From assembly GCF_001194135.2 (NCBI RefSeq), contig NC_068982.1:41909398-41973397 (forward strand): a stretch of DNA of 64,000 nucleotides, written 5' to 3'. A program made the translations under genes and the position numbers. This DNA comes from Octopus bimaculoides (taxonomy: Eukaryota). The notes under the pieces were generated by a model that was not told the origin of the DNA, did not search any database, and worked only from the letters and a program-made list of their open reading frames with translations. Each line of letters starts with the position of its first letter. Position 1 is the stretch's first letter. Below are positions 1 through 64,000 of the stretch, one piece after another.

Positions 1-599
1 CAAACAAACCCATTATCATTGGTCATCATTGTCTAAGATCCATCTTTCATGCTACCATGAGCTGGACGGTTTGATAGGAGTTGTTAGGCTAGAAGACTGT
101 GCCAAGCTCTTCTGTCAGCTTTGGCAGGATTTCTATGGTTGGATGTCCTTACTAATGCCAACCACTTTACACAGTATACTGGGTGCATTTTCGAGGACAC
201 CAGCACTAGCAAGGTTACCAAGTAACTTGCAAGTGATGAGAGGTTAGTGTATGACAGAGGCCTTGCAGTAGAGGAGGTACATGGCTACCTCATACACACA
301 CACATATGCATGCACATGCTGGAGAGCTGTACCAGGTTGCAATTGTCTCTTTTGGCATGGTTTCTATGGCTGGATGCCCTTCCTAAAGACAACAACCTTA
401 GAGTGGACTGGCTGCTTTTTACATGCCACTGGCACACACACACATATATGTATATAAATGAGAGAGAGAGAGAGAGAGGGGGGAGGAGAGAATGTAAATG
501 TTGCATTCCAAATACTTTTACACATTTTTAAAGCATAAATTGCAATTAGGAGAAATGTGCATTGTAAAACTCAGCTACTAGTTTGAGATTTTGTGTCTT

Positions 600-1200
600 A
601 GACTTTCAAATGCTGTAGATGTTAGCAAGATCTTTCTTTTCATATCTTCCAATCAATTTGGTACAACAGTCAGAAGACACAAATTGTGCAGCATATTCTA
701 CTTCAGAGCAATCCAATGTGAACATTTCCTTGCAAAGTGACATATTCTTGCCTGATTGCATCATTTATTTTCATACTCCAATTATTATTATTTTTATTTA
801 CATGCTTTACCTAATTGTTTAGTGGATATTTTCAATTTGTCAAAGATACTAAGGTTGCATCACCAACATATCTAATATCTACTGATAGTATTTATGAATG
901 CCAGATTTTATCCACATCTTTTAGTTCATTTATGACAAATTCTAGGAAGATCTCAAAGTGGTTGGGAAAAGCATGCAACCCTATCTGAGATCCATATGTA
1001 CTTCAAATCAATCTGTTAGCGGATGTTCCATGACTACAGCAAACCTATATAATTTGCACTATCTTTAGGCGTAGATATTCTAGAGGGCCTTAGTTTCTTC
1101 TGCCATATTATTTGAAAGGGAGCTGTAATGCAGGAAAATGTGCACAATAATATAAGGCTCTTATTGCACAGGTATCTTCTGCAATGTTGATCTTGGACCC
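600..1200 (-). mobile_element. Old degraded LINE RT fragment
   Basis: Broken translation resembles RQGCMLSPT, FEIFLEFVINEL, IRYVGDATL (YADD region) and TLDCSEVE; many stops. Confidence 0.6.
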
Positions 1201-3877
1201 CTAAAATGTATGCCAACAGGAATATATCTGAATGTGCTTGAAAGCTTCTAGCTATGTTTCAGTAGCAAATGAGTGAGAAAATTAAATATAAACAATTCTT
1301 TCAACAATGCTAAAAGTAGAGAATAAAACAAAATAGATGATTGTTTGATGTCAAGCCTTTTTGATACCAACTCATTTGAGACTGCTTTGGGTTCTATGAT
1401 ACAAACTACCTGTTTTAAAGTTATCTGCGTTAGAAACTTGTATGAAAATTTAATATTTATGCTCCAATCATTGGTTTAATAACGACAAAGTTATTTTTAT
1501 TAAATTCTTTATTATGCTCAAAATTAAATAAAATAAAAAAAAAAAATTTCAGCAGGAATATGGCAATAAGAGGGTTAAGTCAGTGATATAACTTAGTACC
1601 AGACACTTTCCACTGAAAGACAAATAAGTTATTTTACCCTTTAGCATTCAGATTCTTTCGTAAAATGTATTGCTTATTAATTCACATTGTTTTGAATTAA
1701 CCATGCATCATCTTGTAGCTTCAAGATTTCTCAAAGGTGTGTTTGTATACTTTTGGAATGACATTGTAGGGTAAGTGTAAGAGGCTGGATCTGGTCAGTT
1801 TTTTTTAAACATAAAGCAGGTAGAATATTTGGGCCAGATATGGCTGGATTAAATGGTAAAGGATTAAATGTTTGAGATTACAACAAATGTCCAAACAGTG
1901 GTTTTAGACATCTAAGGAATTTTGATTTTATGAAATACATACTGTAAACTCTTCATATGCTATCTGCACTGATGTTATTACAAATGGATATGATTGCTTT
2001 CATTATTGCATTGATAGTTCTAGAGTGATTCATGTAGATAACTGGCCTTAAAGGGAAGAAAAAGGGGGTGCCATGACTGGAGATCATATCTCCAGACATA
2101 ACCATCCAAATGGGCTCCATTTGTCAATTAATCTACATAATTCTACATACTATTAGTAAAATGTGGTGGAGTATAATCTTGTGAAACAATATTTATTATT
2201 ATTCTGATAAATAAAAATGAACCCCTTAGTCCAACATCTCTGCTCAAACCATAAATCTTGGTCCAGAATATATATATATATATATATANNNNNNNNNNGT
2301 TGCAAGACGCAACGAAAATTTTCGGAAAATAAAAATAAGAAATAAGTGGAAATTTTAATGGTGAGTGTGTTAAATTTTAAGGCACAATAAGAAAATGACT
2401 CTCCCCAGACACAACAGAATATGCTTCAACACACGAAATCACATAAAAAAATCTTGCAAACCAAATCCAAAAACGAAATATATATATATATATAACAAAT
2501 TTTTATGGATCCAGGTCTTATATTCCATTGAGAACTTTGAAGATTAACTCTATTTATTCATATAATGTGCACTATTAATGAAAGCCTGGAAAAAATATTT
2601 TGTGTCTAATATGTATTTTTTTTCTTTATGATGTATAGAAAAAGTGTTTTGTTAGATTTATTATAACTGCAGTCTAAAATATATACTGAAAATATTCATG
2701 TGTTGCCCAAACAAAGAGCAAATTTATGTATTCTCCAAACAAAGCCATTAGTTTTCCCAGTGTAGGCTGTGAAAATCTATCTGTAGTAAAAACAACCCGT
2801 GAAAAGTCAAATTGTACAGGATATAAAAAGACAATGGAGAAAGTAAATGCTTTCATTGAAATAATTTCATTCATAAAACACTCACTTTTTTCAATAAAAA
2901 CATATGTAGTGACAGTTCATTTTAATTATAATATTTTAGGGAGAGAAATCTCAACTGTTTCAATTTATAATTTACATTTTCATAATGATAGTATCTATGA
3001 ATTATCCTTATTGACTCCTTTATTAATTCAATCTTCACATCAAATAATTCAAGTTGCATCTTTGATGAAGGACATATTAAATTCCAGACTTCCAAACTGA
3101 AAGTTGATAAAAGTAATTCCATTGTATGTACCTCTGCCAAGTGTGCCAAAAAATTTAGTTTTCTATTTTCACCATTACAGAAAAGTGTAACATTATTACA
3201 GTGAGCTTAATTCTTTGTTATGAATCAGTTAACTCGGACAAAATAGATACCCATTTGCATCTGTTATGTCACCCCAAATATGGTGGTACCCTCAACTGGG
3301 AAAGATATACCACTTAGTTCTCGTGTATAATGCACACCCTAAAAATTTGTCCTGAACATTAGAAAAAAGTGTGTATTATGCATGAATATGATACATATTC
3401 ATAAAAGATTGAAGGGAAAATAAAATCAACATCTTGTACTCAAAGTATTATTAATGTTATTATTATTTAATTCACAGATAGAACAATCATAATAAAATGA
3501 AAAAATAAAGTAAGCTGTATATAAATTTGTAATATTCTAACAGTATTGAGGAATATTCTTTCAAACTAGTAGTGGTTTTTAAGTCACTTGACCTACGCAA
3601 TAGGACAACCAAATCCTCTACAAATGTCTCTCTACAATTTTAGAAATAGGAATAATGTCCATCACAAGAGAATAACTTAATTAGAAAGCTGATCAAATGT
3701 TTCTAAATATATTCAGTTTGTTATTTCATGCCACTGGTCTTCTAACAGGGTTATCCAACAATAGTAACCAATTATTATTATCATATCACAGTAAAAAAAA
3801 GGAAAGAAGAATCTTATAACAGTAAATAAAATGTATTTGGAAATTGTGTTTATTGTGTATATTCTATTCTTGAACAA

Positions 3878-4063
3878 GGCGTAGGAGTGGCTGTGTGGTA
3901 AGTAGCTAGCTTACCAACCACATGGTCCCGGGTTCAGTCCCACTGCGCGGCATCTTGGGCAAGTGTCTTCTACTATAGCCTCGGGCCGACCAAAGCCTTG
4001 TGAGTGGATTTGGTAGACGGAAACTGAAAGAAGCCTGTTATATATNNNNNNNNNNNNNNNNNN

Positions 4064-4114
<51 letters not shown>

Positions 4115-4340
4115 CATGTATGTGTGTGTGTATGTTTGTATGTGTGTGTTTGTCCTCCCAACATCGCTTGACAACTGATGCTGGTGTGTTTATGTCCCCG
4201 TAACTTAGCGGTTCGGCAAAAGAGATTGATAGAATAAGTACTAGGCTTCTAAAGAATAAGTCCTGGGGTCGATTTGCTCGACTAAAAGGCGGTGCTCCAG
4301 CATGGCCACAGCCAAAAGACTGAAACAAGTAAAAGAGTAA
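3878..4340 (+). mobile_element. Young tRNA-derived SINE (octopus-type). Other copies of this head: ~9540-9690(-), 11560-11690(-), 12460-12625, 26040-26135, 30940-31035(-), 33090-33240, 34245-34310, 35665-35755, 38160-38330(-), 38845-39230, 42000-42150(-), 51470-51570
   Basis: Pol III-like head (GGCTGTGTGGTAAG...GGTTCAGTCCC), central (AT)/(GT) microsatellite and conserved tail, repeated many times in the window. Confidence 0.85.
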
Positions 4341-7164
4341 GTGTTTTACAACTATAATTTTGAGAAATACTTATGAATGCAGATATTTAACTGTATGAAC
4401 AAGCGACGTGATCAACCAATGAATGAAATAAGGTAAAAAAAAAAAAATGCCCCGGTTATTAATGGGTAAGATGAAAACTGAATCTTGTTCTCCCAGTTAT
4501 AATCTAAACTATTAAGAAGTTATGTTCCAAAAGTAAACCCCCAAAACAGCTCTGGTGAACAAGTAAATAATGATTTCTGAGATGGACTTGAAACCATAGT
4601 ATTTGGAGGAAAAACATAGTAGTTTAAATTAAGCCTCAGTACTAGACTAATATTTTTTTTATTGACCTTGGAATGATGAAAGGCAAAGTTGATCTTGGTA
4701 GGTTTTTAGCAAAGAACAAATAAACACTGTGAGGAGGCATTTTGTATAATAACAATTTCTGTCACTTCACAGTCTTCAATGTGTAAAAAATACAATGAAA
4801 AAGAATAATGATCAATACGGAAAAGTTATGGCTGACTGTAAGGACAAAAATACTAAGTTGACATTAAAGCCCAATTTTTCATGCAAGCACACATATGCAC
4901 ACAAGTGAATTAACTAGTAGAATTTCAGTTTGCTCTATAATGGCAACTATAGCAATATCAGAAAACATTTTTTTTTTTTAAAGCAGCTAGTTTGCAACGA
5001 AAATATAATAAATCCATGTTGAAAATAAAGATTTCTTTATAAGAGGAGATCAGCCAAAAATGGTGACAAAAACATTCTTACTAAGTTAAAAAACAGTAAG
5101 TGTTTTAACTTGATACTGATTCTATTAAGAATGCTGCGGAAGGATTATCTTTAATGCAATGGAAAAAAAAAAACAAGGAGTGGTGGGGGAAAAGACAAAG
5201 TGCTTTGTAAGTTTTTCACTCCATTTCACATGAACTAATTAGAATTTCTACTGTTCCTAAATTTGTTATCTTGAAAATTCTTTGACAGCATAAAACGAAA
5301 TTTCACAAGAAAATTCTATTTGCAGTTAGAACAATAGAAAAGAAGAACAAGTCAAAAACAGGAGCAAAATACACATCGGCACATATAGAGTAACATCACT
5401 TCATATTTTTGTACTGATATGAAAACTAGAAGTGCTACTAAAAGCATGCGTTGACAGATTTTAGCTAGACATACCTAACAAGACAGGCTTGACGAATGTC
5501 AAGTTCGTTGACAACAACTGTGTCTACTTTTCGTTTTGGCTCAAAACAGTCTTGAACACTGAAGAGAAAGCAAGTACCACTTTTATAGAATCACAAAAGG
5601 GGTGGGGGGACAGCACCGATTTTGGAAACAGCTGTGTGAATGCAAGAACAAACCGAGTGTATATTTTATTTATTTTTCTTTCTTACATGAACCATTGCTG
5701 TTATGTATCTATAAAACAATAAAATTCATAAAATAGTTCCTTTTAATGTTTGTTAGTATAAAGTGAATATTATTAGAAAAAGAAGGGTTAATGATTATGA
5801 AATGTTGTTTTGATCACTATTTCAGGGAATTAATAGTAGAGAGAACATGTGGAAGGGGTAGACCCAAGAAGATGTGGGACGAAGTGGTGAGGAAGGATAC
5901 ACGGATGTTGGGACTATAACTCCTGGTGGGTTGCTGTGTTTGAAAAGACATATTAAATTAAGTAAAAGCATGGTTGTCCCTTGCATACAGGCTTGTCCCT
6001 TGCATACAGGCTTGTCCCTTGCAACCCTTATCTCGCAGGCTTATAGGCGCTGGTGGCATGTAAAAAGCAGCCATGTTGGTGCTGTGTAAAAGCACCCAAT
6101 ACACTCTGTAAAGTGGTTGGTGTTAAGAGGGGCATCCAGTCATAGCAACCATGCCAAAGCAGACAAGAAGCCTGAACAGCCCTTCAGTTGGTCAGCTCCT
6201 GTCAAACCATCTAACCCATGCCAGCATGAAAAACAGATGTCAAATGATGATGATGATGATGATGATATTTCATAAATATTATTCTTGCCATATTTCATAT
6301 ACAAGAGTCCTCTCAAAGCAGGGCTTAAGAAGACTCATTAGTCTTGGTGAGGATAAGACAACGTTTATCCCTACAACATTCAGGTTTCTCTGTCAAATGT
6401 ATTACTTATTTAGTCACATTAATTTTAATTAATCAGGCACTATCACCTAGCTTGGAGATTTTGATGATGCAACTGTTTATTTTCAGAATAATATTGCAGG
6501 GTAAGTGCACAAGGTCGGATCTGGCCCACTTGAAAATAAAACAGGTAGATTATTTTGGCTGGATATGGCCGGTTTAAATGCTATAGGGTTAAAGTGCTGG
6601 TTCTATGATAAAATGCACCCAGTACATTCTGTAAAATGGTTGGTGTTATGAAGGATATCCAAAAGTAGTGAGCAAGCTAAAACTGAACAAGATGTGGTGA
6701 TCCAGTCTGTTGCAGCCAATCAAATCATCCAGCCTATGCTAGCATAGAAAACAAATGCATGATGATGATGGCAAGGAGGAGGAGGATAAGCTTATGTATT
6801 AGTCATCAAATAATTATTCTGTGATAGATGAAAGAGGAGCAAAGTATTTGTATGGACAAAAATGAGTGAATAAAGGTGAAAATTCTTTGCCATTGGTAAA
6901 AAAGGATTCATTCTTTCTACTTAAAAGATAAATTTTTTGAGGCCATAGTTATACTAAGACAGACATGGCCAAAATCAAGAATATATATAACGTCTGCTTT
7001 CCATGCTAGCATGGAAAGCGGACGTTAAACGATGATGATGATGATGATAATTTTGGCTGAATCAAGTACCAAGTAACAAGAGACTGACCCAACCAAAATA
7101 AAGTATCATTAATCTCTACATGGTATTGAGTAGTCTTTTTTCTGACAGTCAGTACTAAATGGAC

Positions 7165-7165
<1 letters not shown>

Positions 7166-7245
<80 letters not shown>

Positions 7246-7330
7246 TCATCATCATCATCATCATCGTTTAACGTCCATCTTCCATGCATGCATGGGTATA
7301 CATACATACATACATACATATATATATATA
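7166..7330. repeat. Compound microsatellite (AT)n-(CAT)n-(TACA)n
   Basis: Seen directly; partly a SINE tail. Confidence 0.95.
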
Positions 7331-7679
7331 CATACATACATACATATATATAATAAACAAAAAGAAAAACAAAAGATGTATTTCAACTGACCTATGATAT
7401 ACAACTTTGAAAACTTTTGACATAGCTATTTCTATTAATATATTTTAAATAGATAGTCAACACTTAAAAAAAATGAAAGAGAAAAGAAAAGAAAGCCAAA
7501 ACAAAACAAAAGCACAACAAAAAACAAACAAACCTAAATCAAGCTTTGAAGGAGTAATTCATAAAATATTTTGAACAATGGTATTTTAGAGCTGAATATT
7601 CCAGTATGTTATTAGAGCATTATATTTTGCAACTATTTCAGCTGAAAGAAGCAGAGGAAGATAAGGGGATATAGAGATT

Positions 7680-7900
7680 ATATACACATTTCTGTACATT
7701 CCACAAGTCTCACTTCATCAGATCTTTTGGGTCTCACACTATCTTTGTATTTGTCTACAGTGAATGCTTGATTTCCAATCAAGGACGGACAGGATGTGGG
7801 CAGTTTTTGCTGTCTAATTAGTGTCATCAGTTTTTGTTCTGCTCCCATCTCATCCAGAACTGAATCATTTATTTTGTGGTCATCCAACTTGATTTACAGC
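7680..7900 (-). mobile_element. Degraded RTE LINE 3' fragment
   Basis: ORF 7678..7887 (VLDEMGAEQKLMTLIRQQKL) resembles the RTE C-terminal region. Confidence 0.5.
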
Positions 7901-10900
7901 TCTCATTAGTAGCCTGTCATTATGTCAACACCCTGAGTCACTAGGTGTTCATGACACTTAGGGTCCATGCTTCACTTTCATACAATGCTAATGAAGGCAA
8001 ACCATGCATAAAATCATTTACAAAATCATTCTGTAAGAGAATAATTGGGTATAAGAAGTATGAGATGTAGTGTGCAAGAGAGAAGACTGTGCTGGTATGG
8101 TCATGTGATGCATATGGATAAAGACAACTGCATAAAGAAGTACCAATTTCTAATTGTGGAGGGAACCTGTGGAAGAGGGTAGACACAGAAAGATGTGGGA
8201 TGAGGTGGCGAAATATGATCTTTGGTTGTTGAACCTCATGGAGGTAATGACAAGCAACCAAGACAACCAACATGACAAGCAACCAACATGTCAAGCTAAG
8301 TGAATCACTGTCATTGCCAGTGCTGTTGACATATAAAAGGCACCTATGTTGGTGACATATAAAAGGCATCTGTGCCAATAAAAGAACACTCAGTGCACTC
8401 TGTAAAGTGGTTGATGTTAGGAAGGGCATCCAGCTATGGAAACCAAATCAAAACAGATGACTGGAGCATGGTGCAGCTCTCCAGCCCCAGTCAAACCATC
8501 AAACCCATGCCAGCATGGAAAACAGATGATGATGATGATGATAATTCTTTTCAAAAAACAAGTTTTTCATTGAAAATTTGTTCCATGGTCGTGTTGAAAT
8601 ATAAACTCAGTGAAAAAGTTTTCAAAATTTTACCGATGGAACATATACTTTCCTTCGGAATTTTTTGATTTGGGAGTTTACAAATTTCAAGGAAACTTTG
8701 GAAAAGCAATGTAAGTGGTTTGGCTAGGACCATTTTTGCATGTGTTTAGGAGAAGGATTGGGAAGCCATTTGGGTCTGTTACTGGTGTGAGACTCATTTT
8801 GTCTACAATAGGTACTAAATTAATTACATTAATGTAATTGAGTTGCTACTCCTCTATGCAATGTTGTGATGCAGACAAACTTTGCTGGTTTGGTTGTTTA
8901 TATGTATGCCAGTAGGCTAGTGAAAAACAATGTTCAATTGTCCATTTGTCATTTCACTCACTATGCTACTGTTTGCAGTAAGTGGTCCATTCTTTCAAGT
9001 TTTTCAAACAATGGTCCTATTTTATATTGTACAAACACACAGACACTCAAGCACATATCTGCACACATAGTGTCCCTGACGAATCTCTCCCAGCACAACT
9101 TATCTCCCTAACACCACCTACTCCTTCTCACTGTTTGAACTCTTGCAAATTTACCTATTCACTCACCCAACCTAATCCTCTGTACCACTTCCCTCACATA
9201 CATACCACTGTAACGTTCGGTTTCCTTGTATGTCTCCACTGTCCTGTTTTTGTTCCCAACTTTGACCCTCCATAAATCCTAAATTTTATTTTAGAATTTA
9301 TGGGAGCAACTGTCTTTGAAGACTCATATTGTCGTTGAATGCTCAAAATGAGTAGATAAATAGTCGACAACTGATGAAGGGTTGTTTCTCTGTGTTTACT
9401 TGTCCTGTTTTCCATTTTTCTCTCTCATTGTTTACGTATTTTACTTGTTTGTCTACGTATTTCATGTTGTTTACACAGTTGGTGACGTCCTGTACCCATA
9501 TATTCATATATACACACACACACACACACATAGATATATAACAGAATTCTTTTAGTTTCTGTCTACCAAATCCATTCAGAAAGCTTTGGTTGACCTGGGG
9601 CTATAGTAGAAGACACCTGCCAAAGGTGTCATGCAGTGGTACTGAACCTGAGACCAAATGATTGGGAAACAAACTTCTTACCACACAATTGCAACTACAC
9701 ACACACACACACACGTGCCTGCACTTGCACACACACAGTTTGACCCACTCAAAATAGAGCCCAAATGTCACTCATATCTGTCTTGAATAAATGTCACACC
9801 TGCAATACCCTTAATCATAGGAGTACTCAATTAGGGATCCCCAGAAACTAAACAACAACACATACTCATATATATACACAAGCACACCCATATTATATAT
9901 GGTTAGTCCACATTACTCTGTAAGGAGCATAGGGCTATTTTCCCAGTTTCTCTAGCATATATATTCTCCACTTGGATAGAGCACTGATCCATCACAGGAT
10001 TACTCATTTTTGCTAGATGAGTGGATCGGAGCAACATGAAATGAAGTGTTTTACTCAAGAACTAGTATTATACAGAACAAGTAATATACAGTGTCTGTCC
10101 CTCTCTCTTGCATGTATACACACACCTAACCCATCACCTGGTTTAATGCAATTGATGGAGCCCATTCTGTTGCAAGCACCTGGGCCAGGTTTCAGGTTTG
10201 GGGACAGCTTCCCTCCCTCCCACCTGTCTTAGATGTCCTGTAATGGATCATGGGCACTGCTGTTCCTCTGGACAAAAACATAAAATAAATCAGTAAAATA
10301 ATTTTATTACTTTTTGAAATACCTTGAATAATCTGAATTGAACATCTGATAGTGATTTTCTCTTTCATGACATCAATTTCCCCACTTTTACCTCTAATAT
10401 TAGCAGTTCAACAACATACTAACACATATTTAACTAGACAAAAATGTGTCTATTTAAGAAGAAAGCAAATTAAAGGGAGATAATCCTCTTTGAAAGATTC
10501 TGTAGTGTAAATTCTAAACCACGTTCAGTAGTTCTAAGATGAAAGTAGAAACAAGAGCAGGAATTATATAAATATAGCTCTCAGAAATAAATAAAATTTG
10601 ACTAATAGCTTGGGATAAGAGATTGAAAACCATTTTTAGAGTTGATTTTTCGAGAACAATTCAAGCAAAGAAAATTAAAATTCTAAAGACAACCAAATTT
10701 ACGAAAATAGTAACATCTCTGGAGTGAGTAATTATACTTATGTAATGAACAATTTTCGGTTGTTGCATAAGTAATCATAGGTAGCAGGGATGTGAATATC
10801 TGGAGAAGAATTTGGAAAGCTGCCAAACAGTAGTTACTATTAATAAAATGTGTGTTTATTGCCGTTGAGATAAAAGAAAATAAATAGTAAGGATTAGAAG

Positions 10901-13900
10901 AACTGGGGAAAAAGCAAAAAGAGAATGTTGTTTGAAGAATTAAATCTTTATATTTTAAAATTAATTTATTTATTAAAAAACAACATTTTATGTCAGAAAA
11001 TTCCTTGAGAATAATAAATATATAACAATATATAATTATTCTTGAGAATAATTATATATCATATAATTGAGTATTTTGCAAATTTTTTTCTTAAAAGAAA
11101 TGTTAGAATATAAACTTTAGAGTACATTACTTAATTGTTGTAAAAGAAAATAGGAATGCAAAACAGCTTTGAGATTAATGCTTCATAGTCTGGATTTGAA
11201 GCAGTAATTTAGTATAAAATGCCTGCTATGTGCTGTTAGTAAAATTACCCAACACAATTGGGAACTTAAGATTTATATATTTTTTTGAAAATGTGCAATT
11301 AAATCTTTTATGAATACTTTATCATCAACATTTTAACGTCCACTTTTTCATGCTTGCATGGATCAGACAGTTTTACTGAAGCAGATTTTCTATGGTCAGA
11401 TACCCTTCTTGTACCAACCCACACCAGTTTCCCAGCAAGGTAAATATTTTCCTGTGGCCAGACATGTTCTCGCAAAATATTGGAAATGAATGGCACTGAT
11501 ATCATTTACAACTATCACATGATATCAAAACAAGGACATAAACATATATATATATATACAATGGGGTTCTTTCAGTTTTTGTGGACTAAATCTACTCACA
11601 AGGCTTTGGTCGGCCTAGGACTGTAGCAGAAGACACCTGTCAGAGCCAGGTAACTGGGGAAGCAAACTGCTTACCACACAGCCACACTTGCACCAATGTA
11701 CATAACTAATTACATTGTGTTTATTGGAGTAGAAAATATATTAAAAAACGAAGTTTTGCAATCAAAATATGCAAAGTAAAGAATTTAAAATAGAACATCT
11801 TTTACAAGTCATTCTTTCAAATTCGAAATTTGCATAGTCATGTATGTCATGAAGAATGGATCTTTAGATTAACCAGTACCACTTGCCTCATATTTTGTTA
11901 ATTCCCTCCAGAAGCTATTTTAACAGGAATTAGTAAGCCTAGTGGCATAGAATCAGTTTTAGCTGCACTGAGTGGTAGCCACATTCCTTAAATGTAACAT
12001 ACCTTTAACAACAAACACACATACATAAAGTGACGATATTGTGTGGTCTGCACACTCAGTGCTATGCTCCTGAGTAGGTCTTATAGGATTGAAAAATAAT
12101 AATAATAATAATAATGATAATAATAATGGTTTCAAATTTTGGCACAAGGCCAGCAAATTTGGGGGAGGAGAGGGGCCAAGTCAATGAAATTGACCCCAGT
12201 GCTCGTAGTTATTTTATAGACTCCAAAAGGATGAAAGACAAAGTCAGCCTTGGTGGAATTTGAACTCAGAGTGTATAGATGGACAAAATGCTGGTAAGCA
12301 TCTTGCCCAGTGTGCTAATGATTCTGCCAGCTTGAAAAAAAGTTTTCAACAATGTTGAGTCAAATGCATCAGCTTCAACCAAATGCTTCTTTTAATATAT
12401 AGCTGAAATATATATTAAGGAACTTTTTAAACACTCAATTCAACCGAAATATGAGCACAGGTATAACTGTATGCTTCATGAGTCCACTTCACAACCACAG
12501 GATTGCATGTTCAATCCCACTGCACAGTACCTTGGGCAAGTTTCCTATCTGCCATTGCTTCAGTTTGACCTATGTGTTGCAGATGATATTTGGTATCTAA
12601 AAATGTGCAGAAGCCTGTTGTATATTGGTGAGGGTTTAGCTGATAAATTAGTGCATCAAACCCTTTTAGGTGAAGTAAGTTATTTGATAAAGATTCATAA
12701 AATAAATACTGAGGTTGATAAAATTAACTAAAAACCAGTAAAAGAATGAAAAAAGAAAAAAAAAATTAACTGATAGATAGCTATATCAGTTACTGACTAG
12801 CTTTTGAAGAATTATTTTCAATACATTTTCCTATCTGAAATATTATATATAGAATAAGAATGAAATTTTGTTTCTGTCCGATAAAAGTACATTTGGCATA
12901 CATATCCTTTAGAAGTATTGTATCACACATAAATGAGTGATACAATGTGAAAGCTATTAGACATGAAAAAATCTGAATCATAAATGTTTTAACTATTTAA
13001 TACTGAGATTTTTATATAATGAACACTGATTTAAACAAAAAAGATTTAAACAGCAAAACAGTTATAATGTGTGTGCATGATATAAATGAGGTCTATCATC
13101 ATTAGTACCCTGAACAGCATTAACAGTGTTTTCTCATTGCAATCTCAAATGCTACATTCTTTTAATAATATCTATTTATTTCACCCAGTTCTTTACTTAA
13201 CTTGCATTCAGGTAAAAATAGTCTTTGTTCTCCCTGCTTGAATAAAGATGACATTGCAAGGGGAAAATACCAGCCATGAAACCACCTAGAAAACCTGAAA
13301 AATGTGTATTTCTAATAATTGTCTTGATAGAGTGTTTTATTTATAAATATGTAAACTTTAACTACCATTTATTGACCCTCCTGTTGCCACATTTCTGCTT
13401 TGCTTTGATTAATTTTAGAAAAAAATTAAGAATTCAGTAAACTAAGTTTGTCATTATTAAAAGGTGGTCTTTGGAATATTATTTAACATGAAATTTTGAT
13501 GGAAGATTTTAATTTACATCGGAGAACCAAGGGCAGTGTCAGGTAGGTTGGTGTGAAAAGGGCCAATGATAGATTTAAATTTTCCAAGAATAAAAAATAT
13601 GTTGTCCAATGGTAAATAGCCATAAAGAAATTAATTGTTACTATTCTAAAACTCCTTTACACAAAATAAAATATGATAGCTGGTTTTTAAAGCAGAAATT
13701 GTATACATGTGCAACATAGCACAAGTAGGTATATGCACACATAAACACATCTCCCTAAAATTTAAATTCACATAATTAGGCATTTATCTAAAATTTGCCA
13801 TAACTAATCCAGTTCTGTACTTTTTGCATAATTTCTTCTAACTGGAATCTTAGACTTTGAAATTTTTATCTTTATAATCTGTACTTATTAACAACACATT

Positions 13901-16311
13901 ATAACATATGCATTAAGATGGCTTAATGGTTAGGTGTTCAGCTCACGATTGTAAGATTTTGAGTTCAATACCTGATGGTATGTTGTATCTTTGAGCAAGA
14001 CACTTCATTTTACGTTGCTCCAGTCCACTCAGCTGGTAAAAATGAGTAGTACCTGTGTGTCAAAGGGCCAGCCTTGTCACATTTTGTGTCACACTGAATC
14101 TCCCTGAGAACTATGTTAAGGATATGTGTGTCTGTGGAGTTCTCAGCCACTTGTACATTAACTTCCCAAGGAAGTTGTTCCATTGATTGAATCACCTGGA
14201 ACACTTGTCATTGTGACTGTTGGAGTGCCAGTATATATGCAATAAAAAAAGACAGAGAGAAGAGGGGGAATATATATATATAAGCACAGTAATGTGTAGA
14301 TTGTTAGCATAAATGATTGACATTATTATGGCTTATGCTTCTGGTGTTGTTATAGAGTTGATGTTGGCAAAGTATTAAATTAACTATAATTTGTATTCTC
14401 TCCCAGCGACTTCAGTGAAGACACACTACTTAGTGGTTAGGGTGTTGCACTCAAAATCACAAGATTGTGGCTTTGATTCCTGGGCCAGGTGGTGTGTTGC
14501 GTTCAGGAGCAAAATACTTCATTTCATGTTGCTCCAGTCTACTCAGCTGTAAAAAAGTAAATCCGGTTCAGGAGCAATGCTGTGATTTTGTTTACTTGTA
14601 GGCCATGGAGACTGAGTGGACTAGTCCTATGAGTCTTAGTACTGAAGACAGTAAAGTCATAGCAATTTTACTCATGCCTTCATTCCATACACATGTATTT
14701 CACAAACCTTAATTTAGACACTTACTATTGTGTGGCCTTTGTTCCAGTCATGACTGTCTTGTCTATTTTTTATTACGTGGTTATATTGTTCAACATATCC
14801 ATATTCCCCTTATTAAAGACAATAGGCTGTGGCTTGAAAGAAATTTGGCTGCTATTTCAAGTCAGTCAATCTCCCACATAAAGATCCCCTCATTGGCTCA
14901 TCTTAATAACAATAGATTGCTATTTTCAGCATTTCTGTATTATCACATTATTTATAGTACCCACATAGTTAATGACTAGAATGTTCTGGTGTACAGAGAT
15001 GGATTCAGTGAAAATAAATTCAAAGAAACAGCTATTACAAACCTAAAACCAACAAACCATACAAATGTAAGTCCCTTGTTATACAAATAACATATTGACA
15101 TCTGACCTATCTGCACAAACCTGTTGCATCTATAGGAAGATATTTTCATAAGCAACTGAAATCTGGTGAAGACTGATGATGTTCAAGATATGAAGAAATA
15201 ACATATACAACAACATATAACACTATTGCTCTTGATTACTACGTCTAATTTCACCTTCATTAACCTAATACTTGTTTCAAATTTGGCACAAGGCCAGCAA
15301 GTTTGGGGGAGGGGCTAAGTCAGTTAAATTGACTCTAGTGTTCAACTGGTACTTATTTTACTGACCCTGGCAGAATTTGAACTCAGAACATAAAGACGGA
15401 CGAAATGCTGCTAAGCATTTTGTCAGGCAATGGTAACAATTCTGTCAGCTCATTGCTTTCTTCATTAATCTAATACTGACAAAATGAGAAGAAACACCTT
15501 AAATGATGTAGTCAAACATGCAATATTCAAATTTACAATAATCAATATTAAAACATGTAATAATTGAATTAAGTTGCAAGTTATTCATATTTGAAACCTT
15601 CTGACACTGAACCAAAAATGATATCATCATCATCATCGTCGTTTAACGTCCGCTTTCCATGCTAGCATGGATTGGACGATTTGACTGAGGACTGGTGAAA
15701 CCAGATGGCTACACCAGGCTCCAATCTGATTTGGCAGAGTTTCTACGGCTGGATGCCCTTCCTAACGCCAACCACTCAGAAAGTGTAGTGGGTGCTTTTA
15801 CGTGTTACCAACAAAACTATCCAGTATATGGCTGTGTAGTCAAGACATTCAATTTTGCAATCACGTGGGTCTGGGTTCAGTCCTTGTTGCATAGCACCCA
15901 GGTAAGTATTTTTCTATTGAACCAAAACTTTGAATTGATCTTGATCTTGGAAGCCCATCAGATGATATGTATAAATTCTGAGTGGTAGACATAACCTTTA
16001 GCACATTACATTTTCTCTAGAATTGTTTCCCCTGCCACTGCCCTGAGCTACAGGGGAAATAACTTGCACAGCAACATGATGTGCCTACAATGTGTTAAAG
16101 GTTAATCTTTTACCCAGTTTCACCACCAGATCCTTGGTATGATGATTCACAACATATCACTGTCTGAAAGCTTCTATATAACTTTTAAAGTATTTTTTTA
16201 ATGTTTTTTTTCTGATGATCAGGTGATGTAATCTGCTTCAAGGTATATCCTAATATAACAGACATTGTCAATGAAATATGTGTAAAAGAATGTATTGAGT
16301 AAACATAAAAA

Positions 16312-16351
<40 letters not shown>

Positions 16352-16664
16352 CATACATACACACACAAAATTTATAGTTCATGGATTACATATATGAAAA
16401 TTGAGACTTAAAGAGGGATAAATATAATAGTACATATTTATTTATCAATACTTTACAATTGTACTAGTGTTTCAGGATTTCAGTATTTTCTCATATGTCA
16501 TTTTCTTTTGAGAAAATGCTAAAGTGCTGAAACATTTGTAAGTTTTACTGAGCCTCAAGCATTTGGTATTACTCAGGTATGTTCAAAAGTGCTGTCAGAT
16601 AATGTAGTATTTGTGTTAATGTGGGTCTTTGAATTGGCAACAATAAACAAAACAAATAAAGCTG

Positions 16665-16895
16665 CTTAACTCTCTTGTTACCATATTTCTGTTGACATAC
16701 ACTGTGTTTGTTTCGATTCATTTTGAAAATAAAGAAATATTTCATAGAAACTTTGTCATTGTCAAACTGGTGCTTGGAGCATACATTAACATGAAATTTT
16801 CCTGGAAGATTTTTAATTATGATTAATTAAAACAAGAAGTGTGTATCATAGAACCAGGAACAGTCTTAGGTGGGTTGGTATCACAAAGGTTAAAT
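16665..16895. mobile_element. Second TTAA-type MITE family; further copies at ~1335-1580 (-), ~13370-13565 and ~31030-31140 (partial)
   Basis: Shared internal text (AACTTTGTCATT...ATGAAATTTT...GGTTGGTATCA) ending in AAAGG(G)TTAA. Confidence 0.6.
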
Positions 16896-19800
16896 ATATA
16901 GCAGAGACATGAATGTAATAAGTGTAACTGAAGTTTCTTATTACAGAAAGATATAATAATAGAGCAAATTAACCAAAACCATACTGGTTCATCACTGTAT
17001 CCATGGCATAGCTAAAAGTGAAGATCTTGTTTAAGAACTTGCACCATTACTGTCCCTCTTCAAACAAGCAGCATTACTTTTGTATGAAAGATGCAATATA
17101 AAATTAGTTAATTCACTTTATAGTCAAGGATTTATTCAGATCTGCATAAAAGACATATGCACAAATGCACCCATCCATACACAAGCAATGTGTGTATAAA
17201 TAATTTTCAAAAGTCTTCAATGTGGTGTCCTAGCATGGCTGCAGTCTAATGAGTGAAACAAGTAAAAGATATAAGAATGGTTGGAAAAGTTCCTTTCTTT
17301 ACTAAGGGTATTAGGAGAAGCGTGAATAACAATCTTTTCTCAAAACTTTTAAAACAATGTGCAATTCAGAAATCAGTGCTGTACTTCTACACATTCTTCA
17401 AGGCTTTTCACTTTATCACAAAGTTTAATCTTTGTATAGACTTCATTTATATGTACATACATGTCTCATAACACAGAGGGGAACTACTAAAAAGGAGCAA
17501 GTCATTGTGAAAGGATTAACTGGCTTTTCACAAAAGAATTTGAACTCACCACAGGAAACAAGTAAACATGAGAGTTTTTACATGGTTGCTTGACCTTCTT
17601 GAAATAACAGCCAAATCTCCCTCAAATCACATACTACCGTCTTAAAAAAAGAGCACATTCAATAATGTAGTTCTTGATATACATTTTCTGGAGAAAATAT
17701 CACTCGCTGTAACCATCACAAATTAATACAAGCCCTCTTTTACATGAGAACCACAAATGAGCAATGACATTGAAGATATATACCATATTTCATGGCATCG
17801 AGGCCAGCCCCACTTCAAAGATACACCTTGAAACAAAAAAGAAAAACCTAATAAAACAAAGCTTAAGCACTTTCACATACTTTATTCAGATGCTCTGTAA
17901 GTGGATTAGTGATATATAGATCATGTTGATCACTTAGAGTCTACAATATTTTTCTTCTGTAATACAGTTTAACAAATATAACACCCTGAAGTTAAAACTG
18001 GTTTATGAAAAATGTAACCCTTGTCCTCCAGAATATATGGTAAATTTTCAAGAGATGCTTTAGGAATAAAACAGTGTCCTTGACACTGGGACATAAGCTA
18101 TTTTATCTTAGCCATGTTTGAAACATTAACCCTCAGTAGAACAGCTGATCCAACAATTTATAACATCTTATGAATTTCATTGCTATTTTCCTGAGAGAAT
18201 GAATAGCTAGGTCAATATCAATGTAATTTTAACCCAGTGAACTTAGCATTTGTTATTCATTAAACAAAGGAAAAAACCATATACAGTATACCACGTTTTA
18301 AATATAAACATATGTTCAGAACCTGTATCCTAAGTTAGCAGAGAAACAGAAATTTAAACCATTTGAAAGTTAAAAATAAATATACAAAGGTTGAAATCAA
18401 AGATCATTTACTTATGAAGTTAATTAAAAAGATAGCTAATCTATATAATTGTAGAACATTATACATAGATACATGCAGTTTTATATATATGATTCTCAAT
18501 GACATTATTATTCTTTATTACTTTAAAAGCTTCTTGCATGGTGCTTATTTTGACAAGGTTTGGTTGAAATGATTTGCCTCTTCTGTATTCTTGCTATTTT
18601 TCAGGTATAATGTATTTGGGGTGGAGAAGATCAGTCTCAGAAGATAAAACATTTTATTTTATAATGAATATATTTTGATAATTATAAAAGCGGCAGAATT
18701 TTAAAACTGTTTTAATCTGAATTGTTTGTATGGATTTATCATGTCAGTCGAATACTGAAGTGCAAGGTAATTAAATCTACACCATTTGGTAGCAAAACAC
18801 CTTATCAGTCAGTGAATGCCAAACTGCCTGTATCCACTAAGAGAGAGAGAGAGATAGAGGTAAGAAAGGAAATATGAACCTGCAATATATAAAGCAAGGT
18901 AAGCAGGTTGCAGTTAAGTGAGAATGAATAGCAATGAAAATGCTGTAAAATATTGTACGGGGAGGGCAGAACTGGACAGCTGCTTGAAAACGCATCAACA
19001 TCTAGGCAGTTGGATAACTCAACTGGCAGCACAGAAGTCATATCAACACGGTAAAGAGAGAAACGAGAGGGGTTCGGGGTATTTTACTAGACATATATGA
19101 CTATAAACATGGAAAAATTGAGTTCTGTTGCACAAGGCATCAACGAAAGAAATAAAAAAATTAAAAAATTCTATGGTAACATAAGGTTACTCTTAAACAG
19201 AATATCAATATTCTTAGTGAAAGCAATCAATCAATAACAACACCACATAGTACACATTCCGAGTAACTATCTATCTTTCATTCCAACCCCGCCATTCACG
19301 CATAGAAAGACAACTGTTAAAAGTTGAATGTTCAATTAAATAAGCGAAACCAAACAAAATATCGTGAACAACTCGAGCTTCATAATTACAATTCGGTACC
19401 GCATGTGAGGGAAACAGTTTCAGTATCTTACTGGTACCTACTTTGGTCGGAATTTGATGCCAAAATAAACAAAATATCGCACTTAGATGGCATAAAACGA
19501 GTCAAATGATTAGGTTCGCAACTACCGGAGGAAAGAAATCCACCGCTCTAATAAAAGCTAGTTCTACAATAAATAAATAAATAAAAAGAAAGAAACTGCA
19601 TTATAGTTTCTAGTCAATTCGATGTGGATATTGTGCGTGGAGAACTCCTCGCCGCCGCACACTACATGTGTGTGTGTGTGTGTAGTAACGATGATTACAA
19701 ACGGTTTCTTACATCTGTATTCATCCAGTTATTAGAAAAGGAGAACGGATAATGGTACGAACGAAGCCTTTAGGTATGGGTTTGTGATCCTAGCTGTCAC

Positions 19801-20017
19801 ATATACATAAATTCTATTCGGGTGTATTGAGTACGTTTATGTTTTAGTACGATGAAACAAATGACACACACACACACATATTGTGTATTTCTATTAAGCA
19901 GAAACCAAACAAGGAAATATAGACACAGAGAGAGGGAAGGAGAGATATGGAAAGAGAGAGTGAAAGTAATAGAGGGAACAGGCTTTTGAGCACGTGGAAT
20001 GGAATGAAAATGCTATT

Positions 20018-20052
<35 letters not shown>

Positions 20053-21200
20053 CCTTCGAGTAGCAGAAGGTAATAGAGACACGGCAAAAAATAAAAATGT
20101 TACTAGCAAGATTTGTTCGACAATGTTTCGCCACGGAAGCAGATGGTAGTGTATAGATTAAGAGGGAGAGAGAGAGAGGATTAAGAGGGAGAGAGAGAGA
20201 GCGAAAGAAATAAAAAGAGAAAAAGAACGTGATAGTAAAATGTAGAAAGAACAGTTGGCTGCAAAACATTCGCGCACATACAAACATATACATCGCTACT
20301 TTATACACAACCAGAAAAGAAGAAAGTATTGATATATTTGGAGATTTATGATCTATTTACCATATAAATTAGACTGCAAAGATAGTTACCATCTACAGAG
20401 TCGGGGGTTTCAAAGTATTTCATTATATAAACCAACACAAACAAAAACAACGTTCATTTAAGAACGTTTTAACATTGACACAAGACTACACATTTTCAGG
20501 TGAGGGGGAATGTGGCGGACTGAATCAACTCCAATATAAATAAGATCGATATTTTATTTTATCGATCCCAGATATATAAAACTCGAAGTCGACTTCGGTA
20601 AGATTTGAACGCAAAACACAGAGACAAAAACTAAAGAAAATGTATCATTTTGTCTTGATATTATACTGTTTCTGTATCCATGAGTAAAGTTTGGAAGAAC
20701 GAGTAAATATTTTCGATAGGAACCGAAGAGAAAAGAAAAAAAAAAAAAGATCAGTATTGTAATTCTTAAAAAAAAAAACCCCAAAAAACTTTCATGTATT
20801 TTCTAGTCACCGACAATCTATGATATAATGGGTTACAGAAAATATTACCACGATCATTAACCTCAGTATCACTTATCAAATAGCCCCACGTACATACATA
20901 TTGGAGTTCAAAAGTCACTGAAGGTTTTCGATATAAACTATGAAATACATTTCAAAATTTCTGTTATTATCAGTGGAAAATAACTTTTTAAATAACCAAT
21001 CATAAACTTATTACTTAAATTTATGTTTGATTATAAAAAAAGTTATGCGATTTATTATTTAGAAAGAAAAAAAAATCGAAGGTACTAATAAGGAGGCAAT
21101 AACTTTCCTATGAGAATTTTCTATTTATAACGGGATATATATATAAATATACACATACATATTTATATACAATTTTCAGTTCTTCATAAAAGTTAATTAC

Positions 21201-21289
21201 CTTTGTTTATGTTGCCAAGCGATACTTTCTCGGTGCCAAAAATCACTTCCATCAGAACCAGCTGGCCGGCTTCCAGTCATTGACGCCAT
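21201..21289 (-). CDS. JAGN1: Jagunal homolog 1, first coding exon (89 nt, MASMTGSRPAGSDGSDFWHRESIAWQHKQ + AG); downstream exon(s) not located in the window
   Basis: Manual minus-strand translation from ATG 21289 matches the jagunal N-terminal signature (human [30 protein letters not shown], recalled). It ends after 29 codons + 2 nt at donor AG|GTAATT, the position I recall for the human intron. Too short for the ORF track. Confidence 0.9.
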
Positions 21290-21430
21290 TTCAGCGTAAT
21301 ATAAAAAATTGTATTTTTTTTTTTCTCCTCTCGAAAATTGAGCCACGAAACTTGTTATAACATTGCTTTAGCAGATGAAAATGACTGACAATGTTAACAA
21401 AGGTTGGTGCCCAACGCATGCGTAGTGTTA
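21290..21430 (-). promoter_or_regulatory. Probable JAGN1 core promoter/5' UTR
   Basis: CpG-retaining sequence. YY1-like AAATGGCG overlaps the start codon. Perfect palindrome ACGCATGCGT (NRF1-like) at 21414-21423. Confidence 0.5.
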
Positions 21431-22149
21431 AATTTCCGCTTGCAATTGAACTAGAGTGAACTCCCTTGGTCCTTTATAACGTTAAGCTTTCCTGACATAT
21501 GTAACATCTCAACTTGGTAGATGGATACAGCTTACAGAATTGAAAAATAATGGTTATATTTAATCATGTCTTTTATATATTTTCATTGTAATATAAAAAA
21601 AAAAAAATCAAAAGTTGAAGGAGAGACTAAATTTACGACACCTCACGAAATCCCTTGTACGTATTTAGTTACGGCCTCTTCGTTCGTGGGTTTGACTTTG
21701 GTCGATGTCGGTAAATCATGGCCCTGTGAATTGTGAGGTTGATTTATTGAACTCAATTCCTTCTCATCAAGTTTATATTATTGTTCTAACGTAAGAAAAT
21801 GAAATATGAGTATTATATATATATATATATTTTGTAAATTTAAAAAATCGAAACAGTTTTAACAACGCAATCGCCTAGTAAATTTGCTTTCTCTCAAAAC
21901 ATTTTCAACATTAAATTTGCATTAAAAAAAAAATTCGTAATCGAGTTAATTTAATGTACAAATTACATATGCGCAAGTCTTTTAACAACATTTTTATTAA
22001 CAATCTACAGAAGAGAAAAATCAACAATAGGCAGGGCATCAATTTGAAAAGCATCGTCAAATTTAGGGAATCTATGAGTAACTATCTTGCATTTCCAATT
22101 TTAAAACTGACAAGTTGTATATTCCATTGTTACCCAGGTGTCTTTCAAG

Positions 22150-22870
22150 ATATCTAGAAAAACACTTTAAGTATCCTTCCCTCTACCCCATCCACCCATT
22201 TTCTCCGTCCACTATTCCTGGGAAGGTCGTTGGAGTTCAGTCTTCAAGCATCTCCTCCAAAGAGTCCTATCAGAAGCAACGGACATTACACTTTACGGCT
22301 GGATTCCCAAGCGTAACCAACTGAGACTGGATATTATCCATCCATCCATCTCGTTCTTGGTCTACCCCTAAGCCTCCTGTCGGTTGGCTCGGCTTGAAGA
22401 ATCTGCCTTGCGATTCTTTTCTGCTGCATTCGAATCACGTATCTGTAGCTACACCTCTCAATGCAAAGTTGGGATTCGATCTGGAGAAATTCCCTTATCT
22501 CTGAGCTATGCACCCTGTCTAGTAACATCACTCTATAGAAGCTTCGGAGGAACCCGATTTCAGCGGCTTGCATTCAGGGTTTCTTTCACAACCATCACTT
22601 TTAAATTTTAGTCTCTTTGACATGACAGTTTCTTTATCAAGATATATATTTGCATTACAGTTTCTTGTTGATCCTCTTTTTCATTCATGTTTTCCAATTA
22701 TTTATTCTACAACTTGGCTTTCTCATCCTACCGATCACCGTCTTGGCACTCTTAATTCCTTTATCGAGCCATTGCAATAGCATAATGAATGGATCAGTAG
22801 CCAATACAACAGGGTCTCCAAACTTACTACAAACTTTAAATCTTTGCTATATATACATTCATTAGTTGTA
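22150..22870 (-). mobile_element. RTE (Expander-like) LINE 3' fragment
   Basis: ORF 22334..22573 (QAAEIGFLR...RGRPRTRWMD) with (GGAT) repeats. Same family as the 43455-43900 copy. Confidence 0.8.
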
Positions 22871-23784
22871 GAATATCACTTAGTCTCTCTTACAATGAAT
22901 AATGTGTGACGATAACTGGACTACTTTTGTGTTTTAGTCAAGGAGGGGAGACAACGCCGATGATCTTAACAGACTGGTGAGCAAGACGTTATGTTTATCT
23001 TGCTCACAGATTGATGTCTGACAAATACGTGCAGTCCCACAGGGTTGAACTGTTGGGGGCAGTGAGACGCAGTCGAGATTATGCGGAGGCGGGCGAGACA
23101 ACGAATCGAGCAGTATGCAGTGTTCTAGTTTAGAGGGGCAGAAACTTATTTAATAACTATACTATGGAGTATATTGTGCGGTGGTGTTCTCATAATGTAT
23201 TACAGTAAAAATATTCCTAATCAGATACTAATATTTTGAGGATGCTGTCTAAAATGTTTGTGTAACAACTGCTTTGTCTTAGAATGAGAACAGTGCTTTA
23301 GTATGAGTTAAACTTATACATATCAGGCGATGGAAAGGTTTAAATTTCGAGAATCTGTTTTGCCTATAACATAGTATGTGGGCGCAATCCGAGCTTGTGA
23401 TATTTACTATTTGTAAAGATTATGAAGGTTTTTGTGAATTGTTTCGGAACATTCTGTGTAACTGAGACATTATCTGAAGGCTTTATTCAACACAAAACTG
23501 TGAGTAACAATATAACATGCCCAAAATCGCATACAGCGTACACACGACTACATTCATACGACAAAACTCAGCAAAACTTGTTGATCCTTGTGGTCGACTT
23601 CTATCATCATGACTTTACATGTAACGTTGGTCAATAAAGTGTGAAAGACGAATATAATCATCCTTTTATAATCGAATAGCTTATTTGATGGTATAAAGGA
23701 CGTTTGGGCGTAAGAGACGCTCTAAAATTTAATCAGCGTATATCTAAAAAAAATGGTTTTAGTGCATTAAAGCAGGTAATATTA

Positions 23785-23990
23785 AAGCTCGCAGAATCGT
23801 TAGCAAGCCGGGCAAATTGCTTGGCGGCATTTTGTCCGTCTTTACGTTCTGAGTTGAAATTCTGCCGAGGTCGACTTTGCCTTTCATTCCTCCGGGGTCG
23901 ATAAAATAAGTGCCAGTTGATCATTGGGTCGATGTAATCGTCTTAGGCCCTTCCCCGAAATTGCTAACCTTGTGTCAAATATTGAAACCA
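23785..23990 (+). mobile_element. SINE with a Meta-domain-like core. Other copies: ~12130-12335(-), 15270-15440(-), 20480-20620(-), 33525-33730, 41560-41760(-), 47440-47640(-), 61040-61240, 61260-61460
   Basis: Recurrent core GAGGTCGACTTTGCCTTTCAT.C.T.CGGGGTCGATAAAAT.AGT.CCAG. The similarity to the MetaSINE core is from memory. Confidence 0.75.
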
Positions 23991-26139
23991 GTATTTAAAG
24001 CGACTCTGCTTATAGGACACGGGGTCATTTTTTTTAGCACTTTTTCTTTTCTTTTTTTCTGTTTTTTTTTTTTTTTTTTTTAAGAAAGTGTATTTTATAT
24101 GCCATTGAATATGGTAAAAATTTAGTCCAGTATTCCTTCGTGTTAATAACAAAGAATTCACTGGTTCGATCTACGTAGTAAAGGATTTTCATAACATTCT
24201 CCCTTCCATGATGATATTTTCAGTTCATAAATCCAAGTGATTAAAAGGATGTTGGACCAATCTTAACTTCTCCAGAGCAGAAGTTGTTGGAAATTCATCT
24301 ATTATTGATGATTCTGCTTTATCTCCGAAGCCAGTACTGTTGTTGTCTTTAGTCAATCTGGCATCTCCATAAGTGTTTTGAGATAGTGTTAGTCTCATTC
24401 TTGGTAGCCGTTAGTGTTGGCACTCAATATGTATATAATACGCTGTAGTTTCTTTGCTGTCAGGCAAGTGAACAAGGGTAAAATGAGGGCTTGCTTGAAA
24501 GAACTCTTTTTCATCGACTAAAGGACCCACTTTGTTTATGCGAATATGATATTTAAGTAGATCAGGTCTAGGATTACAGAACCATGAAGGTACTGAGGTT
24601 TCTGTGGAAGAGCGATGAGAATAATTTAGAAGTCTCTTACAGGATAGCTTTTAGTTGTAATACGCAACAACGACTGGAGTGAGTAGGATAGTTGGTTGTT
24701 AGAATCCTTATATCATCGGACGAATGTCTTGCTCTTGTAATAACTGTTCCGTTATGAGTTCAAATTCTGCTGACATAAAGTACTTGGGTCGATATCATTG
24801 TCTGCCCATCATTTCCAGTATGCCACGGGCTTGCATGGTATACTATAACGCAAATCCTCACCGAATAGTGACACTCTACTTGGAGTACACTGCAGTTATA
24901 TTAATATTATTTATTTGTAACAGCTTACATCTGCTGAGGAAAGAAAAATGAATTGCTACAACGGTTTCGTTCCAACGAGACAAGGCAAGAGAGAGAGAGA
25001 AAGAGACAGAGGTGGTGGGGGAGATTAGAAAGAGTTGCGATAATATTGTTCTATTGCTCAATAAAACCTGTTGAAAACGATGAACAATTGTAACCTTCTG
25101 CACGACCCTCTCTACAATTTAATTTTGTTCCTGTCATCTCTTCATAGAGACAGCAGACTGAATTTGTCGTTCGATTTTATACCATCACCTAGCAATTGGG
25201 AACCATTCTGTTGCAAGCATTCGAACTCAATATTCAATCTTGGTAACTTGTTGTCCTTTCTACTGTAGCAACCCAGGAGTGGTGGTTCCTCACTCCGGCA
25301 GTCTCAAAGTCCCCCGAACAAAGTTATGAAAGTTGCTCGTCTTTCTTGACTAAGCCATGAAAATATTATTTGCACGATGTTTCCTTTAAATCAGTATTTC
25401 TCAATCATCTTTAACCTATGAACTCCTTTGATTCCTATTTTACTTGGATGTACCTTCATAGTCATTCAATGTTTAAAAAATCATATTATATTTTTATAAT
25501 TAAATATTATTAAGAATTTTATTAAAAAAAGTGTTAAAATAATTTGTGAACTGTAGACGTATACCAATTTATTGCACGTAAACTTTAGTAACAAAATCTT
25601 ACGTGGACCACAATTGAGAACCACTGTTTTAAATAATAATGGGCACAAGAAGGCGATTCCCCACTTGAAACTATGCAATGATGACAAACAAGTCCTTATC
25701 TCACAATAGCTCTAAGATCAGGAATGTATTGCGAGATGGTATCGATACTTTTTGCCATGTCTGAAAAGAACTGTCTTTATATTTATATTATTATTGTAAG
25801 TGATCCGCTACTCCACTTAGAATAGGCGTAAATACTGAAACATCTAATTTCCTTCTTCCGAAGACAACTTATTTCAATACTCTGGAAGAAGTAATTATAT
25901 CATCAAGGGAATGAGTTCACGATGCTACTTCAATTCACATCAAAAATGTATTTTATTTCTATATGAAGGATTTCTGGCATTGGTGTTTGGTCTTTTCTCA
26001 TCATAATGATGATCTTCGGTTAAAAATAAGCTTACTTTACTGTGCAGTCATGGCTGTTTGGTTAAGAATCTCGCTTTGGAATCATGTGGTTTCAAGTTCA
26101 GTCCCACAACGCGGCACCTTGGGCAAGTGTCTTCTATTA

Positions 26140-26415
26140 TAACTCCAGTTCGATTTTAACAGCTATTTTTTCAAAGCTATAATGGAAGTGACAAAGAACC
26201 ATATTCGCCATATTTTGCTTTATGAGTTCAATAAAGGCAACAATGCAACGGAAAGTGCGAGGAATATTAATACAGTATATGGGATCGGACAATATGCGTA
26301 AGCCAGTGTCAACGGTGGTTCCAGAAATTCCGAGCCGGAAACTACAGCCTAGAAGACGAGCCTCGTCCTGGAAGATCTGTAGAAAATCTTTTCTTATATC
26401 AACCAATAAAAAAGG
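26140..26415 (+). mobile_element. Mariner transposase 5' fragment (N-terminal HTH)
   Basis: From ATG 26182: MEVTKNHIRHILLYEFNKGNNATESARNINTVYG, then a frameshift, then CQRWFQKFRAGNYSLEDEPRPGRS. It abuts a truncated SINE head at 26040-26135. Confidence 0.88.
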
Positions 26416-26961
26416 AACTTATAAATTCTTATACTAAAAGATGCGATCTATTTTCCCTTCACTTTATCTATACACACCGAACCAAACGGATTAAAAAGAA
26501 AAATTACGTACGTGCTCGGTCAAATGGATTCTAGTGATATGAACAATATTGAAAGGTTTTGCAGTTGAAACTCTGTAAGCTTTCTATCAAGCATCGTCTT
26601 CTCAAGAACTGTCTGCGTTTATTTTGACAATCTAAAAACCCGTTCTCGCTCTAAGGGTTCTTATTTTATAGGACTGTCTCCATACCAAGTGGATAATTTT
26701 TTTTCTCACACATCTCTGCACACAAATTTAGTTAGCACACTCTTTTCTTCTTTGTTTATAAAATTGTTATAATGTATGTTGAACGCTTTAGCCATTTCCT
26801 TTGGTCTACTTAAAGAACAGAGTTTTTAAGAATAATTATCCCTGTTTGATCTGCGAGATCAAGTTTATGCTTCAATCCAACCTGCAAAGCCAAACGAGTT
26901 TTGACTTCCCTGACATAGAGGTAGTATCTGAAAGAGGAGGAGTGTTCAATCAATGAATCAG

Positions 26962-27040
26962 TCTGGGGCCCCAGCCAGGCTACCTATGAATATCTGACGG
27001 GGGCCCAGACAAGCTACCTATGAATATCTGACGGGGCCCT
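26962..27040. repeat. Short tandem duplication (~37-bp unit, ~2 copies) in a MITE-like fragment
   Basis: GCTACCTATGAATATCTGACGGGG(G)CCC occurs twice. Confidence 0.7.
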
Positions 27041-27072
27041 AGAAAAAAAAAATTAAAAAAACTTTTAATCTG

Positions 27073-28073
27073 TGTAATACTTCGACTGTGCGAACCAAAG
27101 GAGATGGCGACGTAGACGGAAAAGGCTCCTTTTTACCATATCGCACGGTCGAACACAAAATAATATATATATAAGATAGAAGGCTCGTCGTAAGAGATAC
27201 GAGCCATAGTGCCAGAAAAAGAACTTAGGACAAACTCAACCGTTAGATATATAATGAAAGTAAGTTTATTAACATAGTGAAACTGTTTGTCTGTCTGCGC
27301 GTGCATACGACATATATAATTAACACAGTAAATAAGTCAGGCCTTCGTATCAAGAGAAGGTATACAACAATGTGAAGTGACGGACAGTCGTATAAGCAAT
27401 AGTGTGTGTACAATATGTGAGAGTACAAGTGTGCGTGTGAATGAGAAAAAAGTCTTAAAACACTGAGATAGAGAAAAACCAGTTCGTATTAAAATTACAC
27501 AAGGAGATAGAATGTTCATACGCAGGAAGTTGTGGTCAAGGAGCAGAGCTGTAGTATCACACTATGTGTGTTGAGCGTCGAATGCTGTGACCGTTTACCT
27601 GATACGGAATATTCTCGCTGGTTAGTTCTGTCTGTTGTTCGTGAGTGGAAATTCCACTCATACAGCGTCGAGATAAAACCGCGCTTGTTGAGGTTGGTGT
27701 TGCTGGCGACGACAAAGTTAGACAGTGCATTGGTGGTGAAGACGTCGGCGCTGGAACTGGCTCTGTGTGTGCGTGCGTGTGGTCAACGACCAGACCTGTA
27801 AGAGATCTGGAATCGAAGACGATTGCCGTCGTTGGATCTGGCTTATTTATAGGCGAAAAAGGGCTCACCGGAAACCCAGTAAAACTCCTTCTCACGTGAC
27901 CTTATCTGAAGCCGTCGATTGGATGTAATGCCCCCTTAGCAAGCAGAGCATGGGGACAATTGCCGCTCAAATAAGAACCAATCAGGATGATGGATAGAAG
28001 GATCGAAGGCTAGATGTTAGCAGCTTCGTTATTATTTGTGATTGAATGCCCGAGAGAGAGAGGTTTCACTACA
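27073..28073 (-). mobile_element. Solo LTR (~1.0 kb), Ty3/Gypsy-type
   Basis: On the minus strand it starts TGTAG and ends TTACA, with an identical 4-bp flank TCTG at 27069-27072 and 28074-28077. Internal CCAAT boxes, E-box CACGTG (27893), TATAAATA (27851-27844) and AATAAA (27270-27265) occur in promoter-to-polyA order. Confidence 0.8.
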
Positions 28074-28375
28074 TCTGCTTTAATTTTGAGAGGACCGTCC
28101 TCCCCCACCTCTCCTGTGAAAGCTGTATTGTTTCACTTTACAGATTTCCCTTGGAGGCCTTGCATAGAGGTGCCATGAAGGTTTAAAGCTATTCAGTTGT
28201 TAATAATTGACATTAAAACTAAAAATATATGTGGTAACATGGTTTTCTGTAGTTAACATGTTCAGAATCGGTCATATTGTGAATATTGATGCACTTTGAG
28301 GCTTCCATAGTTAGTAAAATTTTTGCCGAAACCCGCAAGTATTTGTTTTTCAGAATATCTATTGCTGCGAGAACA

Positions 28376-28503
28376 ATGGAATCGTTCGGTGTTGTTGTGG
28401 TCGGTATTGGAATGGCTGGGCAAATACGTATTAGAGATTTACGGAACTTGCCTGCAGACAAACCAAATTTACAACGTTTGAAGCTTATCGGATACGTATC
28501 TCG
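28376..28503 (+). CDS. BLVRA: BLVRA coding exon 1 (MESFGVVVVGIGMAGQIRIRDLRNLPADKPNLQRLKLIGYVSR), NAD(P)H-binding Rossmann motif
   Basis: GxGxxG motif. Donor CG|GTTTGT at 28504. A splice-acceptor-like TTTGTTTTTCAG ends at 28353, 22 nt before the ATG. Confidence 0.95.
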
Positions 28504-28946
28504 GTTTGTAACCATAATTTTTATTTTTCAGTTCTGCAATTTAAATATTTTTTTCCCCATCCTGTTCATCACCGTACCTAAAAATAAAAAAAAAAGATGT
28601 AACTCATTTGGTTCCCCTCCCCCTCCAAAAAGGGACCCCCCCAAATAAACGCACCACACAAACCAAAACAAAAATACGCATTATAGGTTGGTAACCCCCC
28701 CCCATCCCACGTATTTCTTCATAACTTCACGAAAGACTCATATTTTAAAATGAAATTTTGCAGAGATANNNNNNNNNNATTTTTTTTTCCTTTTTATGTA
28801 AGAGTTTGTTTTCCAGATTTATGTCTAAAACATATCTCCAACCTCAAAATAGATGAGTTATGTAATCTGTATCCTTGAAAACGTATCTTTGCAAAATTCC
28901 ATTAAAAATATTCATTGCTTAGTAAATTGAGGTAGTTATGCAAATA

Positions 28947-28987
<41 letters not shown>

Positions 28988-30886
28988 TACTAACTGTTCA
29001 CAAACAAGAATAAATGGGAAATGCAAACGGACAAGTTAACGAGGGATACACCACACGGTCGTTTCTGCCTGTTAGAAATAGATGCCGAATCTCCCCTCGG
29101 ACTACATCCCTATTGTCTTAAAAAAATGAAAGACACCTTGTCATTGGATAACGTGGTCCCAAATACGCTGTTTGAATAAAAGCCGAGACGGTCAATGTTA
29201 GAACGTTTTTGATCATAGGTCTACAACATCAGTACAGAGCTGCAGCTAAACAACAAAAGCAAACGATTGTTATCATTAGAATTTTCCCGGAATAACAGCG
29301 ATTGCTTAAAATAATGCTCAGCGGAACGTTTAGAAGCAGCTATGAGTAACGATCTTTATTTACATGTACTCAGTTACATGTAGGAATGTGAATGAACAAA
29401 AGACTATAATGCATACACTTGTATTCAATCGACTAGATTTGTTTCCCAAACTTTTTCGGACGAACAAATTGGTTAGAACATATACAGGTAATACTGGCGC
29501 AAAATCGATTTTCCGGAATCTTTGATTGCGAATAAGTTACTGATTTTTCTGAACCAATGATGATTACACTCTAAATTAAATAAATATTAAAATATTAATT
29601 GAAGTACACAATTAAATGAAATACCAGTACCTGTACATTAGTGTAAATGATACAAGTATATTAATACTGTGATGTGCAAAGTACCAGTAAAATGGTCTGG
29701 CGGCCTGCTTGGAAATTAGTGCGGATTATAAGAGGTTCTGGACCATTAGTGTCTGGAAAGTGGGTGTTGTACTAATATTTACTTAACTAGCGTTTCTAAG
29801 TAAATGCGGTCAAACATCGCTTCGAATGCATTTATTTGAACGTGTGCAGGCGTATAAATGTATAAATGCCCGTTCCTTTTTAAGAACCTTCTGACCGTGA
29901 CTTTTTTTTCTTCACCCATGACCATTTTGTCTTTTGTTGGAGTTGTCGCGGGAAAGAAAAGGGCATGGAATTAGAAGGCAGAAATGTAAAAAAAAAAATT
30001 GAATATCGAATAGATATGATAGCACCAAATTCACGCGCGCACGCACTGTAGTCGCCAGCATTGCTAGAAACAGCAGCTACATTCCTCAATACATAAATTA
30101 ATATCTAGACGTAGAAATATTGGAAAACTAACATTGTTTGAATTAAGACGCAACACGTATTTCACCATAATATGATCGCCTGGAAAATAAAAGATGAAAT
30201 TGTCGTGTACGGAAATGCCTTCGATCACGAATCAGCTTGATCAGAACAGACTTACAGCTAAGCAACAATAAATAAGATCCTCGACGCAGTCACTAAATTT
30301 TTTCAGTATAGACATAAATTTCTACTTGGTGAAATGATAAGCCCCTGGCCTGGTAAGCCTTGATCCAGCAGACTTCTATGAGAAAAACTGTTTCAATAGT
30401 AATTTAGCTGCTATTTTTTTTGCAGAGGAGGTGACTGTGTAGAAGATTCCTCATCCACTTTAACTTTAGTAAACTGTATCATAAACTCATACCATACACT
30501 TGTTTGTAATCGGTTTCTTTTTTCACTCAAAGGTCCATAATAACACTGAAATCCACATTCAAATAAATATACTGAGGGAAAGTATTAACCTTTATCCAGG
30601 TTAATACTTTTTGTTATTATATTTCTGTCGGAATGCACTGTCATTGTTTCAATTAGTTTTTAAAATATTTTTTTCATCTTTTATCCTTTACTAATTTCAC
30701 TCATTAGACTGTGGTCATGCCGGATTTTTTAGTCAAATGAATTGCTCCAGTACTTAATTTTTTAAGCCTGGTACTTACTCTATCTGTCTCTTTTGCCAAA
30801 CTGCTAAGTTACGGGGACGTAAACACACCAACACCTGTTGTCAAGCAGTGGTGGTGGGGGGATAAACACACACAGACACACACACA

Positions 30887-30938
<52 letters not shown>

Positions 30939-33245
30939 ACATGCTTGTTTCAGTTTCCATTTGCTAAATTCACTCACGAGGCTTTGGTCAGCCCAAGGCT
31001 ATAGTGGAAGACACTTGTCCAAGGTGCCATGTGGTGTAGAATTTCATAAAATAACTTTGTCATTATTAAGCTTGAAAAAATCAACAGGGAATTTTAATGA
31101 AAAGTTCTACTTCAGATCACTTTAAAACAGGGAGTTTGGATCCTAGGAGCAGAGCCAGTCTCAGGTGGGTTGATATGGAAAGGTTTAAAGGTTTATAATT
31201 TAGTGCCAATTCATGTAAAAAGCACCCATGCTGGTGCCACATAAAGAGTGCCCAGCACACTCTGTAACAGGAGTCACCATACTTTTTTGACCATTGACCC
31301 CCTTTAGGCACTTCTTCTGTATCGACCACCCTCCTCATTTAAAATATCTTAATACTTTACCCTACTATACCATATCTTAAATGCGTACCGGGTACTGATG
31401 CTGGCAATTAAAATGTTAGCTAAAATATACATGTACGACAAATTAAGAAATTCTATTGAAAATGACACACTTTTTACATTTAAAATTACGTGTATGAGTA
31501 TACAGTATTAAACTTTCTATTTTTATGACATTATTTTCACGGTTAGAAAATGTGGAAAATGCATCATATTGCTGGAAGATCTTTTATTGAAATTGACAAC
31601 ATCAATGTGAGGGATGAGCATTGCGCTGACTAAGTATTTCAAGCAGTTCATCTGGGTGAGCTGGTCTTTCGCATGCTGACCCCCATTGAACCCCTTGGCT
31701 ATCATCGACCCCTGTAATTCCTCACCGACCCCTAGGAAGTTCCTCGGACCCCCTTTGGCAACTTCTGCTCTATAAAGTGGTTGGTGTTGGGAAGAGCATC
31801 CAACTGTAGAAACCAAGCTAGAACAGACTGGAACCTGGTCCATCTGCCAGCTCTGGTCAAACTGTCCAATCCATGCCAGCATGGAAAACAAACATTACAT
31901 GTTGATGATGATGATGATAAATCATGTTACTTCCAGAATTGCTGGAACCCATTCTTAAAGTTTGAGCTTCAACTCTTCATTGGGTTTTAATTCACTAATG
32001 CACACTTGCTCAAACACAATCCTAGATATGTGTGTTTGTGTGAGTGAGTTTAAATTTCCCTCTTCTTCTTGTGTGTTTGCTACTTGTAAAAAAAAAAAAA
32101 AATGATAGTGTTGCTTTGTCTCAGTCCACTGAAAAAGCCATGTCAAGGCTTCTTGACGCATCTTAACTATGTGTGTGGGCTTTTGTAAAGGTTGTTTGTT
32201 ATATGATAGACTGGGTGATAAATAACGCAGACAGCGGTTAGCAACAGTTTGAGCATCTGGCTGTAGAAAACTCTGACCCAATGTACTTGTGTGTGACCCA
32301 TGCAAGTATAGAAAAATAGATGTTAAAATAATGATGACAATGACAACGAGGAGGAGGAGGAGGATGAAATTTTTGTTTCCTCAATGTTCGAAAAACTGTC
32401 TAAAACTCAACCTGGTATTTTCATAGTGAGACTGTCTTCAAATTGTTTGCAAAAGCCCTCACATATTGTTTCTAAAGGATAACTGACCTGAAAGTTAACT
32501 TAATATATTTATTTTTTTCTCCCTGAATGAAAAGAGAAAAAAAAAAAAAAACTTTACATGTTTCTAGTTGCATTGGACAGAATATGCTTTGAAACAAATT
32601 CAGTTAAATTTCTTTTAGCTTGGAGTTCATTTAATTAAACTTGAAATATAAATCTGACATATAAGCTCCTTTACTTTTAAACTTCTAGTTATCTTGAAAT
32701 TACAAGGTTTTTATTTTTAAAGACTTCCAAAAAGACTCCAAAACTTGTCTTGAAAAGATCATAAAACTGACTCAGACAATCACCTTTCAATTAACCAGGA
32801 ATCTTCAGTGCAAAATAGCAATGAAATACTTAATTCTTTACAGTCCTATATTTAAGAGATGAGGAATTATGAACATTATGTACATTATTTACATTTGACG
32901 GATACTTGCTCTCATCTTGTTTGTTGTTAACACAACGTTTCGGCTGATATACCCTCTAACCTTCATTTAGCAGTATCTTTTTTAGCTGTGCTATGAATCT
33001 ATGGAAGCTGTCTGCCAATGAGGTAGTTCCTTTAGTTTCAGCTCTCATTATATTCGTAAGAGGAATTTCCTTTGCTTTAAAAATCTCTTCAGGTGAGGTT
33101 AGAAGTTTACTTCCAAACCACATGGTTTTGGGTTCAGTTCCACTGTGTGGCACCTTGGGCAACTGGATTCTATAACGTTGGGCTGGCCAAAATCTTGTGA
33201 GTGGGTTTGATAGACAGAAACTGAAAGGAACCTGTTGTGTGTATG

Positions 33246-33278
<33 letters not shown>

Positions 33279-36131
33279 CTATAACTTGATGTATGTATAT
33301 ATCTATGTGTGTGTGCCTTTGTATTTGTACTCTATCACTGCTTGACAACCAGTGTTGGGTTTGTTTACATCTTCATAACTCAGTGGTTTGCTAAGAGAGA
33401 CTGGTGGGCAATTATGGAGTGAATTTTAGGGCTTATAAATCTGACATGGATTAATTAAAATAATAAAAACTCTTCATGCAACAGATGAGGTTCCAGTGTT
33501 TAACTCTTTTTATTAGCCAATCAAAGGCAGCAAACTGGCAGAATCATTAGCATGACGCGCAAAATGCTTTGTGACATTTCTCCCAGCTTTACATTTTCAA
33601 ATGTCACAAAGATTGACTTTACCATTCATACTTTTGGATTGATCAAATATCAGTTGACCAATGTCAGTTGATCAATGTAATCAATTAGCCTTTTTCACAG
33701 AAATTTCAGATCTTGTGCCTATAATAGAAAAAATTAGCTAGTCACAGACCAATACTCTGGTAGTCATTTTGGCTATATTAAGCTGAACTAAAAAAGAATT
33801 TCTCTCTATTTCACTTGGCACCCAGCAGCCATGAGCAAATTGTTGCCTGTCATTGCTCCTTCAAAAAGAATCACCACCAGAAATCCTATTTCTATTCTAT
33901 ATCAGATAGTCTCAGTACAATCATATTTTAGCTGACTGAAATGCTAAATTGCCATATCTCTTTTTGCCGGATTATGTATCTTGATAATGCTATTTCCATA
34001 CCATATTAATTATTCAATTAACTTAATTAACTTGCACCAGCATGAATATATGCATGGTATGTCTTCTACAAATACATTGATGCAAATTTTATTCTCATTA
34101 ATGTTGTCTAATCAAACTTGTTATTCTTCACTGAATGCATTACTATCTAATTTAAACCTGTACTTCTCAATCATTATAAGGACACTGACTACTTTAAATT
34201 CTAGTGTCCCTTTAGGGGTTTTTAAACAGGAATAAAAAAAAATGTTGTAAGAAGCTTGCTTCCCAACCACATGGTTTTGGATTCAGTCCCTCTGCATGTG
34301 CATACTTGGGCAAAATATTTTGAGGAAGACAGGCAGTTACCTAGTCATGCAAGTCTCCTCTCTCAATGCAACTGATGTATATCTGAGGGAGAGGTCACTG
34401 GCTTCAATACAGCTTAGCACCCATGTCATCATAGGTGTTGCTGTCAGAACCAACCCAGAATTGGAACAAATTTAGCAAAGTATCTTTCCTAACCCTGTAA
34501 CAGTTTTGTTAATCCACTGCTTTGGATTAGTACTTTTTCTATACAACCTAAAAGGGTGAAAAGCCAACTTGACTGCAATAGAATTTCAGATTAAAGTTCA
34601 AAGAATCAGAACAAGTATTATAAAGCCTTTTATCCAATGCTTTAATGGATTCTGCAAATTGGCTGCCTTCCTGTGAGACCCTTCAGTGTGTGTGCCATAT
34701 TTCCCAATGTACGAGTTAACATAATGTATAGTGTAAAACATTCAAACATCATCGCTATCTTTCCAAATCTTCCAGCATTTCACATGGATTTTTTGATCCA
34801 CTATAGTTGTTTTGGTGTATAAGTTGACCTACCTTTTATGGCTGTAAATTTTGGTTTGAAAAATTTGATTTGTATGCAGGATAATACAGTATTTCATATG
34901 TACAATGTTCTTCTGAGGGGTTTCCCTCTTTCAGTAATATTTTCATCAAATGAGATTGATGTTACAAATTTGTTAACTCTTCATCCAATTAATGTATTGA
35001 TTTTTATTTGGAACTGTTTTTTCCAGACGCAAGCTTGACCTAGATTTGTTGTCTTTGACCTTACAAGAGGCCTTGAATCGATCTGATGTTCATGTTATTA
35101 TAATTTGTACTGAAGCAGAGGCACATGAAGAGACAATTAGGTAAGTTTTTGCTATTTTGCATGAATTCCATTCCAACTTTTGTTGAAAAAATAAGATTTT
35201 GGGCTAATTAATTTGTTCAGTGAAACCATGTTATATACACTAACACACATCTATCTCATGTTACCATCCACTAAGTTGTGTGTACGCGTGTATGTATGGA
35301 GTTATGTAGCTTATTGGTTAGGGTATTTGGCTTATGATCATAAGTTCGTGGGTTCAATTCCTGGTGGCATGTTGTGTCTTTGAGCAAGGCACTATATTTC
35401 ATGTTATTCCAGACCACTCAGTTGGCAAAAATGAGTAGTGCCTGTATTTCAGAAGGGCCAGTCTTGTCACATTCTGTGTCATGTTGAATCTCCCTGTGAA
35501 CTACATTGAGAGTATATGTGTCTGTGGAGTACTCAGCCTCTTGCACGTTAATTTCATGAGCGGGCTGTTCCATTGATTCGATCACCTGGAACCTTCGTTG
35601 TCATAATGACAGAGTGCCAGTATTCTATATATATATATATATGTGTGTGTGTGTTTGTGTATATAGGCACATGCATGGCTGTGTGGTTGCTTCCCAACCA
35701 CATGGTTCTGAGTTCAGTCCCACTGCATGGCACCTTGGGCAAGTGTTTTCTACTAAAGCCTGTTTGACTGGAAACTGGTAAGCTGGAGGGCTGCACCAGG
35801 TTCCAGTCTGATTTGGCATGGTTTCTAGAGCTGGATGCCCTTCCTAATGCCAAACACTCTGAGAGTGTAATGGGTTCTTTGTATGTGCCACTGGCACAGG
35901 TGCCATTTATATGACACTGCCAACGGCAACAACTACAATTTCACTTGGCTTGATGACTCTTCTCAAGCATAGCATATCACCAAAGGTCTTTATCACTTGT
36001 CATCACCTGTAAGGCCCGACATTCGAAGATCATGTTACCAGCAACAGCCACAATTATGATTTCATTGGTGACATTCACAAGACACTAGCAACAGCCACGA
36101 CTACGATTTCACTTGGCTTGACAAGTCTTCT

Positions 36132-36169
<38 letters not shown>

Positions 36170-39100
36170 GAGACAGAGAGAGAGAGCAAATCAATAACAG
36201 AAGACAAAATTCAATACAAAAACCATAAAAGTCAAAATGACATTCGCAGATAATATTATTATGTTGACCCATAAAGAAAGGAAAAAGAAAAATGTTATAA
36301 AGTTATAGAGTGAAAGTATAACATTTCTGATATAGTCTTTGTGAGATACAAAGAGAAAAGTCCAGGAAAGAGGTGAAAGACAGGAGGAAAAGAGATAAGA
36401 AAGAAGGAGAGAGACCCAAGAAAAATTGTGCATGGGTAACTCACATCTATGATCTTTGACTGGATATATGCATATATATACACACGCGCACATAAATAAA
36501 TATACATCTACATATAAAACTGAGAATGTCTATCTGTCAGTGTGTCTGTATGTGTGCATTACTAAAACTTGAGAACTACCCAACTGATTTCAGACAAATT
36601 TTACACATGTCTTACTTAAGGTCCATGTAGTGTCATGGGTAAAAAAACTTTTCAACTTCTTGCCTAATGTGAGCCTGGTGCAATCTCTCAACTCTTACAC
36701 TATTTCAGTATTACATGTCTAAAGTGAAACAATAACATCTCTATTGTAATGTGAGATAATGCTTTCAGTTTTAATAGTTTCACTATTAATACTGAAACTA
36801 TTATCTCACATGTATACATGCATACATGTATGCATGCATGCATACATGCATACATGTATGCATGCATACATGCATACATACATATATATACATACACACA
36901 CATATATTATATATTAGACAGGCCCATTAGAGCAAAGACAATATTGTAGATAGGGTAATTAGAGCAAAGAAACAGGCCTGGAAGGCCTGGAAGAGTGGGA
37001 GTAGCAGGAGAATGTATCAGATAGCTAAAAGGGAAGCTAGGAGATTGGTATATATAGCCAAGGGAGTAGCAGAAAAGAAGTTTGCCAATGTACAGTGACA
37101 TGAGGACCAAAAAAACAAGTATTTCAGATTGCAAGACAGTGTGTGAGAGAAATGTATCCACATGGATGATGGTGCCCTTGCATTTAATAATTCTACAAAG
37201 AAAGAGGCTTGGAGATGCCATTATGAAAGACTGCTGAATGTGGATAATGAATGGGAGGAGGAGAGTCTGCCAAAGGTTGACACCCTGGTAGATAAAGCAA
37301 TTAAGGATATGAAGACAAGGAAAGCACCTGGCCCATCAGGAATCACCGCTGAGATGCTAAAACTATCAGGCAGTGTGGGTTATGATCTTGTCACCTGCAT
37401 CATAAATCAGGTAGTTCATGAAGGAGTCATACCCAATGACTGGTGTAGCAGCACCATAGTCAACTACTACAAAGGTAAAGGTGATGCTTTAGATAGAAAT
37501 AACTACAGGGGTATCAAATTATTGGATCTGAAGTTACAGAGAAAGTCATAGCCTAACTGATTAGGGGAAGAATTATCCTAGATGAGATGCAGTTTGGTTT
37601 TGTGCCAGGCAGAAGCACCTCTGATTCTATATCTCTGGGAAGGCAACTGCAGGAGAAATATCTAGCCAAAGATAAATCTCTGTACTTGGCTTTTGTTGAC
37701 TTGGAGAAAGCCTTTGACAGGGTCCCCCAATCCCTTATCTGGTGGTCAATGCGGAAACTGGGGATAGATGAGTGATTGGTAAGAGCTGTACAAGCCCTGT
37801 ACAGGGATGCTGTCAGTAAGGTGAGGGTTGGCAACGAGTACAGTGAAGAATTCCGAGTAGAAGTGGGGGTTTACCAAGGATCAGTCCTCAGCCCCCTCTT
37901 AGTCATTATAGTCCTCCAGGCAATAATAGAGGAATTCAAGACAGTCTGCCCCTGGGAGCTCCTCTATGCTGATGACCTTGCTCTAATTGCCGAGTCACTG
38001 CCAGAACTAGAGACGAAGTTTAGGGTGTGGAAGCAAGGTCTACAATCGAAGGGCCTTAGGATTAACCTAGCAAAAACCAAAGTCTTAGTAAGTAGGAAGG
38101 CTGTCAAATCACAAACCCCTTCAGGTAGAGGGCCCTGCTTGATCAAACACACACACACAAATATATACGACGGGCTTCTTTCAATTTCTGTCTACCAAAT
38201 CTACTCACAAGGCTTTGGTTGGCCTGAGGCTATAGTAGAAGACACTTGCCCAAGGTGCCACACAGTGGGACTGAACCCCGAACCATGTGGCTGGTAAGCA
38301 AGCTACTTACCACACAGCCACTCCTGTGCCTACATATTTTAAATTTCTATTGTTAATTTATTATCCAGCATGTTTGGTTTAAATATGACTAATGGGTGTT
38401 TCTGCTGCATAGAGAACAAGCAATATCATTTGCACCCAGCTATTTTCAAATTTGCATCTTTATTCTGGGTTTGTCTACTGATATCGTCCAAAGCAAACTG
38501 AGTATGTGTATGTGTGGCAAACATTATTTTGCCAGGCTACTATAGTTTTTGAGAGAAAATAATGTGGGTTGAATATTTAGAAACTTGATATAGCTATAAA
38601 AATGACTACCTGGTTAACCTCATCCAGATTTTGTTTTAGTTTGAAATGAGAGTCCTTGACCTTTAAGTAGGTCAAAGTATTTTTTATGAACCTAGACTCT
38701 AGGTGGACTATGAATTTGATCTGATTGTTTTGCACAACAGCTAGTTACTAGACAAGGTTAAATCAAATTAGGTTAAATTGAACTAAATTATGTTAAATAT
38801 ATGTGGTATGTAGAGCTTATTTATGAGGGCAATTCTATATTGGTGCAGGTATGGCTAAATGGTAAGAAGTTTGTTTTCCAACCACATGGTTCTGGGTTCA
38901 GTCCCACTGTATGGTACATTGGGCAAGTGTTTTCTACTCTATCCTTGGGCTGACCAAAGTCTTCTGAGTGGATTTGGTAGATGGAAACTGAGAGAAGCCT
39001 GTCATATATACATATATGTATGTATTTATCCCCCTGCCATTGTTTGACAACTGACGCTGGTGTGTTTATGTCCCTGTAACTTATCGGTTCGGCAAAAGAG

Positions 39101-42100
39101 ACTGATAGAATAAGTACTAGACTTACAAAGAATAAGTCATGGGGTCGATTTTTTTGACTAAAACCCTTCAAGGTGATGCTGCAGCATGACCACAGTCAAA
39201 GGACTGAAACAAGTAAAAGATTAAAAGAATGTAATCAAGTTTTAGATTACGTGTAGTTTCCTTGTCCTATATATGTTGTGAGAATTTTTGAAAAAGATTG
39301 TTTCATTTAAAGGGAATAGCAATTGCTGCTTGGAAGTCAAACCAGATATAACCCTGACATTTACCCTTGAATAAAGTTGCATAGTTAAAAATAGCTAGAT
39401 ACAAAGGTAATTGTTAGTTAGCTATACAGCATAAACATGCATTGATTGTACTTCAACCAAATATACTGTATAACTGATTGTAGAAATAAAAAATATGCAG
39501 ACGAACTAAACTCCATATTCATTGTAATTGTTTTGGATTTACACTCCAAAGTGAACCTAAGATTTACCTATCAGATGAGTTACAGTAGGATTGTTCACCC
39601 TAAGTAATCCTTGGTGCTCCTTACAATTCAATGTGGTTGCCTGAAGCCAGATTATAACTGAGTGTTCATACAGTACCTGCTTGGATAATTGATCCCTATA
39701 TTCTCATTATATGTATATCATCATTATCATCATCATCATCATTTAGTGTCCATTGTCCATGCTGGCATGGGTTGGATGGCTTGACCAGGGCTAGCAAGGT
39801 GGAAGGCTGCACCAGACTCCAGTCTGATTTGGCATGGTTTCTATGGCTGGATGCCCTTCCTAACACCAACCACTCTGAGTATGTAATGGGTGCTTTTACA
39901 TGCCACCGGCATGGGTGCCATTTGCGTGACACTGGTATCTGCCAGACTGCATTTTACTATTCTGTTGTTCAACATTATCAGATATCCTCTACTTCCCCAC
40001 TCACCTCTGGCCCCTCTGCCCCACTCATTCCCACCCACCTTGTATCGTGAAGGTCTACCATAACACCTCATATTTTTTATCTTTTTCTAGCTCCACCTGA
40101 TCACTTTGTGTGAAATGTGAGTGGTCATGTAGCACCTCTGCAGCAAGAAATCTGTTCTGTTCTGGCCATTTTCTCTCATACTTTACATCTCTTTGCTCCT
40201 TATCTCCCAGAATAAAGTTGCCTTGACCCCTACCCGTCAGATTTGTAGTCTTGCAAGCTGCATGGTGACCTCAATTGTGCTGGTGGTATGAAAAAAAAAA
40301 ACCACTCAGTACATGCTATAATGTGGTTGGCATGAAGAAGAGCATCCAGCCATAGAAACCATGTCAAAGTACACACTGGAGCATGATGCACTTCTTGGAT
40401 CCACCAGATCCTGTCAAAACTGTCCAACCCATACCAGCTATAATATAGACATTAAATGATGATGATGATGATGATGTCTCATCATAAACTCTATAGCAAT
40501 GTCTTAACACTGTAGCCACTGTTCCTTACTAATAACTATATCTTACTGATAATCTAACATAGATGTAATAGCAAAAATGTAAACCATTTTTTAATATAAA
40601 ACTATTATTGATTACAGGAAATCATTGGAGGCTGGGAAGCATGTATTGGTAGAATATCCAATTGTTATGAACGTTACAGTGGCAAAAGAACTCTATCAGA
40701 TGGCTTCTAGTAAAGGTGCTATATATTATGTTTGTTTTTCCCTTTTTAACTTTTCAGTTTTATTGAATTCATAGATCAGAATATCATTTTAATACTTTCA
40801 GAGATGTGGAGTCAACCAATTTCAAGTTAAAGAGCTTCTATTAAGCCTCTTCAGAAAAAGAAAAAAAAAATCAGTTTAACATTTGTCCTTAGGTCATCGA
40901 TCACTGACTTATGTTGAATGGTTCATTCTTCATGAGGGTAATACTTAGTATTACATTCATCTATCTGTCTTATTTCCTGGTGATTGTAAAGTTTCTTGGA
41001 TTTGCATGTTCACTTGATTGGGTGGTTATCAAGTTAATGTTGCAAATAGTTTGGTCATTTGAAGCAATGTATTGTAAGTTGTACCAAGTGTAGCATATAC
41101 ATTTACCTATTATTTAAGCATAATAATTCACTCAGTATTCAAATATAAAGAATAAGGGCTATGCAAAGGGTGGCCATTTTGTATTATAAAGGGTAAAGAC
41201 CTGCTTTGGTCATGAATGACCATGAGATTGCACCAAGAAAGTTACACTCTGAGACACATGTCCGGGCAAGGTTATTTATAGAAGACCAGCAGTCGTCCAT
41301 GCATACCAGCCTTCCCTCTCCACACCACTAGTGTTATCCAATGGAAAGGCAATGATCAATACAGCTTGCACCAGTGATGTTGCAACTCATTTTTAGAGCT
41401 GAGTGAACTGGAGCAACATCAAATAAAATGTCTTGCTCAAGAACACAACACACAGCCTGATCCAAGAATCGAACTCACTACCTCATGATTGCGAGCCTGA
41501 CGCTTTAACCCCTGAGTCATGTGCCTTCACATTTTTTAATTATAAATATATGTAAAATATTGGTTTCAAATGTTGGCACAAGGCCAGCAATTTCAAGTGA
41601 GGCAGTAAGCCGATTATATCAACCCAGTGCTCAACTGGTACTTATTTTATCGATCCCGAAAAGATGAAAAGCGAATTGGAGCTCGGTAGAATTTCAACTC
41701 AGAATATAAAGACAGATGAAATGTCACTAAGTTTTTTTTGTCTGGTGTGCTAATTATGTGTAAAATACTGTCAGTAAATATGACAATTAACCCATTAACT
41801 TTTATCAACCAAAACCTAAAATGTTTTATTTTATGATAAAGTGAATAGTGGGTAAATATATATATGCTGCACCCAGTGTATACTTTGTAAAATTATATAT
41901 AAACATCACTTATAAAATTTTGGCAATGTACTTGTCTGGCTATGCACACACACACGCATGCACACACACATATACACACACATGCATATGCTTATATGAT
42001 AGACTTCTTTGAGTTTCCATCTACAAAACCCTCTCACAAGGCTTTTTTGTTGGCCTGGGGCCCTAGTAGAAGACACTTACCCAAGGTGCCATGCAGTAGA

Positions 42101-45017
42101 ACTGAACCTGAAACCATGTGGTTGGGAAAAAAACATTACACAACCCCATTTATACCTATGAGAAGTCTACTAATTAAATGTAATAGGTTTATGTTAACAT
42201 TTTAAAAATTTCAAATTCTAGATTTCTCTATTTTTGCCAGTAGAAATTTTTGCATTATTTTTTCAAAGCCTGTCCATTTTATACAACTTTCATACTATTT
42301 TAGTATTTTATTAAATTACACATTGTACAGGTGTGGTTCTTCATGAAGAAAACATTGGATTGCTTTCCCTTGCTTTACTTCAGCTGAAAAAAGATTTAGA
42401 AAATAAACCACCTCTGCAGGAAGCACAGCTTGCTCACCATGGTAATTTTAATTTTTTATGTTTTAAATATCATCATCATTATCGTCATCACATCATCATA
42501 TCCATCATGATAACCACTAATTTACTGTATTTTCCAGCATTCAAGTTGAAATTTTCAGGCCAAAATTTACCACTAAAAAATGTAGGTTGACTTATACACA
42601 AGACAACTTTGGAGGACCAAAAATTCCATGTGACATGTAGCAGGATTTTGAAAGATAGCATCAATGTTTGAGTGTTTATACTATATACTATATTCACTTC
42701 AGTACCGCCTGGCTGGCCTTTGTGCCAGTGGCATGTAAAAGCACCCACTACACTCTCGGAGTGGTTGGCGTGAGGAAGGGCATCCAGCTGTAGAAACTCT
42801 GCAAAATCAGATTGGAGCCTGGTGTAGCCATTGGGTTTCACCAGTCCTCAGTCAAATCGTCCAACCCATGCTAGCATGGAAAGCGGACATTAAACATGGA
42901 TGATGATAATGTTCACTTGTATGTTGGAAAATGCAGTAATAATTCCTTGGTTACCAGGAAGTATTTCTTGGTGTTTTCTATTGTCTCTGTCTTCAAATTT
43001 ACATTTTAAAAAGTAATTTAGTCCTTTTCAGGGCTTCTCAAACTGATTGGAGGAAGCAAAAAAGTTAACCACACACTAGATTCCATACTTGAATGTATGC
43101 AGCAGCAAGTACTCTGCTAAAAACACTCAAAGGCAAATATTGGTATTAAACTAAATCATAGATTAAGTCTGTCTCTCAAGAACAAGAACTACCCCTTTGA
43201 TGGTCTTCTTGCTGTTTCATCCTTATCAAATTTCACCCACAAAACTCTAGTTGACACCATACTATGGTAGAGGACAGTTGCCCATTGAGTCATGATATAC
43301 AATTGGTCCTGAAACCACATAAGTTGTAAAGCAAATTTCTTCCCCATGCAACTGTATTTTTACCCAAACTGTATCATGCAATACAAAGGGTGTTGCATGA
43401 TTCTAACATATTAGTTATGCTTGACTGATGTTTCTATATTAGGGCATTGAGTTATTTTAATTTTCATCCATCCATCCGTCCATCCATCTTTACTCACTAT
43501 TCTTTGGAGGGTCATTGTGGGTAGGGTCCTCAGACATCTTCCTCCATAGGATCCTATCAGATGCAACCATCATGAGACCTGCCAGCTGGATTTTCAGTCG
43601 TGACTGACTGAGACTATGGTTACTATCCAGCCGTCTCATTCTTGGTCTACCCCTAGGTCTCCTGCCAGTTGGCTCAGCTTGAAGAACTTGTCTTACATTT
43701 CTATTCTGAAACATTTTAATCTCATGTCTATAGTACCTGACATGAGATCTATCAATATAAAGAACTTGCAGCTCAACTTGGAGGAGCTCCCTGACTTTTG
43801 AGTTATGTGCCATATTGAGTAATGTTACTCTGGAGATCCTATGAAGGAACCACATTTCTGCAGCTTGTATTTGCAATTATACTCATTTGGCCATTACCCA
43901 ACATTGGTGATCTTTAGTAAGGATTGACATATAAACTGAATTGAAGATAGGAAGTTTTAATTTGTATTAGATTGATATTTTGTATTTTCTAAGTATGAAA
44001 TTGTAATGATTCTTTTTTTGATTATCTTTAAAATGTTTACAACTTTCATCTATGTTTTCTTCTTTCCAAGTTTCATTGGGGAGATTGAGTGAAAATATGA
44101 CCAAAGAGAAGACACCTTTTATTGCACACCAGAGCATGGTAAAAGCAGCTATATTTTTGTTTGAGAATTTAACGGCTGTTGGAGGGCAATTTACAGAGAA
44201 GGACGATTGTTTTGAAGCCATTGCTGACCTAAGAACATCAGAAGACAAGTAGGTGAAATGTTTACAAATCCTTCCTTCCTCCTTCCTTCCCTCCCATCAT
44301 ACAAGTGATGTAATTCATTTGCACTCTTCTGGGAAAACATTTTATGGTCAAGGACAGCTATTACTTTACTTGGAACTGGTAAAGATTGGTAAAAAGAAGG
44401 ACATCTGACTGTAAAAATCAGCCTTAATGAATTCTGCTTGACCTATACATGCATGGAAGAGTGGACATTAAAATTCAACATATAATCAAATGTGCCATGA
44501 ACATCTCTTGTTTTAGATGTATTTCCAATGTGACTTCTGAGTTTTAAGACAGTTGGATGTAATTTGAAGGAGATTTGGTAGTTATTTTTAGCAGGCTGTA
44601 TGACCACACAAGGATCTCTCTTTGGTTTTATGGTGTATATAAGATTGCATTTTGCATGTACAATATAAATGGAAGGTCAGTTGAATGAGTTGGTGATGTG
44701 TTTTTCACAATCTTAGTTTCTGATTGCAAGAGAGATAACTCTGTCAATACAGACATCTACTTAGAGTCGATTGCGTCAGTTGTATGAGAAATAGTATGCA
44801 AGAGTGAGCAGCCAAAACCTATAACATGTGCTATCTCAGTTCTATATTTAAGAGATGAAGAATTATGTACGTTATTTACAATTGACAGATATTTGTCTTC
44901 ATCTTGTTTGTTGTTAACACGTTTCAGCTGATATACCCTCCAGCCTTCATCAGGTGTCTTGGGGGAAATTTCGAACCTTGGTTCTCATTTCTAAGACATT
45001 TTTCGATGTTGTTGTTG

Positions 45018-45064
<47 letters not shown>

Positions 45065-45140
45065 GGCGTAGTGGTTAAGAGCTCTGGCTACTAACCCCAA
45101 GATTCCGAGTTCGATTCCAGGCAATGACCTGAATAATAAC

Positions 45141-45172
<32 letters not shown>

Positions 45173-45546
45173 TAATGATAGTAACAACAACAACATTGAA
45201 AAGTACCTTAAGAATGAGAACCCAGGTTCGAAATTTCCCCAAGACACCTGATGAAGGCTGGAGGGTATATCAGCTGAAACATTGTGTTAACAACTAACAA
45301 GATGAGGACAAATATCCATCAATTGTAAATAGTGTAAATAATGTGCTATCTTATTTAACAAAGTTTTCTTTTGTTGTTTCTGGCCAGGACCATACTGATT
45401 TCTTGGAGTATGTTGGAACTTAAATCATGTCTCCATTTTTAAAATGACAATCTTTTGAGGCTGGTATTAGGCACAGGGCATTAAATTATAAAATGTTGCT
45501 TCAAATAAATCCCTTTACAAACTGCAGAAAAATAGATGTTTTATAT

Positions 45547-45580
<34 letters not shown>

Positions 45581-47774
45581 CTTTATGATGTGGTGCTCAA
45601 GTACAAGAAAATACCAGATATATTAGAGGTCAATATAGTACATTGCTTTAAACTCTGTAGATCCACATGTACAGTGCTTATCAGAGTACAATACTGCATA
45701 TACTGCAGAATGGGCTACAACAGATATGAACAGAGGAAAACATTTGGAAAAACAACAGAAAACAATACCAGTGATTTTAGTAGTGTATGAATGAATATTT
45801 TGAAATATTCATACAACACAGATATTGTTTTTTGTTGTTATGTCAAATATATGTGTGTGTGTGTGTACCATGTAACCACACATGCTTTTCTTGGACTATT
45901 CTTTTCCATCTCTTCAGATCATTCCTCTTTTCTCTTTCTGATGCTTGAAGCATCACCCAACTCTTTTCTCCATCTTAAACTGAGTGTCAGCCTAACACAT
46001 GCACTGTATATGTCCTTCTGACACTTTTGTCATTTTTGTTTTATTTTTGATTTGGCTTTATATATTTGTGAACAGTGAGGAAATTTATAAATCATTTAGA
46101 TTATGTTGAAGGGGTTATTAAAACATAATTATGTTTTGTATATGTTTAATTAATGTGTCCTTGTTTACTTATTTTATATCTTGTCTATGAACTGCTAAAG
46201 TTGATTTTTTTCACTTGAAAATACTTATAACTTATGTTCAACTTTGCCCATTTTTCTTTAGCCATTTTGATTCAATCTGAATTTTTTCTTCAATATTCAG
46301 GAAAGTTCAAATGAAACTGTGCTTGTTTAAAGAAAAAGGTATTTGGAAAAAAGAATACTTCCTGAAGTTTAACGATGGGAGTGTTATTGATAAACTTCCA
46401 CCAGAACTTGTAAGGAAAACCAGATCTGGACTTGGTATGTGTTTACCTCTGTATTCTTTTTTTTTTATACTGTTGAAGAAATAATAATAATAATTTCATT
46501 GTGTAACAACTCTGTATCACAGAATTGATTTTTTAAAAACTTTGATACCTGGATATAGTGTTCTCAGATAACACTGTGTAACATGATATTTGTTCTTGGG
46601 TAGCAACTGTTATTTCCTATTAGCTTACCCCTAGAAAGTATGAAAAATGGCTAATATTTCCTTCAAACTTTGCTTTTGTTACATTTATTCAAACCTCAGC
46701 AATGCACCTATTGTCAAACTACTAAGGGACATGTTGAAGTGGTTAAAGTCAAGCAAGTGACAAGCAAATCTGTGGTATTGAGCAGTGTATTTGCTCTAAT
46801 GATATTTCTGCTTCAGCAACTCAACACTAAGTTTGTCTGAAATGTAATAGGAAATAGGTCAGTTTCAAAACATTAATGTCCACATTACAAAAGCAAAGTT
46901 TGAAGGGAATAGTAGTCATTAGCTTTGATTTCTAGATAGAAGCAAATAGGAAATAATACTTACTGACCCAAGACAAAAAAAAAAAAAAGTAACACAACAC
47001 AATCTAAATTTAGCTAACAAAGAAAATAATTGAAACTAGAAAAATTCAGAGGAGAACAATAATATTTTTAACTACTACAGCAAAATGAATGTTTGTTATT
47101 AATTAGCAAAATCATTAGAGCATTGGACATAATGCTTTGTGGTCTTTAGTTATGCACTTTACATTTGAGTTCTATTGCTGCTGAGGTCAACTTTGCTTTT
47201 TATCTTTCCAGGATGTTATAATTATTGGATGACAGTTTATATAATTCATGTGGCAGTTCTTTCTGAATGTCAACATTTACCTAGTTTACCTCAAATTCAT
47301 GTTATTGGCTTATTTGAGTTCTTTCCTTTGGACTCATTTTGTTTAATAGTACTCTTGTAACTTTAGCAGTCAGATTTCAACTTGTAACCTTACCTTACAT
47401 GATTTTGTATTATGTACTAAAATAGAACTCAACACTAACAATCCTTTCTACTATAGGCACAAGGGGGCTAGTTGATTACACCCCCACCCCAGTACTTAAA
47501 TGATACTTATTTTATTGACTCTGAAAGAATGAGAGGCAATGTTGACCTAGGTGGAATTTGAATTCAGAATGTAAAGCTTAAAGAAATTCCACTAAGCATT
47601 TTTTCGAACATGTTGACAATTCTGTCAGTTCACTGCCTTAAACAATGTACTAATAATATTTATGAGTATTTGGTCACATTTATACAGAACAACAATGACA
47701 GATCATGATGACAAGTCAGTCAAGCAGGAGTCTATTTCATATGTAGATAATGAAAACTGTTATTAAATATATGT

Positions 47775-47823
<49 letters not shown>

Positions 47824-48146
47824 NNNNNNNNNNNNNNNNNNNNNNNNNNNNNNNNNNNNNNNNNNNNNNNNNNNNNNNNNNNNNNNNNNNNNNNNNNNNN
47901 NNNNNNNNNNNNNNNNNNNNNNNNNNNNNNNNNNNNNNNNNNNNNNNNNNNNNNNNNNNNNNNNNNNNNNNNNNNNNNNNNNNNNNNNNNNNNNNNNNNN
48001 NNNNNNNNNNNNNNNNNNNNNNNNNNNNNNNNNNNNNNNNNNNNNNNNNNNNNNNNNNNNNNNNNNNNNNNNNNNNNNNNNNNNNNNNNNNNNNNNNNNN
48101 NNNNNNNNNNNNNNNNNNNNNNNNNNNNNNNNNNNNNNNNNNNNNN

Positions 48147-48188
<42 letters not shown>

Positions 48189-49266
48189 TGTCCCTAAATA
48201 TAACTAAGATGTTAGAAACACCCACATTGCTAGAAATAAGAGCTAAAATGCTCTAATGCTTTAATCAAAGCACATAATTGTATACATATATACTGACTCC
48301 CACCCACATTAGCATTGAAGGCAGATGTTAAATGTCGATGATGATGATGATATACTGAGTTCTCCTTTTTGGTAAAACTTTGCATATTGCTGTCTATATT
48401 AATTTTCTGTATATGGATTAGTGATTCGCTAAATCATCCATTGGTTTTTATATTGAAAACATATATACTGACAGAATTCAGTCTGAAATCTGCTGAAGTT
48501 GAGCCTGTCCTTACTGACAAGGCAATGGAAATTGCAAAACTGACCAGTTAGTATAAGGAATTCTTGATCAGTGTTTTTGGGTGATTATAGTCCCTGTCAG
48601 TATATGTATACAATTATGTGCTTTGACTACAGATGTCATAGCTGAAGGTCTTGGCACTTCAGCCAAAAGATTGTTAGTTTTATTTTTCTCTCTTGCACTT
48701 TATGCTTACAGGCTCAACCTGCTTCATAGAATATATGTAGCAAGAGGACTTATAAACTCATTGAGGAATATGTCAACGGATAGTGCTTTGAATCAAATTT
48801 CCCCATTGACTACTGGGAATAGACTAGGTGTGAACTGGTTTAGCTGTGACATACTTTTAATTTCCATTTGTAGTTAATTCACTTTAAATAAGCTCTAATT
48901 CTCCTGAAAAGTGTAAATGCACCATAGATTGCATTCACTCTTCAAATAAAAGTTTTTGGCATTATGCATACAGGAAAACAAGTAGGAAACCATTGTTGCA
49001 TAACTTTCCCCCAAAATGCTAGAACATAATGTTTATTTCTAGAACTAGATTTGAAAACAATACCTTCAAAATTGGAAGGTGTGTGTGTATGCATGTGTAT
49101 TTTATTTTAAAAATGATTTGCATATTATTTTTTCCTTGTAGGAATGTTTATGGAAGATCTCCTTCACTTTTCTGAAAAATTACTTGGAGTAAGAGATGTC
49201 CATGACACAGAAGAATTGACTATAAAAACGATCGACCTTATTGAAAAGGTTCATAGTTATTTCTAA
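28376..49266 (+). CDS. BLVRA: Biliverdin reductase A-like protein, 7 coding exons (28376-28503, 35027-35140, 40618-40715, 42331-42441, 44071-44248, 46301-46434, 49142-49266), 888 nt = 295 aa + stop
   Basis: All introns are GT-AG, phases join (2,2,1,1,2,1) and there are no internal stops. The protein is colinear with human BVR-A (296 aa): FGVVVVGIGMAGQIRIRDL, LIGYVSRR, AGKHVLVEYP, LHEE, LFENL, MFMEDLLHFSEKLLG. Confidence 0.95.
35027..35140 (+). CDS. BLVRA: BLVRA coding exon 2 (RKLDLDLLSLTLQEALNRSDVHVIIICTEAEAHEETIR)
   Basis: TTTCCAG| acceptor, AG|GTAAGT donor, 114 nt. Aligns to human [28 protein letters not shown]. Confidence 0.93.
35315..35620 (+). mobile_element. Further tRNA-headed SINE family; copies at ~13915-14230, 14425-14550 and related 41200-41530(-)
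   Basis: Shared head (GGTTAGGGT...GTTCAAT(T/A)CCTG...TTGAGCAAG.CAC) and body (CCACTCAG.TGG.AAAAATGAGTAG). Confidence 0.7.
36930..38135 (+). mobile_element. RTE-clade LINE reverse transcriptase fragment in BLVRA intron 2
   Basis: ORFs 37162..37551, 37587..37775 and 37776..38297 give NYRGIKLL, QFGFVPGRST, AFVDLEKAFDRVP, GVYQGSVLSP and LLYADDL. It is cut off at an inverted SINE near 38140. Confidence 0.93.
40618..40715 (+). CDS. BLVRA: BLVRA coding exon 3 (KSLEAGKHVLVEYPIVMNVTVAKELYQMASSKG)
   Basis: TTACAG| acceptor, G|GTGCTA donor, 98 nt. Contains the AGKHVLVEYP motif of the Gfo/Idh/MocA-BVR family. Confidence 0.95.
42331..42441 (+). CDS. BLVRA: BLVRA coding exon 4 (VVLHEENIGLLSLALLQLKKDLENKPPLQEAQLAHH)
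   Basis: TGTACAG| acceptor, G|GTAATT donor, 111 nt. LHEE motif; overlaps ORF 42333..42590. Confidence 0.92.
42700..42910 (+). mobile_element. (GAT)n-tailed SINE/LINE-tail family. Other copies: ~1-230(-), 300-440(-), 6040-6270, 8330-8545, 11320-11470(-), 15620-15805(-), 31770-31920, 35770-35900(-), 39720-39920(-), 40270-40480, 50190-50480(-)
   Basis: Shared AAAAGCACCC...AGGAAGGGCATCCAGC...CCATGC(T/C)AGCATGG...(GAT)n. Explains the many ...WLDALP... ORFs in the ORF track. Confidence 0.85.
43455..43900 (-). mobile_element. RTE (Expander-like) LINE 3' fragment with (GGAT)n tail, BLVRA intron 4
   Basis: ORF 43490..43876 (QAAEMWFLHRI...GRRPRGRPRMRRLD); (CATC)n at 43465-43487. Confidence 0.85.
44071..44248 (+). 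CDS. BLVRA: BLVRA coding exon 5 (SLGRLSENMTKEKTPFIAHQSMVKAAIFLFENLTAVGGQFTEKDDCFEAIADLRTSED)
   Basis: TCTTTCCAAG| acceptor (AAG, the only nearby in-phase AG I found) and AA|GTAGGT donor, 178 nt. SMVKAAIFLFENL aligns to human SRLTWLVSLFGEL. Confidence 0.85.
44841..45340. mobile_element. Palindromic composite: tRNA-like head flanked by two inverted arms carrying hammerhead-ribozyme-like motifs
   Basis: A box TGGCGTAGTGG and B box GAGTTCGATTCC at ~45063-45120. Arms at ~44874-45060 and ~45140-45330 are reverse complements, each with CTGATGA-stem-GAAAC. A solitary arm copy is at ~32840-32970. Confidence 0.75.
46301..46434 (+). CDS. BLVRA: BLVRA coding exon 6 (KVQMKLCLFKEKGIWKKEYFLKFNDGSVIDKLPPELVRKTRSGL)
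   Basis: TATTCAG| acceptor, G|GTATGT donor, 134 nt, in phase. Aligns to human EKGPGLKRNRYLSFHFKSGSL. Confidence 0.88.
47765..48185. repeat. (AT)n microsatellite spanning an assembly gap
   Basis: (AT)n on both sides of the N run. Confidence 0.95.
49142..49266 (+). CDS. BLVRA: BLVRA coding exon 7 (GMFMEDLLHFSEKLLGVRDVHDTEELTIKTIDLIEKVHSYF*)
   Basis: TTTCCTTGTAG| acceptor, TAA at 49264-49266. Aligns to human IFLKDQNIFVQKLLG...GLAEEIQKY. Confidence 0.92.
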
Positions 49267-50652
49267 TGCAAAATTTCGAATTTATATTCCTCTGGAAATT
49301 GTAGGCTTAACTCTTTAGCATTCAGATTACTCTGTCAAATGTAATGCTTATTTATTCACTTTGTTTTAAATTAATCATGCATTATCTCATAGGTTTTGAT
49401 GATGTGATTGTTTATTTTTAGAATGACATTTTTGGGTAGGTGTGAGAGGCCAGATCTGTCTGGTCTGAACATAAAACAGGTAGAATATTTTTGTCAGATA
49501 TGGTTGGTTTAAATGCTAAAGGCTTAAGAATTTCTAGAAAGGACTTACTGGGAGCTATATTAGCAGGGTTGATGAGGAAAACAAAAAAAATGTTCTTAAT
49601 TTTTCTCGATGGCAAACTTCTTTCGAGATTAAATGAGAAAGAATTTTCGTAATTTCTGGACATTTGAATCGCATTTAATTCCAAATACTCAATTTTTGAA
49701 AGAATTTTATCTTTCCCTTTTGATCTCAGGACAAATACTCAATTTTTGCGGGAATTTTATCTTTTTTTTTCTTTCATCCATGATGAAGGGACATCTGATG
49801 CATAATACTCACAAAATATTATTACTCTGGTATATGTATTTTCCAAATTCTAACTCCTCCCCTCCAAAAAGAAGAGAAAGAATCATGTATGTTACTTGTG
49901 CATATTTTAGTATTGGAAAAGTATCTACTTTGTAAATCAGCCTCCCTGAACATGCTAACTTTGATGACTCTCTGTTTCTTGGTTGTTGCCAATACATTTC
50001 ATGGCAACCCTGAATTACAATATATATAATGCAATAAGATTTTTAACATTAGCTTATAGTAGTTGCATGCTTTGGGTGAGGAAGAAGTTAATTAATCCAT
50101 CACTTGACAGATTTATTAAATAGTTTCCAGTAGAACCAAAGACAAGTTGACACTGCCATGATTTAAATTCTATACATAAAAAATTCTTATCATCATCATT
50201 TAATGCCCATTTTTCATGCTGGCATGGGTTGGATGGCTTGATGGAAGGTGGCAAGCCAAAGGGCTGCAGGCTGCAGTTGTCTGTTTTGGCAAGGTTTCTA
50301 TGGCTGGATGCCCTTCCTAATGTTGACTACTTTAGAGTGTACTGGGCGTTTTTTACATGGTGTCAGCATGAGTGTTTCTCTTTACGTAGCACTGGCATGG
50401 GTGCATTTCTATGCAATGCCACCACAGGTGCTTCCTTATGTGGTACCAGCACAGGTGCTTTTTACATGGTGCTGGCATCTGATCTTGAAAGAAGTCTGCC
50501 ATCAAGAAAAATTAAGAACATTCCTTTGTTTTTCTTTTTTTTTTTAACATCAGACCCTACTATTATAGCTCCCAGTACGTCCTTTCTGGGAATTCTTAAG
50601 CCTACAATTTCAAGAGGAATAAAAATGGGAAATTTTATGTTAAAAATAACTA
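49254..50652. repeat. Long inverted repeat: left arm 49254-49310 + 49524-49629 (split by a MITE), right arm 50482-50652
   Basis: By-eye alignment: the outer 57-nt block matches ungapped with about 8 mismatches, and the inner block is also visible as a LERSLPSRKIKN peptide in both ORFs 49418..49684(-) and 50229..50699(+). Confidence 0.85.
49311..49523. mobile_element. TTAA-targeting (piggyBac-like) MITE; further copies at ~1634-1867 and ~6369-6592
   Basis: Ends of the form C(C/T)CTTTAGCATT...AATGCTAAAGG with TTAA duplicated at 49307-49310 and 49524-49527. The three copies share internal sequence. Confidence 0.75.
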
Positions 50653-51669
50653 AACCAGTTAATCTTTTCAAACAATTCTTTTTAAAACTTCAATATTAAA
50701 ACTCTATTAATTCAGCTAAGAATTTTATCAGCTGAACTCAATGACTCAATTTTTTAACCAGCAGGCAATAGTGTTGAAGAACTCCACTTCACATTCCAGA
50801 ATTGGTCAGAACTATTTATATGAAAATTGTACCATTACAATTGTAGCTTTATAATTGTGCTATTGGAAGAAGAATTGAATATTAACATCTTTCTACATTG
50901 AGCTATTCTAACACTATTTGGAACATTCCCAGTAAGCAATAACTCTGTAAAAAATGAAAAAATGCTAACAAACCAAAGTAACAGCTAATGTACCTGAGAA
51001 ACTTCAAATTTTCTTAAATATTCTAATTCAAATTGTGCATTAAAATAAGTCCAACTTTCCTTACATCAGAATATTTTCTTTGACATTGAAGTATACTTTT
51101 GTTTCAGCCATTCATTATTTTCTGTTAATCTTTTATCTTCAGAATATCTAAGAAAAATTTATACCATGTTTTTTTCCTTTCTCATTTCACATTTTCTCTT
51201 GCATTGGTCAGATGAATCAGTAAGAGAAGTATTTTTATACTTGGTTAGTTTCTATAACATTCCCTCTTACTACCACAAAGTGTAGTACCTAACTCTAAAC
51301 GATATGACAGTGAGTTGTAAGCAGCAGCAGCAGCTGTAGTGATGTAATATTGTTTTCACTGAGTGTCATGACTTGTTTTAAAACAACTTAGAAAATTAAA
51401 AAAAAAAAAAACGTAGATAGGTTCATATTTCAGAGGAAAAGCTAATGTACTAGTTAGATACACAGGATTAGCCATATGGTTTTGTGGTTGAGAAGTTTTG
51501 TTTCACATTTATATAGTATTGGGTTCAATCTCTCTGCATGCACCTTGGGCAAGTATCTTCAACCATATCCTGTCGCTGTCCTGTCACCACCTCATTTTCA
51601 TAATTTTGATCTGTGTGTTTTCCTGGACATTTTCAACCTAAATAGAAGTATGACTGCTTCCAGCTAATT

Positions 51670-51860
51670 TAACCTTTCGAATATGATAGAGAAATTGAAA
51701 ACCGAGGAGGATGCGGTTTCTTACTTGCAAAATGACACTATATGAACAAAAAGATGCTTCGCGGGAAAATTTACTGGTGGTGCTCTCGAAAAGGATGCAA
51801 CAAGTGTGTCTGTTAGAAAAGATGCACATGGTTGGAAGGTGGCTCTCCGGAAGGACTTGA
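51670..51860 (+). mobile_element. Probable Merlin/IS1595-like transposase N-terminal fragment
   Basis: Broken translation KLKTEEDAVSYLQ...YWWCSRKGCNK.VSVRK..WLEG resembles the Merlin zinc-ribbon region. Confidence 0.5.
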
Positions 51861-51884
51861 AATAGATTTTCGTAATTGCGGACC

Positions 51885-54800
51885 TACCCTATCCTATTCT
51901 CGGGACAGATTGCCTCCACCACTTCTCACTGTTGGTGGATGCTCGCCAACAGCGTTTGTTGTATAGCTCAACGCAGTTATCAGTTCCTGGTTCAGTGTCC
52001 GCTCCTGTTGTAAGTCCGGTATCTTTTAGTGTTGTATCCGGTGATACATACCATTCTCTTCTCAACTCTTTCCCGAAACTTATTTCAACGTCACTGATCC
52101 TATACATTCAGCGAGACATTACATTGACACCAATGGTCCACTAGTGTTTGCTCGTGCTCGCTGTCTTCCTCTTGATAAACTCAAGGCTGCAAAAGTGGAA
52201 TTCGGTCACATGCTCCAGCTGGGGCTTATTCGTCCTTCTACTAGCCTCTGGTCTTCCCCTCTCCATTTAGTCCCCAAAGGAAATACTGATTTCCGCCTAG
52301 TTGGGGATTATCGAAGATTAAATGCTATTACGACTCCGGACAGATACCCTATTCCACACCTTCCACTTTCTTCTACTTTGCACGGTAGTACTGTTTTTTC
52401 TAAGGTCGATCTCGTCCGGGCGTATCGCCAGATTCCTTTAAATCCACACGATATACCAAAGACTGCCGTTACAACTCCTTTTGATTCATTTGAATTCCTT
52501 TCAATGCCTTTTGGGTTACGAAATGCAGCTAGCGCCTTTCAAAGGTTTATAGACGAGGTCATTCGTGGTCTCGACTTCGTCTGTCTCTACATTGACGACT
52601 TACTCATCACCAGTTCTACGAAGGAAGAGCATGTTCACCAACTAACGCTCCTTTTTCAACGTCTACGCGATTATCGAGTTAAAATCAACTCGGTGAAGTG
52701 TGTATTTGGTTCTGCATCGCTGGAATTTTTAGGCCACATTATCGATGGAATTCGTCTTCTCCCAGAGAAGGTACAGGCAATTCAGAAGCTTCTTCCTCCA
52801 TCTTCTCTTAAGCAGCTTCGTCATTTCCTCGGTTTGGTCTATTCTTATCGTTGATTCATCCTAAATTGTGCTGAATAATTGAATTAACTTACATCATTAC
52901 TGAATGATCGTAAGATGAAGAACGAAGTTATCTCCCTTTCACTGTCCCTTGTTGCTGATTTTCAGACTGTCAAACAGGCCCTGGCTAACGTTTCAATGTT
53001 AGTTTACCCCAAATCCGATGCAAAGCTCTCGCTTGTGGTAGATGCATCGAATGCATCTGTGGGCGCAGTATTATAGCAAACTGGCCAGGAAATTCTGCAA
53101 CCGCTGACATTTCCCGCCAGTTGAAGCCCACAGAGACGCGCTATAGCACGTTTGGAAGAGAATTTCTCGCTATTCATCTTGCAGTGAAGCACTTTTGTCA
53201 TTTCCTGGAAGGAAGGGAGTTTACAGTATTCACAGACCACAAACCCCCTATCTTTGCTCTTTTTGCCAAGCCGGACAAGTATTCGCCAAGAGAAATCTGA
53301 CATCTTGATTATGTATCGCAGTTTTCTAGTGATATTCGGCATATCTCCGGTTCTCGTAATCTTGTTGCTGATGCTTTATCCCGCTTACCTGTCTACTGTC
53401 GTCTGCTTCTATGATAGATTTGATTGCCTTGGCAGCTGACCAATCACTACTATCGTCTTTGGACGTTATATCTGAGGAATTCGCAACATGCCATTTCAAG
53501 TATTTGCCATTATCAGCTTCAGACTGAGAGATATTGTGTGATACATCTACTGGCTCATTCCGTCCGCTCGCACCAGTCTCATCGTCGCACCGTCTTCAAC
53601 GCTCTGCATATCTTATCACACCTTGGTATAACAGCTTCTGTGAAGCTTATTTCTGCTCGTTTTTTTCTTTTGGCCAGATATGAGACACTAAACCACCAAA
53701 TGGGCACGCACATGCCTTCAGTGTCAACGTTCTAAGGTTCATCGCCATGTTCGTGCACCTCTTGGTTTCGTTTCAGTATCCAGACGCCCGCTTCCAACGT
53801 ATACATAGCGATTTAGTTGGGCTTTGGCCACCTAGCCGCGGGTTCACATCCATCATTACCTGATCGGTTTTCGCGTTGGCCTGAAGCCATCCCACTTGTC
53901 AACATTAGTGCTGAATCCGTGGCACAAGCCCTCATCTCAGGTTGGATTTCCCGTTTTGGTGTTCCGTTACGCATTACGACAGATCGTGGAAATTAGTTTG
54001 AATCACGGCTGTTCAACCAATCTTCTGCTATCCTGGGAGTTTGCCATAGCTGTACGACTAGCTACCACCTAGCTTCGAACGATATAGTCGAACGCTTTCA
54101 CAGACAATAAAAAGCATCTTTCCGCGCATACCCTGATCCTCAAAGGTGGAGCGAGTACCTGTCTCTGGTTCTTTTAGGATTTGGGATTATCTTCTGCGGA
54201 ATTACTATACGGATCGCCACTGTCTTTACCCGGCCAAATTCTAGTCCCTGTGGATATTTCAGCACAAGATTCAGCTACCTACGTTCATCGTCTGCAAACC
54301 TATTTCTCTGACCTTCCACCGATGTCTTCTAGACATCAGACTGTGCCTGCTGCTCTTCCAGCGAACATTGATAAATGGACCCACGTTTTCTCAGGGACAT
54401 GTCACGATTACCAGGGCTGGGCGTCGGATACACTGGCCCCCAAAAATTGTGTAAGACTATATATACTGTACCCTGACTTTTACACATCTTGGCATTTTCC
54501 ACGCGTTTTATTTAAACATTTTAGTACGTTTTGACTTTTTCCACATTTTTGATATTTGTTTACGTGGCACATGCTGTGTTTTCAAACTTTTGGAACTACT
54601 GTGTTAATTTTTACATGCCTTTCCTGATATTTTCACTCCCTCTGTTTTGTTCCCTAGGTTGGCCTTTTGCGACGACATACCTCTTTTTCGACTTACAGTC
54701 GCGTGGGGAGTAGTGTAGCAAGGACTGTAAGCGCTAAAATGAACAGGGCGGAGTTATGCTCCCTCATTCTGTCGTCGTTAGGTGACGTCGCGATGGCACT

Positions 54801-55042
54801 TCCGCTAGGGAGGCATAAAAACCCGCCGCTCTCGCTCGTTTCGCCTTTGGCCATTACCGTTACCGCATTATGTAGCAGGAGCATTTCTTACTCTCTTCTG
54901 TTTCAGCGTCAATCATATAAGATGTAACCACGTTTGTACAACTTATTTATTGACATCCACTTTTGTATGAACACTGTTATAAAAACTTGTTGTTTATCTT
55001 TGACTCGATGTTGTTTGTCACACCAGTGCATACACTTTAACA
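51885..55042 (+). mobile_element. Degenerate, 5'-truncated Ty3/Gypsy LTR retrotransposon (RT, RNase H, integrase, PPT, 3' LTR)
   Basis: ORF 52144..52854 has RT motifs (RLVGDYRRLN, FGLRNAASAFQR, YIDD). The RNase H (VDASNASVGAVL) and integrase (ITTDRG, VERFH) regions are broken by stops and frameshifts. A purine tract precedes the LTR. Confidence 0.92.
54714..55042 (+). mobile_element. 3' LTR of the Gypsy element
   Basis: Begins TGTAGC directly after the polypurine tract GGGGAG(TAG) and ends TTTAACA. No matching 5' LTR in the window. Confidence 0.7.
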
Positions 55043-55989
55043 CAAACAAGAACACAGGGTTCATGTTTACTCTTCACTAAAAGGTCACAGGAATAATGTG
55101 ACGAATATTTCTAGGAAAAGAAAAAATATGACTGAAAACAGTTATATTCAGAAGCAGAGATTGGGAAAACACGCCTCCTTGTCCTGGTTCATCTCGTGAC
55201 TCTGAGATAAGGCAATGACATACCCATGACTACATGGAAAATACTTAACATGGCTACCCCTTATTCACTTGGAACCCGTAATTGCCAATTCATGTTCTGT
55301 AAGAAGCTGATAGTAGCTTTGTTAATTAACTTCAAACTACTGGCTGCTAATACCATAGAAAGACCGATCATCTTAACCTTATTTTCCCCATATGCAAATT
55401 CAGAGTAGCAACTTTTGCTTACTCATAGTGAGATTAATCCTCTTGTACCAATCATCAATACTGAATACCATGTTTATACTCAGCAACGAAAACAACCACA
55501 CAGCACACAAACATTTAATGTCACCACGAGGAACAGAGGCAGTAGGCATATACCTCAATTTGTTGTTACTGATCTCTCAACTATTATATATATATAATGA
55601 TATGTAATTGTAAGATCCAAGGATCTAGGTGTAGGAAGTTAGTAAGCTTCGAGCAGTCCGTGGTAGGTATAAAGAACAACTTTCAGGAACAATAATAGTT
55701 TATTGGTGTAAAAAGTTTGTAGGCTTTTCTCAAACCGCATTTCGATAAACTGAAAAAAGTGTTTTTTTTTTATAGTTCACGGTTAGCATCTAGGGTTGCT
55801 ATGAATGCGAATAAAAATCCAAATTAAGGGAATGAAGCAGGTAAAATCCAGGCTACATATGTCTCCATGCTAGCAGATACTCGGAAATAACAATTACTCA
55901 ACGAGGGATACTCCACTAGCTACTCATCAGACCGAAGATTCCTTAGTTAAATGATGGTTACATTGTCGTTAAGGAATTCGAATTTGAAT

Positions 55990-58645
55990 ATGTGTACATA
56001 TGAAAAATAGAAGTTGAAAATGCACTGAGAATAGTTAAAATGTTCTTTATTGATATATTTGACAGTTTCACAGTTTACATTGATTTTCAAAAAGTTCGAA
56101 TAGAAAGACGTGGCTTATGTTGCAGCTGTCTTGCTTTTGACTAGTGTTTGAAGTTTGCCCTGTTTTTTTTTATAAGGCAAACACTACAAAGGAGATAAAC
56201 TACCTATGTTACAAGATATGACCCACTACGAACAGGTAAATAATTACCAAAAATCAAAGACAATGGCTAAACTGAACACACTCATTCACAGACATCAAAA
56301 AAGTTTAACAAACAAAGAATGTGACTACCTAACCCATTTTCCATTTTGATTGCAAGACTAGCTACTTTTACGGTCTCTCAAAAATCCATAAGAATCAAAC
56401 TATTAAGAATGCATGTAAAGAACCCACTTCAAGTTGCATAAACATACAATATCCCACCAACCTTAAATTTAGACCAATCGTAGCAGGCCCGAACTGTGAA
56501 ACACACAGACCGAGTAACTTTTTGGATATATTACTGAAACCTATTTTAAAATACATACCAAGTTTTGTGAGGGACGACCTGAACCCCCAAATTCCATAAA
56601 CAATGATACCACTATTGTATCTTTAGATGTGGTAAACCTATATACCACAATCCCACACTATTATGGACTAGAAGCAATACATTTCTGGCTTGAGAAATTC
56701 CGGACAGAATTCAAAGGAGTTCCATCACTGAAGGATTAAAGTTTATCCTCGAAAACAACTTTTTTGACTTCGATGGCAATATTTACAAACAAATATCTGG
56801 GACTGCAATGGGTACAAAAGTTGCTCCGACGTACGCCAATCTAGTCCTGGCATACATGGTGGTCCAAATATATGGAGAATCTAAATCAATGGCTTGAACT
56901 ACCACAAATATCTACTAGAAAACTGGAAACATTACTTAGATGACTGCCTAATCCTATAGACGTTTACATTTGAACAACTTATAGATTTCAAAAATCTAAT
57001 CAACAGCATAAACAATAATATCAACTTTTCCATAGAATTCAGTAAAACTCAACTACCATTCCTGGATATACTAATCCTCAAAAGAGATAAAATCATTGAA
57101 GCAGATATTCACTAGAAAGAAACATATTCTAAACGATACTTACTATTCTTCTCATGACATCCCTAACACACGAAAAATAATATCCTTTTTAATATAGCAA
57201 GAAGAATCTGCACAATTGTCTCAAACCCCGAAACTCGCAATAAAAAACTCCAGGAACTAAAACAAGTACTACTTAAAAGACATTATCCATTAATTCTAAT
57301 AGACAACGGAATAGAACGTGCCAAAGCAATAAATATCGAAGAATTTAGCTCCAGATACATCCAATAATCTACCTTTTATTACAACACACAACCCAAGAAA
57401 CACAGAGGTTTACGATATTATCCACCAGAACATCTCACTACTAAAACAAGACCCAAGAATGAAACAAGCATTCGAAATACACAAAATAATCAAAAGTAAA
57501 AGACAAAGTCCCTCAAAAAATTCCTCACAAGAGCTAAATTACCTTCCACAATTTCTATACCAAAAGTAAAAAAATGTTGCCGCCCCAATTGCGGGACCTG
57601 CATCAACTTTATTGAAGACAAACTAATTAACTTCAAATCAGGACAGACTTCTGCCATAAAAAATCACTTTACACGTCCTTCAAGGAATTTAATATACGCT
57701 ATCAAATGTCAAGGATGTAATGAAGATTACATAGATCAAACAAATCTTACCTTAAGAAATAGACTAACCATTCGCCGACAACAAATACGAGACCCCAGTA
57801 CTAGACAGATTCCACTGCGTGGTCACATAAACATATGTGCAAAAACTAAATCCCCCAAATTCCAGATCTTCCCACCCTACCTATGTTCAGCGAATATCAC
57901 AGATGAAACACAGATAAACAAAGAAAATACTTTCATACAAAAGTACAAACCAAGACTTAACAAACTTCAAGAGAGTACATACACAAATTCCCACGCAAAA
58001 TTGATTGTCACTTATCACGAGGAAGCTATACAGCTAACCTAAATCTTAACCATTGGAATACATACACGCAACTCCTGCCTACTCCCCCACTAGACAGATT
58101 AAATTTGGAGTGCCTTGATTATGACTAAACATGTTTACTCAACTGTGTCGGCCAGGCGCAAAATATACTGTCACGTGACACTAACGCATGGACGTAGTGG
58201 GAAACGTACAAAAGATTATAAACTTAATCATGTGTTCATTCTCTACAAACACTTGACAGAAAACATTCAGAGCATTTATTGTTTAGACTTGTTCAGTCAA
58301 CTCTGTCAGGCTTAACTTACGACGCCAAACTGTGTCGCTTGATACTGACACACGGACGTAGCAAAGAACCTAAAAAATTTCTAAGATCAGTCATTTGACT
58401 ATGCTTTACCAATCAAACCCTATTCAAAACATATACTAATTTGAGCCATGAACTCCCTATAAAAACAGGGTAAACTTCAAACACTAGTCAGAAGCAAGAC
58501 AGCTGCGACATAAGAAACGTCTTTCTTTTTGAACTTTTTGAAAATCAGTGTAAATTGTGAAACCGGTTAAAGGTACAAATATAATAAAAAATATTAAAAC
58601 TATTCTCTGTGTCTTTTCAGCTTCTATTTTTTCCTATATTTCTAC
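55990..58645 (+). mobile_element. Penelope-like element (RT + GIY-YIG endonuclease), degenerate, with ~185-bp inverted terminal segments
   Basis: Frameshifted translation gives FYGLSKIHK, LKFRPIVAGP, SLDVVNLYTTIP, GTAMGTKVAPTYANL, YLDD, and NLIYAIKCQGCNEDYI (GIY-YIG). Segment 55990-56175 is the reverse complement of 58458-58645. Confidence 0.9.
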
Positions 58646-58654
58646 CCGTGTGGA

Positions 58655-58706
<52 letters not shown>

Positions 58707-59931
58707 GTATGTATGTATATCGTCAGTGGATCATATATCCGAAAAACAAGCACACTCCAAAGTATAGAGCAGTAATATATTTACATGCAGTTAGATATAT
58801 GTCCGGTCGTAGAGTGACCAACAGTTTCGCATTCATAAAGCGCTTAGCATTGTGGACGACTAGTCAGATTCTAATGCCGTAGGGCATATAATCTCTCTTC
58901 AAACCGGAAGTAGAAAACCGTTACGGTAAGTTAGTTTGTAAACAAAGAATAAATTACCATTGGAGGTTTAACCAGGACGAGTTATCTCCCTTAGACCAGT
59001 TGAGCAGGTGACGCTAGACTCCGTTCTGCCACTTGGAGCAACAACCACAAAGATCTGTTACCGTTGACCTGCCAACTCCATGTGACCTGAATGGAGGAGT
59101 GAAGGCAGGCAAATATTCTTTCTCGGAAAGTAATTTCTTTCATCGTCTCTTTCTTGCGGCATCTGATAACTCAGATGTACATCCATGAAACTTTAAGTAA
59201 TGCTTGAGAAAGTCAGTCTGTTAATACATATATCTATCTTTCACAATGAGTGGTGAGCGCTTTTTTCGTTCATTTGTACACTTACCTGCTTGTGTGTATG
59301 TATGTATGTAAACACACACATATATATATATATATATATACATACATACNNNNNNNNNNNNNNNNNNNNNNNNNNNNNNNNNNNTTAGGTATATCTTTTT
59401 TTTTATTTAATCACTTGAAGAAATGTAGCAAATCCATTACATATAACTTGCTTTCTTTTTTATTGGTATCAACTATTGAGTAAAGGTCTATAATTCTAAC
59501 AGATATTTGTTCAAAATATCCGGTATAATTCTAAAAGACCACAATCAGTTGTGTAGCGTAAAATCTCCGCTGTCAACCGCATATCTAATCATGGTATTAG
59601 TTAAATTAAAAATAATGAAGCATTCCTACATATTCACAGTTTTTGGTTATGGAATGGTACATCGTCTAAAAACAAAAAGAAGCTATTTGTAGATGTGATG
59701 TCGAGTATTTTTTCCGTTCATTTCCTTTAGTTATCAGAAAGTGTAAAAAAAAAGAGGTACTCTTATGTAATTTTATGTCAAGGCTATCTTTAATTATATT
59801 CTTCCGAGGTCGATAAAATGGATCTTTGTGATTTGACGGGCAACACTTGTTTTCTTAACGAAACACTTTCAAACTTGGGACACTGGTAGAATGTGTCATA
59901 TAAAACAACTTCTTCTCTTAACATTCTTAAC

Positions 59932-60692
59932 AAAAAATTGTACATCGCAAGTTCTTTCATGTTAAAGTTGTCGTATTTCTGTAATTTCAACCAATCACTG
60001 ACGTCTATTCAGCTGAATACAGTTAGTGCTGTTCGGTGTCAAGTGTGTTATTCCCTGTTTAATTATATCATTATTCCCTAGTAAGGTTCTAGGGTTAGGG
60101 TTCGGGTTTNNNNNNNNNNNNNNNNNNNNNNNNNNNNNNNNNNNNNNNNNNNNNNNNNNNNNNNNNNNNNNNNNNNNNNNNNNNNNNNNNNNNNNNNNNN
60201 NNNNNNNNNNNNNNNNNNNNNNNNNNNNNNNNNNNNNNNNNNNNNNNNNNNNNNNNNNNNNNNNNNNNNNNNNNNNNNNNNNNNNNNNNNNNNNNNNNNN
60301 NNNNNNNNNNNNNNNNNNNNNNNNNNNNNNNNNNNNNNNNNNNNNNNNNNNNNNNNNNNNNNNNNNNNNNNNNNNNNNNNNNNNNNNNNNNNNNNNNNNN
60401 NNNNNNNNNNNNNNNNNNNNNNNNNNNNNNNNNNNNNNNNNNNNNNNNNNNNNNNNNNNNNNNNNNNNNACAGTAACAAACGAAATATATACCGCTGATA
60501 GTTGTTGTTAACAACGGATAGTTTTTGTTGACAAACAACGGCACTAATTTTATTCAAGGGAAAAAATCCCGTAACACCGTTGTTTACATTCCCCGGCGTA
60601 ATTGTTTTCACCTCAATAGACGTCAGTGATTGGTTGAAATTACCGAAATACGACAATTTTTTACATGAAATAACTTAGAATACAAAATTTTT
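59932..60692. mobile_element. Foldback/MITE-like element with ~90-bp inverted arms around an assembly gap
   Basis: 59932-60025 is the reverse complement of 60600-60692 (shared core TTGTCGTATTTC.GTAATTTCAACCAATCACTGACGTCTATT). A TTAGGG-like run lies next to the gap. Confidence 0.7.
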
Positions 60693-62653
60693 TATCTGTT
60701 GTATACCACAAAATATACAAGTATTCGAAGTTTGAAATTGTTTCGGTACCAAAAACACTACATAAAAAAATGTTGCCCGTCAAATTACAAAGATCCGATA
60801 AAATAAATTCAAGTGAAGTATTAATGTCGATATCATCGAATTTTTTTTCTTTCTTCAAATTGTGCTCATGGATGACATCAATTTATATTATCTCAAACTG
60901 ACAAACGCCAATGAACAATCGCTTCACGCTCAATATTGACGTAAATTGTCCTTAGGTTAATATATCAATATCCCTCTCCTTTTTACTTCACCCCTAAACT
61001 ATAAGTATTTTGTGCCTTATTAAAATGAAATCATTATTATTTATCTCTATAGGGCAGTGAGCTAACAGACTCGTCAGCACGCTGGACAATATACTCATCG
61101 GCATTTCCTTTGGCTTTACGTTCTGAGTCCAGTAACGGTCGAAGTCGACTTAATATTTTATTCTCTAGGGGTCAATAAAATAAGTATCAGTTGAACACTG
61201 ATGTCGATGTAACCGACTTACCTAACCCTTTCGTCAGAATTTGAAAGTATCATAATTTATGTCTGAAGGGCAACACGCTGGGTAAAATGCTCCATGACAT
61301 GTCTTCCAGTTTTACTTTCTGAGTTCAATTACCGTCAAGATCGGCTTTGCATTTTATCCTTTCGGGGTCGATAAAATGAGTACCAGTTGAACATTGAGGG
61401 GAGGGGGGTCGATGTAAATGTCTAACTCCTTTCCACTAAAATTCCTGGTCTATATTAGAAAAAAAAATATCAATTATCTCTGTTGCCCGGTTAATGCTTT
61501 AATAGAAATAAGAAAACCCTTGCGAGATGGTGGCTGAGCTTAGATTTTCAATCGTAGTCATTACACTTACTCCGAGGGTCTCTTAAAGAAAATGCTTTTA
61601 AAGCCTAACATTATATTTACTGTTTCTTGAAAAGAAATCCATATATAGTTAGTATCTGTTTAAGATTATCGAAGCATTCCCAAACCCTGTACTTTCACGT
61701 CTTTATTTGATTTATGATTCTTTTATTTGGGTTCAAATCACTAGTTTCTGATATCACCAAAGTGAGAGACAAATTAAACTGGTGATTCAACTTTCAGACG
61801 GTGATGGGATCAGTTAACTGTTTTAATCTTCCGGTTACTTGTCTGAAACTTAAGTCATGAGCATTAATCCTTTTACAATGGGAATCAAATATAGCCGCAC
61901 AAAATTTCATTATCCTTAACTGCAGAAAGCAGTTTTATATACCAATCTATCTTTTGCTGATTAATGTCATGTTTGAAACTATTTTTGTTTTGTCGAGATG
62001 TGTCAGATTTATTGAGACACCGTAACTTGCAGCAAATACCAATTCAATTTTTTAGTAGACATTACTGGAATAACCATGAAATTTAATTTCGTATTTAAAG
62101 GGTTAACAGCGTCTCAACCTAGTTATGCTTAGTAATCTTTCTCATGTAATTTAAGGCTCAACATAAATATACATCGAACAGTAATGTTTATTGAAAGAAA
62201 GGAGAATGGAAAACAAAAAAGGTAATGTAGAAAAGGCCGTTTTCAAATTAGGTCTAACATTTATTCAGAATTATTTCCTCTTTCAATTAATGTCAATTTA
62301 TTTGATCTTTCTTAAATGATTTTATTACAGTATATTCTTTAATAATTTTCATAAGTTAAATTATTTATAATCTGAAGTTATATTTGAAGATGTTTTGTAC
62401 ATTAAACAAAGAAATAAAAATATTTTTATTTGAAAAATTTTCAATTCCAAATAGTAAAACAGTTAAAAAATGTTTTATATTTTCTGTCTTTGAATTCAAA
62501 TTGTTTTTGTTCGACTGAAAATTCTGGTAGAGCAGAAAGAGTTTCAACTGTTATTTGAAAACGGCCCCATTCTGCAATGTAAAAAACAAAACAAAACAAA
62601 AATACTATAAACAACGACATTGTCAAGGATTCCTACGTATATCAACTGATTCC

Positions 62654-62895
62654 TTAACTCGACTTGAACATGTCACACAAGAGTCGCTCGATCGGTATGT
62701 TACCGATCATCCTACGAAAGAATAACTCTTCTAAGGAACGTGGGTTTATCATTCTTATACTGGGGAGCAGCAGTAATAATTTGCCAAAGCGAGGTTGCAT
62801 GGAAGAATGATGTCTTGAAGTGTAGTCACTTAACATTAACTGAGCTTGGTCTTGGAGACGGTCAACTTGTTTTGAATCTCGTAGTCCACGAACCT
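62654..62895 (-). CDS. NR2E-family nuclear receptor (tailless/PNR/dissatisfaction group), terminal exon encoding the end of the ligand-binding domain
   Basis: ORF 62654..62926 gives EVRGLRDSKQVDRLQDQAQLMLS...QPRFGKLLLLLPSIR...FFRRMIGNIPIERLLCDMFKSS*, which contains the NR2E helix 10-AF2 signature. Acceptor TATATCTTTCGCAG| at 62896-62898 is phase 1. Subgroup not resolved from this exon alone. Confidence 0.9.
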
Positions 62896-63000
62896 CTGCG
62901 AAAGATATAAAAAAAAATGTCAGCATTACATCGTTTGAAGATACCGATTTTCTTTTAGATTTGTCCGCCCATCCATTTACTCATCCATCAATCTATCCAT

Positions 63001-63012
63001 GACGCACGCACG

Positions 63013-63087
<75 letters not shown>
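63001..63087. repeat. (CA)n microsatellite in the last intron of the NR2E gene
   Basis: Seen directly. Confidence 0.95.
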
Positions 63088-63088
<1 letters not shown>

Positions 63089-63249
63089 AGTAGAGTAGTT
63101 GGGGTGGAAGAGGTTCGCCTCATGCGACGTTTTTATGGGGTCGGCCATTTGGGGTTTTCTATATAAGCCTGTATAAGCTTGAGGGCCTGAAGACAGGGCG
63201 GCAAATACAAGGAACGCCCCAGGCGGAGCACACTCTAGCTACTCTACTG
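63088..63249. mobile_element. hAT-type MITE (162 bp) inserted in a (CA)n microsatellite
   Basis: Perfect 11-bp TIRs CAGTAGAGTAG/CTACTCTACTG with the 8-bp flank ACACACAC on both sides. Confidence 0.8.
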
Positions 63250-63435
63250 ACACACACGCTTGGCTGCAACAGAATTTGAGAGTCTATTAACCAATTTGAG
63301 TTTGAGTGTTCTTGCGTTCTAACTACTCGTCTAACAACTGAGGGAAAAGTAATATATTTTCCGTCAGATATCTGACGGGAGGGATTTCTTTTACATTCAG
63401 CTCATTCAGTAACCACCGTCGGAATAAGGAAGAGG

Positions 63436-63486
<51 letters not shown>

Positions 63487-64000
63487 TATTATTATTATCA
63501 TTACTATTATTATTATTATCATTATTATTTTCAATTACCAATTTCGACGGAATGAGCATTATAGAAAATGCAATTCACTATTTATGTACTGTCAATTTTC
63601 GAATGTTAGTGTCGAAAAACCACTATATATGCTTGAGTGGAGCTTACTCGAGTAAAATCACACACTCGATGAAGTCATTTACTGGGTCACANNNNNNNNN
63701 NNNNNNNNNNNNNNNNNNNNNNNNNNNNNNNNNNNNNNNNNNNNNNNNNNNNNNNNNNNNNNNNNNNNNNNNNNNNNNNNNNNNNNNNNNNNNNNNNNNN
63801 NNNNNNNNNNNNNNNNNNNNNNNNNNNNNNNAAAATTTTTTTTTGTCTTTGGTTAGTAAGTGTTATTTGCTATTTGCTTCTATCTAGAAATAAAAGCTAA
63901 TGACTATTATTCTCTTCAAACTTTGCTTTTGTGACCTGGACCTCAATGTTTTGAAACTAACCTATTTTCCCATTATATTTCAGACTTATTCAGCGTTGAG

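What the first reader, a model, noticed from the sequence alone, without database searches (positions are those of the whole stretch)
28376..49266. Intact biliverdin reductase A homolog in an octopus, with Met at the position of the catalytic Arg
Seen: the spliced 295-aa protein keeps the NAD(P)H-binding GxGxxG, E93-Y94-P95 (human E97-Y98-P99) and LHEE. However, QSMVKAAIFLFENL aligns without gaps to human ISRLTWLVSLFGEL, so M173 (ATG 44136-44138) replaces Arg172. Also human E127 becomes G123, R18 becomes M13, and the KRNRY basic patch becomes WKKEY. Established: Arg172 (and its equivalent in cyanobacterial BvdR) is implicated as the proton donor and substrate-binding residue, and cephalopods carry oxygen with copper haemocyanin, not haemoglobin. 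Inference: the gene is intact but may be a pseudoenzyme, or a reductase for a different substrate such as another bilin or pigment. That would be an undescribed branch of the BVR family.
Basis: partly seen in the sequence, partly recalled or inferred. Interest (0 to 1): 0.72.

Follow-up and report, generated by a model that had tools for sequence, protein, structure and literature searches.

The report
Octopus biliverdin-reductase homolog lacking catalytic arginine
This is the intact, selectively maintained octopus copy of the biliverdin reductase A gene. It lacks the arginine that the vertebrate and cyanobacterial enzymes need, but so does every mollusc, worm and stony-coral copy found, so the oddity belongs to large invertebrate groups, not to octopus.

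Summary
Seven GT-AG exons on the + strand (28376-49266) give a 295-aa protein, and Met173 is ATG 44136-44138. Both assembly gaps lie in introns, and their flanks are colinear with the gap-free O. vulgaris locus.

The protein is the Octopus bimaculoides BLVRA ortholog, which RefSeq already names "biliverdin reductase A". The AlphaFold2 model has pLDDT 95 and superposes on human BLVRA (2H63) at TM 0.88-0.91.

The cofactor and hydride-transfer residues are kept. The Arg172 position is not Arg. This is not special to octopus:
- Arg is absent in 0/5 cephalopods, 0/19 other molluscs, 0/4 annelids and nemertean, 0/9 unnamed invertebrate transcripts and 0/11 stony-coral-type sequences.
- Arg is present in 60/60 vertebrates, a sea anemone, the unicellular holozoan Syssomonas and 8/9 bacterial-like relatives.

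Cephalopods have also turned two more near-universal arginines into Leu218 and Trp225.

The gene is under purifying selection: dN/dS is 0.33 between two Octopus species and 0.08 between two decapodiform transcripts.

Most likely it is still an NAD(P)H-dependent reductase, but its de-charged pocket does not carry out the canonical Arg-dependent reduction of biliverdin IXα. This is untested. The haemocyanin argument is weak, because octopus expresses haem oxygenase.

The parts
28376..28503 (+). Exon 1 (codons 1-43, phase-2 end). It holds the start ATG, the Rossmann GxGxxG (G10-G15, 28403-28420) and S42-R43 of the S-R-R motif.
   Evidence: tblastn with human BLVRA gives E 2.5e-8. The same exon is present in O. 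vulgaris. The upstream ATG at 28289 used in longer database models is GTG in O. vulgaris.
35027..35140 (+). Exon 2 (R43 third base to R81). It holds R44 and the invariant H76.
40618..40715 (+). Exon 3. It holds G87-K88-H89 and E93-Y94-P95 (40652-40660), equivalent to human E97-Y98-P99.
42331..42441 (+). Exon 4. It holds L117-H118-E119-E120 (H118-E120 at 42342-42350). Asn121 (42351-42353) replaces human His125 and Gly123 (42357-42359) replaces human Glu127.
44071..44248 (+). Exon 5. It holds Met173 (ATG 44136-44138) at the position of human Arg172 / Synechocystis Arg185. It also holds K175 (AAA 44142-44144) and Leu156 (44085-44087), where other invertebrates have the Trp of an N-G-W motif.
   Evidence: The AF2 model puts residue 173 at the start of helix 171-181.
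46301..46434 (+). Exon 6. It holds the cephalopod-specific Leu218 (46323-46325) and Trp225 (46344-46346), at columns that are Arg in nearly all other family members.
49142..49266 (+). Exon 7, with the stop codon TAA at 49264-49266. It encodes the C-terminal helices, including Arg272, a basic residue conserved in invertebrates but not in vertebrates.
28769..28778 (.). Assembly gap inside intron 1. It is not coding.
   Evidence: The flanks map to O. vulgaris L001 positions 3370 and 3416.
47824..48146 (.). Assembly gap inside intron 6, within a (TA)n microsatellite. It is not coding.
   Evidence: The flanks map to L001 positions 22617 and 22942.

Best explanation
Shown:
- The locus is the Octopus bimaculoides ortholog of BLVRA: a seven-exon gene encoding a 295-aa two-domain protein with the biliverdin reductase fold.
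- It belongs to an Arg-less form of the family found in all lophotrochozoans sampled and, independently, in stony corals.
- It keeps the dinucleotide-binding and hydride-transfer side: GxGxxG, the S-R-R motif, K88, E93-Y94-P95 and H118-E119-E120.
- It has lost the Arg172/His125/Glu127 set of the vertebrate and cyanobacterial enzymes.
- In cephalopods two further near-universal arginines of the C-terminal sheet and loop have become Leu218 and Trp225.
- The gene is kept by purifying selection.

Inferred:
- It still binds NAD(P)H and works as a reductase.
- Its pocket has lost the arginines that hold and protonate the bilin propionates. So it does not carry out the efficient, Arg-dependent reduction of biliverdin IXα to bilirubin.
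- It acts instead on a different, or differently bound, less anionic substrate. That could be another bilin isomer or ester, or a non-bilin acceptor.
For: Homology and fold:
- The best solved relatives are human and rat BLVRA (E 3e-23; profile E 1e-111).
- The AF2 model has pLDDT 95 and pTM 0.91. Foldseek gives TM 0.88/0.91 and rmsd 2.2 A to 2H63, with cyanobacterial BvdR next.

Identity:
- The protein is 100% identical to O. bimaculoides entries. RefSeq XP_014786015.1 is named 'biliverdin reductase A'.

Residue pattern:
- Cofactor-side residues are invariant across 119 sequences, octopus included.
- Arg172 is present in 60/60 vertebrates, Actinia, Syssomonas and 8/9 bacterial-like sequences. 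It is present in 0/48 lophotrochozoan and coral-type sequences.
- Leu218 and Trp225 occur in 5/5 cephalopods. Those columns are Arg in 19/19 other molluscs.
- The column of Leu218 corresponds to Synechocystis Lys237, a residue within about 3.5 A of bound biliverdin.

Importance of the Arg:
- See PMC5309722.

The C-terminal domain has diverged:
- The octopus protein gives no Pfam PF09166 match at E<=1. A primate scores 165 bits, Acropora 51 and Aplysia 24.4.

Selection and expression:
- ω is 0.33 between O. bimaculoides and O. vulgaris (16 synonymous, 20 non-synonymous changes; p=0.002).
- ω is 0.083 between two decapodiform mRNAs (108 synonymous, 54 non-synonymous; p about 1e-33).
- Contiguous 1.1-1.8 kb transcript contigs exist for Sepia and another decapodiform.
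- A 'biliverdin reductase' is highly expressed in Euprymna symbiotic organs (PMC12773714).

Context:
- Before tentative Raman signals in a pearl oyster, bilirubin was described as not yet detected in invertebrates (PMC7998362).
Against: - No enzymology exists for any invertebrate member.
- Ala mutants of the Arg keep 2-4% of kcat/Km and 10-20% of kcat, so some biliverdin reductase activity could remain. The family might use solvent or another residue as the proton source.
- I could not measure distances in the model because its coordinates are not exposed. Whether K175, K226/K227 or the invertebrate-conserved R272 can reach the pocket is therefore unknown.
- Coleoid A-to-I RNA editing could recode AAA Lys codons (K175, K226, K227) to Arg. 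This was not tested.
- ω in Octopus (0.33) rests on only 36 substitutions.
- No alternative substrate has been identified.
Confidence: 0.5

Rival explanations
1. It is still a genuine biliverdin IXα reductase. The Arg-less animal enzymes take the proton from solvent, from the substrate propionates or from another residue, and octopus makes bilirubin or a related rubin.
For: - All hydride-transfer and cofactor residues are kept.
- R172A and R185A mutants retain measurable activity.
- Octopus expresses HMOX1, so the substrate exists.
- There are tentative Raman signatures of bilirubin in Pinctada shells.
- Purifying selection is strong.
Against: - R172K and R172E abolish activity in human BVR, so the site is not tolerant.
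- The position is hypervariable in the Arg-less clade: 13 different residues, including Asp and Glu. This argues that nothing there takes part in catalysis.
- Cephalopods have also lost two more pocket arginines to Leu and Trp.
- The C-terminal domain no longer matches the Pfam BVR catalytic model.
Confidence: 0.27
2. It is a pseudoenzyme. The fold is kept for a non-catalytic role such as protein-protein signalling, like the non-enzymatic BVRA-Nrf2 function reported in mammals, or as a bilin- or nucleotide-binding sensor.
For: - The residue essential in characterised BVRs is lost, along with its neighbours.
- A non-enzymatic role of mammalian BVRA has been reported (bioRxiv 10.1101/2025.06.04.657936).
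- The gene is under selection, so it does something.
Against: - GxGxxG, S-R-R, K88, E93-Y94-P95 and H-E-E are strictly conserved across roughly 500 My or more of Arg-less evolution. This is hard to explain without cofactor binding and chemistry.
- Pseudoenzymes usually erode these motifs.
Confidence: 0.15
3. It is an artefact or a dying gene: a mis-assembly across the N gaps, a wrong exon 5, a sequencing error at codon 173, or a pseudogene.
For: - Two assembly gaps lie within the gene span.
- ω in Octopus is moderately high (0.33).
Against: - The gaps are intronic and their flanks are colinear with a gap-free congener.
- O. vulgaris has identical exon structure and an open frame.
- Decapodiform cDNAs align end to end without gaps at the exon junctions.
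- No octopod has Arg at the site.
- The excess of synonymous change is significant (p=0.002).
- The AF2 model is highly confident.
Confidence: 0.03

Closest known systems
Vertebrate biliverdin reductase A (BLVRA, EC 1.3.1.24; human P53004, PDB 2H63; rat 1GCU/1LC0)
   Same: - It is the ortholog-level best match, at 31-40% identity over the full length.
- It has the same two-domain fold (TM about 0.9).
- It has the same length, about 295 aa.
- It shares GxGxxG, S-R-R, K92, E97-Y98-P99 and H122-E123-E124.
   Different: - Arg172 is Met, His125 is Asn and Glu127 is Gly.
- The Arg/Lys219 column is Leu and Arg225 is Trp.
- There is a 4-residue insertion before the conserved Pro, as in other invertebrates and cyanobacteria.
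- The C-terminal domain falls below the Pfam PF09166 threshold.
Cyanobacterial BvdR (Synechocystis, PDB 5B3T/5B3U/5B3V)
   Same: - The fold is the same (TM about 0.8).
- The E-Y-P and H-x-E motifs are shared.
- The loop before the conserved Pro has the same length class.
   Different: - BvdR has Arg185, which is essential, Arg188 and Lys237 contacting two stacked biliverdins.
- Octopus has Met173, Ala176 and Leu218 at those columns.
Arg-less BLVRA-like proteins of other lophotrochozoans and stony corals (for example Aplysia 'biliverdin reductase A', Haliotis, Pecten, Liolophura, Capitella, Tubulanus, Acropora)
   Same: - They lack Arg172, His125 and Glu127 in the same way.
- They keep the same cofactor-side residues.
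- Cephalopods nest with the chiton inside the mollusc group in a rough NJ tree.
   Different: - These relatives keep Arg at the 219 and 225 columns, and most keep the N-G-W motif.
- Cephalopods lost both arginines.
- Octopods (Octopus, Argonauta) also lost the Trp.
Other Gfo/Idh/MocA oxidoreductases (PF01408; for example YhhX, inositol dehydrogenases, KijD10)
   Same: The N-terminal Rossmann domain and the general α/β C-terminal sheet are shared.
   Different: They are much more distant: E 1e-4 or worse by sequence and TM about 0.7. They are not the family of best fit.

Membership tests
BLVRA / BvdR homologous family (biliverdin reductase fold) | N-terminal Gfo/Idh/MocA Rossmann domain with GxGxxG | tested here: met
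   Pfam PF01408 matches at E 3e-17 over residues 4-118. G10-x-G12-x-x-G15 is present.
BLVRA / BvdR homologous family (biliverdin reductase fold) | Overall two-domain fold superposable on solved BVR-A structures, which are the best hits | tested here: met
   AF2 gives pLDDT 95. Foldseek ranks 2H63, 1GCU, 1LC0/1LC3 and then 5B3U/V first, with TM 0.88/0.91.
BLVRA / BvdR homologous family (biliverdin reductase fold) | Closest sequence relatives are BLVRA proteins, full length | tested here: met
   Vertebrate BLVRA aligns at E 1e-30 to 1e-40 over more than 90% of the length.
BLVRA / BvdR homologous family (biliverdin reductase fold) | C-terminal 'Biliverdin reductase, catalytic' domain profile (Pfam PF09166) | tested here: not met
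   Octopus and a decapodiform give no hit at E<=1. Primate scores 165 bits, Acropora 51 and Aplysia 24.4, against a cut-off of 24.5. The fold of the domain is nevertheless conserved.
Functional biliverdin IXα reductase (EC 1.3.1.24) | Active-site E-Y-P (Tyr98) and H-E-E (Glu123/124) motifs | tested here: met
   E93-Y94-P95 and H118-E119-E120 are present.
Functional biliverdin IXα reductase (EC 1.3.1.24) | Catalytic and propionate-binding Arg (human R172, rat R171, Synechocystis R185), reported as completely conserved and essential | tested here: not met
   Octopus has Met173. The alignment is gapless in 73/73 sequences. The mutagenesis is in PMC5309722.
Functional biliverdin IXα reductase (EC 1.3.1.24) | Further basic residues lining the bilin site (Syn K237 column; human R225 column) | tested here: not met
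   Cephalopods have Leu218 and Trp225. The role of human R225 in binding is inferred from its conservation, not shown.
Functional biliverdin IXα reductase (EC 1.3.1.24) | NAD(P)H-dependent conversion of biliverdin to bilirubin | not testable with these tools
   This needs a recombinant enzyme assay.
Functional biliverdin IXα reductase (EC 1.3.1.24) | NADPH 2'-phosphate-binding S-R-R motif after β2 | tested here: met
   S42-R43-R44 is present. Its role is assigned from general knowledge of BVR-A cofactor complexes, not tested here.

The most novel reading that the evidence does not exclude
The Arg-less BLVRA-like proteins of lophotrochozoans, and convergently of stony corals, are a functionally distinct and undescribed subfamily. 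They are NAD(P)H reductases that gave up the Arg-dependent biliverdin IXα to bilirubin reaction and took on another substrate or role. This would help explain two things: why bilirubin is essentially unknown in invertebrates, and why biliverdin and other bilins accumulate there as pigments. Cephalopods would be a further step, with a fully de-charged pocket (Met/Leu/Trp in place of three arginines).
Probability: 0.35. Interest if true: 0.7.

Novelty: new variant of a known kind. Interest (0 to 1): 0.5.

Why it matters
[quoted passage not shown] Here about 48 animal homologues from molluscs, annelids, a nemertean and stony corals lack it, yet they keep the cofactor machinery and remain under selection.

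If these proteins are not biliverdin IXα reductases, three things follow:
- Automated 'biliverdin reductase A' annotations, and pathway inferences about haem degradation, antioxidant bilirubin cycling and shell or tissue pigment pathways, would be wrong across large invertebrate phyla.
- The question of whether invertebrates make bilirubin becomes directly testable with a handful of recombinant proteins and Arg-restoring mutants.
- A natural, repeated loss of the 'essential' Arg gives a comparative test of the disputed proton-donor mechanism of BVR-A.

Tried and rejected
So there is no direct O. bimaculoides RNA evidence. I used the O. vulgaris genomic ortholog and decapodiform transcripts instead.
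- The upstream in-frame ATG at 28289, used by the 324- and 331-aa database models, was rejected as the start. The codon is GTG in O. vulgaris, and the extension has no counterpart in other taxa.
- An alternative strong donor inside exon 6 (CTT|GTAAGG) was rejected. It would put exon 7 out of frame, with an early stop (reasoning).
- I first read the pattern as 'all non-vertebrate animals lack the Arg' and corrected it. The sea anemone Actinia tenebrosa keeps Arg, so the coral loss is independent of the lophotrochozoan loss.
- Strict coupling of the Arg172 loss with the His125/Glu127 losses was rejected. Actinia and several bacterial-like sequences have Arg without Glu127 or His125.
- Residue-level 3D distances (can K175, R272 or K226/227 reach the pocket?) could not be computed, because model coordinates are not exposed by the tools.
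- Literature searches for a description of BLVRA evolution in invertebrates or cephalopods found nothing relevant.
- The taxonomic origin of several Logan/IMG transcripts (P0008, P0013, P0122, P0123, P0126, P0128, P0138, P0150, P0154) could not be determined.
- No ecdysozoan, echinoderm, hemichordate, tunicate or amphioxus homolog surfaced. Absence is not proven.
- The NJ tree has no bootstrap support and is only a rough guide.

Full report
**1. What is in the sequence**

I rebuilt the gene from the raw window. Six-frame translation, tblastn with human BLVRA and inspection of splice sites give seven + strand exons, all with GT-AG introns. The exons are 28376-28503, 35027-35140, 40618-40715, 42331-42441, 44071-44248, 46301-46434 and 49142-49266. 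They total 888 nt, or 295 codons plus TAA.

The window has 35.5% G+C and seven runs of N. Two of these fall inside the gene span, and both are intronic: 28769-28778 in intron 1 and 47824-48146 in intron 6.

The program's note asked that continuity across the gaps be tested first. The flanks of each gap map colinearly and in the same orientation to the gap-free Octopus vulgaris locus L001. About 45 bp is missing at gap 1. About 325 bp is missing at gap 2, which lies in a (TA)n microsatellite. O. vulgaris has the same seven exons, the same junctions and an open 295-codon frame. The gaps therefore hide no coding sequence and do not affect the frame.

**2. Identity**

The protein is 100% identical to Octopus bimaculoides database entries. 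RefSeq XP_014786015.1 is already named 'biliverdin reductase A'.

Those database models are 324 and 331 aa because they start at an upstream in-frame ATG (28289). That codon is GTG in O. vulgaris, and the extension has no counterpart in other taxa.

The best solved relatives are human and rat BLVRA and then Synechocystis BvdR. An AlphaFold2 model built on a 56-sequence alignment has mean pLDDT 95 and pTM 0.91. Its best structural matches in the PDB are human BLVRA 2H63 (TM 0.88/0.91, rmsd 2.2 A), rat BVR and then cyanobacterial BvdR. Residue 173 sits at the start of helix 171-181. This matches the position of Arg185 at the start of helix α8 in BvdR.

**3. The residue pattern**

The cofactor and hydride-transfer side is intact: G10-x-G12-x-x-G15, S42-R43-R44, H76, K88, E93-Y94-P95 and H118-E119-E120.

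The alignment around the critical Arg is unambiguous. From the near-invariant Pro166 to the F181-G182 pair there is no gap in any of 73 sequences. Hence:

| Octopus | Human | Synechocystis |
|---|---|---|
| S172 | S171 | S184 |
| M173 | R172 | R185 |
| A176 | W175 | R188 |

Mutagenesis shows how much this Arg matters (PMC5309722):
- Synechocystis R185A and R185K keep about 2% of kcat/Km.
- Human R172A keeps about 4%, and R172K and R172E are undetectable.
- That paper calls the Arg completely conserved among BVR homologues.

- E127 to G123 is confirmed.
- R18 to M13 is confirmed but uninformative. That position is Ile or Met in many vertebrates.
- The KRNRY/WKKEY pairing is off by one. The gapless alignment anchored on invariant F233 puts Trp225 opposite human Arg225.

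**4. Is the loss lineage-wide?**

Yes, and far beyond octopus. I collected homologues with two word-indexed searches, one exhaustive HMMER search and one search seeded with the coral protein. I named them where possible. A 119-sequence alignment gives these counts:

| Group | Arg at the R172 column | Residues seen |
|---|---|---|
| Vertebrates | 60/60 | R |
| Syssomonas multiformis (unicellular holozoan) | 1/1 | R |
| Actinia tenebrosa (sea anemone) | 1/1 | R |
| Bacterial-like relatives | 8/9 | R, P |
| Cephalopods | 0/5 | M, M, I, L, L |
| Other molluscs (chiton, bivalves, gastropods) | 0/19 | varied |
| Annelids and a nemertean | 0/4 | varied |
| Unnamed invertebrate-like transcripts | 0/9 | varied |
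| Stony-coral-type sequences | 0/11 | D or Q |

Thirteen different residues occupy the site in the Arg-less sequences. O. bimaculoides (Met) and O. vulgaris (Ile) already differ there. The position therefore looks unconstrained once the Arg is gone.

Arg is evidently ancestral, because it occurs in bacteria, a holozoan, a sea anemone and vertebrates. It was lost at least twice, once on the lophotrochozoan side and once in stony corals.

Two further residues are conserved from cyanobacteria to vertebrates. They are His125, whose Synechocystis equivalent His129 hydrogen-bonds Arg185 in the apo enzyme, and Glu127. In the same invertebrate groups His125 is Asn/Asp/Ser and Glu127 is Gly/Ala/Ser/Leu.

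**5. What is special to cephalopods**

A screen for clade-specific changes (re-counted) found two columns:

| Column | Other groups | Cephalopods (5/5) |
|---|---|---|
| Human K219 (equivalent to Synechocystis Lys237, within about 3.5 A of bound biliverdin) | Arg in 19/19 other molluscs, Arg/Lys in 58/60 vertebrates | Leu218 |
| Human R225 | Arg in 19/19 other molluscs, 59/60 vertebrates, 11/11 corals | Trp225 |

Octopods (Octopus and Argonauta) have also lost the Trp of an N-G-W motif. That motif is 93% conserved in other invertebrates and lies in the loop preceding Pro166.

Consistently, the C-terminal domain of the cephalopod proteins no longer matches the Pfam 'Biliverdin reductase, catalytic' profile at E<=1. 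Acropora scores 51 bits, Aplysia 24.4 bits and a primate 165 bits. In cephalopods, then, three arginines on the substrate side have been replaced by hydrophobic residues.

**6. Is the gene alive?**

Yes.
- Between O. bimaculoides and O. vulgaris there are 16 synonymous and 20 non-synonymous differences. Nei-Gojobori ω is 0.33, and the excess of synonymous change has p=0.002.
- Between two decapodiform transcripts there are 108 synonymous and 54 non-synonymous differences. ω is 0.083 with p about 1e-33. One transcript belongs to the Sepia cluster. Both are contiguous mRNA-like contigs of 1.1-1.5 kb.
- The Sepia cluster is seen on dozens of transcript contigs.
- A 'biliverdin reductase' is reported as highly expressed in the symbiotic organs of Euprymna (PMC12773714). 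I could not check which gene that is.
- The decapodiform cDNAs align to the octopus model without gaps at the exon junctions. This supports exon 5 indirectly.
- Direct O. bimaculoides RNA evidence could not be obtained here.

**7. How it most likely works**

Shown: the fold, the intact cofactor side, the missing Arg/His/Glu set, the extra cephalopod losses and purifying selection.

Inferred: the protein still binds NAD(P)H and transfers hydride. Strict conservation of GxGxxG, S-R-R, K88, E-Y-P and H-E-E through hundreds of millions of years of Arg-less evolution is hard to explain otherwise. The pocket no longer offers the guanidinium groups that hold the bilin propionates and, in the 2017 model, supply the proton. 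I therefore favour a reductase with an altered substrate or binding mode and with poor canonical biliverdin IXα to bilirubin activity (confidence about 0.5).

The main rival is that it remains a true biliverdin reductase using another proton source (about 0.27). Ala mutants retain some activity, and octopus does express haem oxygenase 1 (PMC6635378).

A non-catalytic pseudoenzyme is possible but less likely (about 0.15), given the preserved cofactor motifs. The non-enzymatic BVRA-Nrf2 role reported in mammals is the precedent.

Artefact or pseudogene is essentially excluded (about 0.03).

One caveat is specific to coleoids. A-to-I RNA editing could recode the AAA codons of K175, K226 and K227 to Arg. 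This is an untested idea. Moreover K175 is two residues along the helix from position 173, not at the i or i+3 positions used by BvdR.

**8. Comparison with what is known, and novelty**

By homology and fold this is a member of the BLVRA/BvdR family and the ortholog of vertebrate BLVRA. As a functional biliverdin IXα reductase it fails a defining, experimentally validated feature, the Arg. It should not be filed as one without assay.

The gene itself is known and annotated. What appears undescribed is the broader pattern: the supposedly universal catalytic Arg is absent from all sampled lophotrochozoan and stony-coral homologues, and cephalopods have lost two more pocket arginines. I found no paper on this.

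A pearl-oyster study notes that bilirubin had not been detected in invertebrates before its own tentative Raman signals (PMC7998362). That fits a family-wide change of function but does not prove it.

I rate this a new variant of a known kind. Interest is moderate (0.5). The clade-wide pattern is a real, testable puzzle for the BVR mechanism and for invertebrate haem catabolism.

Noticed in passing
window 37162-38297 (+), inside intron 2: There are two adjacent ORFs of a degraded retroelement. The second (37776-38297) matches Pfam RVT_1 reverse transcriptase at E 6e-13. It runs into a short interspersed repeat at its 3' end.
   Followed up: partly
window 52144-52854 (+), downstream of the gene: A 236-aa ORF has a full reverse-transcriptase domain (RVT_1, E 7e-31, YIDDLL motif). 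It is probably part of an LTR-type retrotransposon pol. The neighbouring ORF 54181-54534 has no Pfam hit.
   Followed up: partly
window, about 20 sites, for example 318-392, 3909-3981, 15680-15777, 33107-33172, 35541-35860, 38227-38336, 38871-38938, 39796-39876, 42759-42856, 50238-50322: Fragments of 55-110 bp from one short interspersed repeat occur in both orientations at 74-91% identity, in introns and flanks. They produce recurring pseudo-ORF peptides such as '...LPKVPHSGTEPKTMW...' and '...CPRCHTVGLNPEPCGW...'. This looks like a SINE-type element.
   Followed up: partly
window 28286-28375 (+): Public protein models for this gene (UniRef A0A0L8FYE9 at 324 aa, RefSeq XP_014786015.1 at 331 aa) start upstream of the conserved Met. 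The upstream ATG (28289) is GTG in O. vulgaris, so the N-terminal extension is probably an annotation artefact.
   Followed up: yes
window 44920-45250, intron 5: Long trinucleotide-type simple repeats read as poly-Leu, poly-Asn or poly-Ile ORFs on both strands.
   Followed up: no
proteins P0144 (Syssomonas), P0373 (Actinia), P0136 and relatives (corals): The family has an odd phyletic pattern. The Arg-type occurs in bacteria, a unicellular holozoan, a sea anemone and vertebrates. The Arg-less type occurs in stony corals and lophotrochozoans. No ecdysozoan, echinoderm or invertebrate-chordate member surfaced in any search. A rough NJ tree groups Acropora with lophotrochozoans rather than by species phylogeny. 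I could not tell whether this reflects convergence, paralogy or long-branch effects.
   Followed up: partly
octopus residue R272 (window 49192-49194): A basic residue (Arg/Lys) is conserved in about 80% of invertebrate members and in all cephalopods, where vertebrates have Val/Phe. It is the only clade-specific gain of a conserved positive charge found. Its distance from the pocket could not be measured.
   Followed up: no
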